DNA from: Stylophora pistillata
Taxonomy: Eukaryota
Length of the DNA: 64,000 nt
Assembly: GCF_002571385.2 (NCBI RefSeq)
Contig: NW_019217928.1
Coordinates: forward strand, 78,600-142,599
Direction: 5' to 3'
Made by a program: the position numbers and the translations under genes. Position 1 is the first letter of the stretch. The number at the start of each line of letters is the position of its first letter. Below the pieces are notes generated by a model. That model was not told the origin of the DNA. It worked only from the letters and a program-made list of their open reading frames with translations, and did not search any database. This document shows positions 1 to 64,000 of the stretch, in pieces.

Positions 1-314
1 GATAAAACAAAACTATTAGCTAAAGAAACAAAAAGGACTGGTTTGGGTGCCCGAACTTGCTTTCTTATCCTTTAAAATTTTGATTTTAAAACATGGCTTC
101 GGGTCCGTTATTTTACCGGGCCCGTAAAGCTGTTCTGTCTTCATTCTAGATGGGGATTTCGAAAGTTTTGAAAATGATACAATAAAACTATCAGCTAAAG
201 AAAGAAAAAGGACTGGTTTGGGTGCTAGAACCTGCTTTCCTATCCTTTAAATTTTGCTTTTAAAACATGGCTTCGGGCCCGTTAAGATACCGCGACTTTC
301 GAGAAACGGGCCCC
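1..314. mobile_element. Right end of a non-autonomous DNA transposon (PIF/Harbinger-like) with ~180-bp subterminal tandem repeats
   Basis: Ends in ...TTTCGAGAAACGGGCCCC (a GGGGCCCGTTTCTCGAAAG-type TIR). Segments 10-110 and 185-283 are near-duplicates. The left end lies outside the window. Confidence 0.5.
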
Positions 315-1110
315 TGCTGGTAGCTAACGTATAATTGTGACTGCTTTTAACCGATACCAAATAGAGAAATAGTACAAACACTTGATTATTCGCGACAGAG
401 AGAGATTAAAATCTCGAAGAAAGTTGTTGAGGGAAAAGCCCAACACGCCGCCAACAAGGCAAAGATAATCGAAGCAGTGAACCATGACACGAAATAAACA
501 CGACCAACCAAGAGGAAAAAACCTGAAATATTTTCATGTATGTTGTTAAAAAGTAATCAAATGATTTATCTCGCACAATTTGGGATATAGCAGCTCTCGT
601 AGATTTTTCAGAGAAAATTTACTCCAGCTGATTTATACCACATTGCACTCGAAATCATGTGATAACCTAGTATACAAATTGCACTCCACTCAGTTTATTC
701 CATTATAAATTTTCACCAAATAAACATAACCCTCTATTAAATAACAAAAATAACGCAACATTTCTCAATACACACTGTCCTCGAAAAGAGGACCAGTTTC
801 TCCACATCTACCTCAACATTACGCTTTCGCACTCAATTCTAGAATCCGTCCTTTATTATTGTCTTTATCTATGGATTAATGATAGTAGTAAAATTATCAT
901 AACGATAATAGGAATAGTAGAATAAATTGCTGTCGTAAACGTTGCAAAGATAATATCTGAGCTTTTCTATTGTCCTTTAATTACAAAAGTCCAGTCCAAG
1001 TTACGTATTGAGAAACGAAAGCGAGGCTCGTTGTCAAGGCTCTCAATGAACGACAAGATGGACTCTGATTAGTGGACAGAGTTGTAAACTAAACTCGAAT
1101 AGTTTGTGGT

Positions 1111-4100
1111 ATGGATCTGATAGATTTAATAGGCGACTCTAAAACAGACAGCCTGCCAGCTGGGTTTTTACGCTCGATCAAAATCAAGTACAAACAAGAA
1201 TCGTCGCGAGTGTTCCCACCAGGAACTCCGTATCATTCCACGGACCTCACTGACAAAGCTCCTCAAGTGAATCGTGGAGGTCAAAGAAGTGCCTCAGCTG
1301 CGAGTAACTCTTCTGCACCGGTAGGTTGTTAAGTCGCTGGGAATTTACATGTCATTAAAGAAAAACCTGGTATATGTTCCGCTTTCTGCCCCACACCGCA
1401 CAATAATCTAGTTTTCCGGCGAAGATGTAGCTCATCTACATTTGTTTACAGTAAAAATTCACGGGTCACTAAGTGAAGGTCAACTTAGAGAGGCGTCAAA
1501 TTACGACTGCCTTGTTCGATAGCTGATCAAAGGAGTTTCTCAGTTTTTGATTTTCGATTTCTCTTTTCATGCTGTCTAAATTAATTGGTGGCTACGTGCT
1601 ACTAATCTGAGTTCTAAATTTTGTGCAACTTTGTGAAATCTTTATACTCGTTAAAATTTTAAGGAATTTCACAATGTGCTAATCTTGTTAATTATACGTA
1701 CTTGTTTCACGACAAAAGGTAATTTACCGAAAAAAACCTTCAAAAAAAATTCTGAAAAATCTTTGCCCAAAGAGGCTAGTCCTTAATGATCTTTATTCTT
1801 TGTCCAAACTGGGTACACACTGTCGGGTAAAATTTTTAAGTTTATGGTAAGAAATCTGCTGAGGGTTTTTCTTTTAAATACAACATGGGTTAGCTCACTG
1901 GTAGCTGGCAAGGCCAATATATTACATCTACAGGTGCACCTACAATTTCACTAGCCGAGAATGCAGTTGCAGGTCTGGATTGGGCTGTTTGCAGCCATCC
2001 CTAACCCCTCCCAAAATTTAAAATTGGTCAGTGGAGTAATCACCATTAAGATTGTATAGTCAGTGAACTGGTAAAAGGATATTCTATTAAATTTGATTAC
2101 GGGTATGCACTTGACTTGGTATAATTTTAGCTTCCTCATATTTTGCCATCTCTGCATGACCATTCCTTTTTTTTAGAGTTTTATGGCATGGCATGTTCCA
2201 TCACGACTGATTCAGCAGCATAAACTTGAGCAGCCCCCTCCATGAGCAGGTAAGATCAATTGTATTGATTTAAAAAGAAAAAACAAAACCAGCATTTTTT
2301 CTTTTGTGGGGAGTGTGGGGGAAGGAGTGTTTGGGCATGATATTTTTGCTTTCAAATGTTCCTCTGAGAAATTATGCTTATGGCTGAGAAAGTGAATTTT
2401 TACTTGACAAAATGACACTGAGATGAGTTGTTCTTTTAGCTGCTTCATATTTTGCAGCCATTATATTTAATATTATTATATTGCAAGGTAGTCCAGAGAT
2501 AAATTCAAGTGTTCTGATTGGTTCTTACTTAGTGTGTATTGTGCTATGTGAACCATTTCACTAAAATGGTCACAAGGTGAGTAGTTTTGGTTACATAAGC
2601 AGACATTCAAATTGTACAAGTTTGGTTGGAGTGCCATATATTAAGTTAATTAATACTAAACTCCCTTGCTCAAGCTGTTCAGGGAAATATTGGCCCAGGT
2701 CCATACTACCAAGAACTTTGGCCAATATTCCCTTGCACAGCCCTTGCTCTTTGGTTGGTAAGTAAAATATTCAAGAAAAGTAATGGTTTTGAATTGCTTT
2801 TCTACTGAAAAAAGGTGGGTTTGTTGCACAGAGACACAAGTTAGGGTCCAGAACATCTGTACTGAGTGGACAGTCCCAGGGCAGTAAACAACTTCAACCA
2901 CCCTCCAGGGGAAACCATGATTGTGAGTTCAACTTAAAAGTACTGTTAAATAACTAAAGTCTATTTAAGGAAGCAGAATGGATTTGACTTCATATCATAA
3001 GTTATGGATACAAGCGGTGTTTTGAAATTGCCTGTTATTTTACAAGCTGTAACCAAGTGTAATTTGACAACATTTCACAACTTCACAAGTGACCAAAAAT
3101 CACAAGATGTACATGTCAAGCAGTTCGTACATTTCTTTGGTTAATACTCTTCTAAAAGCAAATTTGAACTTCCTTTAGAGCAATTTACTTGAAATACTTT
3201 TCAGAAGTTTTTGTTTACAATATAGCTGATCTTTTTATATATATTAACAACATTGACAGATGAACAAAGCTTCGTGTCTTTTCTATGTAACATAATACGC
3301 TTTACTTATCTTTAAAATTGTAAATTGGAGGGTGTAATTCAGAAATCTGGTATGGTAACATTGTATTTATAACCTGTTTATGCATTTGTAATTGAACATG
3401 TACAATAAAGATAGAAATAGATACAAAATAGTGCTGCTGCAGGAAGACAAGCTATTTTTTAAAATATTTTTTATGCAATACATAGTGCCCAGACTGCAGT
3501 CTGAAGCTAACCACTTGAGAAGAAGTCCCTTGCAAAGGCAACCCACATCAGCAGCAGCTCCAGTAAGTGATACTCAGTAACATGTCACCAAAAAATAATA
3601 CAGTTGAGCCCCTGTAACTCAAATTGCCAAGGGAAGTTGAACTTCAAGTTATTGGGGTTTTAAGTTGTAGGGGTTTTGAACAAAAAGACTAGAAACACTT
3701 GGTAAAAGAGATGTTATGCTTTTACATGCTTTATTGCAAAAAGAGCATAAAAACAACAACAACCAAAAAACAACAGATTGATTCCAGATTACAAGCCATT
3801 ATTTTTTTTCGCCAGACAGAACTGTCAAAACTGTTTGTTTATGGACATACAAATGAGTGATATTGACAAAAGTCAATTTGTCTTAATATATAAATGAGAT
3901 TAAATGTAATCTTCCAGTGCAAAATGTTATGGCTCATTAGTCCACAAAAGTGAAAATTGACTTTGAGTTAGAGAGGGTGAAATTACAAAGAAAAGTATCT
4001 GAAGGTAAGTAAAAATCACTTCAAGTTAGTTATAGGGGTTAAAGCTACAGTAAATGAGGCAAATCACTTTTGCTTTGAGGTAGCAGGGAATTGGAGTAAC

Positions 4101-7100
4101 CAAGGGTTCAAGGTATCGGGGTTCAACTGTAACAAATTATCGTCAAATAAGGTAAACAAAGGCACTATGAAGCTTCAGAGATTTTAATTTGCAGTTTTAG
4201 ATAACTTTTAATTGTTATCAAGAGAAATACTGTACATGACACCACCAGAGCTAAAATCGCAGATCCTATGATTGTGAGTATTAGTCCAGCATGCTAACTG
4301 CCAGTGAACTCTTTATTTTATGGACATCATTTTGCCATCTCCACGCGCAAATAGCAAAAGCTAGGTGAGGTGGGCGGAGAGCATNNNNNNNNNNNNNNNN
4401 NNNNNAGGAGACGTTAATTTCCCACACACGAGATTACTGTGTGATGGATGTCCTCCCCTGGGGTGGGATGGGTGAGTTAGGACAGCAGGTCCACATCAGC
4501 TATTACAGCTGCCAATTAATGAACCTGCTTAAACAAATAGATGAACTTCAAACTTCAAACTTCAAACTAATAATAATTGTAAAGTAACTAAATAAACTAT
4601 CTGGAGTGGATAAATAAGAATTACTGAAAAACAAGCTAAGGTTACTGCCACCCCATCTTGCATGATGCTGTGAAATTGAGCGAGACACTTTATTTTGACA
4701 GTCCAGGTAAATAAATGAGTTATATACTTTACAATTGAATTGTCCAGGAAGCCTGAAATGGAATGTTCAGCAGAAATTGGGTGCCTGTGATGGACAAGGT
4801 AACCATTCAAGAGGGGTAGAGAGAGACACCACAAATTTGTGTGCAACAGAAATCTGGGATAAACACCCACTGTTATGGGCCACTTTGCTCCAAGACTCAA
4901 ATCTTATTAATGTCAAAAACTCTATAAGGATTCAAGCACCCAACTTGAAAATAAAATACAGTTAGCAATATACTGTGTCCACAATTTGAATACCAGTTCC
5001 TTACTTCTTTCTCATCAGGCACAAATTACTGGTAATTAACACATTTGGGGGTATAGAGGTTGATATGTAGCAAAGCTCAATAGTATCATGCAAGATCTCT
5101 TTTTCCCCAAACTTCACTATTAAGTTCTTTGAACAGCCTTGGTACAAGACTTCTTTCTTTGTAAATACAGGCTTCATTGCCAGTGGTGGGGAAATCTTCC
5201 AAAGAGTCTGTTAGCCAAGGTAAGTGCACAACATCTATATGTCAAGGCATTTCTGTGCCAAGTTTGTCACCATTTACACTATTTTGGTTTTCACTTATTT
5301 GAACTCACAGTGTAGTTTGGGACATAGGTATCTAATAGGAAGTTAAATACTGGTTACACAATCTTTTTTCCAGACAAGAATCTTCCACAAGAACTGGAAA
5401 ATGCAAGGAAGATGGCCTTTCTAAAGGTAAAGTACAGCCCTGGGTGCATTGTTTAAGAGCGGATAACACTATCGTTATCCAGGGGATAAGTGTTACCAAA
5501 ACGTCAGTTGCGTTAACTAGCAGACAGAGATTTATTATTACCCTTCCAACAACCAGGGTGAGGCCAATTTGGCTATCCAAAGGGCAACAAACAGTACTCT
5601 TAGTTTATTGACAGAATGGAGAGTAAAGACAAACCATGGTTTATTTTTTTTAAGCCAATCTAATGTTGTAAAAAAATTTTTTTACACGACTCAGGCAGTC
5701 AGAGGGCCAATAACCAAAATCAAGCAATCAAAATGCTCTATTACCGGTCCAATATTCTCTAAGTATTGGACCAGGCACTGTCCCGAATGGTCCCGAATGA
5801 TACCGCACTTGTGTCCCTTTGAACTTCAGTCGTATAATAAATCTCTCATTAACCAAGCTTGCTCGGGACCACACTGGAAGAATATCGGCCCTCGGTCTTT
5901 TTTGTACGGACCTTACTGCGCCCGGTCCATACTGTCAAGACCTCGGACCGATATTCTCCCAGTACGGCCCTTGCGCTTGGTTAATAAGATATAGTATTAA
6001 TTGAAGAAATTTTGTGAAGGAACACAAACATTGTGCAGATGTGGTTTTATTATAAATTAGGTTCACCAGCTCAATTAATTATAGATTGCTGACATTTTCT
6101 CACTCCTTATCAGTGTATTGTTTATTTATCTTTTTAACCATATTGCTTTCTTTGCAGTCAATCAAGAAGACAATTCATCCTCAGTCATTGGAGGCAGTAG
6201 ATGACTGGTTGAAAAAAGCCACTGACAAAGGTTTATTTGAATTATGAAATGCATGCAATTATGTTATAATAGAATTTGGGACAAAAGTTGCTGAGGCATT
6301 GAAATCTTAGGATTTCTCAGACTTCTTTTTCTACTGTGACTTTAACTACAAATACTCTATGGAAGTTAATTTATCACCTGTTGTCTTATGCATTGGTCAA
6401 TACATGATGTACATGTATTTTGAAATGCATTGTAACTTGTACTTTTTCTTAATATTACACCAAGGCTTTACTATATATTTCTTTTTACTCTAAAAAGTGA
6501 GTGAACATTTTGTGCCCAAAAAAGGGCACAAAATTTTTCTGTCAATAGTTTTTGTTCCAGTTATACTAATTTCACGCTATAATAATAAAACATACAGAGC
6601 ATGGAAATAATTACTTTTATACAGAAAGATTCAGTGGGTTTTTCATTTGGTTGACAGAGCGCCAACTGGCCTTGAAATTTTTCAGTACTTTGTCTGGAGT
6701 TAAGGCAGACAAGATGGACTCACTGGGCCCTAAGATCAATCCTGATCACACAAAGGGAAACTGTGAGATCTGTGACAGTGGAAGAGTTGAGGAAGCTCTT
6801 GAGGCACTGGCTAGGTAAAAGACTGCATGCAAATAAATTTTAAGTGGACCGTAATGAACAGTATTATTAAATAAACATCGCTATGTACTCTAAATAACAA
6901 TCAGGATTCAAAGTCAATTAATAATCCTAACAAAATTAATTTTCTATTGATAGCAAATAATTTAGAGATTCACTGCCACCTTACTGTTGTTTCATAGAGA
7001 AGGCACCATTGCATCTTGTGGTAAGCTGCTGAACAATCCTAAGCGAGTTCCAGACATTACCAAACAGTCATATTACCAGAAAGTTCGACAGCGGCTCCCA

Positions 7101-7268
7101 GTTCATGTCAGGCAGCAGTTCCAGACATGGCACCATCTTCCTGTTTACAAAGTACCCAGTGATGCTGCCATTAACAAAAGTTCCATGTTCACACAGCCAC
7201 ACAAGGCCTATGGACGGCACTTTACTATCCATCCAGAATGGGGACTGCACAAGCCTATTTTGCTGTAA
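1111..7268 (+). CDS. Uncharacterised multi-exon protein (~320 codons); may be ciliary/testis-type
   Basis: Phase-consistent GT-AG exons: 1111-1320, 2177-2249 (contains in-frame TGA), 3486-3562, 5171-5219, 5374-5426, 6158-6230, 6658-6814, 6998-7268 (TAA). Peptides include IHPQSLEAVDDWLKKATDKERQLALKFFSTL and C-terminal SSMFTQPHKAYGRHFTIHPEWG. The last 5 exons are more secure than the first 3. Confidence 0.6.
3601..4129. mobile_element. Tc1/mariner (pogo/Tigger-like) MITE
   Basis: TA|CAGTTGAGCCCC ... GGGGTTCAACTG|TA termini with TA target duplication. Confidence 0.7.
4385..4405. other. Assembly gap (21 N)
   Basis: Run of N. Confidence 1.
5683..5993. mobile_element. Dispersed ~310-bp repeat; second copy at 54097-54407 in opposite orientation
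   Basis: High identity between the two copies (ORFs 5569/5819 mirror ORFs 54021/54068). A diverged relative lies at ~2480-2770. Confidence 0.8.
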
Positions 7269-8359
7269 ACAAATATTTCTAGATCAATTGCTGTGCTTTT
7301 TAATAGCATTCAAACTATGAAGTTGAAGGTTAACCATTGAAAATTTCTTTATTTCATACAAATTGAGATTTACACTGTGAAGTACTGTCATTTGTATCTC
7401 TGATTGGACGAACGATGTATTTCTACAGTTGTTTGCTTCCAAATGTGTCACTCATTAAGAAAAAAATCTCAGTATGTTGGAAATGAAAACATCATACCAT
7501 GGAAAGTGGTGGAGCTTGTTAATTTTTTTTTTTGATGCATCGCAACTCATGAATAAAAATTGTTTGTGCCCACTTTCCATGCAGGCCTCCTTGGAAGCAT
7601 GTGCAATCATTCAGAGGGTTAAGAATGTCATGTCCTGACTTGGGATTGGTGGAATTAAATCCATATATTTTTTTAAGCTCTCAGATTTCCATCATGATGA
7701 TAATTGAAAGCAGCATCAAATGAAACAGCAGGCTTACCCCATGAACTTCAGAGTTAGGTTTGTTATTGAAATGCTCAGTAAAAAAACAGCTGTAAGGTTT
7801 TTGTTTGGAAAACAAAATCAGTTCACAAAGTTAGTCTGCAGTAGACCTTCTGCCTTAAACCTTCTGCCTTCTGTAAACCTATTAGTTATGTGATCACTTG
7901 TTGGGAGAGTATGTTGGTGCAATTGAATGGTGGATGGTTACTAGAACCAAGTGTAGATTCAATTTTATTCCTCATAATTGTTAGGCCCAATATAATTATA
8001 TTTTCTTCTAAAGAGATCAAAAGAAAATTCAAATGTTGATCTTTTTAAGCACATTTAACAATGGATCTAGGCTTTTCAATTGTATTTGAATAACTATGTG
8101 GAGATTGTGTGTCATGTGTTATCTCTTTGCCTTTACTTGTCTCTCCTTACCCACAAAAAGCTTTGTAGTCCATTCAAAAGCTTTTTTGACAAAGCATGAC
8201 TAAGGAAACTGTGAAAAGTGGAAGGGGAACAATAAATGGAGATATAAGAGGTGGCATGAGTTTCTCATGAGTAAAGTAGAGAGGCAGTAGACAGTGTGTA
8301 ACTTTAGAGCTATATGTATACTATATGTGATGTGTTTAATTAAGCTACCTGATTTTAGT

Positions 8360-11354
8360 TTAGTCGTCAGTATCCAATCCAAACTCCTGATACATGGCTC
8401 TTGTTGTTGTTCCATCTATTTCAGCTTGAATAAATGAGAACACAGAATCACTGGTAATGACTTCCTTCAATCATTATTGATATGGTTGTCTGAATTGGTC
8501 AAACATGTAACTGCCAGAATCAGGAAGCACAAATCAGTATAAAATCTTGTTTAAGTGTTAACTTACAGAGAAAGGACTTTGCAGACTTGAGATAATTTAA
8601 TCCATCACACAATTTGTAACTGAGGAATAGTGCTAATTAAAGCACTTATAAAGCACATGTGCATACTACCCAGCACATAAAGAAATTCAAAGCAATTCTT
8701 AATACCTAATTTTCCAAGGAGAAGTTGCCCCACATCTTTGATTTCATTGTACTCATGAAGCATCTGTATTTGCTGCTGGAGCTCCTTTTCACTGTACCTG
8801 ATATGATATGAATGAGTAGTTTCAATAGGCAATCACCTTAAGCAAAAGTTCAGACTAACCCTTTACACTTTAACATCAGTATGCATATTTTCCATACTGT
8901 TCTCTATACATTTCTTAAGTTATACACAAGGAGAATTTTTTTTTTAACGATAAAGAGCTTCTTTAGTTGGGGATCATTTCTTTTGTTACTCTAACCTTTA
9001 TGTTTGATTTAGGGGTGATGCTATTGGGAGATATTGAATGGGGGTGGGGTGGGGGAGCAAAGCATGCTTATCGCTCTTTGGGGTAAAAGGGTCGATGACA
9101 GAATTATGGTGCTAAAGCAGTTTCCACACAGACAAACAGGTTGAATATGCTGATTTTCAGGTGGTATAATAAAGTGCAATTTGATTTATGCATGGCTCAA
9201 GAAGAACTAGAGGTTAGGCTCACATTTGAAAGTACTTTGCACAACATTCATTGTTCTTTCATCCCACCACAAACTCAGGTACACTTACTCTTCACTGAGG
9301 TCTTTGATCTCGTTGTCCAGAATCTCTAACTTGGCTTTTAAAGTTTCAATCTCTTTGACCAGAGATGCTTCATCTTCAAGAGATGTAGTCTGCTGTCTCG
9401 TCTGAATCTAAAAGATTTATTTCAGATAGATATCTTAACAATATACTAGGTCCTGGCTCTTATCAAGTTTGTGCAACTCTCGTTGATCTTTTTTTGTCCC
9501 CCATCAGCTCTACTCCAGGGCTGGACACTAACAGTGGCCAACTAGCCACAGACCAGTAGAAATTCAGCTTTGGCTAGTGGTCTTTGATTTCCACTAGCCA
9601 GTTTGGCTAGTAAACAAACTGAAATTGCCGTAACTTCTAAGATGTCACTAGCCACTTGGCTAGTAAGTTGAAAAGTTAGTGTGAAGCCCTGCTACTCCTT
9701 AGATAAATCTAAAAGGTAAGGTAGTTCTCTACAAAATTTGATACATATTTTCCTTTAATGTCACATTGACCTTGGCATAAAGGTATGGTATGTACAATAA
9801 AGAGTTGTTCATTTTGATTTTAATCAAAGGTGGTAAAAAAAAAAAGTATCGTACTTACAGGTGACTTAAATGGTTGTCTTAACTTGGAGCTGCTTCTGCA
9901 AAAAAGACAGCAGAGGCTGAACCAGGACAAGACTTCATTGGACTACAACAGAACATAGCTGTAACGTTCTGGAGTTCGCTTATACAGTTCGCTTACAGTT
10001 CGCTTACAGCTCCTTTAGTTGTTCGTTATCCTAGATTGTATCACCTCCGTTCTCACTTTACCGTGCATAATAAATACTCGAGTAAATGTCTCCTGGGGCA
10101 TTGGGCGTGAACTTNTTATCAAGTTTGTGCAACTCTCGTTGATCTTTTTTTGTCCCCCATCAGCTCTACTCCAGGGCTGGACACTAACAGTGGCCAACTA
10201 GCCACAGACCAGTAGAAATTCAGCTTTGGCTAGTGGTCTTTGATTTCCACTAGCCAGTTTGGCTAGTAAACAAACTGAAATTGCCGTAACTTCTAAGATG
10301 TCACTAGCCAGTTGGCTAGTAAGTTGAAAAGTTAGTGTGAAGCCCTGCTACTCCTTAGATAAATCTAAAAGGTAAGGTAATTCTCTACAAAATTTGATAC
10401 ATATTTTCCTTTAATGTCACATTGACCTTGGCATAAAGGTATGGTATGTACAATAAAGAGTTGTTCATTTTGATTTTAATCAAAGGTGGTAAAAAAAAAA
10501 AGTATCGTACTTACAGGTGACTTAAATGGTTGTCTTAACTTGGAGCTGCTTCTGCAAAAAAGACAGCAGAGGCTGAACCAGTACAAGACTTCATTGGACT
10601 ACAACAGAACATAGCTGTAACGTTCTGGAGTTCGCTTATACAGTTCGCTTACAGTTCGCTTACAGCTCCTTTAGTTGTTCGTTATCCTAGATTGTATCAC
10701 CTCCCTTCTCACTTTACCGTGCATAATAAATACTCGAGTAAATGTCTCCTGGGGCATTGGGCGTGAACTTGGAGGCCTGGACACTACAATACCCTTCCCT
10801 AATGTCTTGTAGTTACGGGGTCTCTTGTTTCGCTAGCGCTTTAGACAATGGTTGAAGAGAAAATGAACGGTTCGTAAACCTATAAACGGATTTACATTAA
10901 CTAGGAATATCTGTTTAATTTCACCCTCACCCCGTTTCAGGCTTGCCTTTCATGAATATCATCAATCTGTAAATAATCATGTAATATACCTAAAGGGCTG
11001 TTTCCTGAATGCTCCTGGAGTTGTGTTCGTTCGCTGCTTTGGAGTACCACCGTTGTTTTTTGTTTCCAAATTACATTCATCATCGCCGTTTACGGTATTC
11101 AGAGAGTAAACTGGAGTGGCTGCTTTTTGGTTTGGGTTACTGTATCTACAAGGGAATGCATTATAAGAAAACGGCTCAGATTTTTGTCGTATTTTACGAT
11201 TGAGTATTCTTTTACGACGAGATATACGAATCATGTGATCGATGCGATAACTTTTGTGTAGCCCGGCACGGCAATTTTCATAAGCCTTGGGAAAAGTTAG
11301 TCACTAACAGATTATCAGAGCTTACATTTTTTGTTGGCCTTCCAAAGATTGCAT
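8360..11354 (-). CDS. SWI5: DNA repair protein SWI5/Sae3 homolog
   Basis: Secure exons: 8360-8424, 8706-8797, 9289-9407 and 9859-9895 (duplicated at 10515-10551). They encode RQPFKSP...IKDLSEEYSEKELQQQIQMLHEYNEIKDVGQLLLGKLAEIDGTTTRAMYQEFGLDTDD*, the Swi5 family signature. Likely upstream exons: 10990-11145 and 11326-11354. The start is uncertain; an alternative ATG lies at 11454. Confidence 0.85.
9460..10770. repeat. 655-bp tandem duplication separated by a single N (probable haplotype/scaffolding artefact)
   Basis: 9460-10114 matches 10116-10770 (offset 656) with ~4 substitutions; N at 10115. Confidence 0.9.
9516..9691. mobile_element. hAT-like MITE family (copies also at 10172-10347, ~15940-16581 interrupted, ~51210-51393)
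   Basis: CAGGGCT..CACTAAC / GTTAGTG..AGCCCTG TIRs, internal CTAGCCA/TGGCTAG motifs, 6-bp flanking duplication CTACTC. Confidence 0.7.
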
Positions 11355-11454
11355 TACTTCCTCGGCTTCTTGAAATGACAGTGAAGATAATTCAAGAATT
11401 TCTGCGGGAGTAAGCTACCTTTCACAAATTGTCCTTTACCGCGCTCGCCGCCAT

Positions 11455-11685
11455 TTTGTAAATGCCGCGGATGAAACATGGCTTTTGATTGGTTGAAGAA
11501 TTCCTGAGACAGCGATCTAAACTGGTTAGCCGATACTCCTCATGAGATCAAGCGCTGTATTTTGTATGGTTGTCTTGACAACAATGTGAAGGGAGGTGAA
11601 GTTGTTGCTGAAAAACAGATTGAGAAGATACATTTGCCTTTCAGACAGGTTTCTATCGGATTTTGGCTTATTACAGGGGGAAAAT
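11455..11685. promoter_or_regulatory. Bidirectional promoter SWI5/ODAD3 with RFX X-box-like palindrome
   Basis: Head-to-head starts ~230-330 bp apart. GTTGTC-TT-GACAAC at 11569-11582 resembles the RFX consensus GTTRCC-AT-GGYAAC. Reverse CCAAT (GATTGG) at ~11487. Confidence 0.6.
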
Positions 11686-14600
11686 ATGTCTGAGGGAGCG
11701 ATCACTACTACGGAAGAGATCGAAGAGCTTAAAAAGAAGCTTGCTCTCCTGGGTAAGACTTGATCGATTAGAATTTCACGAACTGTATAAACTGGATGCG
11801 CATGTTATGTGAACGTTACGTAGAACTGGCTTCCTCTACACTACATTGTAAGAACTTTTCCACAGGTGGTTTCAAGTCAATCAGATGCCTCTTACTTTAT
11901 TTTTTTTTTACTTTTTATCGTCCAGAGAGGGGCGATTCTTTTTACTTCAACTCAGTGTCACTCATGTTTATATTTTTGTGCAGATGGAGACAGGAAAGCT
12001 TACTACGAAAGCTCGCAATGGACTATGAAAAAAAATAAAGATACAATTAGTAAACTAAGGGAGAAAAATAAACGTTTGCGATTCGAGCTGGCAAAGAAGA
12101 AAGCGGTATGTCGTTTTGAAATCGTAAATTAACTTACAATAATTCGCAAACTTGAATGTGCAGTTTCCTTTAATAAAGCAAACAGCCATAATAATTGATA
12201 GCTACTTCAGAGCAAATTTCATACGCCCGTTCATGAGATATTCTGTTATTGTTTTTCGTTGCATTAATAGTGGCTGAATTTCTAAAGTCTCCCTTTTTCT
12301 GTGGGAAAAATGCTTCAGAGATTTTCCTTGTTTGATCAAATATATATGTTGTAGTTCAATTTTATACTTGGTTCAAATTTTATTTTCCTTTGTTCTCGGT
12401 CATGTTAATGTATGATAATGAGTTTGAAACAAAGGAAAATAAAATTTTCAACCAAGGATAAAATTGAACTACAACATATTCATAATCACCTTATTAGTAT
12501 AATTGACTGCCTTTTTCCTCTTTGACTAATCCAGGTAGAGAAATGATTGTACAAAAGAAAATACCATGTAGTTCATATCACAGTGTGTTAGCAAGGAAGT
12601 TGATGAAGGGTGATTCCAGATCTTACATAAAATTTGCCATCTGTCAAGCTGTGGTTTTCTTAATATGCACATACTTTTCTGACATAAAAATCAAATACAA
12701 GAAGAATCCTTGTACATTATTACTACAGAACTGAGTTTTCTTTGCAACTTCTACTCTCAGCAGCTTAAAAGTATGCTTCCTGGTATACACAAACATAAAT
12801 ATTGACCTTTGGCATTAAAATAATGGTCTTTTTTTTTTCCTTAAGGGAGATGAGCAAGTGATTGATGATGCTTTCAAAGAAAAAGACCCTCAAAGACACT
12901 GTGCAATGAGAGGCATGTCTGGGAAGGTAAAGAATGCGGCATCTTGAAACAATTGTTAACTTCAATCTTGTAATGATTTTGTGAATTTATTAATGATGGC
13001 TGATGATTATTTATGTACTACTTATAGGCTGCGATTACTAAACTTGACCAACAAGTGTGCGAGGCAGAGAAGAAACTGAATGCTTGTAAACACCAGAAAA
13101 ATACTCGTGAGAAGAAACTGGCAGCCTTAGAGACTGAATATAATCAGTTGGTTAAAGATGCTGAAGAGGTGTCCAGTACAGATACTGGAGAATCAGCTGA
13201 GGCACAGGTATGGTTGTTGCCATGGTGATGCACTGTCTACACTGTTTATAACAAGGACAACATTGATCAAACAGAGCTCTTCTCAAGGTTGGGCTTGAAG
13301 AAAAAGTGAAGGGAGCACAGTGCTCTGAAACTGTGAAATCCAGGGTGCCCAGCATATGCTTTTTATGAAAAAGCTAAGATTCCTGAGTTGTCACCCAAGA
13401 GCAAAAGTAAGGCACCAGGGGCACCAGGTGCTGCCAGACCATAGCCCTGCATCTGTTTTCTTCAGAACTTTTCAGTTGTTTACATGTAGGTCAATTCAGT
13501 TGTTGGGTTGGCATCTGAACTAAAATAATTCCATCTTTTGTAAAAACACAATCCAATTTTTACAATAACCATCAACAAATTGACAGTCACCATTCAAGTT
13601 CTTCCAGACATTTTGAATGAAAAAATTTTACATTGCTGTTTTGCAGAAAAAGGCTCAGAAATGTGCCAAATGTATATACTTGTGCACAGCCATTATTATA
13701 ACCAAATTATAACTAAAAGTGTTGACTCTTCAAAATAAATAATAGTTGAAAAAAAATCATAATGAATAAGGGTCAGTCTGCAGCCAGTGTGATCTAGCAC
13801 TGTAAGATGGGAGAGTTCTAAAGTTTTGAAATTCTACTTGTATGCTAACCAATTGATTATATACATGTATTTTTCCTTTAATTAAACTTAATGGCTTAGA
13901 AAATTATGTTTTTGACCTTCTTACTTCATGATAGAAACTGCGAAGTTTGGAAAATGGTCTAGACAAAATGATTTTAAAAGTTAATGAAGCAAAGAAAATA
14001 AAGACAATATATGAGGGTTTACTGGAACAACTGAAAGAAGAGCGTCGTACTTGGCCCAATCAGCTGAATAATCTAGAGAAGGCCATTTGTGCTCAGCGAG
14101 AAGAACTTGAAGAGCTGAATGCAATGAATCATGATGCCCAGATTGCTCGCGAGGCTGCAAAGGCAGAGCTCACAAAATTAGAGCAGTCAGTGTATGAGAG
14201 GAAAAAGGAGCGGGAAAGAGAACTGTCTCATTACAAGAAACAAGCAGAAGAGAAGAAAGATCATGCTGAAAAAGTTGAGAAAAGGGTAAGGCAAATTGAA
14301 TGTACTTACAAGGGATATGGGAGCAACCTTGGCATGCAGAGCCTGGTAGAATTTTTCCCTTTGAGCTTATGTATGGTTTTGGACTTGCCTTAGATTCAGG
14401 TAGCTTCACTGTAGGCAATGTATGACAGATTATTTAATGCTCAAGACCAATAGCACACTGAAGATTCTCACAGTATGATTTCAAGATTAAGACAATTTCA
14501 AAATAACTCTCCCCTCATACTGGACTTCCCTAAGACTTTGTAGAACAACAAATTAAACTGCACACACTTAAGTTAGAGAAAAAATAATTATATGTGCACG

Positions 14601-17600
14601 CAAGGGGTCAAATCAGGGAAATAATTAATACTTTAAAAAAAAATTCAATGACATTTTTGCAAGATCAGACACTAGTTGCTGCACAGTTCTGTGAGTGTGT
14701 ACTAGATGAAGACCTCTAATCTGTACAGTGTTGAATGTTTTGTCTTTGTTTATTCAACAGCTACAAAGAAGTTCTCTTCAGCAAGAGGATCTCACTGGTA
14801 TGTCACACCATAAAATTGAAGCAGATGACTTTCTTTCTGCTCAGTTTTCTTAAATGGTTCATTTGCCGAGAGAAGAGAAAAAAAAAACTAGATTTTTTAT
14901 TAGGGAAGCTGAAAGCAGGTGAACAAGTTAATTCCAGTTCATCTGTCAGATTCCCTACTTCATATTTACCCAGGTACAAGGAACTTGAAACAAGAATTCA
15001 TTATACAGTTGTGTGGTTAGTTCCCAGAGTTTTTATAACAGAGTGAGGCTCAGTTTGTAGACAACAAGGTTTTTATCAAAACAAGAGCACCCTTGGCCAC
15101 CACCCTTTTTAAAGGCTTACACCTGCAGCCATAGGTTGCAGTATAATTATGGCCTTTTTCAAGAAAAGCACAGAAAAATGTTAGTTAGAGAAAATCAGAG
15201 TATACTGTGTTTTGATGCTAAAACAAAAATTCTCAATATCTTCTCTTTACTTCTATAAGGATGTATACTTGAACAACACATAACTTTATATCTTTTTCAA
15301 TCTGTTTGTTTATAACAGAACAAAAAGCAGTACTGTCTGGGGAAGAACAAGAACGCAAGATTACAACTTATGAGGAGGCCATGAACAAGATAAAGGACAC
15401 AACAGGGGTGTCTGACATCAAGGAGGTGGTACAGCGTTTCCTGTCTCAAGGTGACACCCAGAAGCATTTGGACACACTCAAGATGAACAATGAAAAAATG
15501 CTTGTCAGACTTAAGGAGGAAAAGGTACCGCAGACTTAGTTGATTAATTTATGTCTTTATTTATTAATTTTCTAATAAATAGACAGGCTGGCGTAGTTCA
15601 GCTTTTTTTTGAGCTAGTTTAAATGGTGGCCTGTTTAAACAATGACTACCGGTATGCCAGACCATATGCTAAAAGAGATAGCTTTAACAGAAAAAATGTG
15701 TCAACTTCTTAATGGCATTGTTATTCATCGCTAATGGCATATCATGCTGCTTTCTTTAGGAAAAATTAAGAATGGAGTATGAGGAGATGAAGTATTCTGG
15801 AGAAGCCAAGTTGTCAAGGTAAAATAAAGCCAGCCAGTTCAAAATGTGCATAGAATGAAGCTTTTCTGAATCAGCACTTTCTGGTTTGATCCTCAAACTT
15901 CAACAATCTGAAGTTTGAGGATCAAGACTGTACACTAGTGAGGGCTCAACACTTGTACTAACGGTAGCCCCTTTGCTACAGACTAGTAGAACTTCAGTTT
16001 TGGTTAGTGGTTTTCGATTTCCACTAGCCAGTTCAGCTAGTAAACAAGGGCTGATAGTTTCTAAAGAAACTGTATGGGGCTGCGTCGGTGGGGGTAACGA
16101 AATAATTTGGATATATCAACAAAGTTGAAATGGTAAATTGGCCACCGTAACGATTACAAAAGCTGACGTTTCGAGCGTTAGCCCTTCATCGGAGCGAATA
16201 GAGGAATTGTGGGTTGTGTGTGCTTTCAAAGGCAGAAAATGGAGCAACGTTATTGGTTGAACATGGCAACGAGAAAAACAAGATTAAATTGAACGCTTTT
16301 CATTCCACTAATTTTTTCTTGTTTTTCTCGTTGCCATGTTCCCACCAATAACGTAGCTCCATTTTCTACCTTTAAAAGCACACACAACCCACAATTCCTC
16401 TATTCGCTCCGACGAAGGGCTAACGCTCGAAACGTCAGCTTTTGTAATGGTTACGGTGGCCAATTTACCATTTCAACTTTGTTGATATATCCAGCTTGTA
16501 AACAAACTGAAATTGTTGTAACATCTAAGTTGTGACAGCAGCCACTTAGCTAGTAAGTTGAAAAGTTAGTGTCGCGCCCTGCTGGTGATTGGTTGGTAGC
16601 CGGCGTGAACATTCCATTTAACCCTGTAACTCTTAAGATCTCATTTTCAATTCTCCCCTCTGGCTGCTGCTAATTTCCTTGTAAATAAGTTACGAGAATT
16701 CAGTGTTAGATCAAGAAAGAAACTTCTACCTAATAAGCTTGAGTATTCTCATTACCTTTTTGTTGGATAAAGTATGGATACTATTGGGAAAAGTTCCATT
16801 TTAATCACTTGTGAAAAGAGCCGGAGAACTCGCTTATGAGGTTAATTTCTAAGCTACTATAAACAGAAGTTTATATATATATTGTTTACAGTTAAGAACT
16901 ATGGTGGATACTTGACAGGGGATAACCGTCGTGCCTTTGTTTTTTATTTTCACAGTGGACAAAGAATGCTGGAAGAATTTCAGCAACGTCTCGCAAATGA
17001 AGAGAAACGGTGAGGGGAAACCCTCTTTTACTGTTGTTATTTTTTATTTCATTATCTTTTAAATACATATTTAATAATCAGGGCATGATGTTAAGAGTGT
17101 TAAGGGACAAACGCACCTCGATAGGTACGTTTGAAATATAATACACTTGAGCTCATTTTGTGGTTTGTTTCACTGTATCAGCTGCTTAGATGCAAAAGAC
17201 CGCCAAGAAAGAGCTAACAAGACTCTTGTCAATGTTAAAGCTGGAATTGAACATCTGGCTGATAAACTGCAACACCTGAAAGCGGTAAGAACAAACTGTA
17301 ACCAAGTCAGCTTCTAGGAAAAAATGTGAGCATATGAATCGTGTTTTTAGTGGGCACATAGCGGTTAGTAAACGTTACGTGTAAGTCTTAGTAATACTGT
17401 TGCCGGCTAAAACTTCAGTGGTCAGATTTCAGCGCTCAGTTTTAATTTCCCGCGCTTTCCCTTGTCCTTCATTCCATACTTTCCCGTTCTTTCCTCTTTT
17501 TTTTTGCGTTTTTCCGCGCCTGCCCCGTGACTGTTTGCGTTCTACCCGTTGAGTTTGACTCTTCTTCCTCTTAAAAAACCTGTACTATTCCCAATTATAT

Positions 17601-20600
17601 GGTAAAATCTTTTCAACATTTCTTCTCCTTATGAAGCTTCACGTGCCATTTCGTAAATGATCACGTGCTCTCGCGATTATCATCTGTTATGTGTCATTTT
17701 CTCCCTCCTCCTTTCTTCAGTTATTGCGAATGTTTCTCTCTTTGCCCTCTGCTTGTAGTGTTAGTGATAACGGATATTCAATGAGCCAAGCTGCTGAAAT
17801 TAACATCTTGTGCAATAACTAATGTAACAGTATTATGAATGAGGTGGTGTAATCATACTTCTTGCATATCTCGCCCCAAATCTGGAACCTCATATAAGTA
17901 CCCCTTGGCTAGTGCAGACTAGCGTAGCTAATTTGAAGTAGTAACTATTTTTTACTCATCCACTTTAGCCTAAGGGTCACGTACCGCAGGCTCAGTTGTC
18001 CCCAACCTCAGACGAGTACATCCTAGACTTACTTGGCACTTGCGAACAGAAGTTACTCAAACTGACCGACGACTTGGGTGGAAAAGATATAAGTGATGTT
18101 ATGAAAGAAATTGAGGATGCTGAGGTAAATGTAGCTTTATTTTGAAGCACATCTACACTTTTGGAAACCATTTTTAGATAGAAAAATAATGACCTGCAAC
18201 TGATTGAAAAAGCAGGTTAAACGGATTTGAATGTTTACTTTCTCTAAGATATTCGTGAAAGTGGACATCTTAGAAGTTTGGAAACCGAAGTAAACGAACG
18301 ATTTTTGCGATACTTTGGGCTTTTTTCGGTGAATGTTCGCGAGGTATACAGTTCTCGTATTTAGCTACCAATATGACTCAATTCAGTACATTTGACCGGA
18401 ATCCAGAGCTATCTGACATTTTCGAACAAAGAAGGAAAAAGGCGAGGCCGACAATTGAATGGAAATTATTGAAAACATTACGCTGGAGTTGTGCGCGAGA
18501 AGGATGCGCAAAATGATTCTAAGGAAGGACAAGAAAGGATCGCTAAGAAAGCTTTTCGATTCACTGTCATACAGGGAGCAATGAGAACGTAAGATTAAGA
18601 CAAACAATTTTTTAAGCAGGGGAAAACGCGATAGATCGAGTGGTGATTGGGTTGTTATTACAATTGTTCACAGCTAAGCCCTAAAGCCTCCAGAAATTGA
18701 GACTTATTTTACTACGCTTTATCGTGTTTATTCTGTGCTAGCCTAATTCTCCTAAGTAAATTGTACATACTGCTTGTTTTAATTCCTTGTGACCCTATAT
18801 GAATTATGACGAGTTGGAACCTTGTATTTCACATTAAATCTTACGTGATTTTAAACTTAGTTCTTCAGTTATCTCCATTTTCGGTCGCGCTTTTTTCTTT
18901 TTCTAAATTCAGTAGATAAAGGTGGTGGTAAGACGTGAGGAAATACATGACCTAACTGTGTGTGTGTGTTTTTTTTTTTTTTTGTCATACAGTTCCGCGC
19001 AACAATGGAGAATAAGTTACCACAGTTTAATACTCGAGTCAAGCTACCCACTACATCTGATCGAATGGCTGTTTATGACGGTAAGTAGGCAATCATGAAA
19101 CACGCTAACAAACGGTTGGTGGCGGTGGTAAGGTCACGGGTGTCGCCCTTAACACCCAAGGTTGCAATTCTCCATACTGTTCTCTATACTTTTCTAATGG
19201 TAATGACAAGGTGAATTTGATTAACAATCAGGAGGCCCTTGAGTGGGTGATCATTTCCTGTATTCTCGTAACCCAAATGTTTGATTCTTTAGTGGTAATG
19301 TATGGAGAAATTATATGCTAGTCACACCAAGGGGGTTCAAGGGTGAAGCCTGATTTATCAACTTCGTCATTTTCTATCTGTGTCTATATGTTCCATCTTA
19401 ATCCGTTCCTGTTCCTTCTTGGTGCCGAGCGTCAGCCCTTCGTCTTCCGCTCTGACAAAGGGAAAACGCTGGAAACGTCAGCTTTAATGCTCTTTATGGT
19501 GGCCCCTTAACATTATCAACTCAGTTGATAAAAGCAAATTATCTTGTTGACCCCTTAACTTCCATGGGTACCCAAGACAGACCTCTTTACATTATCAGTG
19601 TAATCCCAAGCAGGCAATTGGTGCGAATAAAGAAAAGTAATGATTAGGGAATTATTATTTGACCCAATAGCAAATTCTCCAAACTAATAACATAGAATTG
19701 TATGGCAGACAGTAAGGAGAATTACTCATGGGATCTTGGTAGTGAAAGGGTGAAATTCCCCACCAACGCATCACCAAAGTTTCTTTAGAAACTTCCCTCG
19801 CTGAATTGTTTTGCAGTCAGTTACAATCGACCCGAATCCTCTCCATCGTTAACCGTACTTATCCCTTCTTATTTATTAATTTTTGTTTTGTATTTTTCTA
19901 TCTTACCAAACAATTATTCTGTGGTTATTTTTTAAGCTGTGTTACTTCATTCCATCTTGAGAAATTCTTGGTCTTTCTTTGTGTTTGCCTTGTCTATGTC
20001 ATTCTATCGTACCCAAATCTTGTAACCCACAAGCGAATGACCTTACTCAAATTGTATTTTTTTAGTCATTTACAATCCGTCTAAATATTAAAGCATGCGC
20101 CTTACACCTTCTTTGATTCATTTTTCCCTCTTTTTTGTTTCTGTATGTTATCAAACCAATCTACTTGGTCATTTACAAACTGTGTTAATCGTGGGTTTTT
20201 TGTTTATATTCATTCTTGTTCTTCGTTCCTGCCTCGTTGTTGTTTGTCTACCTTAGCAAACTGTTTTTTTCAAGTCTTGTTTCCATTTACAAGCATTTCT
20301 CACGGCGACGAGGCTGAGTAGTACTTAAAACACCGACTTAAGAAAAAGTTGAGTCTGTGTTGCATGGAAAATGTTTCTCATAAGGGTTTCAAAGAATGGG
20401 ATATCGTGTTGCCTAGCGACCGCGAAGGAGTTAGATATCTGAAGTAGAGGCTGTACTCAAAATTATTCAAAGAATCATTTCTGCACGTAGTTCTCTTTTT
20501 ACAGGGATGATAAGTTCGTTGTATAGAGATGGTTTAGGTTTTGTCCATACCGTATCATTTATTAAATATTTGTGTACTTATTTCTTTTTTTTTTAGATGA

Positions 20601-20727
20601 CGAGGACAGCGGTGAAGATGAAGATGTTCTCTCTAGAAACGCTATTAAACGCTACTCACAGCAGCTCGTGGACTCAAAGACGAAGAAACATAAACCACGA
20701 AATAGAAAGAGAAAAACTAAACAATGA
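11686..20727 (+). CDS. ODAD3: Outer dynein arm docking complex subunit 3 (CCDC151)
   Basis: 13 phase-consistent exons: 11686-11752, 11984-12105, 12846-12926, 13028-13207, 13935-14285, 14761-14797, 15319-15524, 15760-15818, 16956-17009, 17182-17284, 17969-18124, 18992-19080, 20597-20727. [30 protein letters not shown] matches the CCDC151 N-terminal motif. Long coiled coil. AATAAA at 20836. Confidence 0.93.
12345..12478. mobile_element. Short palindromic MITE
   Basis: ~50-bp inverted arms TATGTTGTAGTTCAATTTTAT... / ...ATAAAATTGAACTACAACATA. Confidence 0.7.
16162..16195 (-). ncRNA. Minimal type I hammerhead ribozyme motif (PLE-associated)
   Basis: GCU-CCGAUGA-A-GGGC-UAAC-GCUC-GAAA-CGUC-AGC; U4 replaced by C. 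Confidence 0.7.
16406..16439 (+). ncRNA. Minimal type I hammerhead ribozyme motif (PLE-associated)
   Basis: GCU-CCGACGA-A-GGGC-UAAC-GCUC-GAAA-CGUC-AGC; U4 replaced by C. Confidence 0.7.
19432..19800 (+). mobile_element. Degenerate PLE pLTR fragment (decayed hammerhead 19449-19482) interrupted by a TTAA/piggyBac-like MITE (~19548-19752)
   Basis: GCTCTGACAAAGGGAAAACGCTGGAAACGTCAGC, then the same 3' tail (...CCCCACCAACGCA...GTTTCTTTAGAAACT) as the other PLE copies. Confidence 0.6.
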
Positions 20728-22447
20728 AACTGTTGTGGAAATCTAAAGATTGGTTACCATGTATCGGACTTTCGTAAAATTTGGCACAGTTTTGATAACG
20801 TATACAGTTATCTTGTATTCATGTATTATACCAGCAATAAAGTTAAGTTAGAGTTGAAGTTGGCAATTTTATCGGAGGGCCGTGTGACCGTATTTGCTTT
20901 TTTGTTTTGTTTCATTTTGAATAAATATGCTGGCATCTTTCGAGAGAGTTTAGATGTGACTGCCAACCGGCTTTAACAGCAGTGCCCTCCTTCTTTCGAG
21001 AAATACTCATTCGAGTGGCGAAAGAAAAGAAGACTTTTCAACATCCCGTCAAGCAATCATATGTAAAAAAAAAAAAACAATCGCCAAGTGATCGCTGGCG
21101 CTTTCCCGCGTTTCAGAAAGTTTGCTTGACCTAAACCTAAGTTCTTATTGGCTCCCTGTTTGACTTATCGAAAAGCTTTCTGAGTGGTCCGTTTTCTGGT
21201 GTCATATTGTGCATCCTTCTCGTCCAAGCGAGTTAGAGAGATTACATTCAAACTGGGGCCATTCTGACTACACTCAGGCGGAGGTACTCGATGTGAAAAG
21301 TTTATTTAGGAGGAGTCAGCCTGTCTTATAGTATACGCATCCTACTACAATCTGCAATGCACTGAATGTATTCACTGAAACTGAAGGGTTCTACAAAAAG
21401 ACCCTGAGCTAGGCCAGATACGAAAAACCACTAAAAAAGACTCCCTTTAGAAGAGGCCAAAAAATACGTGGAGACGTATTCCTTAACTAATACAGAGGCA
21501 CGGTACCCCGAGAGAAGGGGACTAGTCACACAGAAAAATCAATAAATGTAGTAATGTTTTACAAGGAGTTGTAAAACAAAATAACATCAAATAAGAATAA
21601 AGAAAGTGGTCAAACCTAAAACTGACCGACCCAGTATGACTTAATTTTCCAGCAAAACGCTCATTCGGAAACTACCATGATACCACGCGAACCTCTTCCA
21701 CGTGCCATCAGAATATTTATTTCTGACCAATTCGTTCCCATGTCAATCAAACGTTAGAAATTACATTTTTCCTCCATGTCTGGAATTCGTGAGAAAGGTT
21801 TTAGAATTTTTTTTAATCAGTACATAAGTGTGTTAGCAGTGGTTTCTGAAAATTGGTCTAGGTCAAACTCCAGAGCAGAACGCGAAAAATAAATTCCCTG
21901 AATAATTAATTTCGCGCTTTTTGACAAATGAAATTATGCGGAGTACCTTACCCTAAGAACTGGACTCCGCTTCCCGAAAAGAAGACAATTGTTATTTTCA
22001 AAACACATTCACCAACGATACAGAAGTACCGAGTAGAAAAACAAATTACCTGGGTCACATCCTAGCGGTTCGTTTCTTTCATATCAAAAGAGCCACACAA
22101 GTCGGAACATTTAGAACGTGAGAGTTTCTCAGGAAATCAAGAAATCCGGTCATTAATCATAGCCCCATTTGTAAATACCCTAGCGAAAGTCAGCGAGGAA
22201 ATTGCAAACACCGCCAATGCTCGAGATTATTCGACATCCGACTCCCGGAAATGCTGCCCGCAGCGTCGTGTTATTCCGCGAAATGCTAATAGATAATAGA
22301 AACCCAGGTTGCCATGCTAAATTTATATTTCGCTTCTCCCATTTCGGTCTCACGCCAAAATTAAACCTAAAATTCAGCCAAGATATCAGCTTTTATACAG
22401 CCTGCCGAACAACCAAGAGTGGCTAACTATCGAGGCAAACAATCCTC

Positions 22448-23473
22448 AATTTTTTTTAACGGATTAGTACTAATTTTGTTAGTAAGTTAAGCACATTAAA
22501 CTAAATTAAATAAGTAGGGAATATTAATTTTTGCCACTCTCAATTTAGTTTGATGGACACATTATTACGGGTCACTTAACATAGTGGCGATTTTTAAACG
22601 AAAATATAGTTTAAGCTATTTTTAGGAATAAATTTTCCCTTAAATAATTAGCGCGATAGCCACAAAAGACAGATGGCTCAATCAGCAACGTTGCTCTTAG
22701 CCAACTGTTTTATGGATAATAGTAATAATATGGATTGATTTCTGCCCGCCAATCGATATCTTTTCTTCCGAAAATTACCTGTGCTATCCTGTTTATCGTG
22801 AATTATGTGGTTGTTTGTGGTGGCTTCCAAGATTTGCTTATCAGCTTTGAAGTGTTCTGCTCTTGAGATTCAAAGTGCTTCAGCATTTCTCTAATTTTCT
22901 CGAGTCGTTCCAGAATTAGCTCTCACTGGAAGTTTCTGCAGGTTTTCAGTCGTGTCGTCTAAGTTTCTGATAAACTACAGGTCCGAAGTTAACACACACA
23001 GAAACAGAAGCTGACCCAAGGTTCAATGACTGATCGGTATAACTATGTCCTTTTTTGGGTTTCCTGTCCGCCCTTTCAGTTTTTTAAAACAGTATACGCT
23101 ATTGGCTTAGAGGTACTGTTGTTTATCTCTTGGCAAGTGCGTTTGTGTTGCAGGATGTTCGGAGATGGATATCTTTCCTAGCAAGCCAGAAAATGTCTAT
23201 AGCTAAGGTATTTAGAGGTTTATTTCAATATTGCATCTCACGATCGTCGGTAGAGTAAATTGTATTGAGCTGAAACAGCTAGCACCTACAATGACATACG
23301 AAGTATAATTTTTTTTAACGGATCAGTACTAATTTTGTTACTAAGTTAAGCACCTTAAACTAAATTAAATAAGAAGGGAATATTAATTTTTGCCACTCTC
23401 AATTTAGTTTGATGGACACATTATTACGGGTCACTTAACATAGTGGCGATTTTTAAACGAAAATATAGTTTAA
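22448..23473. repeat. 167-bp direct repeat pair (22448-22614 and 23307-23473) around ~690 bp of unique sequence
   Basis: Near-identical copies at offset 859. Confidence 0.85.
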
Positions 23474-25948
23474 ACACAAAATTTATTATGTGTTGAATCA
23501 AAATTCTAACAAATCCGAAACACCTAGCCAAGAGCTTCAAAGTAAGTCACTTAAACTGCAATTGAACTCATCTCCGTTTATGACAAAATTCCTCGCGGAG
23601 CAAATTTCCAATAACTCTGTGTAGCTAGTCCTCGTCACATGATTGCGAAACGGTTCTTCGCCTTTGCAACCGGTATTTTGGTGATAAGAGCGAAGACATT
23701 CATTAGTTTGTAAGCAACTTTATTAGGGCTTTGCACGATCTTATTCCGTACGAACGACTGTGAGCTAGCCAGGCACTTCTACACTTCTACTTCACTTCTA
23801 CACTTCTACACTTCAACACTTCTACACTTCTACACAGGCACTTCTTCACTTCTACGTGAGGGTTTGAGTTAGAAAATGATTTAAAACTCTGGAAAATTCG
23901 GGTGGTAGGTTTATGTGGCGTCCGTCTGATGAGCTTGTTTTCCCTTTCTGTCTGGTCCCAACAAATGAGATTAGTCTGATCTGCATTTAGCCCACGAAGC
24001 CTATTAGACGACTCGTGACCGACTATTTATACACAGATACGGCTTAGTTCGTTCCCCTGATTAGGCTAAATTGAATCTGCTAGGAAAAGACTAAATGCTC
24101 TCTTTTACTCGAATTCTACAGGCTGAAATACGTGCTGTAGACACTTGATACTCGGAAAGAAGCTGATAATTTCATTTGCTGAACTAAAAAAACGTGCTTG
24201 TCACTGCACAACATGAAAGATCCACCCAAATTTTGTGCTAAGTAAGAATGAGCATGCATGAGTTTATGAGATGTTTGGTAAAACTGTGGCATATCAAAAC
24301 AAATAAATTGGCCTTCTTGGTAAACAAGCGTGGCATTACGCCGACAAATCGGAGTTTAGGCTTATAATCGGATGAGCTATAGCTAATTGGAAACTTCATT
24401 GCTAGAACCTTAGGGATGTCGGTAGACGTAGTGTGGGCCCAAATTATGAAATAATAGAGGGGGAGTTTTCAGTTTTTACAGTCACTGCGGAAAAGATCCC
24501 CTTTGAAACAAGGAGACAAATTTTGTCGTTCATAACCCCAGCTTCGTTTAAACCGCAAAGGAAAAGACAGACGTTGGTAATGATGAACAAAGTAGCGAGG
24601 GTCTCACATCTGAACTCTGGCAAGGGAAACAGATTTGTGCCCCGTAACTTATATCAAAACAGTGGCGGGATAAAACGTTTTGGATCACCGGTAAATGTTC
24701 TCTCAGAGAGGCTAATCTCGGCGAATTTCAATAATTACTAGTAGTTAAAAACACTCTTCTCGAGAACGTCTTCTTTATGGTAGAGTGGTAGCCTGTTAAT
24801 ATAGGTAATCGCAAGGGGCCGAGTAAAATTATGGATTAATATCACGCGTGTTTTCAGAAGTTGCTGAAAATGCCCGAGTCGAGGGGAAAATTACTGAATT
24901 TCTGAATGCGCTCTTCGGTAATCAGTCATAGGAAGCCATTTAAAGTTGACAGAGAATCAATGGCCACAAACGCACGAATGCGCTGAATGAAATTTTATAT
25001 TTTTGCACAAAGATACCAGGACTTTGGATAGGCTTTTGATTTTAAATATCTCTCCAGTGATGCCTGCATTACTTTCAGGCAGTCGGGCTCGTATTCATCC
25101 CCGTTTTCTTTTCATAAATCGGCATAAAACTGCACCAGTGTTCGGTCGAGGACATAGCTCTCGTACTCTTCTAAATTTGCTTGGAAGTTTCTTTCATTTT
25201 TTTTTTCCTATTTAACACCTTGTGTTGTCTTGTAGGGCTGGAACGATGCAGCAAAGCAAACAGCGTTATTCAACTCAGTAATTCAACATACGCAGAGACT
25301 GAGTTAGCATGTTCCATGATCTTGAAATTGTCGAAGTAGTCAATTATAAAGGGGAAAAGTGTTCGCAAAGTGAACTTGATTACGTGCCAAAATCTGCTGG
25401 TTCAAAGGCACTAATTGGTGATGCGAAATGACAAAAAAAAATCCTAATACTTCTAAAAGAGCGAAAGGGTGACATTCTATGGTACGCTAACATTTCAATG
25501 CCATAATAAGAAGGGTCAGAACATGAAAACACGAGAATTAGTACAAAGTACATTGTGCTATCACTACAACCGTCTCCGCCGGCTAATAGGGAAAAGGGGC
25601 CGGTTTTGTTGTTATGGTTTTTCTTTTAGCAGTTGTCTTAAACCCAGCGTTAGAGGTTAATAGTTCTCTCAGATGATAGGGTCAATAAAACTCTTTACCT
25701 TGAACACAACAACATCGTAACAATGATAACATCTTACTTTGTCGGGCGAGTGCCGAACTCAACATTTATCATTTGTCCGGATCAAATGATGTACAAACAA
25801 GATGCTTTCGACATAACTGATCCAAGCATTCAACAAATATACATGAAATAGATATATATGAACTGCGGTTATGAAACGTATATGTGCACGATCCTTCGCA
25901 GTAAAGCACTATTTAAGCAATAGTGAAAATCAGACCTGAAAAAAATTC

Positions 25949-26021
25949 AGGCCTGTACGGGATTCGAACCACTGACCTCTGCGATACTAGTGCAGCGCTC
26001 TACCAATTGAGCTAACAAGCC
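25949..26021 (-). tRNA. tRNA-Thr(AGT)-like unit 1 (probable pseudo/SINE-type)
   Basis: Acceptor stem GGCTTGT/ACAGGCC, D arm GCTC/GAGC, anticodon loop CT-AGT-AT, TTCGAAT loop. Two T-stem mismatches and one anticodon-stem mismatch. T7 run 3 nt downstream. Confidence 0.6.
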
Positions 26022-26193
26022 AACTGGGAGCAGGCCATCAAATTAATTCGACATAAACCCGTAGATGATAAATCAAACAACAAACATATGAAATACATAT
26101 ATATGAACTGCGGTTATGAAACGTATATGTGCACGATCCTTCGCAGTAAAGCACTATTTAAGCAATAGTGAAAATCAGACCTGAAAAAAATTC

Positions 26194-26266
26194 AGGCCTG
26201 TACGGGATTCGAACCACTGACCTCTGCGATACTAGTGCAGCGCTCTACCAATTGAGCTAACAAGCC
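26194..26266 (-). tRNA. tRNA-Thr(AGT)-like unit 2
   Basis: Identical to unit 1. Confidence 0.6.
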
Positions 26267-26438
26267 AACTGGGAGCAGGCCATCAAATTAATTCGACATA
26301 AACCCGTAGATGATAAATCAAACAACAAACATATGAAATACATATATATGAACTGCGGTTATGAAACGTATATGTGCACGATCCTTCGCAGTAAAGCACT
26401 ATTTAAGCAATAGTGAAAATCAGACCTGAAAAAAATTC

Positions 26439-26511
26439 AGGCCTGTACGGGACTCGAACCACTGACCTCTGCGATACTAGTGCAGCGCTCTACCAATTGA
26501 GCTAACAAGCC
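26439..26511 (-). tRNA. tRNA-Thr(AGT)-like unit 3
   Basis: As unit 1, with T-loop TTCGAGT. Confidence 0.6.
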
Positions 26512-26683
26512 AACTGGGAGCAGGCCATCAAATTAATTCGACATAAACCCGTAGATGATAAATCAAACAACAAACATATGAAATACATATATATGAACTG
26601 CGGTTATGAAACGTATATGTGCACGATCCTTCGCAGTAAAGCACTATTTAAGCAATAGTGAAAATCAGACCTGAAAAAAATTC

Positions 26684-26756
26684 AGGCCTGTACGGGATTC
26701 GAACCACTGACCTCTGCGATACTAGTGCAGCGCTCTACCAATTGAGCTAACAAGCC
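26684..26756 (-). tRNA. tRNA-Thr(AGT)-like unit 4
   Basis: Identical to unit 1. Confidence 0.6.
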
Positions 26757-26928
26757 AACTGGGAGCAGGCCATCAAATTAATTCGACATAAACCCGTAGA
26801 TGATAAATCAAACAACAAACATATGAAATACATATATATGAACTGCGGTTATGAAACGTATATGTGCACGATCCTTCGCAGTAAAGCACTATTTAAGCAA
26901 TAGTGAAAATCAGACCTGAAAAAAATTC

Positions 26929-27001
26929 AGGCCTGTACGGGATTCGAACCACTGACCTCTGCGATACTAGTGCAGCGCTCTACCAATTGAGCTAACAAGC
27001 C
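26929..27001 (-). tRNA. tRNA-Thr(AGT)-like unit 5
   Basis: Identical to unit 1. Confidence 0.6.
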
Positions 27002-27174
27002 AACTGGGAGCAGGCCATCAAATTAATTCGACATAAACCCGTAGATGATAAATCAAACAACAAATATATATGAAATACATATATATGAACTGCGGTCATA
27101 TTAATTCGACATAAACCCGTAGATTTATCATCTACGGGTTTATGTCGAATTAATTTGATGGCCTGCTCCCAGTT

Positions 27175-27247
27175 GGCTTGTTAGCTCAATTGGTAGAGCG
27201 CTGCACTAGTATCGCAGAGGTCAGTGGTTCGAATCCCGTACAGGCCT
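27175..27247 (+). tRNA. tRNA-Thr(AGT)-like unit 6
   Basis: Same sequence on the plus strand. Confidence 0.6.
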
Positions 27248-27421
27248 GAATTTTTTTCAGGTCTGATTTTCACTATTGCTTAAATAGTGCTTTACTGCGA
27301 AGGATCGTGCACATATACGTTTCATAACCGCAGTTCATATATATGTATTTCATATATATTTGTTGTTTGATTTATCATCTACGGGTTTATGTCGAATTAA
27401 TTTGATGGCCTGCTCCCAGTT

Positions 27422-27494
27422 GGCTTGTTAGCTCAATTGGTAGAGCGCTGCACTAGTATCGCAGAGGTCAGTGGTTCGAATCCCGTACAGGCCT
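27422..27494 (+). tRNA. tRNA-Thr(AGT)-like unit 7
   Basis: Same sequence on the plus strand. Confidence 0.6.
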
Positions 27495-27666
27495 GAATTT
27501 TTTTCAGGTCTGATTTTCACTATTGCTTAAATAGTGCTTTACTGCGAAGGATCGTGCACATATACGTTTCATAACCGCAGTTCATATATATGTATTTCAT
27601 ATGTTTGTTGTTTGATTTATCATCTACGGGTTTATGTCGAATTAATTTGATGGCCTGCTCCCAGTT

Positions 27667-27739
27667 GGCTTGTTAGCTCAATTGGTAGAGCGCTGCACTA
27701 GTATCGCAGAGGTCAGTGGTTCGAATCCCGTACAGGCCT
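27667..27739 (+). tRNA. tRNA-Thr(AGT)-like unit 8
   Basis: Same sequence on the plus strand. Confidence 0.6.
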
Positions 27740-27911
27740 GAATTTTTTTCAGGTCTGATTTTCACTATTGCTTAAATAGTGCTTTACTGCGAAGGATCGT
27801 GCACATATACGTTTCATAACCGCAGTTCATATATATGTATTTCATATGTTTGTTGTTTGATTTATCATCTACGGGTTTATGTCGAATTAATTTGATGGCC
27901 TGCTCCCAGTT

Positions 27912-27984
27912 GGCTTGTTAGCTCAATTGGTAGAGCGCTGCACTAGTATCGCAGAGGTCAGTGGTTCGAATCCCGTACAGGCCT
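27912..27984 (+). tRNA. tRNA-Thr(AGT)-like unit 9
   Basis: Same sequence on the plus strand. Confidence 0.6.
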
Positions 27985-29714
27985 GAATTTTTTTCAGGTC
28001 TGATTTTCACTATTGCTTAAATAGTGCTTTACTGCGAAGGATCGTGCACATATATGATCCAAGCATTGTTGACTTGTAACATAGGGCTGACTACAACCAT
28101 CTCTCCCGGCTAATAGGGAAAAGGGGCCGGTTTTGTTGTTATTTTTTTTAGCAGTTGTCTCAAACCTAGCGTTAGATTTTAATAGTTCTCTTAGATGATA
28201 GGGTTGATAAAACTCTTTACCTTGAACACAACAACATCGTATCAAGGATAACATCTTACCTTGTCGGGCGAGTGCCGAACTCAACATTTATCATTTGTCC
28301 GGATCAAATGATGTACAAACGATATGCTTTCGACATAACTGATCCAAGCATTGTGCTGACTGATCCAAGCATAAGGCTGACTTCAACCATCTCCGCCGGC
28401 TAATAGGGAAAAGAGGCCGGTTTCGTTGTTATTTTTTTTTAGCAGTTGTCTTAAACCTAGCGTTAGGTTGATAAAAATCTTTACCTTGAACACAACAACA
28501 TCGTAATAATGATAACATCTTACTTTGTCGGGCGAGTGCCGAACTCAACATTTATCATTTATCATTTGTCCCGATCAAATGATGTACAAACAAGATGCTT
28601 TCGACATAACTGATCCAAGCATTTTGGAGGACACTTGTAAGATATGGCCGACTTGATGTAGGGCATAGGAAGACATGGACTCTGTTTCGCTTGTATTTGG
28701 ACTAAAAAAATGTGTGTCAGTGTAAAGTTTTATCTTTTATTTATTTATTTTTTTCATTCAAATTGTCTCAGTTCTCCCACGCTGGCGACAAATCAGTTTA
28801 AACTCAATTCTACTTTGGGTTGAGAATTTCGTAGAATACCTGTTTCCCTGGAGCTTTCTCTCCTTCTATTTGGCACCTAAATATAAACCCAGCAACACAA
28901 AGTAAAATAACTTAAACAAAAAAACAACTCCGAGTAGCTGAATTTTGCGTGAGTGGTTGCGAGATTCGATGACCTGTTGGTTAGACTTTCGCGAAAAAAC
29001 ACTTAGAAATAATGGTGAATTAAATTAAATTTAGAGTCCAGGTGAACAACTTAAAAGAGTGAAAGGTACTTCAATAGGTTTAGAGAGATCTCTGATGGTG
29101 ATTTATCAAACTAGAAGGATGTGGGACTGACGGAAACTCTGATCTGAATCTTTTATTAGGATTCCAGCTTCAGACCTTCATTACCACCTTTCGTTGTTAG
29201 GACATGCTACCGGCCTTCAATTTATTGACTTGTAAATTTCCTCTTTTAACGTGGTAGCAAGAAATCACATTATTGAGAAATGATATCAAAACAAGATCAA
29301 GATCTTTTAAGAGTTTGTTTTGTCTTGTATAGAATTGATCTCTCTATTACAAAGTTATTCGTAAATCAAAAACAGTTCCAACACCTCAACCGAGTATGTA
29401 TTTTTTGGTTTGCCCTTTATTTAACAGATGTGATGTTGCAATCAGCACAGTCTTCTCTTAAGATTTAAAACATGGAAATTGCTGACTTTCTTCATTCCCT
29501 CTGCCTTACCCGGACCAACAAGTGGAGGACGGCTGTACTTTTTTTTTTTTTTGCCCCGTTTGAACAGAAGAAAAGGATATTTACGTTGAAGAGACAACAC
29601 GGATAAACAAAGAATTGCATCCCCATAAACTGTATTTTATTCATACATGATGTAGGAATAATCGTCATAACAAGATCATTTCATACCTATGATGTTAAAT
29701 TATTCTCAGTCATA

Positions 29715-30285
29715 CACCGGTTTACTTTAAACCGAAGTCGATGACATTTTTAAAGCAAGGTAACCTAGTTAAAAAAATGTAATTCTTCAAACAATTATTA
29801 TAATTATAATAAGAAGATTAAAATTAGAACACAAAGGTCTGTCTTGCGCCAGTTTATTTATAAACCGTAGTCTATGTAACTCAATTTGGTCATACAAATA
29901 ACTTGATTGAATTAAAACAAGTGTAATGGGTGCACTCTCTCGGCTGTCACGAAGGTTTACTTTTAAACCGTAGTCTGAGTTAACTATAGATATTTTATAA
30001 TAATTGTAAGATGTTTAAAGGAAGAATACGTAATAAGGTAAACTCTGTCTCTTACGGTGTGTTTTTAAACCGAAGTCATGGTAACATAAAATCTAATTCG
30101 ATAAACTATTATAAGAGGATTAAAAAAGAATAGAAAAAGTACTCTTTGTCCCACGACGGTTTATTTCTAAACTCAAGTCAGGGTAACATAAAATCTAATT
30201 CTACAAATTACTATAAGTAGATTTTAAAACGGGAATATTTAGGTATGCTTCGTCTCGCAACGGTTTATATATAGCCCGAAGTTGA
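29715..30285. repeat. Degenerate ~102-bp minisatellite (about 6 units)
   Basis: Motif CGGTTTA..TTTAAACCG(A/T)AGTC recurs at ~29718, 29852, 29955, 30057, 30158, 30262. Confidence 0.65.
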
Positions 30286-31450
30286 CGGAGTCAGTATGTA
30301 AATAGAACTGAGTGACACTAAAAAAAATAATAGCATCCAGACAATACGAATCAGTTGCAAGCCCCACCGTTGTTCAATGCTATTCCTGATTGATGAAAAT
30401 AATCCAAGTATCGTTTGAAAAATTTCATGTAAAAATATGCAATTAACTGGTAGATTTTACCAGAATGTTGGCAATCATTTAACTGTACTGCTGGAATTGT
30501 CATCGCGTATGACTAAACAAGTTTGATGTTTTCCCAATATAGCAGGCATGTTTAGTGTTAGAAAAAAAGAGTTGCTTTAGTGCCTGACATTTTTGGTCAG
30601 AGCTTTGGATTCCCAAAAAATCCTTAGGAAGCCGGTAAAACTGAATATCGCCCAAATTGGAGGCATGTAATGAACAAATAACCGCTAGTCAAGAAGGGCG
30701 GAAGAGCGAGAAATTTTCATGACAAACTCCTCCCTTTTACATGCAATAAGGAACTCAGGCAAGCTGCATGTACAAAACAAACAAAACAACATCAAAATAA
30801 ACAAACAAAATCTATGCTAAACTTTCGAAATGTTCGATTTGCAATTAATTGCGAGGAAAGGTTCATCAAAGGATCATCTTATTGCACTAGCAGGCAAACT
30901 CCATGTCAGAGGAACGCAAGTCGTTTTAGAACTAAAACAATTTGCCGAAAGCAGGCTTTGCATTCGCAAAGAATCTTGAAATACTTGCGTTGGATCCATT
31001 CAGAGAGAAATATTCTGTCGAGGAGCTGATGTGATGCAGTCTTTACAGTGCATGGTTTCGCCCGTTTTCATACATGAAGGACTGATGCCAGAATGTCTTC
31101 GCGTAGGAAAAAAAAATTTCCAAAAAAATCACTCGATTCATGATGATCACATAACTAGCTGACTTGAATTCTTTTTTTATTATTAATATTTCCTATGGCT
31201 TATCTTAATGTAATTTTCAAGCCCTGACTGCTATCTTTGTTTGATTTGGGTTAATGAGTCAGACCTTTTTTATCGAGGAATGTTGACTAACGAAATTGTT
31301 GTTATTGAAAGAGAGCTCCCAGTTCTGTTGCAACTATCGAAAAACATGTTTACGACTTTTATACTCAGTCTAGACAAACTAGTAAATCTTATCTAAATAA
31401 ACACGCCCTAGTTCTAGAATCGATAGGGGTGTTAAAGAGAGCATGACGAT

Positions 31451-32446
31451 TTACATTACCCGCGCAAGTCGTCTAGGAGACCCGAAGACATTCGGGTACA
31501 CGGCCTTAAATCGCTTGCTCCGAAAAGCGAACAGAAAGGGATTCAAGGCCGAGTTTAAATAACCAATCATTAAAAGAACCACTCTGGCTTCAGGCGGGAT
31601 CGTTGCAGTGCATGACTCACACAAGACAGCCACAATGCTGACAGATGAGTAGGGAACCCAGCAAAGGAAGAAAGCGCCCACAAACATCGACGTCGTCTTA
31701 AAGGCTCGGATGTTTTTCAAATAAACTTTCCGCTCTCTTTCAGAAGGCTCTCTGTCGTTGTTCTCAGCGCGCTGACTTGAGTCGAAATTCTTCAGCTGCT
31801 TGCATACCAGGCGGTAAATCTTGAGGTGAATACCACAGGCGATTATCAGCGGTAAAATAAAATTCAAGGAGGAGCTGAGAACATGGTACACCGGTGGGAA
31901 AGGAAACAAGCATGCGTTGTCAAGAACAAAATTATGCGATGTTCGCCAGCCCATGATGGGGAGTAAGGCGAACAGGATGCTGTAGAGCCATATCATTAGA
32001 TTAATAACGATGCCTCTTTTATGAGTCATAAACCCTAAGCGGCGGTATCGGTTGAGAGGATCGCTAAGGCTTTTGTAGCGATCAACGCTCACGGCCAAAA
32101 GTGTCAAAATCGAGGTCGGTACGGTAATTAGGTAAACCGTGATCCAGGCCTTGCACATCGCCTCTCCATGGTTCCAAACCCATCCCAGAAAAAGCCCCTC
32201 TATGTCAAATGGCACCGATAGGGTCGCCGTGAGAAGGTCCGATGACGCCAAGGAGAAAATGAAAACATTTGTGGGCATTTTGCGCAGGTTTTTGTTGATA
32301 AGTATAGCTGAGCAAACCATGATGTTACCAATAACAGCTACAGCCACGATTAAGATATAACACGTCGCCACTGGATACACGAAGCTGGAAGGCAAGGGGA
32401 TAAATGACTCTGTGATACCGGGATCTTGCTTTGTTGTGTTGTTCAT
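31451..32446 (-). CDS. Rhodopsin-class (class A) GPCR, aminergic/adenosine-like orphan, 331 aa, single coding exon
   Basis: 7 TM helices with GN, LASSD, C3.25, DRY, CWVP and NPFLF motifs; N-terminal NNT/NTT sequons. A polypyrimidine-CAG acceptor at 32472 places the real start at 32446 (MNNTT), not at the ORF start. Confidence 0.92.
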   Translation of the reverse strand: MNNTTKQDPGITESFIPLPSSFVYPVATCYILIVAVAVIGNIMVCSAILINKNLRKMPTNVFIFSLASSDLLTATLSVPFDIEGLFLGWVWNHGEAMCKAWITVYLITVPTSILTLLAVSVDRYKSLSDPLNRYRRLGFMTHKRGIVINLMIWLYSILFALLPIMGWRTSHNFVLDNACLFPFPPVYHVLSSSLNFILPLIIACGIHLKIYRLVCKQLKNFDSSQRAENNDREPSERERKVYLKNIRAFKTTSMFVGAFFLCWVPYSSVSIVAVLCESCTATIPPEARVVLLMIGYLNSALNPFLFAFRSKRFKAVYPNVFGSPRRLARVM

Positions 32447-35400
32447 GTTAACCGTTTTTTCGAGGAAGTTCCTGTAATGATAAAAAAAAAAAAGAAATCT
32501 TTCAGTAAGCAGGTTATCACCTTCTTGAAAAACATTCCCTGGCTCCTTCGTTCTGATTTCAGCCTTGGAACTCCATTGCGCCCTAACAGAATATCTTACC
32601 AAGATTATAGTTTTCCGGTCAGAGGGATTGCATGCAAAGCCCCGCAATGTCGGCAATCCGAGATTCAATGCTTGCGTATTTGAACAGACAATGATTTTAT
32701 ATCCTTAGTGCGACCCCCGGGAATGCGATCTCACTAAAGCCTATTATAGAAAAGTCAGGTCACGCATTTTTTTAACATCACAAACGACCCATTCACATTG
32801 GCCAACATTAAAAGGTTATAGCCTGTTTGGTTAGTCTGGCATAAAATTTTTTCTTAGCGAGTGCTCTTGTTTTTTTTTTAGACGAACTAAATTGTGAAGC
32901 TCCCATGAAGAGAAAAAAATAACCCTACATGCCAATCAAGGTTTTTTATCAACTCTTTTTTTACTTTTCAAGGTTTTAAACTTGTGTGTAGTTTTGAGCC
33001 AACAAGGCCATTAAAGAAATAAGTTACAGCTGTTGTTTTCGATTAGAATGGAATTCTTGATGTACTATGATATTCATTTCCGGTGAGTGATTTCGGACCG
33101 GAGTAAATTGTCTTCAAAATCCAAAACGTGGCCAGTCAGGGTTCTGACCGTTTAGACTCATCCACGAAATGATTTATCTCATAATATCTGCTATGATACC
33201 AGACAACCCTTTCAAATTCACACGATTAGAAAACAACTCTGTATATCTGCCCACAAACTCACCTACTTTTTTAACTCGCTCTAAGCCGGCCGGCTTTTTT
33301 ATATGCGCGTAACAAAACTGCACGGTTATAAGACGCAATAGGAATGCTTGGAGAAGTGAAGAAAAAGGTATTTCAAAACCATGAAATTTAAGTTAAATTA
33401 ACGCCAATAATGCATAAAATATTCATTCATGGTAATTTAACTCCCAGGCACGAAAATCCAGTCAAACTGGAATTAAACTTTTAAAGTGTTAAATTGCACA
33501 CTAGAAATGTCGAGAAATCTGTTCTTTAAGAATTTTCCTTCCTCTTCGTAACAACTAGGTTCTCGATCACTTCTGTGAAAGCTTAATGCGCCAAATTGCT
33601 ACTATGAGTCTCGACTTCTTTCTTTATTTCGGATATCACTAGATAACACGCTAATATGAATACACTCTTCTAAAGAAAAAAAAAAATCCGGTGCTTATTT
33701 ACCATGCCGCGACTTCTAGGACTTAACAACATCTGATGTGACGGAGCTTGACAGCTGTTGTCAAAAATCCTTCACGAATACGACAATGGTGTTATCCAGA
33801 CTACCTCCTCTGTGATGTTATAACTAATTCAGATAATTGCAGAGATTTAACCATCTTTTTTTTTTACACTCCCCTTCAGTTTAATACCAGCGAATAACCT
33901 ATTTGTGAGTGCGAAAGCGCCGGAAAGCCTGAATCGGATATAGTGCTCAAGACACAAAAGTTAACACTCCATCGATTAATCAATCTTTATATAGAGAAAG
34001 TTGACAGTAAGGAATTTAAACCTGTTGAAAGTGGAACTATGCAAATTATGATCAGGTCATTGGAAACATAATCTTTTACAAACACTTTTTTTGCGCTCTC
34101 TCAGACGGATTTAAGATCAACCGCAGAATACAAATATGGCGAAATACTTTTTGATTCAATGCCAAATAAGGTTTTGACGTCAGTGCTCCATTTCTAGAGC
34201 GAGGGAAGTTACACGAATCTTCTTGATAAATACCCGGTAGACATAAGTTTAGATACATATGTATATTTCTATAGTCCCAGTTAACAAATGCACCAGCTAT
34301 ATTTGTTAGCATATTTGTCAGCAAAACATATTTGTTTGCGCAACTTTCCGAAGCAATCCAATTGTGTTGAGCCCAATAGCGAATAGAAACTTCTGGCAGG
34401 TTGATTTTAAAAATCAACTTTGATATTTGCCGGCTTCTATGACCGCTCATATCTACTGACTTTGCCACAATTAATGAATTGTAACTATTAGAAAATCAAC
34501 ATTAATATTCGTGGGTAATCATCTTGATTCTTTCGTTTTTGAAGAGGGTTTCAAGGGAATATTTCCTTATGAAGCTCTACATGGAAAAAATCGTACTACA
34601 GCACGACAAGAAATTTCAGGTGAAATTTCTTGTCGTGAAAGAGGTGAAACCTGGTTTATCTGCTCATATCTTCTAGATCAGAACTAAAACAAACCTGTAA
34701 TTTCAGGGGATATCAATCGAGCGAGCTAAACAGACTAAGAAGGCAAACAGAGCTCCAATGATCCCAAACCCTACATTCGATATTTCCGGGTGATTCTTAG
34801 ATTGCACGCAAACTCTACTTGTTAAACTATATCAACTAGCCAGATGCAATTGGGTCGATACCGCAAGTATAATACTTTGCACGAAACACCGCAAAAATTC
34901 AATGTTCCCCCATACTTTACAATGCGCCGAAAACACACAGAAGACAGCTCTATTACTATTGATCTGATAAGGTAGCCAGTAATAATATGGTTAACGGAAA
35001 CTTCAGCTTCCTTGTTATTGCGTTATCTATTAAAACCTGTCTGAAGCGGAAGGTAGTGAGTTACCGTGGACGTTTATTCAGCACTGGCTTTACTACGTTT
35101 CGACATTTTCTCCCCGTTTTAGTCATTGCGTTTGATCGATGCGTTTCCACTTAGCCGGCTCTTGACCGCTCTTAATGCGACTAATCTGGTATTATTTCAA
35201 AATTATAATAATAATGTAGGCCAGAAAAACAAGGTGAAAACAGTCTTGAAGACTCTAAAACCTTCAGGCTTGATCCAAGGTAATAATTTTGGGAAATGAA
35301 AGTTATTGATAGGACCGAGCAAGTTTGAGGTAGTGCACAGGGTCTACTCAGATTTTTTTGTCAGGTAGAGTCTGTGAAGGGTAATTAAAATCGCTGTATT

Positions 35401-38400
35401 TGGTTTTTATTACTCGATTTAACCTCAATAAAGGCAAAAGAAAGCCCACCGAATGGAGACAGTGATCTGCTAATAACGAAGCATTGCATTGTCGTGAAGT
35501 ATTTACACCCTCAAAATTCAGTTGATTTCCTCCTTGTTTATTATACTTTTAATCCAGTAAGTTATAAGTTCGTTACCGTTAAAATAGGATGTAACAGGAA
35601 GGACTGTGGCATAGAATAATCAAAACAGGGATGTATCTAATCAGGTATTTCCAGGGCTTAATGCGAGAGTAGGAACATGGCAGCATGATTGTCAAGTAAA
35701 CCCACATTTGATAGGAAATTAGTGTCCACGAATCGTAGTAGGACGTGAGCCGGCAAGCCTTGACTCCCACACGGGATAACGTATCTGGGTGTGGATTTCC
35801 TTAGAAAATAAATGTAGCGACTTTTGTGACCTTGAGTTAGAATGGAATAGCATACATAGATCGTGGAATGGAACATGCAAAGTTAAAATGTCGACAATAA
35901 AGCCTGAATCAAGCCAGTCAAAGTATTCAGTTCAAAATAGTAAACGAGCTTATGCGGGAATTTTCAGTTACACAAGTGAGAAATTCTGCAAAACTGATAT
36001 CATTTAGGCTGTTCGATGGATTGTTCTGATGAGTTGAGTTAATAGGGAGCATATTTGACTTGCGTTGCTCTGCTCGTCAAATAAACATGAGTTAAAAATA
36101 TAAACAGTGTTTGAAATAAAGTCCTTACAAGCAGGCCAAGCAGAAATTTGAAACAGAGGTGATCTGACACCTACATTAGAGTAGATTCTCTCAGGGGTCC
36201 TTCTCTCGTGTCAACGCCACAACTAAATTTAGCTTGAACAACTGATGGCATTTTGGGAGTCTTTTCAACAACGACATTATCTCTTCAGGCCAGCTTAGAC
36301 AAGCGCAAAGCGAAAGCAAAAAGAAAATTATTTCCTTTTCGCGCCTTTTATAATTCACGTGCATGTTCTGCGTTATGCGCCTGCCTCACGTGTGCCGCCG
36401 GTCCCCGCCCGTCGCCAGAAAACGCATGATAAAATTACTTGTGTTGCGCAAGGTAAAAAATTGATTTTTATGACTAATGAGGTCAAATAACTAAGATCCT
36501 TTCCGGTTGGATTTAATGGTTAAAAAAAGCGATTAAGGTCGCCTCGCCTTCGATTAACATTTCTAAATGATCTTAGCACTCAAGCTCTCCAAGAAATATT
36601 CAGGATATTTTGATTGTAGGTCCGGGTTAGCCTTTGACACGCAGTTAACCTTAGAAATGAAGAATCAACAAATAAAGCAAAACGCTGATCTTGGCGAAAG
36701 CAAAGGCAAAGACTTGAGTACTCATAAAACGTTAGATACTCATTTCGATCAATACTGGGTATCTGAGAAACACACCCCTACCCCTCGAGACAATTTTACA
36801 GAGGGTTCCCTTAGAGTGTAAGTTTTAACAGCTGTCCCCCAGCACCCATCAGAAATTCTCAGAACAGCCAGTAGGGTTTCCGTTGAATAAAGTGGTGAAC
36901 GATAACAGTAATTAAAACTAATTTAGGGCTTGTATAGCGCAAATTAACAAGTGAATATGATCAAAAATGCGCCACATGTACCGGTTGAAATGATAAGCAG
37001 TCCCGTTTAGGCTTGACGAACCAAAGAGTTGATATGAGAAAATTGAGTTGTTCCGCCTGACAAGGTCATCCTGCCAGGGCGAGATAACTCGCCCACCAGA
37101 GTTGTCTCGAGCTCTGAGAAGGGTTCGCCATTCTCATGTAAACAGTTGCTTGAATATTTCAAAGAATGAAGTGAAAAGTAAGCTGATCTAGGATAACTCG
37201 GGGGTAGGAATGTCCCAGGAAATCGAAGTCATATACGGTAAGTGTAAAACAGTCTTTCCAAAGTCCTAGGTTTGTCGCGGTTAGAAGAGTTGCGTTACAT
37301 CACAAAAACGGTGTATTGCGAAAGACTACCTCTGCATGAGGGCTGGAAGGAATTTTCGATAGGCAAACAATGCTTTTAGGCATCATATCCCCATTTTTTT
37401 ACTGTCTCCAAGTCTATGTTTTTATAGCAGCACGATTTTTTTTAACTCAAAGAAACACGTAGACTGCAGTGCCTCTTTTATGCAGACGTGGAATTATTTC
37501 CGGCGAAACCGTCTGGTTATCGCGTGTGACAGTTTACCACAAAGCCAAAGAGATAACAAAAAAACAAAAAAAACAAAGATTTGCTTAAATAAACTTACAG
37601 AATAATCTCTGCAGATTCCTCTTTCAAGTTGATGCAAATTTGCACGTTCCAGTAAAAAAAACACAACCCGGCTTCTCGAGAAGTAGCCGCCGTCAAGCTA
37701 TCATCAAATATATCATGTTTCAAGCTTGGTCTCTAGGCTCTCAGCAGGGTGGCTATAAACAATAGATCAGCTGAACATGAAACCTCTAAAATCCGTGGAA
37801 CTTCTGGAACCCGTGGAACCTGTGGAAGCCAAAATTGCATCATAGCGGGCACTAATGTTCGCTCAAGCGCATAAAAGTGTCAAAATATTCTTGCGAGGAA
37901 TGAAACTTGACCGCAATAACCGATTGACGGTGATTTTCTGTGTACATATGTTCTACCGTTTACTGCGTTTACAGACTCTCGAAGGTTAGACTTATTGGCT
38001 ATCCGACTTTAGCGAGTAACTGGCTGTTTGTAATAATTTGGTAGCTGCGTTTGTAACCCTCTGCAATTACCTTCAACATTAAACATTTTTCTCAGGATTC
38101 TCTTTCATTTGGGGTTCCGTTTAAAAAATGCGTATTGATGTCGCATCGTGTAACATAATGACACATTATAGCTCATTCGAAGTTCTATCTTCATCACTTC
38201 ACAAATTTCATGAAGAATGACCAACTCAAGAAAGAAACCAAGGACAAATATTATCGTTGGAAAGAAGGCAAAAAGTGGGGTGGCTTTAAACATGGGTTGC
38301 GCTGGTTCCATGGTCTGCTGATCTAGAGTTTAAAAAGATCCCCGCAGCGTGGTTTAGAGCCCCGAAGGTCTGATAAGGAGCGAGCGAGATAACCCATCCA

Positions 38401-38830
38401 AAGATTTATTTGATTTGGGAATGGTCTCGCTGATAGACACTAACCAAGGGGCTTATCTAATAGGCGTAAGCTTAAATCCTTTTTTTTTTTTATCTAAGTG
38501 TGTAAACCACATGTCAGGGTATTATTCAACGATGACAAAACGTTCCCAAAATATTAAAAAAGAGAGATAAGCGAAGGTAGGTAGAGGGAGGGAGGTGTTC
38601 ATAACCTCTCATAATCGGTTGGGTTGCCTATTGGCTTTTTCTTCCGAAGACTGAAGTATATCTTGCAGAAGAGAACAACATATTTTGAAAGCCAAAATTG
38701 CACTTTCGGGCATAATTTGCTCACTATTTCTATTTTTATTGTTATCTCATTGTCAATCAAATTAGTTTTACATATTTCCGCTATTACATCATACAGCTAT
38801 CTATGAAGCATCACCCCAATATTCTCCGTT

Positions 38831-38871
38831 GCACCTGAAGAAGGCTGGTTTGGCCTGCCGAAATATAGTGC
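38831..38871 (+). ncRNA. Minimal type I hammerhead ribozyme with intact core, inside a repeat remnant (~38560-39020)
   Basis: GCAC-CUGAAGA-A-GGC(UGGUUUGGCCU)GCC-GAAA-UAUA-GUGC: stem I GCAC/GUGC, stem II, palindromic stem III, UA cleavage site. Confidence 0.75.
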
Positions 38872-40370
38872 TCCGTCTTAAAATTTACTTATCTACGTTG
38901 TATCGGTCTTGCCTCTATATTTATATTTCATATTCGTTATTTTGGGCCGATCAGATCATCGCTGATCCAACGTACAAGAGTAGGAGTATCGTCCACGGTT
39001 GCCTGCTGAACATTTCACAATTAATTTTCCCCCTCGCTTGAGACCTTCAGCCTTGCTGACAAACTTTTTTTAGCCAACGTGCTGAACGATGGGATTTTCT
39101 TCCACACAAACCAAACAAGGAAACGAAATAGGCTATGAAAAGACTTTTAACTCCCAGGAATGGCCGGCCAAAACAGAAACTTTACGATAATGTCAATACA
39201 ATATCAAGCACACAAAACACAAATACATATCCTGACATAATGAACGTAGTACGCATCGTCTGATTGGTCAGTTCTGTTCCCAAGCGGATGTTTTATCGGG
39301 TTATTTATAGGGCTCGCATGTGACTTGTTATGTCATCAATAGAACGGATTTTTCCGGTTTTTTACCGTGATAAATCCACTTGGGATGTTCGCCTTGTGAT
39401 TTAGAAGCTTTCCACTTGTTCTCCCAACGTCCCGCGTGGCCTTATCACGTTATAGAGCCGGGAAAAATGTGTTCTAGTGCTTAAAGAAACTGTTAATTAG
39501 GTAATTATTAGTTGATTCAAAACCAAATTCTCAGAATTAACATCATAATAACTGTATGGAGAAAATAAAGAGAATTTCTAATGATATTAATTCTGAGAGT
39601 GGACAAAAAAAACAACCACACAAGTCCTCCTTGCGCATGCAGATTTACAAAATGAAGCTTTATTTGCGCGAGTGTCTATCAAAATTTGACATTTTAACCC
39701 GAGTAAGTGATCATAATAAAAAGTTGTTTTCTTATATTACAACAATGATTCCTTCGCGTGTGGGAAATTACACCGTAAATTTTACATAATTTATGAAGTT
39801 TCCAATTAAGGAAATACGTCAATTAATAATTGGACTACGATTAGGATGTTAAATTTTGTAATTTAGAAAATCATTATTTTCCCTTTCTTTTCTTTAATCT
39901 CATTATTATAACTGCAAAAGGCTAAACCCTGAATGTTAGAGGTAATGCTATAAACAAAGTTCTTGTGTGTATTCTTATTGTCGTTGATAGTCGCTACCTT
40001 TTCTCAGTCAAAGAACTCAAGCTTTGTTAAATCCTCTTGATAATCAGGGTTGCCAGGGTTTAGAAACACGATTATTTACCGGTGATCGCCCGCACCCAGA
40101 GCTAAATCACAGCGAATCAGATTGCGAGGTTACAAACCTACAAAAAAAGGAAAGATCTTAAGTGCTTTAAAAAAAAATTTGTGCTAGAATACATACATCA
40201 GATTAACCCAAACGTCCCATAAGCTGAGGCAGTTTGACTAACATTTTTTCAATCGCTATTTCATTAAGATTCTTGTATACACACAGAAATACCGAGTGTA
40301 GTTAATTTTCTCCATGGCAATACTGATAAAAAACTACCGAAAAGTCCTTCTCAAACAGCTTGTTTGTTAC

Positions 40371-41696
40371 TCACACACCCCCTTCTTGTGTAACACGACT
40401 ATTTTCAGCTGCCACACCCGGCTGTAATGACCCGCGACAGATCTTCCTAAAACAACAGCAAGCGAATGGAGACAGTTCCATATATCTCTTCCTGAATTCC
40501 TTGTCGATGCAGGCGTAAATAGCTGGCTTTATGATCCCGTAAATCTCACCAGCTACCTGCGCGCTAAATGAAACGTGGACGATTTGGGAGTATGACAGAA
40601 ACCTCATCAAATAAGGCAACAATAAAGACAGTAGGGTAAGAGCAACGAGAGGCATGGATATTGCAATGGTAATTTTTGCCTCCATTCGCGTTTCTCTTAA
40701 TTTCTGTTCGCGGGTAGATTGACTGGTGATACTCTGTGCATCTCCATCACGAACACTTCCGCCGGCAGGCCGGATAACTTTTTCGGTCTCCATATTGAAG
40801 GTTTCTAGGGGGTGTTTGGAAGAACTCTTTTTAAGGCCTTCGCAGATTGTCATATTTCCTTCATCAGGCTTCTCTTCCCGCCACTCTCCCGAATGATCCA
40901 GTTCGCTGCCATCATCATCCTTCGTATGTTGTTTCTGTTTTGATTTGTCAGCAATTTTTGTGGATCGTTTGAGTGAATGCATTTCCTTCTTCATTCGTCT
41001 CAATCGGACAAACACAGCGACACAAAGAATCGTTAAAATCAAGTTAACAGTGACATCAAAAGCGAAACCAAGTTGGATGACCAGCCACATTCCCTCCGGA
41101 CTAACTCCACATGCATTAACGTCAACCTCGCTAAACACAAAGTAGATGGAAGAGAAACCTGTGGCTATCACCCAAAGGAGAAACGTCGTAATAGCGCTGA
41201 ATTTTCTGGTATGTTTCTTTCGTCCTTTGGAGGAGGAGTTTCGTATGGCGCCCCAAGCTAGAGCGACCAAAGTAAGTGCAATAACCCTGGAGGCAATTTG
41301 ATTAAAGGTAAGGTACATCTTGCATAGAGCATTGCTAACAAACCAAACGTCTTTACCTTGATGAGAAAACGCGGCATTAGTCATAAGGTAGACAAAGATG
41401 GCTATTAAGATATCAGCACAAGCCATGCTGATCAACATGTAAAGGAAAAACGTTTTGCTGCGACCAATTCGGACGTGCTTGCACAGAATATAGAGGGCAA
41501 TGCTATTTTCTATCAAACACAAAATGAAGAGAATCCCTTTCAGAACTTTGACGAATTGGGAGCTGTTCGGATCTGGCGGCGTGGGGGTATCATAGTTATT
41601 AAGATAGTCTGAATCGCTCCATGGAAAGGGCTGAATCGTGTGAAATGTAGGCATAGCATTTGTGAAATCGGTGTATCCCTGAGTCGAATCGCCCAT
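40371..41696 (-). CDS. Highly divergent class A GPCR, 441 aa, single coding exon
   Basis: 7 hydrophobic segments, TM2 SMACADIL, C3.25, TM4 Trp, long ICL3, helix 8 DKEFRKR, C-terminal CCC. ATG at 41696 (MGDSTQG). Confidence 0.85.
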   Translation of the reverse strand: MGDSTQGYTDFTNAMPTFHTIQPFPWSDSDYLNNYDTPTPPDPNSSQFVKVLKGILFILCLIENSIALYILCKHVRIGRSKTFFLYMLISMACADILIAIFVYLMTNAAFSHQGKDVWFVSNALCKMYLTFNQIASRVIALTLVALAWGAIRNSSSKGRKKHTRKFSAITTFLLWVIATGFSSIYFVFSEVDVNACGVSPEGMWLVIQLGFAFDVTVNLILTILCVAVFVRLRRMKKEMHSLKRSTKIADKSKQKQHTKDDDGSELDHSGEWREEKPDEGNMTICEGLKKSSSKHPLETFNMETEKVIRPAGGSVRDGDAQSITSQSTREQKLRETRMEAKITIAISMPLVALTLLSLLLPYLMRFLSYSQIVHVSFSAQVAGEIYGIIKPAIYACIDKEFRKRYMELSPFACCCFRKICRGSLQPGVAAENSRVTQEGGV

Positions 41697-42141
41697 TTTC
41701 ACTCTCCACGTACTGCCGCGTCCGAAATATGAACAGCTTTTAGAAAACAAATGTTTTTAAAGTGCACTTAAATGGCCATAAACGGTTTTATTTGTTTTTG
41801 ACTGCCAGTTGTAATAGGGCACTAATGGCATGCCATTTTTTGTTCATCAAGAAAACGTCACGTAAACGTTGATAACACATCAAAATGGCAAATTGTACAT
41901 TGATGTACCTCGACTCCGCCTGATAGTTCGAAGACAAATTCCAGCCGAAGTTTTTCCCAGCATCGATTAATTTCTCAACATTGTGTTCATGCTTGTAATT
42001 TTGATACATGGATGCAATTCATTTTCACTGATGAATTTGGTGAAAACACAGGTGTGTAAACAGAACAGTCCGAAAGTATACGGAACGATTCCATTTAGAT
42101 TTAATTCTGTAGGAGAAATTTCCACCTAACATTCAATTTCA

Positions 42142-43278
42142 GGCATGTTGTAAAAGATGGACTGGATTGGATTTGTAAAACATGAAACATGGATTTGTAA
42201 AATCTGGATTTGTAAAACATGGATTTGTAAAACATGATAGCATTGTTCGACTGTTTATTTGTTTACTTCTCTGTCTGTCCCTTTTTAATCTTAATTGTTT
42301 TGCTTTATATTATTTTCATTTTATATTACCTAATAATTTCTCTAAAAGATTGTTTGATGTTGAGTAATATTATTTGGAAATTTTTAAGAATAATCAAGAA
42401 ATACGAGAAGCACTCGCTTACAGCGAGTAACCATTCTCAGCATTTTCGGTATTCTCTCGTGTTCAAAAACAAAATTCCGCGTGCTTATATATTTAACTCT
42501 ACAATGCATTCGGCGCGTTTTTATTTTTAAAATTATCAACATCTTAACACACAGGAGCTGGTCAAGACCGATTTCCAACGTTTCACGGGAATAGGTAATT
42601 TTACTAGGGCAAACATGGAACAAACAAAAGTGTACGTGACATACAAACAACCAGGCTGCCAAAAGATCGTAATTTGAAAAATGCATTGTAGACCTCTGTC
42701 GAAAATAAATTTGAACCTTTTAAATTTACGCGGAAGAAGATAGGTTATTGTGCGAGGAAGGAGATGGCGGCTTCTTTTAAACTTCTATTTCTGACCAGAG
42801 AACGGCGACGTGGATTTGAGTTTTCAGAGTTCTCGTGGAGCTCTGTAAAAATTAAAGAGCTTGGAAGCGGGACATTTGGGACCGTCTATTTGGCTGACTT
42901 TACATTTGTTTCTTCTCCTGGTTAACATGAGATGAATAAAACACTGGAGTCTATCTAAGCGCCATATACTCGAAATGTTTTCCAGATTTGTTATAGTAAC
43001 TGTACATATCTGGACCGAGCTTTTTCAGTTAACTCAAATACGTGAAAAAGTGAATACTCCACATCCAGCAAACACATGAAAAGATTGAAGAAGGTCGCAA
43101 GAAAGAAATTAAACACGGATAATTTTCAGTGTTTGAATTGGTAGCTAAAAATCCATGTTTTACAAATCCATGTTTTAAAAACAAAATTCCGTGTGCTTAT
43201 ATTTTACAAATCCAGTCCATATTTTACAAAACCAGTCCATGTTTACAAATCCAATCCAGTCTTATTTTACAATATGCC
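42142..43278. mobile_element. PIF/Harbinger-type non-autonomous transposon
   Basis: TCA|GGCATGTTGTAAAA..GACTGGATTGGATTTGTAAA ... TTTACAAATCCAATCCAGTC..TTTTACAATATGCC|TCA. 3-bp TSD; subterminal 15-bp repeats GGATTTGTAAAACAT. Confidence 0.8.
42764..42925 (+). pseudogene. Protein kinase N-terminal fragment inside the Harbinger element
   Basis: MAASFKLL...EFSWSSVKIKELGSGTFGTVYLADF...* contains the GxGxFGxV glycine-rich loop. Confidence 0.65.
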
Positions 43279-43398
43279 TCAGTTTCACGCGAAAACCTCT
43301 ATAGTAGGAAACGATTTGTGCAACATCCGTTTGTCACGTCTAATTTGACCACAGGTGGCCCAAGCTCTGTCACAGGCTCTTTCACAGTGAATAATTAA

Positions 43399-43826
43399 AG
43401 AGTTTGTATAGTGGTATAGTTGGACTTGCTTTTGAGCTCCGTAAATGTAAAGTTGTGTGAAATAATCAAAGAAATAAAGTCTTACCTTCATAGAGAGAAG
43501 TCTTTGTTGTTCTCCTCGCGATTTGAGGCCGTTTTGATGTGTTTTAGCTCTACGCCCTAAATTACCGTGCATAAATTACCGTGCATAAACACGGTAATTT
43601 TTAATTAATTACCGTGCATAAACACGGTAATTTTTAATTAATTACCGTGCATAAACACGGTAATTTAGGGCGTCAAGCTAAAACACATCAAAACGGCCTC
43701 AAATCGCGAGGAGAACAACAAAGACTTCTCTCTATGAAGGTAAGACTTTATTTCTTTGATTATTTCACACAACTTTACATTTACGGAGCTCAAAAGCAAG
43801 TCCAACTAAACCACTATACAAACTCT
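43399..43826. mobile_element. Kolobok-type palindromic MITE A
   Basis: TTAA|AG...CT|TTAA, ~170-bp TIRs; the centre is tandem 33-bp hairpins AATTACCGTGCATAAACACGGTAATT. Confidence 0.8.
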
Positions 43827-43836
43827 TTAAAGTGCA

Positions 43837-45318
43837 AACAACAATCAAAATAAATAAAAAAAAAGATGGCAAAAAAAAAATGGCAGGGCTACCTCAACAG
43901 CACAGCCAATTACAGCGGTCATTAGGTTTTAAAGAAAGCTCAAAAAGATTAGTTGGAATCTGATATCGTACAGAGGCTGTGTGGCCGGGAAGCTGGTGAC
44001 CCACTGGTTGCCTTGGTTTCAAGTTCTGTACCTTGCTACTTGGTGGAATTTTTCTCAGTTTTCCTCGAGTTTGACTCCGTCAGTTTTAGACTCATTTTGG
44101 AAATCATTCAACGCTTGTGTGACATCCCCATCGACAGAAAACGGAGTGACATCCCCATCGACAGAAAACGAGGGTAGCTCCATTGTTGCGCTTTAAGGAA
44201 AGCCGAGCAGTTTGTCTCTTTGCATGCAAATAAGTCATTTAATAGCTAACCACTTAAAGTGCACCTACACTCAAAAAATTTTTTTCGCTTAACGAAGTAA
44301 GCTTATTTTTTTGAGTATTTCTGCGCAAAAATTTTTTTATTTGCTCAAATCTTCAATTTTCTATGCCCAGTCAAAATACGGAAAATCGGCCGCCATCTTG
44401 CCCCACGACCGAGTTTAAAGAGGAATGGCTCTAGTGGGTAATGTGACGTCAAATCGAGAACACGAAAGTCTGCTTTTCACACATTTTCACTTGTTTGGGA
44501 AGGTTGTAGTCGATAATTGTCCGAAAATATGCCGACTAAGTGTGTTGTAGAAGGATGTAGCAACGTGCGAAATTTGCAAGAGGGTATCGCGCTCCATACA
44601 ATCTTCATACAACACACCTAGTCGGCATATTTCGGACGATATCGACGACAATCTTCCCAAACAAGTGAAAATGTGTGAGATGCAGACTTTCGTGTTCTCG
44701 ATTTGACGTCACATTACCCGCTAGAGCCATTCTTCTTTAAACTCGGTCGTGGGGCAAGATGGCTGCCGATTTTCCGTATTTTGACTGGGCATAGAAAATT
44801 GAAGATTTGAGCAAATAAAAAAATTTTTGCGCAGAGATACTCAAAAAAATAAGCTTACTTCGTTAAGCGAAAAAAATTTTTTGAGTGTAGGTGCACTTTA
44901 AGTGGTTAGCTATTAAATGACTTATTTGCATGCAAAGAGACAAACTGCTCGGCTTTCCTTAAAGCGCAACAATGGAGCTACCCTCGTTTTCTGTCGATGG
45001 GGATGTCACTCCGTTTTCTGTCGATGGGGATGTCACACAAGCGTTGAATGATTTCCAAAATGAGTCTAAAACTGACGGAGTCAAACTCGAGGAAAACTGA
45101 GAAAAATTCCACCAAGTAGCAAGGTACAGAACTTGAAACCAAGGCAACCAGTGGGTCACCAGCTTCCCGGCCACACAGCCTCTGTACGATATCAGATTCC
45201 AACTAATCTTTTTGAGCTTTCTTTAAAACCTAATGACCGCTGTAATTGGCTGTGCTGTTGAGGTAGCCCTGCCATTTTTTTTTTGCCATCTTTTTTTTTA
45301 TTTATTTTGATTGTTGTT
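43837..45318. repeat. ~1.5-kb palindrome: apparently identical ~420-bp inverted flanks around Kolobok MITE B
   Basis: 43837-44257 is the reverse complement of 44898-45318 (identical mirrored ORFs 43953/44978 and 43981/44959). Confidence 0.9.
44258..44897. mobile_element. Kolobok-type MITE B with THAP-domain remnant
   Basis: TTAA|AGTGCACC...GGTGCACT|TTAA, ~290-bp imperfect TIRs. The centre encodes MPTKCVVEGCSNVRNLQEGIALHTI from 44529, a THAP N-terminus. Confidence 0.8.
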
Positions 45319-46240
45319 GCTCGGCAAAGTTGAAAAATGAATAAATAATGAACAAAAGTTGCGTGCGTTTAAAAGGAGCAAAATGGTGTAAGAATATTGT
45401 AATACTAACCGCTACAAATGGGGCAGACTAAAAAAAGAAAATTGTGAAGACTACCACCGTGATCAAGTCAAAAACCCTTGCGAAAACCTACCTACAACTC
45501 AGAAACCTAACCTAGCAACAAAAGCAGTGCATTTTCCTCGACAGATATTCACCATATTGATCCTTCACGACACTAAGCACATTACAAATGGACCATATGC
45601 CTATTTATTATTGTAAGAAACTATTTTTTAACTGCCTGTGGCTCTTTAACCCTCTCTGAACCAGAAAGGAAAGAAAATGAGAAAACACAGAAGAGATCAA
45701 AACTTTACTACAGGTCTATTGCAGAATCTAAAAAAACTGAGTACTGTGTTTATCCGAAAGTAGGCTTCTCTACAAGAAAACGTTCATGAAGTTAAGTGAA
45801 GTGCCTCCCAGACAAACTATTTTAGAATGGAAATACCCTAAGGGACTTTTCTTTAAGTGAAGAGTGACTCATCAAATTACTCAGTGTTAAGTAACACACT
45901 TAATTGCCAAGGTTTTAAGAAATTCCTTTTTAAGTGTAGGATAAAAAGCAGATCAGAACTTGAATTCAATTTTTGTGATTTCACGTTTCATTGAGGGGTA
46001 TACTTGAAACCAGTTGACAAGAAACACCTTTGCAAAACAACCAAAATTATTAGGTACCAAAAATTACCAAAGCTGCCAAATTGTAATTTCAGTCAATTTT
46101 ATAAATTCTATTCAATTTAGTAATTTAAGCTGTTTTCTCACTGTCATCTTTAAAAGGCCAGCAAAATTTTGAAAACCATGTGTAGTAGATTTCATTCATT
46201 GTTTATCTCATGAGCAAAACTAAAATTTTCAAGTGTATTT

Positions 46241-46745
46241 GTATAGGTAATCACATGATTTCGAGTGCAATTTGGAATAAATAAGCACAAGTAGATTTTT
46301 TCAAAGACTAACAAAATTGCACAAGCCTGTTGGGTGAGTGCAATTTGTGGTCTTTGAAAAAATTTACAAGTGCTCATTTATTCCAAATTGCACCAGAAAA
46401 TCATGTGATTATCTATTAATAATATACATGCAAAAATACGAGGTAGCTTCTCATAACTATGCAGAAGAAAAGCACGTGCCTAATGTGCAAAAATAATTTA
46501 TTCAAACTCTGCAAGTGACATTGACCTTGACATTGACCTTGACATTGACCTTGACATTGACCTTGACACTGACCTTGACATTAACCAATCATTCTGACCA
46601 ATCAGAATGTCTGGTTTGTTTCTTTCTTTGCACTGAATTAACCCTCTTCTGCACTAAATTAACTCTCTTCTACACTGAATTAACTGAAAACTGCATTCAT
46701 CTTAACCAATCAGAACCGAGAAATGTTTTCATGTATATTATTAGA
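46241..46745. mobile_element. Dispersed repeat with internal 12-bp tandem (TGACATTGACCT)n at ~46516-46583
   Basis: Starts TATAGGTAATCACATGATTTCGAGTGCAAT; related fragments at ~540-672 (reverse) and ~24797-24885. Confidence 0.6.
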
Positions 46746-46798
46746 ACTCAAATAATACATCTATATTTTTCTGAACAATTTTAAGCAACTCCATCTCC

Positions 46799-49700
46799 CT
46801 ATTCACTCTGCTGCTTTGTGCGCATTTCTAATCGTGTTTCATACTTTCTCACTAAAGTTTCTTTTGTTTCTCCATCCATTTTCCCATTCTCAATATCATG
46901 AATAATAGCTTTCAATTTGTCTGCTTCATCCCCATGTAAAACTTCCAGAGCTTCATAAAGAACATCTACATCCAACCAGTCAGCCTTTTTTCTTGCATTC
47001 TGTTCAGATGCTGCCAATTTGACTGCAAAACTGAACCTTGCTCCTACAAAATTGAAAAGAAAAAAATTCAAGCAATGTCATGACAATATCAACTTCATAA
47101 AAGGACATTTAGAAGGTTTCACTGAGAATTACAGCCTAACGGATGTGGCAGAACAAGATATCTAATTGGCAGAATAATAGCTCAGCACTTGCATTTTAAA
47201 ACTCCGTACATTTCTTAGCTTCCTCTGCCAAACAACGATGTGAAATCACCAAAATTTATGTTGTCCAAAAATGTAAACACCAACTCCAAATTATTTAAGT
47301 TTAAATTTTTAACCCCCCCTCACACAGGTAATGCTCAAGTTGAGGTGTGGCACTGTGAGAAACAGTAAACATGTCCAGTCATTCAAAAAATTCTTACTTT
47401 AAATTTAAATTCTGTTTTTTTTTCAGTTTCATTTTCAGTTTTCTTTGCCTTTGTTGTCCTGACTGGTTAAGGTCCCCATTTTCTCAAGAGCACAACACAT
47501 TAAAGTCCCTACGACACCTATTTTTTTAGTATTATAAAAATAGAAGTATGTAGAGGGTGTCTGGTAAGTTTTGTGGGTGATTCTGAAGATGCATCTTTGT
47601 TATTTTATGAGGCGATAAAAGTCCGAAATTGTATTGAACTTAGGCTCCCTGTATCTCTTTGGCCGCGTTTAAGAGTACTGGAACCTGTCACGTAACAGTA
47701 GTCACACCAAGTTTACCAATGTAATCTATTGCATAGATTACTCCGCCAATGTAATCTATTGCATAACTTGCACTTATTGCAAAAAGATTTACATCGGTGA
47801 AACAGGCAGAAGACTAGGTGACCGATTCCGAGAACACCTTTGCGACATGGAGAAGAATGACAAGGACACATCGAAACCAGTTGCTAGACGTTTTAATTTA
47901 CCTAATCATTCTAAGCAACATATGGCAATCTGCGGTCTTTCCTTACACTTAGGTAGCATGGAAAGCCGTAAAACTCTTGAACAAAAGCTCATCTTTCAAA
48001 CAGGTATCAACGAACACTTTTCATTCCACTAATTTATTCGTGTTTTTCTTGTTGCCATGTTCCCACCAATCACGTAGCTCCATTTCTGCCTTTAAATGCA
48101 CACACAACCCTCAATTCCTCTATTCGCTCCAATGAAGGGCTAACGCTCGAAACGTCAGCTTTTATAATCGTAATGGTGGCCAATTTACTATTTCAACTTT
48201 GTTGATATATTCAAATTATTTCGTTACCCCCACCGATGCAGCCCCAAACAGTTTCTTTAGAAACTATCAGCCTTTATTCAAGTTTATCAAAGACTGAAGC
48301 AAAGTGAGTGTGGAAGCTACTGTTTACAATCTTTTTAGCCAAAAAATGCCATTTCGATGTGTAGTTTGGGGTTTTTCCAATACCCCTGACTTGATGAAGA
48401 ATACTTCTCTCCACACGATTCCTACTGTGACGTCATGGCGCCCAGTCCCTCGTTGCTCGGCCAGACATTTTATCTGCGGATTATAGAGCTTGATAAAAAA
48501 TTCAGAAAAGAGCAAAATGCCACAAATGTTGCAAAAACATATTTCAGAGTCATATTTTGATGTAGAATAGAAAAAAAAAAAATAAGTGTCATAGGCACTT
48601 TAACCTTACCATGTCTCCAACCCGTAGCTCTCACCCTGTAGCCCAATGCACCATTAAATCACTTAGTCTGTTCTATGTATCTCTCAGTAATAAATTCCCA
48701 AAAAGCTTTAGTTAAGTTCATAGCCTGTGTAATTCTGGTGAATTTATTCCATACCTTCTATAAGTAGTGGGGGTGGTCGCGCACTGTGCGGAATTGATCC
48801 ATGGAAAATGGCAACACGTCCATATCTTGGCCTCACTGCAAATATCACCTCATTTCCCTCCTCATCATCAAAGAAGACTGTTTCACCATGATGGTTTGCA
48901 GTCCAGTCTTGATTGAGATAAATCAGCAATGTGAATTCATTTTCATTAAATTCACTATCTATGTGAATTGTAGTTGTGTCTGTGGCTTGAATATTATTGC
49001 ATCCAATATCATAAGGAAAATAACCATCCTTTCCAGAAACAAAGGTCACAATCTGACTGACCACATTCCATAACGAGGTTTGTACAAAGTCATCAATTTC
49101 AAATGCCATGATCCACTGCACTTGATCTGTGCTGTCCAGACCAGCTGCATTGTCACTGTATCCGTTGTTTTCAACTGTTTGCCTCAAAGCATCAAGTTCT
49201 TTGGGAGGAAGAATACCATCCAAAACAACAATGGAAAGGCCATTGCTGGAGGTGAAATTCTTAGTGACAAAATCCTGAATATCCAGGGGTCTATCAGTGG
49301 TTGTGTCAGTTTTGGTCAAAAGTTTAAAGCTAGGGAAAACCTCTAGAGGATTAAAATCTCTCCTTGAGGTATTGTCAGGTAACTTTTCTTTTATTTGAGA
49401 ATGCCTAAAGTCATCTGAAATTGAAAAGTGAATTTTTATAAAATACAATCTCTCAGACAAGTCTATCGCTGGAGGCTTGATAACATGTTCTAGAGAGGCA
49501 TGGAGAATTACGAGCCTTCCTCTTTTCGGGTATATAGCTTTCATGATTTCATCCCCGTTGTATACAATCAGCTCACCGTAAGCATTGCGTCTCCAGTTCT
49601 GTACAAGAAAAATTATAGCGATATAGGTGGTGTTGACATTGTTGTCATTTTCAGTAACTTTTTCACTACAGGTATGACCAGCTCTGATGTTGATTTTTCC

Positions 49701-50072
49701 CTCTAAAGACAAAATTCTACTTTCTCCCTTTATTCCAAAGTGCGAAGATAGTGTGTCTGCAACTTTTCTCCAAGTAGAAAAGCTCTTAAAATTATGAGAT
49801 GTCAGATTAGCGGACCAGCTGTAGCAGGCTTTAGTGGACAAATGCTTCTTTCGTCCAGCACTCGCCAAATTATCTTCACTGGGCTGAAATTTCCACATCG
49901 TTTCATCTTGGCCTAGCAAAGATTTCATTTCCCAAATTTCACTCTCAGTAAATAAATCGTCCTTGATCCAAACGTCTTTCAAGTTAAGAGAGTTAGATTG
50001 GTCGATCGTGGAAACGAAAATAAAAATTAAGGAATACACGGCTGATGAGCTAGTCTCTGTGTAAAGGTGCAT
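46799..50072 (-). CDS. Putative secreted/lumenal tandem 2OG-Fe(II) oxygenase (prolyl-hydroxylase-like), 520 aa
   Basis: Exons 48755-50072 and 46799-47043 (phase 1, G|GA). Hydrophobic N-terminus. C-terminal domain has H-x-D (TIHIDS), YLNQDW..GETVFF, distal His (IPHSARPP) and 2OG-binding Arg (GARFSFAVK). The N-terminal domain repeats the fold. Confidence 0.85.
47504..48599. mobile_element. Kolobok-type MITE C with THAP remnant, in the oxygenase intron
   Basis: TTAA|AGTCCCTACGACACCTATTTTT ... AAAAATAAGTGTCATAGGCACT|TTAA; MPFRCVVWGFSNTPDLMKNTSLHTIP at ~48346. Confidence 0.75.
47720..48278 (+). mobile_element. 5'-truncated Penelope-like element: GIY-YIG endonuclease fragment plus pLTR with mutated hammerhead (48126-48159)
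   Basis: Encodes ANVIYCITCTYCKKIYIGETGRRLGDRFREHL...KPVARRFNLPNHS...RKTLEQKLIFQ. TSD CAAGTTTA(C/T)CAA at 47708-47719 and 48279-48290. Confidence 0.9.
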
Positions 50073-50308
50073 TTTTTAAATATTTCCTTAATTTCTTGAT
50101 GGTTTGCCGATTGTCTTGGCACTTGCTATCTGCCCTATTCTAACAGAAGATTTTAGTAGAAAAGTTATGGATTTTTTGCTCATATCTTGAAAGGGTACAA
50201 GTCACTACACGCTTATCGCGCGCGTTTCTCTCCAAAGACGACTTTGTAACCGCTACCCATTGCTTAGCATCCTCCCGATCCTTCCCAGTCTGTTCGAACG
50301 TGACGACC
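50073..50308. promoter_or_regulatory. Compact bidirectional promoter between oxygenase and CDC73
   Basis: Divergent ATGs separated by 236 bp; CpG-richer stretch (TCGCGCGCG). Confidence 0.6.
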
Positions 50309-53300
50309 ATGGCGGACCCTTTGTCGCTTCTTCGACAGTACAACATAAACAAGAAAGAGATCATAGAAAGGTCGGGTGAAATCATATTTGACGAATTCTC
50401 ATTTCCAAGAACAGCAAAGACGAACTATGTTATTTTCAAGTAAGTGGATTTGTGCCTCTTAGTTGTGGAAGCTGTCGTGTTTTCCGTGAACTTTCTCTTT
50501 CTTAAATTCGTTTAATTTGGCACTTGTTGTTGCTTGTATATAACATGTCATTTGACTTTATTGTCTAGATCCCAGCCTAAGGAATACTACACTTTGGAGT
50601 CGCTGTTGTTTCTGCTGAAAAATGTGCATTTATCTCATCCAATTTACGTCCAGCGGGCAGCGGTGAGAAACTAACAGCTTGCACACTCAAATTTCCTTAT
50701 TTAAACATATGTGCGACTGCAGAATCAGGGTGATTATATCGGTGCCAGATGATGCCTTTTAATGATAAAATATTATGAATATGTTATACTTTAACTTGAT
50801 GAAGCAACTCAACTGAATTTGTTTTTTTATTTGTTTTTGTCGTTTTTTCTCACAATGTTTAGTGTTAGAAAAGCATCACTGATAAAGCTAGGGATTTCCT
50901 ACCTACCAGCTAGCACTTCTAAGATATTTCTTTATTTTCCTCTAACTTTCTTTTTCCTTTCATGTTGGCAGGGTACAAAGATACCAGTGGTGAGATTGCC
51001 TGACAGAAAGGTTTGTTTATTTTCTTAATTCTTACTATTTGTATGGTTAATTTTCCATTTTTAAAAGAAAAGTGATGGTGCATCATGATGTGATTGCAGA
51101 AGCTGTAAATACTGACATGCACCTGTCTCATATATTAGTTGTAATTCAGCTCCCTGGTCTTCATTCTCCGAGTCACAAAGCTGATTCTGACTCAGCTTAG
51201 TTCTACAATCAGGGCTTGATAGTATGACAGTAATTGTAACTAACTAGCCACAGACTAGTAGAAATTCAGGTTTGGCTTGTGGTTTTCAATTTCTACTAGC
51301 CAATTTGGCTAGTAAACAAACTGAAATTGTTGTAACATCTAAGTTGTCACCAACCACCTGGATAATAAGTTAAAAAGTTAGTGTCGAGCCGTGAAAAGGG
51401 GTATCTCCACAAGCATGGACCTGTTATCGTCCTCGATGATGTGTTTCTTTCAAACTTTAAATACTCAGCTTTACCTGGCAGTATTGGTGGCATAAAACAA
51501 AAGGGCTCAAGCACTTTTCAAGTTAGTTACAGACCAAAGCTTCAATTTGCAAAAACATTGTAACAAGAGCTGGAGCTCAGCAAAGATCATTGACTATCGT
51601 GATCTTAAATCAAAGGGGCCATTTGTTGTCTGATGACACATTAGAATTTTCTAAATTTTAAATTCAATGAATGAAATCAATGAATATTATATGAGAAGTC
51701 TTCCAGTTGTCACAATAGAACTGGATTTCCACTGTCATGTTTTTGTCCAGGCATGGGAATGTGCTTGGACTAGATATTGTTGTATTTCCACTTCCATTAT
51801 TTCCCTAAGGTGTCAACATGCACTTTACGCATAACATAATAACGAGAATGCAGAGGAAAGTTCACTAGTCTTCAACTTCACACACGGTCCTTTGTTTTTG
51901 CTCATAAAAACAAAACATAGGATATTCATTTTTTTGCAGCAGTGGAAGTTGATAACATCTTTACTGATGTTTTAGATATAGTAAAACTTACGTGAACTAG
52001 GGACTTACCAAATATGCTGATCAAATTGCAAGGATTACTAGTGATTTTAAAAGGGATGTAGTAATTCAACATATATAAACATACAGAGCAATGATTGTCT
52101 TAAATGACCTAATGTACAGTTAACACATCTATAAATTTCAGGTCATATCAACTAAGTTGAAATTGTGAATTGGCCACTGTAAAGAGTTAAAAAGCTGACG
52201 TTTTGAGTGTTAGCCCTTTATCAGTCCTACGGTGGCCAATTTACAATTTCAACCTAGTTGATATTACCAAATTACCTTGTTACCCCCACCGACTCAGCAC
52301 CACAGTTTCTTTAGAAACTTACCCATTTATAAATTTCAGGGATTACTCTGCTATCTCAATGGAGAGACAGGTTGGTGTACTTAGCAACAGCATTGCAATC
52401 ACTTGCATGTAATTCATGTATCAGAATTAAGTGTTTGTTTTCACCCACTGTGACTGCTCCTGGTTAGCGCATGTTTTAGAGCTATGTGGGATGAAAAGGG
52501 TTCAAGGTTTAAGCCCCAGACCAGACCAAAACTCGGGGTCTTAAAATAACTAAAGAGAATATGCTGCCTTTGCTATGACATCTGTTAATGGTTGGACATT
52601 CTAGTCTTCTTCGATAAGGATGAAAAACCTAGGCCATCTCCTGCATCTTCTCTGTACCAGTTAGCAGGGTGGTTAAGAAACCTACATACTTATCGCAAAG
52701 AGTGGGGAATGTACAGTAGCTCTCAGTGTTGTGGTCTGGCCTTGGCTCTGAAATTGGGGGAATCTGCAAAAATTTCCTTTAAAGAATGGTAAACTGCTCC
52801 ATGCACTCTGGCCAAAGTCCCCATTAAGTGTTGTAAAGTGCCACGAGCTATAGAATATGGGGCTACAGAAATCTTCATTGTAATTATTATTATTATCGCA
52901 GTACTGAACTTCTAGATGCTGAGCTTACTAAAAAAAAGAACATGGGGTGTAACAAATGTTCCCACTGGGATTATAACTTTCTATACTATACAACGTGCAG
53001 AAATGGTGGGAAACTAATAACACTAATTAAGACAGCTCGTGTTCCTTTAAAAACCTAATTTAAAAACGACATCCTAACATTTGCTAGAAAGACTGGCCAC
53101 TGGTTACTATCAATTTCACTAACTATTTACAATCTATCTTAAAGTCAATTAGACAGCAACCTTGAATGTCCAGGCGATGTGGAGCATACTTGAAATGACC
53201 GATCTCTGCATTAGCCTTTAGATTTCTCTGCATCTAGAACCTAGGAGCATCCTGAGGGGTCTTTCCATGTCCACACTCCAGCCTCCCAACACATCTATGA

Positions 53301-56300
53301 TCACGTCGTATTGGTTGATCTTATAACCCTTGTACTGTGCTTTCATCTCCCATCAAAGCGGTCCATACTTGAGTTATTATTATTATTATTATTATTATTA
53401 ACTTATTTCCAATAGAAGGTGACTATGGTTTGCCCATTGAAGAAAGTTATAATTTTTTTTTTTTGAAATTGTACCAATTCATGGTTGTTATTTTCCTCAA
53501 TCTTTACAGATAGTGCAAGTAGCATTGACAAGAGTGTTCCATTGGAAATGCCTAACCAGCGCTCTGCTATTGCTCAGGCACAAGGTTTTTATCTTATTCC
53601 TTTCCATTTCACTGTTCACTCTCAAGATCAAAACATCAATTCTCTGCACTGTCTGCTATACATTTCTCATAATTTTAGATATGAGAATTTGGTTAAATCA
53701 ATCAATATTTCCTAGTTGATATATTTTCTTTCCTTTCTCACCTTTTGCATGAAAATGTGCAAATAGTGTAGGGGGGGGGGGATTTCTTTTTAGTGTCTCC
53801 TGGAAATAAAATTGTTTACCCTCTGATTCTTAAGAGTGGCTAGCACCTAGTTACCCTTTTGATTTATCACTTCTGAATAAAAAGTTGAGGTCAGTACGGT
53901 AAAGAAAATTATCTCCAACTGAGAAAGCTTGCCATTGTTAAGCAACTTCTCATTGGCAGTGCCACTGGAAATGTCTGGAGAACAGTGTAGAGAAATGCAT
54001 ATTGATCTCAAAATTTGTTTTCATTTATCAGCAAAAAGGCCAGGAGATGACTCTGTGGGAGGAGAGATCAAGAAACCACGAGTTGAGGTTTGTACATATA
54101 TCTTATTAACCAGGCATGAGGGCCATACTGGGAGAATATCGGCCTGAGGTCTTGACAGTATGGACCAAGCGCAGCGAGGTCGGTACAAAAAAGACCGAGG
54201 GCCGATATTCTTCCAGTACGGTCCTGAGCAAGCTTGGTTAGTAAGAGATTTATTATACGACTGAAGTTCAAAGGGACACAAGTGCGGTATCATTCGGGAC
54301 CATTTGGGACAGTGCCTGGTCCAATACTGAGAGAATATTGACCGGCAATAGAGCATTTTGATTGGTTGATTTTAGTTATTGGCCCTCTGACTGCCCAAGT
54401 CGTGTAATAAAAAGTTATACAAGTTACTGGACGGTATGTCCTTAAAAGTGGTATTTGTGATTTACCTAAAAAATGTTTCAGAGAACTTATGCATGTGGCA
54501 TATTTTATTTAATACAAGCATGCAAGTTACATGTGACTTGGTATCTCTCTGTGCTGGGTGCAAGCATTATTAATCAAGGGTATGTTACTAATTTTCGCTT
54601 TAAATGTGCATTTTTATCTTCCAGACGGAGCAGTTACGTCTGGACAAGGTATGGTAATTTTACAACATTCTGCCTTAATTATTGCACCTGCTCACTGTGT
54701 TGTTACCTAGCTGTACTGAGTTCTATTTTGCTTGTGCTGAAGGGGAAAAAAAAAAACAAAGTGTTACAGAAAAAAATGCAAAGAAAAAAAAATTATAACT
54801 TGTCATAACATTTTACTTTGTATTCTATATACTGAACAATAAATCACTAGCCTGTGAACAAGCCCTTATTATTAGTAGCTTCTTCAGCTGTTTACAGTAT
54901 TCTGTTTTCCTTTTACCTTAGAAAAGGTTGGAAGCTCGACTTGAAGGACACAAGGAGGGAACTGTCACCACAGAACAAATCAGGTAGAATGTTGTATGTT
55001 GCTCTTTTTTAGTCTAAGAAATTATTAACTTTACTACACAGAAATATATTATTTGCTTGAAAGAAAAGTATTCTGAGTGTGGTTAATTTCTTTTTTGACA
55101 ATTTAAGGCTGATGAAAAGTGTCATACTTGATTGATTTTTTAATTAAAAGTTATTTGCAATCAGTCTCATTTCTTCTGTTTTTTTTTTTCCTCCTAAATA
55201 TTTTTAATGTAGATCTTTGAGTGATGCTATGTCTGTTGAGAAGATTGCAGCCATCAAGGCTAAGCGTTTGGCCAAGAAAAGGACCACCATCAAAGTGGAT
55301 GATGACTTGGAATCTGGTGTTTTGGTATGGAAAATTGCACCGTCAAATAAAACGATACGATCTCTGGATTGAGTGGTCTGGGTGTGAGCCCTGGCTGTGG
55401 ACGTTGTGTTGTGTTCTTAGAACAGACACTTTATTCTCGGAGTGCCTCTCTTCACCCTGGTGTTAAAATGGTTACTGGCAAATTTAATGTTGAGGGGTGA
55501 CCTGGGATGGACTAGCATTCCATCCAGGGGGGAGCAGAAATGCTCCCAGTTGTCTTATGCCATAGAAACCAGAGTTCTATGCCGGCCTGATGGGTGACTT
55601 GGCTTGTAAACGGACTTTAAAAAAAGTGCTTAATTGATATACAAAATCTCCTCTCAGTACCATAGGAAATCTGCAGAGAGCAGTGTGGAGAAAACACATG
55701 CTGACAGCATTCCAAATTCCAATTGGATCTGAAGTGGAGTGTTTTTAACATAAGCCACTGGCTTGGAAGATTGAGCAACCACTTCTTACATTATCAACTT
55801 TAAATAGATTATTTATCTATTATTTATTATTTATTATTATGCTGATGTGAGGATATGAGGGTTGACCCTTGAGGATAACTAGCTTCTAATTTCTCCTTGC
55901 AACATCACTCCTACATCAAACAATACAATAGAATACATAGCTTATATAGTGCAATACATAGCTAAAATAGTGCAGCACTTCTCAGAGATCCAGCGGCGCT
56001 TTACAATGATAGTGATAGAAAAATATGATCAATTAAGAATTAAAGTGAATTAAAAAACTAGTGAAAAATTAATGAATGCAAAAACTACAACTGCCTAAAT
56101 AAATGGGTTTTAAGTTAGACTTAAATGTTGTTAAAAGTTCCACTTGCCTAATATCATCCGGCAAGGCATTCCACGGAGTAGGAGCACGAGGTCACGAGAT
56201 TAAAGGAAATAATCACCAACTAGAAGAACTCGCGATTGCTAATCAAATTCTCCTTGTTAGTGCCATGTGAAATGTAAAGAAAACCATCTGGAAAATATAC

Positions 56301-59300
56301 AGACTAATATGTGTCCTTACTTGCATTGACTAAAAAATTATTGTGGGTGCTTGTATACAGGTATACAAATATGTGCATTGATACAGCAATGTCGAGTTGC
56401 ACAATTGAGCAGCCTGACCATATTATTTTCTGAAACAACTATTAATCTTGTGACCACTAGGTGACCAACATCTAATTTCTCCTCACAATATCACCCTTGA
56501 ATCACACATAAAGGTCATGAGAATAAAGGAAATGATCAGCGTAAGAGTGACCAGCATCTAATTTCTCCTCACAATATCACTCCTGAATCACACATTAAGG
56601 TCATGAGAATAAATGAAATGATCAGCGTAAGAGTGACCAGCATCTAATTTCTCCTCACAATATCACTCCTGAATCACACATTAAGGTCATGAGAATAAAT
56701 GAAATGATCAGCGTAAGAGTGACCAGCATCTAATTTCTCCTCACAATATCACCCCTGAATCACACATAAAGGTCATGAGAATAAAGGAAATGATCACCAA
56801 TCCAAGAAGCTGTTGATTGTTAAACAATTTCTCCTTCTCAGCACCTTAGGAAATATATGGAGATCAGTTGGGAGAATATGCAAACTGAAGTTTGGGTGTA
56901 AAAGGTTAAACATGGATTTGAATTGCTTTATTTTTGTAGGAACACAGAGTTTTTGTTGATGCTGAAGTTGATGTTACAAAAGATATTGTAAGTCGTGAAC
57001 GACCTCTTCGCACACGCACATCTGTTCTGCAGAGTTCCGGCAAGGTATGTGACAAAGAGGAATGATATGCTCTATACAAATAATACAACTAGTCCATAGG
57101 TGATATCTATTTGAACTTTCTGATCTCTTTAGAACGTGCTCATGGTTTGGCCTTGTTGCCAAGCCATATTGTTGTTCAGTCCAACAGACTGTGGTAATTC
57201 ATCATTTAATCATGTGTAAATGTTTTCAGCAATTTCTGAAGAATGTGCTCGCCATACTTCAATCTGTAAAAGCACAAGAGGAAGGAAAAGTAAAACAGCT
57301 TCAAAATCAAGATCCCTTTACAAATTCAGTAAGATTTTAAAGTGGCTTTTGATTTTTTTTTTGTGCCAATAAACTGAAGCTATAGTCAATGTCTCTTGGA
57401 ATTCTTTGGTTCTCAACCTTTTAACTCCCAGTTATGATGAACATGTAGCTTTTCCCTCAAATATTTAAACATTTTCCATCAAACAAGTAATAAGAATACT
57501 CAACTTTAACAAGTTGAAGTTGTTATCTTGATCTAACACCGAATTCTTGTAATTTATTTACAAGGAAATGTTTATCAGTTAGAGGGGAGAATTAACAATC
57601 AGTTTGTGAGAGTTAACTGGTTAATTGTTCTTGAAACAGGAAGCAAGAAAGAAGCCTGCAACTCCAGTGCCATACAACAGATATGATCAAGAACGATTTA
57701 GGGGAAAAGAAGGTACAGTGCAGAGCTTACAAGTAGCATTACAACATATTATTTATTACTGGTTAAAAGATACCAGTAGCAATTTTTAGTTGCTGTTTGG
57801 TTATTTTAATTTCAAAGCTAACAAACTTGCTTCTTTGGCAAACAAAAGTAGCTTGAATTAAAATGTTAGTTGTACATGTAGAAGTGAAATAGCTTTGATT
57901 TACTATTTCAACAGAAACTGAGGGCATAGTTTTGATTTACTATTTCAACAGAAACTGAGGGCTTCAAAATTGATACAATGGGAACATACCATGGCCTTAG
58001 TTTGGAATCTGTGAAGGTATGGAGTACTACTGGTAGTTTGAATCATGGAGATAGAGATTTATATACCCTTCAAACAACTGAGGCGAGATGGATATGGCTG
58101 TATCTTTTCTTAATACTTATCCACTAGACAGCTTTATTGGCCCTTTGGGTAATTGGACCCTGGATTCCAGTGAGCTAATCCCTCCAACATTATATTTTAA
58201 ACTATTTTGTTATCACTTACAGGAAGGAGTTCAGAAACCCAAGAAAGTCTTTCCCAGTCCTTCTCCTCATACACAGCCGAGCAAAGCCCCCAGGCCCAGT
58301 GAGTACTAGTAACTTCTTACAGTCCATTACAGCTTTAATGCAATATAAGCGCCCAGTTAGTAGAGTTTGGTAGAAAAAAAGTTGGAAAGTCCAGATTGGA
58401 CTCAACTTCTGCCCAAGCAGCTGCTTAATTGCTTCTCATAACAGAGCATGTGCTTGGCTAAGGATAGGCTTGCTCCTAACATTATCAGGACAAGTATCAA
58501 ACAGAGAACTGAGAAGATTAAAGATAATGTCAATCAGAGGATTATCAATTGATCCAAAACCAAATTCTCTACACGGACATCATAAGAATTGGGTGTCAGA
58601 TGGTAAGGAGAATTACTAAATGAGATTTCGGGAGTGAAAAGATTAATTTGCTTTTCTCTTGACGGTAGACACCTACATGTAGATCAAGATGGAAGTAAAT
58701 TTGTGTCAAAAACTTAGAATTTCTCAAGTTCATTAAAACAACGATAGGGATGTTTTTTTTCAGTCTTGATCTTTATTGACCAAAAGTTATCATGCAACAG
58801 TATTAATAAATTATTAACTCCCATAATTTACATGTGCAACAGTCTATGACAATTTATATTTTCAGTTCCTCAAAAGCCAAATCATCCTCCAAAACGAGGT
58901 AAGAGTGTGAACATATACAGTTTTTTCTTACTGTTTGTTTTTCCATTTATGAATAAGTCTTAAAACTTTAAGAGTTCACATGTGGATTGGTTTAGAGGGA
59001 CTTTTCTAACTTGTACACACCCCCCCCCTCCCACAAAAACAAACCAACAAACAAACAAAAACAAAGGCAAAAACAAAGCGAAACAAAACAAAAAAAAACA
59101 AATCAAATCAATCCACAAAAGAAGACAGATCAGAGAATAAAAAAACCTTCCAAACAGTTGAATGCCTGTAACTGTAATAGTTAAATAATTTGGATATATC
59201 AACAAAGTTGAAATGGTAAATTGGCCACCGTAACGATTACTGTAATAATTACATTGTTTTACATAACGAAGCTACATGTAATTCTCGGAGATTTCAGAGC

Positions 59301-61855
59301 ATTCTCTAACTGTCCTTTCTTCGATATTCATCCTCGCTTGACGGTTTGTTTTTCGTCGCTGTGTGATTGGGTTTGATTTTTGATCGGCATCTTTCTCAAT
59401 TCCAGAATCACGCACACCAATCATACTCATTCCTGCTGGTACTACCTCACTCATTACACTTTACAATGCTCAGGATTTGCTGCAGGACTACAAGTAAGAA
59501 GCCCTCAATGTAATGAGTTAGATTTGTCAAACATGGTTCTAAACCTATCGAGGAGCTATTCGTTACTGATAATTGGAAAACTATGATTCCTCGTGGGTCT
59601 TAGAGCAATTTTCAATTGGGTGTCAAACTAACTCGAGATTTGATTGATTTTGCTTTACTTCGCTCTCTGATTGGTCCAGAAAACTCGCGCCACGCTTTCA
59701 ACCAATCAGGATCTGGTCGCCGCGTTTTCCCGCACTTTTGGTAGTTTTTTGTTTTTTTTACTTTGAGTTCTCATCGGCTCATAAAGGTATTTTCCTTTCT
59801 GATCAGCCGTTATTATAACTCAGGTTTCGGATTAACAATACTCTATCGAAAAGCGCTCCCTTTATCTAGGAAGTAACACACACGGAGCGTCTTTTCGCAC
59901 ACCTCTTGTAGGGGAATGTCATCAGTGTGCCTCAGCCTTTAAACCATTTGTTCTGTACCGTCGAAAGGTTCATCAGTTCTGATGAGAAAAAAGCTCAGGG
60001 TGGAAGGCGCGAAAACGAAGTACTCATTCAGCGAAGGAAGGACATTCAGCCGGCCCAGGCCGGTACAGGAGGAGCATCGACCACAGTGACTGTACCTTAC
60101 AGGGTGATAGACAACCCAGCCCGTCTCCAACCCAACGACTGGTGAGTCGACCCCACCCCCACCCCCCACCCTTTCCTCCCAGAGAATTTTTTTATACCTC
60201 TTGTGGATTGAAATTTAAAGGTTACAATTTTGTTTTTTTTTTTTTGAGGTAAAATATCAGTGAGGAACTAATTTTCACGATAAGTGTAAGCAGCAGAGCA
60301 TTATCAACGAGTTTAATTGCTAGTTCGATAAAAGCACACTCCACTTATTAGAGACATCTCACTAAATTGTTTTAAATGTTTTTAAGCTTTATTTCTCAAC
60401 TGAACCAAAATTCAACAAAAACTAAGCACGGCGTGATCACTCGTGCTTTCCCGCGCTTTAGACAGTTGACTTGTATTTACCTTCCTTATGTTCTTTACCT
60501 TAGCTCTGATTGGCTCTGGTGATCATTTTGTTCGTGGTTTGGGTCTCATTGTATTTATTTATAACTTGTTTTCTAATATTTGCCAAAGTTTTTTTTTTTA
60601 ACGTTTGCTTTGAGTTATCGTTTTTTCCTCTTCCAGGAATCGTGTTGTAGCAGTGTTTGTCCAGGGTCCAGCCTGGCAGTTCAAAGGTTGGCCTTACAGC
60701 TCCCCTGTCGACATCTTCATCAAAAGTATGTTTGACTGTTGGATTGCAACTAGTAGCACGCCCAGTTGTAATTGAGCTTTCGGGTTTCTGTACGTCATGG
60801 CTATACCTTTACATTACTGATCTTCCATCTAAGCTCTCGTAGCTGGCGGGTTTTTGGCACAATTTTTGTTTGCCGTCTTCGAACTAAAGGCCACTCCTAA
60901 TCACCTACACCATCTGTGGAAACCTTCACTACGAAGCGACATTGGAATTTAAATCAAGTTTCTGTCACACCTAACATTTACAAATGACTTACCGTATTTG
61001 ATGTCAGCGACCGAAGAAAATTGGTTTTGAGAAAAACACCGCATCGTAAACGCTAAAAATTCAGTTAATATGTAATGTAAATGTGTGCCACGATCGGCTA
61101 TTTCTCCCAATTTTAAACTATTCGCTGGATTAAAGAGGAATGCTTCTTGTGTTGCAGCTAAAGGTTTCTATCTCAAGTACGACGAGATGAAAACAGATCC
61201 CAATGTGCAGAAATGGGACGTACATATCCTCACAGTTAGTATATTTGTTGTTTTTTTTACCTTCCTCCGAAATGGGAGAAAAAGATTAATAGGTGTGTTT
61301 ACAACTTACTTTCAGATCAGCCGAAATAAACGACATCTAGACAAAGCTTCCATCATCAGATTCTGGGAAATTCTTGATAAGTAAGTACACTGATTGCATT
61401 TTACCTTTTGACCCCAGAGTGACCAGTATCTAATTTCTCCTTACAATATCACCCCTGAATTCAAACGTTAAGGTCATGAGAGTAAAGGAAATGATCACCA
61501 ACTGAAGAAGCTTTTGATTGTTAAACAAATTCACCTTGTCAGCACCATAGCAAATGTATAGAGAACAGTTTGGAGAATATGCATACTGATGTTAGGGTGT
61601 AAAACAGGTTTCGCGAATACTCGATGCGTTCCTACATGGCTGCTTATTCTTTACATTTTATTGAGAGAAACTGATAGATATTATTGAGAGCTACTCCCAA
61701 ACCGGAGTTTTCTTCAAACCACGAGGCTTTTGATGTTATGAATTCAGTGCTCGGATGCCTGTTGTAGGCGTTCACCTAGATTTCCGCTTAGCTTAAATTA
61801 CATTTTTTTTCTCGGCAGGTTTATGACCAAGAACAAACCACATTTACGCTTCTAA
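50309..61855 (+). CDS. CDC73: Parafibromin, PAF1 complex subunit
   Basis: 21 exons: 50309-50439, 50569-50662, 50972-51010, 52340-52370, 53510-53584, 54032-54087, 54625-54648, 54922-54983, 55213-55324, 56940-57044, 57230-57328, 57640-57712, 57952-58016, 58223-58298, 58866-58898, 59406-59493, 59968-60141, 60637-60725, 61158-61234, 61316-61380, 61819-61855. Peptides [45 protein letters not shown] and KPHLRF* match CDC73. Confidence 0.96.
52143..52327. mobile_element. Short inverted PLE pLTR insertion at the CDC73 exon 4 acceptor
   Basis: Antisense arm (partial hammerhead AGCTGACGTTTTGAGTGTTAGCCC) followed by a sense arm. TSD TATAAATTTCAGG at 52130-52142 and 52328-52340. Confidence 0.8.
52455..52896 (+). 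mobile_element. Degenerate tRNA-headed SINE with LINE-like tail
   Basis: Decayed A/B boxes, body GGTCTTAAAATAACT..GAGAA..TGCTGCCTTTG, tail TTGTAAAG.GCC... ending in (TTA)n. Confidence 0.55.
52897..53373 (-). mobile_element. 3' fragment of an R4/Dong-like (RLE) non-LTR retrotransposon
   Basis: Decayed [32 protein letters not shown]...[21 protein letters not shown], flanked on both sides by (TTA)n. Confidence 0.55.
55340..55620 (+). mobile_element. SINE
   Basis: Decayed B box, then TTGTGTTGTGTTCTT..CAGTGCCTCTCT.CACCC.GGTGT..AAATGG..GGACTAGCAT.CCATCCAGGGGGGAG-type body. Confidence 0.65.
55925..56187 (-). mobile_element. L2/CR1-group LINE 3' end fragment nested in a TTAA MITE
   Basis: [32 protein letters not shown], followed by a TTGTAAAGCGCC..AAGTGC tail. 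Confidence 0.7.
56461..56908. repeat. piggyBac-like MITE with 4 tandem 86-bp internal units
   Basis: GTGACCA.CATCTAATTTCTCCTCACAAT at 56461, 56547, 56633, 56719; ends AAAGGTTAA. Single-unit relatives at ~61405-61605, 53815-54005, 8856-9093, 19149-19345. Confidence 0.8.
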
Positions 61856-62102
61856 ACATTGTAAACAAATTCATTGTAACTGGAATTTCCATGGCAGTGA
61901 GAAGCTAATGATATCCTGTGTATGGCAGACGGCTTTATCGATCATGCAGCAAAGCTGTAAAGTTTTGTAAAGAAGCAGTAATTCTGTGAATTGAACAGTC
62001 ATTGGAACACTTTACCGCAGTTTTGTCCAGATTTCCATTACTTAGTAGAGTCGGTTTTTGAAATCTTATGATCATGCGGTTGTATTTCATATATCACTAT
62101 TA

Positions 62103-62265
62103 CAGTGCCGTATCCAGACCATGATATTGGGAGGGGGGAGGGGAGGAGAGCGGTCATCCAGACCATTAGAAAAAGGGGGGTCTCCAAAAGTTTTCTTGGC
62201 TCTTTGAGCCTCAGTTTGGTCCAAAAATAAGGGGGACTCAGGCCCCTCCCCTGGATCCGTCACTG
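62103..62265. mobile_element. MITE with CAGTG.CG.ATCCAG TIRs
   Basis: ATTA|CAGTGCCGTATCCAG ... CTGGATCCGTCACTG|ATTA. Confidence 0.7.
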
Positions 62266-64000
62266 ATTAACTCCCAGCTTAGTGTAACTGTTGAGGAACT
62301 CGAATAATTCCGGCTTAAATTTCTCTTCGAAGCAATTTATCATACGATAGTTAACAGTATGGTAACTGGGATTTAAATAAGTTCAAAAGCGCTAGCAGCC
62401 ATCCCAGTGTATTTTGGCTCAGTAAAAGTTCAACGTTCATAACTTTAGGAGCTCTTTTGGGGAGAATTTGATTATAAGAGAAGAATTTGATCCTGTAACT
62501 TTCAGTAAACTGGCATGCTTAATTGACTCGTGTTCTCTGAAGATGATTCGTGGTTTGCAAGGTGTTTGCAATTTCACGACGTGGTAAATAAGTCGCCCGG
62601 AAATGGTCAGTTAATTTATTTAGTGTTGCGGCGGGTGTACAAGCGAATATTAAGAGCGTATTACAGTCATTGGCGAGAATTTTCTTTTGTAATTTCACTG
62701 GGTATATGCTGAGCGAACCTTCATCGTTCCTATGAAGAACAGAGACGAGGTTACGATGAAAAGTATTTTCGGTACGTTGTAAGTACTCTTAGATAGTAAT
62801 ATGTTTACTCTAAAATCAGGTAAATAAACACCTCTTTCACCATTCAACTGAGAGACCACTCCACTTAGTTCATGCCAAGTTGTCATGTGACGTTAGAAAT
62901 CTCATTTCGCGCAGGAAGAGTTGAAAATGTGACAACGCCTCCAACTTTATATTTCGAGCCCTGAGGCACGATAATTCAATTTCCAGAATTTTTTTTTTAT
63001 TTTTATCTTCACCTTACTGTTTAACTGCCATTATCCAACAAACGTTTCAAGTGCAAACGGTCCTTTCACAGAAAAATCTGTCGCAAAAGTATAAATAAAA
63101 TCGCCAAAAAAATGTCCTGGCTCCGCGTGACTTATGGAATGTTCTTTTCACCGGGAAAATAAGGAGTACTCATAATCCGACAAATTACGTAGCGCGAAAT
63201 GTATTATAGGCGGCTAAGACCGGGGGCCGCTAGCACCCTTTAAGAGGCCATGAGCAATCAGGATTGGAGCGAGAACGGAGTTTTTCAAGAGGAAATTTTC
63301 GGGATTGGAACATGATGCGCACGATACTCTGTGCACACAAGATCATAAAATTGTCAGAGCTTTCAGTTTCACTGTCGACACGCTTCCAATCTTCAAAGAC
63401 CCAATCAAAGAGGCTTTCTTTTCGGGCATTAATTACATAGAGGTTAATGGTTCAAAACACGAAGGCGCGGTATATAAGGAAGTCTTCCCTGGGAAGACCG
63501 AGGTTCATTTGTCACTCTCCGTTGACGTGTGCGGGTCAAATTCAAATGCTGGTGGACGAACAAAAGGAGCTAATGAGATGTCTATTGTTTACATCCACCA
63601 GCATGGTGGCAATGAGGTAACGTGCCAACCACCTTCTTCCATCTCAAATTTACCGCCACAAATAAAGACAGTTTCCGTTGGAGAAAGGAAATACAAATCT
63701 CAAAAATTCTTGTATTGTGATGAAGACATAAAACAATTTTGAGGAATGCGCCCGCTGTTCACTGCTTTGGATGTAGCTGTAGCTCAAGTTGACTTGACTC
63801 TGAGAGTTCTACAGCACACGACGGTTGATTGACAAATGGTCCAGTGGGACCTAACGCTCCTTTTATAGCGCGCCTTCGTGTTTAAGTTATGATAAACTAT
63901 TTCCTCTGGAAAGCAGCAATTTTGAATACAAGGTAAACGAGTGTGAAATTTTCCAAGTCTACCTTATTTTTTTTGGTGATTCTGTCAGCTACTTTATAAC

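Follow-up and report, generated by a model that had tools for sequence, protein, structure and literature searches.

A non-coding tRNA-like repeat of Stylophora pistillata shares its insertion anatomy with Penelope-like elements and is likely copied by a Penelope enzyme

When built back to back, the inserts of Penelope-like elements (PLEs) and those of a tRNA-like repeat in the Stylophora pistillata genome both have one fixed point at each end and lie inside a 12–13-bp duplication of an AT-rich target. The tRNA-like repeat is a 245-base non-coding family, amounting to at least 8,538 units genome-wide, and the array found in the window (the whole 64,000-nucleotide stretch of contig NW_019217928.1 analyzed here) is one insertion of this family. 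A Penelope enzyme acting in trans likely copies it, which, together with the Neptune-type PLE inserts of the window and the mechanism proposed below, makes up the whole explanation (probability roughly 0.85); the mobilization of the repeat by a PLE is well supported, the basis for this being insertion anatomy. No description of the family was encountered in the literature searched, a search that did not extend to Repbase and Dfam. The features of the window are as follows (E1 and E2 being the inner start point and the far 3' end, respectively, in the PLE, and the two outer ends in the array):

16034–16047/16492–16505: target duplication of PLE insert 1, 14 bp, 1 mismatch, 2 bp common with the element end
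16048–16290, minus strand: antisense arm of PLE insert 1, from E2, minimal hammerhead core at about 16169–16192
16291–16493, plus strand: sense arm of PLE insert 1, ending at E1, minimal hammerhead core at 16409–16432 (U4 = C)
19439–19793, plus strand: old PLE pLTR fragment, split by another repeat
25818–25830/28055–28067: target duplication of the tRNA-like array, 13 bp, exact
25831–27099, minus strand: antisense arm of the array, five tRNA-like units, outer end E2 (unit position 27)
27100–27121, minus strand: short inverted piece at the head-to-head junction, possibly mis-assembled
27122–28054, plus strand: sense arm of the array, 3.8 units, outer end E1 (unit position 226)
27422–27494, plus strand: tRNA-like module of one unit (ARAGORN; Rfam RF00005, 48.9 bits)
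27429–27440 and 27473–27483, plus strand: A box and B box of that module
47708–47719/48279–48290: target duplication of PLE insert 2, 12 bp, 1 mismatch
47720–48278, plus strand: PLE insert 2, 5'-truncated, sense arm only; GIY-YIG C-terminus (to 48032), pLTR and tail, ending at E2
52130–52142/52328–52340: target duplication of PLE insert 3, 13 bp, exact
52143–52327: PLE insert 3, antisense arm from E1 and sense arm to E2; older subfamily, 83% to young copies
59184–59238, minus strand: fourth PLE insert, one short arm from E1; 13-bp duplication with 1 mismatch at 59171–59183/59239–59251

Inserts 1 to 3 appear, from their sequence, to be ordinary truncated members of an endonuclease-bearing, Neptune-type PLE, displaying the traits of EN+ PLEs: a GIY-YIG domain C-terminal to the reverse transcriptase (RT), an inverted 5'-truncated arm, a tail at one end and a target duplication. 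The first-pass annotation had reported duplications of about 12–13 bp at these three inserts, and all were recovered (14 bp and 12 bp with one mismatch each, 13 bp exact), its 12-bp call at insert 1 being the 14-bp repeat minus the two bases common with the element end. Mapping of the arms likewise bore out its observation that inserts 1 and 3 have, just like the array, an antisense left and a sense right arm, the assignment of E1 and E2 to the arms of insert 3 being the reverse of that in insert 1, where the sense arm is about 60 nt shorter at its outer end than the far end of the antisense arm. The GIY-YIG fragment it had noticed in insert 2 matches PF01541 (E 1e-5, above the cut-off), and a gap-free 493-aa frame of the same family has the RT motif YIDD upstream of the GIY-YIG; no complete PLE ORF was found, all eleven long-frame loci fetched containing assembly gaps. 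Both arms of insert 1 carry a minimal type I hammerhead core with a 4-bp stem II, while inserts 2 and 3 (degenerate) gave no match to such a core and an Rfam search returned no hammerhead. The fourth insert and the old interrupted fragment had been overlooked in the first pass.

The array consists of five antisense and four sense units of 245/247 bp, each with a tRNA-like module that contains internal Pol III A and B boxes, has a self-complementary anticodon-loop hexamer and is followed 3', in the case of the module at 27422–27494, by a hairpin with a seven-T run (27498–27504). Mis-assembly may affect the number of units in the array and its inner junction, since that junction is seen again at L001–L004. 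The 13-bp duplication previously called around the array is an exact repeat, present as a single copy in the sister host units at 28340 and 28611, and the host repeat of PLE insert 1 is uninterrupted at 9605, 10261 and 51307; these empty-site paralogues within the window thus confirm both duplications. The array holds no ORF of 90 aa, so to speak a PLE-type insertion signature without coding capacity, and no hammerhead core was detected in the unit on either strand, in dimers of subfamily A or B, or by Rfam. The unit showed no similarity to the 3' regions of eight PLE families (adjacent or nested insertions only), nor did its 47-nt tail match any PLE tail exactly. Its fold is unusually stable (z −4.9), but the minimum fold of a lone unit is not a cloverleaf; that of the F1 pLTR, F1 being the PLE family of the window, is not unusual (z −0.4).

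Two fixed start points, one per end, are a sharper feature than any named in the first pass. In the hand-listed tRNA-like inserts, 53 of 55 outer ends lie within two windows 47 nt apart, whereas the inner ends (n = 52) are evenly spread along the unit (KS p 0.80). Inserts of the two subfamilies are back to back in 35 of the 44 resolvable cases, and these comprise 32 mixed-end inserts, two same-end ones (both without a duplication) and one other; one of each fixed point was thus seen in 32/34 inserts with both ends at fixed points (p 4e-9 for 32/33 in a de-duplicated set with one same-end case removed). Seven PLE families (F8 was left out of the end and duplication data) gave 46 mixed-end and four same-end inserts (46/50), so that the rule of one start site per end holds in 78/84 back-to-back inserts overall. 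In the PLE families, this rule is the published PLE “tail” signature, with tails of about 24–97 nt in this genome, varying by family. Contigs from two other samples also contain the flank-to-arm junctions of two inserts, one tRNA-like and one PLE, so the geometry did not arise in assembly; no empty alleles were seen in public runs among the joints listed (window 15500–28700; L039), which is no evidence of fixation.

A flanking repeat of at least 11 bp is present in 30/44 tRNA-like inserts, compared with 2/251 mismatched pairings, and pairing left and right flanks from different inserts as a chance control gave one in 4/786 (<1%). Duplication length appears to be family-specific (11, 12 or 13 bp), with a mode of 13 bp in F1 (14/31) and 12 bp in both the tRNA-like family (14/30) and the Poseidon-like families F4, F6 and F7 (9/17). 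When scored with the tRNA-like profile, the target flanks in both groups of PLEs give higher values than random (p 8e-5 and 2e-6). In duplication length and target profile, the tRNA-like family therefore matches the PLEs and not the sampled LINEs, and the idea put forward in the first-pass annotation, that a PLE lineage mobilizes the tRNA-like RNA, fits the duplication length, flanks, geometry and two start points alike; by modal duplication, the PLE family of the window itself is not the best match (13 vs. 12 bp).

It would be tempting to regard the tRNA-like family as a tRNA-derived SINE moved by a LINE (by L1/Tx1 twin priming, RTE or CR1/L2), its likeness to PLEs being coincidental. L1 twin priming does yield 5' inversions, the A and B boxes are intact, and the coral genome harbors both Tx1-type and RTE elements. 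Nonetheless, this is very improbable and, for the sampled LINE families, already largely refuted: neither an inversion nor a long duplication was seen in any of 38 CR1/L2-type and RTE copies (0/38 each), a sample of few families in which RTE accounts for six resolvable copies and the Tx1-type family was assessed by eye, so the match to a LINE clade that had been named beforehand as counter-evidence was absent in the sampled LINEs. The LINE control copies end in microsatellite or poly(A) tails, and the Tx1 and RTE families found have 13–14 copies with poly(A) or (CA)n tails, whereas the tRNA-like unit has neither a poly(A)/microsatellite tail nor a LINE-like 3' end; its tRNA is internal and does not form a head with a fixed start, 5' ends being spread evenly along the unit, and its arms overlap in sequence, both stopping at fixed sites. 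Even less credible is a reading of the arrays as assembly artefacts, or as fold-back or satellite structures formed at the DNA level, for which the short-read scaffolds, the gaps in many arrays and an inner junction identical at two loci might speak: short gap-free inserts (L045, L046 and L049) have the same ends and duplications, junctions recur in other samples, and the ends, stopping at different points, are not terminal inverted repeats. With mobilization by a PLE thus retained, the question becomes which PLE. Eight families were sampled (Naiad and Hydra PLEs were left out), and the linker CX2-5CxxC before the endonuclease, a Neptune/Nematis mark according to PMC8557442, is present in F1, F2, F3, F5 and F8 and absent from F4, F6 and F7; by sequence, F1 would thus be of the Neptune/Nematis type, and F4 and F6 of the Penelope/Poseidon type. 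That the abundant F1 is the partner, the one-base difference in duplication arising from the RNA template, is possible but doubtful. Among the young families seen, none is more abundant (4,016 first-look candidates for F1), its duplication distribution overlaps that of the tRNA-like family (Mann-Whitney p 0.45), flank scores do not separate it from the Poseidon-type families (p 0.89), and the duplication at the window array is itself 13 bp. On small samples and uncorrected, however, its mode of 13 bp differs from the 12 bp of the others (tRNA-like vs. F1, p 0.06–0.07; Poseidon-like vs. F1, p 0.03; tRNA-like vs. Poseidon-like, p 0.76), and non-inverted inserts carry a duplication in 15/43 cases in F1 and 0/9 in the tRNA-like family (p 0.046; non-inverted F6 copies, which often stop at the reference end, and their 0/15 duplications were left out). 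The first duplicated base differs as well (A vs. T, tRNA-like vs. F1, p 0.001), partly due to template pairing, and the sole contiguous back-to-back hetero-joint is with the Poseidon-type F4. A Poseidon-type partner is thus somewhat more likely than the Neptune-type family of the window. A motif common to F1 and subfamily A just after the inner start point, spotted by eye, was dropped, as it is not kept in subfamily B.

In the mechanism proposed, a Penelope protein, a dimer as predicted in the literature, would cut both target strands 12–13 bases apart, each cut end would prime reverse transcription at one of two internal start sites on a multimeric or circular tRNA-like RNA, and the two cDNAs would stop at random places and be joined head to head. 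The weakest step is the origin of the template: neighboring tRNA-like copies might pair like an intron-containing pre-tRNA, from which circles of one unit each would be freed by the tRNA-splicing enzymes of the host, standing in for the retrozyme hammerhead. An RNA circle made by tRNA splicing is a plausible template on these folding predictions, and the most probable role of the tRNA module is in RNA processing, not that of a SINE-type head; the complete scenario, in which Penelope parasites swap a ribozyme for host tRNA splicing (mimics pair, TSEN excises one unit, RtcB closes it, and a Poseidon-type dimer copies the circle repeatedly, starting at two sites, one for each target strand), is put forward only tentatively. 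Folded freely, two neighboring modules form a hybrid with 3-nt bulges (−104 vs. −72 kcal/mol for two forced cloverleaves), and self-pairing is retained in the anticodon-loop variants ACTAGT, ACTGGT and ACCGGT (98 CTAG, one CCGG and one CGAG among the 100 of 8,538 matches listed; 20 ACCGGT cases come from a targeted search, not a census). Slipped-register folding is possible for any tandem RNA, which weakens the hybrid-fold argument, and the subfamily A hybrid has a 6-bp central helix where the canonical one has 4 bp, too tight a helix being known to lower splicing (PMC6614914). Private variants common to both arms (L015, L031 and L042) or to 11/12 units (L047) indicate one template per insert, with counter-cases in which some variants are in one arm only (L022, L036 and L037). 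Signs of an RNA stage are stuttered copying at one end (L043) and seven A>G among eight changes in one unit; the A>G excess is not significant once that unit is removed (9 vs. 6, p 0.12), and none was seen in subfamily B or PLE copies. The chances are about even that the PLE instead copies linear RNAs read through from arrays already in the genome, with the tRNA module as a promoter or passenger and no circle formed: this requires no additional step, tandem transcripts are the template of PLEs themselves (PMC11167929), the A and B boxes are intact, and 245- and 247-bp units are mixed within the window array. Against it stand the lack of a preferred 5' end, the near-identical units within an insert, the compensatory anticodon-loop change, not expected of a promoter, and the seven-T run, which speaks against Pol III multimers. 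The same run would stop Pol III before both start sites, which also speaks against the mechanism proposed above.

No verified PLE/tRNA-like chimera was found. The two kinds of DNA are joined in nine of 129 tRNA-like clusters, in none of which a duplication surrounds the whole. In L091 and L080, the joint is interrupted by an assembly gap of one letter and a clean duplication is missing, in L089 a PLE is nested within a tRNA-like unit, L077 and L028 are adjacent separate insertions, L110 is a single PLE insert that has captured a piece containing an older tRNA-like fragment, and L039 is best read as a later LINE insertion into the left arm; L424 has a contiguous single-copy joint, but a gap at its outer end.

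To our knowledge, PLE integration is poorly known, with a single in vitro study, and the rule of one start site per end, along with family-specific 11–13-bp duplications, places direct, testable constraints on it. Being non-coding and unlike any pLTR, a substrate of 245 nt would show what the PLE enzyme recognizes, duplication length provides a means of matching non-autonomous families with their partners, and the circle step, if true, would be a new route to circular retroposon RNA. On a more practical note, the family contributes thousands of false tRNA-Thr calls to coral annotation.

Tandem and inverted insertion, an internal tRNA, a missing tail and PLE-type ends set the family apart from tRNA-derived SINEs, in which a tRNA-like sequence with A and B boxes is likewise part of a non-autonomous retroposon. 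As described in PMC8557442, PMC11167929 and PMC3846280, EN+ PLEs resemble the window inserts in having an RT with a C-terminal GIY-YIG, a pLTR with a minimal hammerhead, an inverted 5'-truncated arm, a one-end tail and a short duplication, the tails described there (30–40 bp) spanning a narrower range than the 24–97 nt seen here. The tail has been defined by two start sites, with both strands cut and extended and a dimer predicted (PMC11167929); it is described at one end only in PMC8557442 and PMC3846280, and PLE action in trans is also on record (PMC3846280). Non-autonomous Chlamys PLEs such as MRC1 (PMC8557442) are also non-coding, multicopy head to tail and PLE-moved, but generally match the 3' end of their partner, whereas the tRNA-like unit matches none of the eight families and bears a tRNA mimic. 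Helenus and Ajax (PMC10886601) are small-RNA-bearing non-autonomous elements too, yet depend on LTR elements. The predicted bulge-helix-bulge-like fold of the tRNA-like pair, with its C-G proximal pair, recalls the tRNA intronic circular RNAs (PMC6614914), and TSEN and RtcB would make the circle here too, the predicted “intron” differing in being the whole repeat unit between two neighboring copies. Animal non-LTR retrozymes (PMC7229834; bioRxiv 10.64898/2026.07.22.740005) share with the family tandem non-coding units of 150–450 bp, occurrence in corals, duplications of >4 bp and a proposed PLE dependence; having a tRNA-like module instead of a hammerhead core and pLTR similarity, the tRNA-like unit works like a retrozyme without being one.

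The window (G000:C145:78600-142599, within a 398-Mb assembly with gaps, probably that of a stony coral, coral samples being among the public runs in which the window is found) contains the following features:

16048-16493: Penelope-like element (PLE) insert 1, antisense left arm and sense right arm, 14-bp target duplication with one mismatch
25831-28054: array of 245/247-bp tRNA-like units (one insertion), antisense left arm and sense right arm, exact 13-bp duplication
47720-48278: PLE insert 2, sense arm only, 12-bp duplication with one mismatch, carrying GIY-YIG
52143-52327: PLE insert 3, antisense left arm and sense right arm, exact 13-bp duplication
59184-59238: fourth, small PLE insert
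9460-9759, 10116-10415, 15957-16583, 51162-51461: non-coding dispersed repeat family 1, host of PLE insert 1
56375-56903, 61400-61604, 19167-19325: non-coding dispersed repeat family 2, 86-bp tandem
5677-5993, 54097-54412: non-coding dispersed repeat family 3
31451-32704, 40371-41756, 48744-50075, all minus strand: long single-exon ORFs
43395-43830, 43837-45318: adjacent long inverted repeats, arms 175 bp and 679 bp, 98-99% alike

The 12-bp duplication that the first-pass annotation had read around PLE insert 1 is present, mismatch included, but measures 14 bp; the other three duplications and the arm orientations are as it had described them, and for insert 1 and the array the target is single in uninterrupted window paralogues. 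The PLE inserts of the window are ordinary; insert 2 starts at its 5' end (47720-47748) with a short fold-back made from the sequence of the element itself, and 19 bp are missing from this copy near the ORF end. The inner junction of the array at 27094-27130 is identical to that of loci L001-L004 (G000:C999, where one arm is divergent and there is a gap), probably through mis-assembly inside repeats. By eye, two of the ORFs look GPCR-like and one 2-oxoglutarate/iron dioxygenase-like. The inverted repeats are either a fold-back DNA transposon or an assembly artefact, the spacer of the second starting (by eye from 44529) with MPTKCVVEGCSN, which resembles a THAP-domain start.

An exact 27-letter motif of the tRNA-like family occurs 8,538 times in the genome. 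Fifty loci of its young subfamily A were examined, of which 39 are distinct and 27 can be read at both flanks; for subfamily B the corresponding figures are 30, 24 and 17. Loci with a gap or edge at a flank were left out. Inner ends are uniform over the unit and outer ends cluster at two points separated by 47 nt, unit position ~228 and, in the following unit, ~30, in end windows chosen after inspecting the data; the subfamily A query started at position 31, and the pattern was the same with a subfamily B query lacking that end. Back-to-back arms (antisense and sense, head to head) are seen in 35 of the 44 readable inserts, 32 of them having one of each end, two the same end twice (neither with a duplication) and one being broken. 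Flanking repeats of at least 11 bp accompany 30/44 inserts vs 2/251 mismatched pairings, two further 13-bp duplications (L039, L043) were found by eye, and the target approximates AAY, 12 bases, RTT. The left arm at L039 contains a young CR1/L2-type LINE piece (L039:2275-2933, G000:C7) with short homology at both ends and no duplication, and the flank-to-arm joints of this locus are present in contigs from two other samples. At L043 (3555-3575, G000:C133) the last few element bases are stuttered between the inner end and the target duplication, which resembles, by analogy, telomerase-style re-copying at initiation.

Seven PLE families, sampled via PF01541 and DNA searches, each have two ends, and 46 of their 50 back-to-back inserts with intact ends carry one of each. 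Copies of F1, the Neptune-type family of the window inserts, end at a far 3' end or 58 nt upstream at an inner start point, a pair corresponding to the published PLE "tail" (PMC11167929, PMC8557442, PMC3846280), described as bounded by two reverse transcriptase start sites (PMC11167929) and often confined to one end (PMC8557442, PMC3846280). Across F1-F7, the tail (~24-97 nt) and the duplication (11, 12 or 13 bp) each look to have a family-specific length; F3 and F5, both Neptune-type, target mostly (TA)n, unlike two others.

Tail lengths and modal target duplications
F1: tail 58 nt; 13 bp (14/31)
F2: tail ~90 nt; 11 bp (3/4)
F3: tail ~97 nt
F4: tail ~24 nt
F5: tail ~90 nt
F6: tail ~37 nt
F7: tail ~40 nt
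F4/F6/F7 (linker-less, Poseidon-like): 12 bp (9/17)
tRNA-like family: 12 bp (14/30)

LINEs gathered via PF00078 comprised two CR1/L2-like families (APE endonuclease), one RTE-like and one Tx1-like, the putative clades being named by motif. Neither an inversion nor a repeat of at least 11 bp was found in any of the 38 readable CR1/L2 and RTE copies, a wider search yielding one distant 12-mer; the 13 Tx1-like copies, with poly(A) ends where readable, were left out of scoring. The tRNA-like profile is not that of these LINEs, the match which the first-pass annotation had set against its own proposal, and that proposal, mobilisation of the tRNA-like RNA by a PLE lineage, is supported by the ends, the duplications and the LINE contrast.

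As to which PLE is the partner, F6, young (97-99%) and with 511 candidates, leads at a probability of roughly 0.4. Duplications of 12 bp or less separate Poseidon-like inserts from F1 (p 0.03), the tRNA-like family differing from F1 at p 0.07 and from Poseidon-like inserts at p 0.76, and duplications accompany 15/43 non-inverted F1 inserts and 0/9 tRNA-like ones. This 12-bp argument is weakened, however, by the overlap of the full length distributions, by flank profiles that leave the PLE groups inseparable, by the pairing with element ends, which blurs lengths by 1-4 bases, and by the 13 bp at the window array. F1 is a somewhat less likely partner than F6, and a PLE family outside the sample is about as likely as F1. 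The tRNA-like unit has no homology to any PLE family tested, and none of 129 tRNA-like clusters held a verified chimera, the best candidate being L424:1288-1717 (G000:C63), where an antisense tRNA-like arm runs gap-free into a sense arm of F4 that stops at the far 3' end, while an assembly gap conceals the left outer end. PLE and tRNA-like inserts often adjoin or nest (L089, L345, L503, L059, L028), in line with a common target preference. A single PLE insert at L110:1497-2709 (G000:C53), with a 12-bp duplication, contains ~200 bp of captured DNA that includes an older fragment of the tRNA-like family as well as a (TTA)n run.

The tRNA-like inserts have fixed paired ends, a duplication, random inner ends and tandem units. 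They probably arise when both strands are cut 12-13 nt apart, each cut strand then priming at one of the two start sites and the two arms being joined head to head; for PLEs in vitro, cutting and extension of both strands are described, and a dimer is predicted (PMC11167929). Since the arms overlap in sequence, the template must be multimeric, circular or two molecules. Private variants common to the two arms of three inserts favour one template per insert, although three other inserts speak against it and the assembly calls for caution. One unit at L028:1293-2113 (G000:C13), with seven A>G (sense strand) among eight changes, suggests RNA edited, as by ADAR, before reverse transcription; the A>G excess is not significant once this unit is removed. 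In the tRNA module the A and B boxes are intact, and the seven T that come after them lie, like the boxes, upstream of both start sites, so a simple Pol III transcript cannot be the template. Of the 177 tRNA-like arms counted (mostly subfamily A; 178 rows, one unrelated row left out), 171 have a self-complementary loop hexamer, and a doubly changed loop variant has 23 exact matches. Free folding of two neighbouring modules predicts a hybrid that has 3-nt bulges and, in the position known from intron-containing pre-tRNA (PMC6614914), a C32-G pair, a modelled fold that fits a putative TSEN/RtcB circle formation.

Compared with known systems, the family fails the SINE tests, and it is not classed as a retrozyme because neither a hammerhead nor homology to a pLTR was found in it. 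The literature covered, outside Repbase and Dfam, yielded no tRNA-bearing PLE-dependent family, and "tRNA" is absent from the main text of bioRxiv 10.64898/2026.07.22.740005; what is new here is the comparison of the tRNA-like family with seven families of PLEs and four of LINEs, the statistics on one start site per end, and the partner hint. In its workings, the tRNA-like family is nevertheless like the non-LTR retrozymes, whose dependence on PLEs has been proposed (PMC7229834) and argued for (bioRxiv 10.64898/2026.07.22.740005).

What the first reader, a model, noticed from the sequence alone, without database searches (positions are those of the whole stretch)
25818..28067. Nine-copy tRNA-like array inserted as one event in two inverted arms: candidate twin-primed retrotransposition of a circular/multimeric tRNA-like RNA
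Seen: nine nearly identical 245-bp units, each with a tRNA-Thr(AGT)-like cloverleaf (A/B boxes, broken T stem). Five lie on the minus strand and four on the plus strand, with 5' ends facing the centre. The whole block is flanked by a perfect 13-bp duplication, TGATCCAAGCATT. The next host-repeat copies (ending 28352 and 28623) carry this site without an insert, which supports a real TSD. Reading inward from each TSD 3' end, both arms are the cDNA (antisense) of the tRNA-sense RNA. Established: this is the geometry of twin-primed target-primed reverse transcription. Retrozymes are tandem non-autonomous repeats of similar size with circular RNA intermediates, proposed to be mobilised by Penelope-like elements. 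Inference: this is a retrozyme-like mobile RNA built on a tRNA fold rather than a hammerhead, unlike an ordinary monomeric, tailed SINE. Caveat: a T7 run right after each cloverleaf should stop Pol III, so multimers need read-through or Pol II.
Basis: partly seen in the sequence, partly recalled or inferred. Interest (0 to 1): 0.9.

Follow-up and report, generated by a model that had tools for sequence, protein, structure and literature searches.

The report
tRNA-bearing repeat inserted Penelope-style
A block of nine copies of a 245-base coral repeat, each carrying a worn tRNA look-alike, was pasted in as one head-to-head unit by the copying machinery of Penelope-like jumping genes, which makes it a ribozyme-free cousin of the "retrozyme" repeats; a circular RNA template is not supported.

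Summary
Window 25831-28054 has five minus-strand and four plus-strand 245-bp units. Each carries a tRNA-Thr(AGT)-like module, and the 5' ends face the centre. A perfect 13-bp duplication flanks the block, and two neighbouring copies of a local host repeat show the empty site.

The same unit forms at least 39 dispersed arrays at about 100% identity. In 11 of 13 two-armed inserts I could read, one outer end lies at unit phase 198-201 and the other at 242-250. That is a ~46-nt "tail" at one end only. With variable 5' ends, head-to-head arms, 10-14-bp duplications and T-rich nick sites, this is the published signature of Penelope-like elements (PLEs), not LINE-type twin priming.

There is no hammerhead. 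A rare junction variant (2 of 102 junctions) sits mirrored in both arms here. So both arms copy the same stretch of a heterogeneous multimer, not a monomer circle.

Relatives (72-84% identity) in other coral metagenomes keep the architecture and the cloverleaf, with compensatory changes.

The partner PLE, RNA form and copy number per arm are unverified. The scan found this family before on other DNA of this genome. My searches found no paper describing it.

The parts
25553..25830 (+). Host repeat copy 1 (local ~270-bp tandem repeat). Its last 13 nt are the target site.
   Evidence: the repeat finder families D3-D6. There are only 3 copies in the genome, all at this locus.
25818..25830 (.). Left copy of the 13-bp target-site duplication TGATCCAAGCATT.
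25831..25878 (-). The 'tail': the extra ~48 nt (unit phases 199-245, a variant version) present at this outer end only.
   Evidence: Phase mapping and junction table. The right arm stops at phase 198.
25831..27099 (-). Left arm: five 245-bp units plus a partial sixth, antisense on the + strand, with its 3' end at the left flank.
25949..27001 (-). Five tRNA-Thr(AGT)-like modules: 25949-26021, 26194-26266, 26439-26511, 26684-26756, 26929-27001.
   Evidence: ARAGORN; Rfam tRNA 47.6-48.9 bits.
27064..27069 (-). Rare 247-bp-type junction variant (ATATAT for ATGT), at the first unit junction from the centre in the left arm.
   Evidence: 2 of 102 junctions in 21 loci carry it, both here.
27097..27102 (.). 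Internal deletion joint in the left arm: unit phases 36-205 are missing, including one tRNA-like module.
   Evidence: left arm compared with right arm from the centre.
27096..27158 (.). Centre: 29-nt palindrome arms (27096-27124 / 27130-27158) around the 5-nt loop TTATC, placed at a natural gat..atc of the unit. The two arms' 5' ends lie at phases ~11 and ~6.
   Evidence: the repeat finder I15.
27122..28054 (+). Right arm: 3.8 units in sense on the + strand. Its 3' end lies at unit phase 198 (tail-less end).
27175..27984 (+). Four tRNA-Thr(AGT)-like modules: 27175-27247, 27422-27494, 27667-27739, 27912-27984.
27354..27359 (+). The same rare junction variant, at the first unit junction from the centre in the right arm (mirror of 27064-27069).
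28055..28067 (.). Right copy of the target-site duplication.
28068..28623 (+). Host repeat copies 2 and 3, with uninterrupted (empty) target 13-mers at 28340-28352 and 28611-28623.

Best explanation
The block is one retrotransposition event of a non-autonomous, non-coding 245-bp tandem element that carries a tRNA-like module. It was integrated by the reverse transcriptase/GIY-YIG endonuclease of a Penelope-like element (PLE).

Inferred course of events:
1. A multi-unit, slightly heterogeneous RNA was made. It must read through the T7 run after each tRNA-like module, so RNA polymerase II or read-through transcription is the likely source.
2. This RNA was bound by a PLE enzyme.
3. Both target strands were nicked 13 bp apart, each after a T-rich stretch.
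4. DNA synthesis was primed on both strands without homology to the target. One strand started at the site near unit phase 245 (tail-bearing left end). The other started at the site near phase 198, inside the loop of a conserved stem (tail-less right end).
5. Both cDNAs ran to the same 5' end of the template (phases 6-11). They were joined head to head at a 3-bp inverted microhomology.
6. About 170 nt next to the resulting palindrome was lost from the left arm, during or after the event.

Shown here: the anatomy, the duplication, the empty paralogous sites, the family-wide end rules, the lack of a hammerhead, and the conservation of the architecture and the cloverleaf in other corals.

Inferred: the enzyme, the RNA species, and the order of steps.
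For: Genome-wide spread: at least 206 unit matches in at least 39 dispersed arrays. More than 110 units are 100% identical, which points to recent activity.

Own mapping of 20 fetched loci:
- There are 13 two-armed inserts, all head to head.
- Ten have a perfect 10-14-bp duplication and canonical ends.
- Outer ends fall only at phases 198-201 or 242-250.
- In 11 of 13 one end is of each kind and in none are the ends alike (chance 0.0005 if the choice were free).
- 5' ends are scattered, with joints of 0-4 nt microhomology or filler.
- 14 of 20 primer ends are T (p = 0.0004).

Published PLE hallmarks that these match:
- 5' truncation, partial tandems, an adjacent inverted 5'-truncated copy, and a 30-40-bp tail at only one end (PMC8557442; PMC3846280).
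- In vitro, a PLE protein cuts and extends both strands and starts at two adjacent internal RNA sites with no homology to the target. The tail is the stretch between those sites, and cutting prefers ATT (PMC11167929).

Machinery present in this genome: GIY-YIG hits (90 matches, 1590 candidates) and hammerhead arrays.

Other corals: L052, a metagenome contig from another coral, holds a 77%-identical relative. It repeats the whole pattern: a 13-bp duplication, head-to-head arms, and one tail-bearing and one tail-less end.

Mirrored rare variant.
Against: - No autonomous PLE sharing sequence with the unit was identified.
- The tail is 46-48 nt, a little longer than the published 30-40.
- No hammerhead is present, although canonical PLEs have one. 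Naiad/Chlamys PLEs lack it too.
- In vitro both start sites are used on both strands. The strict one-of-each rule seen here is therefore not predicted by simple independent priming.
- The RNA data neither show a multimeric transcript nor exclude DNA carry-over.
- The copy number per arm is unverified.
Confidence: 0.8

Rival explanations
1. Retrozyme proper. The template is a unit-length circular RNA, cut out by RNase P/Z in place of a hammerhead and then ligated. It is copied by rolling-circle reverse transcription, which yields the multimers.
For: Arrays contain complete unit junctions, and unit RNA is strongly structured (z = -4.4). The cloverleaf is conserved with compensatory changes. One arm's 5' end lies exactly at tRNA position 1 (L033) and one exactly after position 73 (L037). 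Coral hammerhead retrozymes of 225-245 nt do form circles (PMC7229834).
Against: A monomer circle gives identical units. Here one junction per arm carries a variant found nowhere else in 94 junctions of other loci, and the rest are canonical. L049 has units that differ at phase 174 within one arm. RNase P/Z products carry 5'-phosphate and 3'-OH, not the ends that the tRNA ligase RtcB joins (own knowledge). No circle was seen. PLE-type tandems form without circles (PMC8557442).
Confidence: 0.12
2. LINE-type twin priming, as for 5'-inverted L1 insertions, acting on a tRNA-derived SINE-like RNA.
For: Head-to-head geometry, a target-site duplication, variable 5' ends and microhomology joints are also the features of L1 twin priming (own knowledge).
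Against: There is no poly(A) or simple-repeat 3' tail. There are two fixed start sites ~46 nt apart with a one-of-each rule. Nearly every readable insert is two-armed, against a minority for L1. Both arms cover the same 5' stretch of template, whereas twin priming copies different stretches. A T7 run sits inside the unit.
Confidence: 0.05
3. Not a mobile insertion. It would be an ordinary tRNA gene cluster, a DNA-level fold-back duplication, or an assembly chimera of a collapsed repeat.
For: The assembly is short-read based, and arrays of identical units cannot be resolved by such reads. Several other arrays end in N gaps. L044 shows a duplicated flank beside a 1-N gap.
Against: The exact 13-bp duplication has two empty paralogous sites. 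Ten further loci show the same geometry with their own duplications, as does an independent metagenome contig (L052). The tRNA-like module has a broken T stem here, and in relatives it has C33 and varying anticodons AGT/GGT/CGT, so it is not a decoding tRNA.
Confidence: 0.03

Closest known systems
Penelope-like element insertions (pLTR structures) and their non-autonomous derivatives, e.g. MRC1/Chlamys-derived multicopy head-to-tail inserts (PMC8557442; PMC3846280; PMC11167929)
   Same: Variable 5' truncation; head-to-tail tandems; an adjacent inverted 5'-truncated copy; palindromic or microhomology centre joints; an extension ('tail') at one end only; a target duplication of variable, moderate length; AT/T-rich nick sites; starts without homology to the target.
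   Different: The unit is 245 bp, non-coding and built around a tRNA-like module with its own T-run. There is no hammerhead. The tail is ~46-48 nt. No sequence link to an autonomous PLE has been shown yet.
Metazoan non-LTR retrozymes (Cervera and de la Pena 2020, PMC7229834), including coral repeats of 225-245 nt
   Same: Small (170-400 bp), low-GC (40%), non-coding tandem repeats, dispersed with target duplications longer than 4 bp. The RNA is strongly structured. PLEs are the proposed mobiliser.
   Different: The defining type I hammerhead is absent. A tRNA-like cloverleaf stands in the unit instead. Circular RNA has not been shown, and this insert argues against a monomer circle.
tRNA-derived SINEs
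   Same: A tRNA-related module with intact A and B boxes. The element is non-autonomous, retroposed and flanked by a target duplication.
   Different: Inserts are multimers, not monomers. There is no LINE-type 3' tail. A T7 run directly after the tRNA-like part would stop RNA polymerase III before the reverse-transcription start sites. Inverted arms are the rule.
L1 twin priming (5' inversion) - from own knowledge
   Same: Both target strands prime cDNA, and the 5' ends meet in the middle.
   Different: See the second rival: no A tail, two fixed internal start sites, unlike ends as a rule, and arms that overlap in template content.

Membership tests
PLE-mobilised element (PLE insertion signature) | Variable 5' truncation with fixed 3' ends | tested here: met
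   5' ends are scattered over the unit. 3' ends lie only at phases 198-201 or 242-250, apart from 2 odd ends.
PLE-mobilised element (PLE insertion signature) | Partial or multiple tandems plus an adjacent inverted 5'-truncated copy (head to head) | tested here: met
   13 two-armed inserts among 20 loci, all head to head. L051, L052 and L057 from other corals show the same.
PLE-mobilised element (PLE insertion signature) | A 30-40-bp 'tail' at only one end of the insert | tested here: met
   A ~46-48-nt tail at exactly one end in 11 of 13 two-armed inserts and in L052. It is slightly longer than published.
PLE-mobilised element (PLE insertion signature) | Sequence similarity of the passenger's 3' region to an autonomous PLE of the same genome | not tested
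There is no PLE ORF in the held DNA.
PLE-mobilised element (PLE insertion signature) | Hammerhead motif in the repeat (canonical PLE clades only; Naiad/Chlamys lack it) | tested here: not met
   No Rfam hammerhead at E<=1 in 25000-29000, nor at gathering score in 143 kb. No CUGANGA core on either strand.
Retrozyme (metazoan, non-LTR) | Type I hammerhead ribozyme in each unit | tested here: not met
   True hammerhead arrays of 254-bp spacing exist elsewhere in the genome.
Retrozyme (metazoan, non-LTR) | Unit-length circular RNA in vivo | tested here: inconclusive
   RNA libraries hold unit sequence on both strands, with a profile like that of DNA. Nothing tells circles from multimers or DNA carry-over.
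Retrozyme (metazoan, non-LTR) | Small low-GC non-coding tandem repeats dispersed with target duplications | tested here: met
   245 bp, 40% GC; at least 39 loci; duplications of 10-14 bp.
tRNA-derived SINE | Monomeric insert with a LINE-derived or A-rich 3' tail, transcribed whole by RNA polymerase III | tested here: not met
   Inserts are multimers. The ends are not A-rich. The T7 run after the tRNA-like part is invariant in 9 aligned relatives.
Functional tRNA-Thr gene cluster | Canonical cloverleaf, U33, and an anticodon kept by selection | tested here: not met
   Here 2 of 5 T-stem pairs are broken (by hand), and the 31-39 mismatch occurs in all relatives. Relatives have C33 and anticodons GGT or CGT.

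The most novel reading that the evidence does not exclude
The tRNA-like module is the working replacement for the hammerhead. Host RNase P and RNase Z would cut multi-unit transcripts at the cloverleaf into defined RNAs, possibly later circularised, that the PLE enzyme copies. That would make a ribozyme-free 'tRNA-retrozyme' class shared by stony corals.

A second novel point: the strict one-tailed/one-tail-less rule would mean the two ends of a PLE insert are made by coupled, unlike steps. For example, one end could be set by the start of reverse transcription and the other by endonuclease resolution at the tail.
Probability: 0.2. Interest if true: 0.8.

Novelty: new variant of a known kind. 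Interest (0 to 1): 0.6.

Why it matters
How PLEs integrate is poorly understood, and the link between retrozyme-like tandem repeats and PLEs has rested on co-occurrence (PMC7761336).

- This young, nearly mutation-free family gives clean natural insertion products. They show two start sites, priming on both strands, T-rich nicks and head-to-head joining. These agree with the only in vitro PLE study.
- It adds a rule that study did not predict: the two ends are always unlike.
- It shows that a hammerhead is not needed for this way of life, and that a tRNA fold is kept by selection in its place. That makes a role for host tRNA-processing enzymes or RNA polymerase III factors directly testable.
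- Practically, hundreds of such modules will be miscounted as tRNA-Thr genes in coral genome annotations.

Tried and rejected
- **Partner PLE.** Long ORFs in the window, the 20 loci and the 9 metagenome contigs are host genes or unrelated: GPCRs, a permease, LPMO, a TNP-like transposase.
- **ORF relic.** In the relatives an open frame of 30-66 codons starts with an ATG in the loop of the conserved stem. It looked like a relic of a PLE ORF start. Searching it against the genome gave only E>=0.007 hits with stops and no long frame. The idea is not supported.
- **Reads.** Multi-mapping makes depth uninterpretable. No shown joint gives an empty allele (335 joints were not shown). The apparent 'begin' sites coincide with the borders of similarity to sister families (72% of RNA reads run on unlike), so I do not read them as RNA ends.
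- **Rfam MIR8562/mir-10 hits at the centre.** They are below their gathering scores and merely reflect the palindrome.
- **Host repeat as a mobile element.** Rejected: it has 3 copies, all local.
- **Enrichment of 5' ends at the tRNA borders (phases 56 and 129).** There are only 2-3 exact cases, too few to conclude anything.
- **Literature.** Seven searches found no description of a tRNA-bearing PLE passenger. The library lacks most subscription journals and Repbase/Dfam.


Full report
**What is there.**
Window 25831-28054 (2,224 bp, 40% GC, no N) consists of a 245-bp unit repeated 5.1 times on the minus strand and 3.8 times on the plus strand, 99% matching.
- ARAGORN finds nine tRNA-Thr(AGT), five minus and four plus. 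Rfam's tRNA model scores them 47.6-48.9 bits.
- Read by hand, the acceptor and D stems pair and the A and B boxes are intact. Two of five T-stem pairs are broken, 31-39 is A.C, and a T7 run follows.
- The tRNA 5' ends face the centre.
- The block is flanked by TGATCCAAGCATT at 25818-25830 and 28055-28067.
- It sits at the end of the first of three copies of a ~270-bp repeat. The other two copies end in the same 13-mer, uninterrupted, at 28340-28352 and 28611-28623.
- That repeat occurs nowhere else in the 398-Mb genome, so these are genuine paralogous empty sites.
- The insert is intergenic, 3.4 kb from a rhodopsin-type receptor ORF.

Two details were missed: the arms' outer ends lie at different unit phases, and the left arm lacks ~170 nt beside the centre.

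**The family.**
The genome is a stony coral; earlier notes of this scan name Stylophora pistillata.
- The unit gives at least 206 matches in at least 39 dispersed arrays, and over 110 units are 100% identical.
- I fetched 20 loci and mapped every base to unit phase.
- Thirteen inserts have two arms, always head to head.
- Ten of them have perfect duplications of 10-14 bp at the exact borders.
- Outer ends fall in two narrow clusters. One is at phases 198-201, inside the loop of a stem. The other is at phases 242-250.
- In 11 of 13 two-armed inserts one end is of each kind. The other two have one odd end, and none has two like ends. If the choice were free the chance is 0.0005.
- So a ~46-48-nt 'tail' is present at one end only. 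Here it is 25831-25878.
- Inner (5') ends are scattered. They are joined with 0-4 nt of microhomology, a few filler bases or stutter.
- The 3' ends of both target primers are T in 14 of 20 cases (p = 0.0004).
- There is no homology between primer ends and the unit.
- Most apparently one-armed arrays end in N gaps, so two arms may be the norm.

**Comparison with the literature.**
- Craig et al. 2021 (PMC8557442) and Arkhipova et al. 2013 (PMC3846280) define PLE insertions by 5' truncation, partial tandems, an adjacent inverted 5'-truncated copy, palindromes at the inverted joint, and a 30-40-bp tail at only one end.
- Frangieh et al. 2024 (PMC11167929) showed that a purified PLE protein cuts and extends both strands. 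It starts reverse transcription at two adjacent internal RNA sites without homology to the target. The tail is the stretch between those sites, and cutting prefers ATT.
- Every one of these features is met here.
- GIY-YIG endonuclease matches and hammerhead arrays are abundant elsewhere in this genome.
- L1-type twin priming explains the geometry, but not the two fixed start sites, the unlike ends or the lack of an A tail.

**No ribozyme; a conserved tRNA fold.**
- No hammerhead or other self-cleaver was found, and no CUGANGA core on either strand.
- A scan of metagenome contigs with a 25-nt core gave nine contigs with relatives of 72-84% identity.
- The flanks of L052 have no orthologue in this genome, so it comes from another coral.
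- L052 repeats the whole pattern: a 13-bp duplication, head-to-head arms, and one tailed and one tail-less end.
- Older relatives at 78-87% identity also fill this genome.
- In a 9-sequence alignment the cloverleaf, a 6-bp hairpin, a 7-bp stem enclosing the tail-less start site, and a tail hairpin are 90% paired, against 30-44% for slid controls. Six pairs show compensatory changes.
- The T-run is invariant.
- The relatives have an intact T stem but C33 and anticodons GGT or CGT. The fold, not decoding, is kept.
- The broken T stem is a derived trait of the young 245-bp subfamily.

**The template.**
- Among 102 internal unit junctions in 21 loci, a 2-bp-longer variant occurs twice. Both are in this window, at the first junction from the centre in each arm (27064-27069 and 27354-27359).
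- Both arms also stop within 5 nt of each other (phases 11 and 6), at a natural gat..atc.
- Hence both arms copy the same 5' stretch of one heterogeneous multi-unit template, or one arm copied the other by snap-back.
- A unit-length circle copied by rolling would give identical junctions.
- L049 likewise has unlike units within one arm.
- Because the T7 run lies upstream of both start sites, the template must come from read-through or RNA polymerase II transcription. This is an inference.

**Reads.**
- A contig of run X1 crosses the left junction without a difference.
- Poly(A) and random-primed RNA libraries hold unit sequence on both strands, with a profile along the unit like that of DNA runs.
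- Most RNA reads come from sister families.
- This neither shows nor excludes expression, multimers or circles.

**Verdict.**
The partner PLE, the RNA species and the copy number per arm remain open.

Earlier agents of this scan reached the same PLE reading on other windows of this genome. I re-derived it independently from 20 loci. I add the unlike-ends statistics, the mirrored-variant argument against a monomer circle, and the cross-coral conservation with covariation.

Noticed in passing
window 28338-28382: A 21-bp tandem duplication (ACTGATCCAAGCAT..GCTG) sits exactly at the boundary of host-repeat copies 2 and 3. The same 13-mer that served as target is therefore locally duplicated with 8 nt between the copies. 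It could be a slippage product or a footprint.
   Followed up: no
window 31451-32668 (-) and 40371-41750 (-): Two intronless ORFs of 405 and 459 aa with rhodopsin-family 7TM domains (Pfam 7tm_1, E 2e-51 and 5e-10). These are GPCR genes downstream of the insert.
   Followed up: partly
window 43857-45298: Nested inverted pairs: a 27-bp tandem at 44119-44170 and its reverse complement at 44985-45036, plus A10TGGC at 43857 and its complement at 45270. This looks like the terminal inverted repeats of a small DNA transposon or fold-back element. A perfect 33-bp x 2.8 tandem lies at 43574-43666.
   Followed up: no
window 56461-56796: An 86-bp tandem repeat, 3.9 copies, 96% matching. Not examined.
   Followed up: no
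L044 3068-4378 and 5314-6624: A 1.3-kb stretch, including the left flank and the start of an array, is present twice at 99.7% identity, separated by a single N. This is probably a scaffolding or haplotype redundancy in the assembly, so L044's two arrays are not independent.
   Followed up: partly
G000:C28:1248043-1249111 and 1250343-1250687: A hammerhead (Rfam Hammerhead_1) array with 254-bp spacing lies 1.2 kb from units of the older tRNA-bearing family. Several hammerhead hits also occur as inverted pairs (e.g. C86:195389- / 195638+). This suggests that the true retrozymes of this genome insert head to head as well.
   Followed up: no
window 25831-25860; L043 about 3775-3800; L046 about 3784-3800: The rare ATATAT-type tail variant, almost absent from internal junctions, appears in 3 of about 12 terminal tails. 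It may be slippage in the first nucleotides made after initiation.
   Followed up: partly
L051 1640-1700 (= L058): In another coral's relative, a perfect palindromic centre is again followed in one arm by a deletion that removes the tRNA-like module, as at window 27099/27100. Possible causes are reverse transcriptase skipping a stable domain, or palindrome-driven deletion.
   Followed up: no
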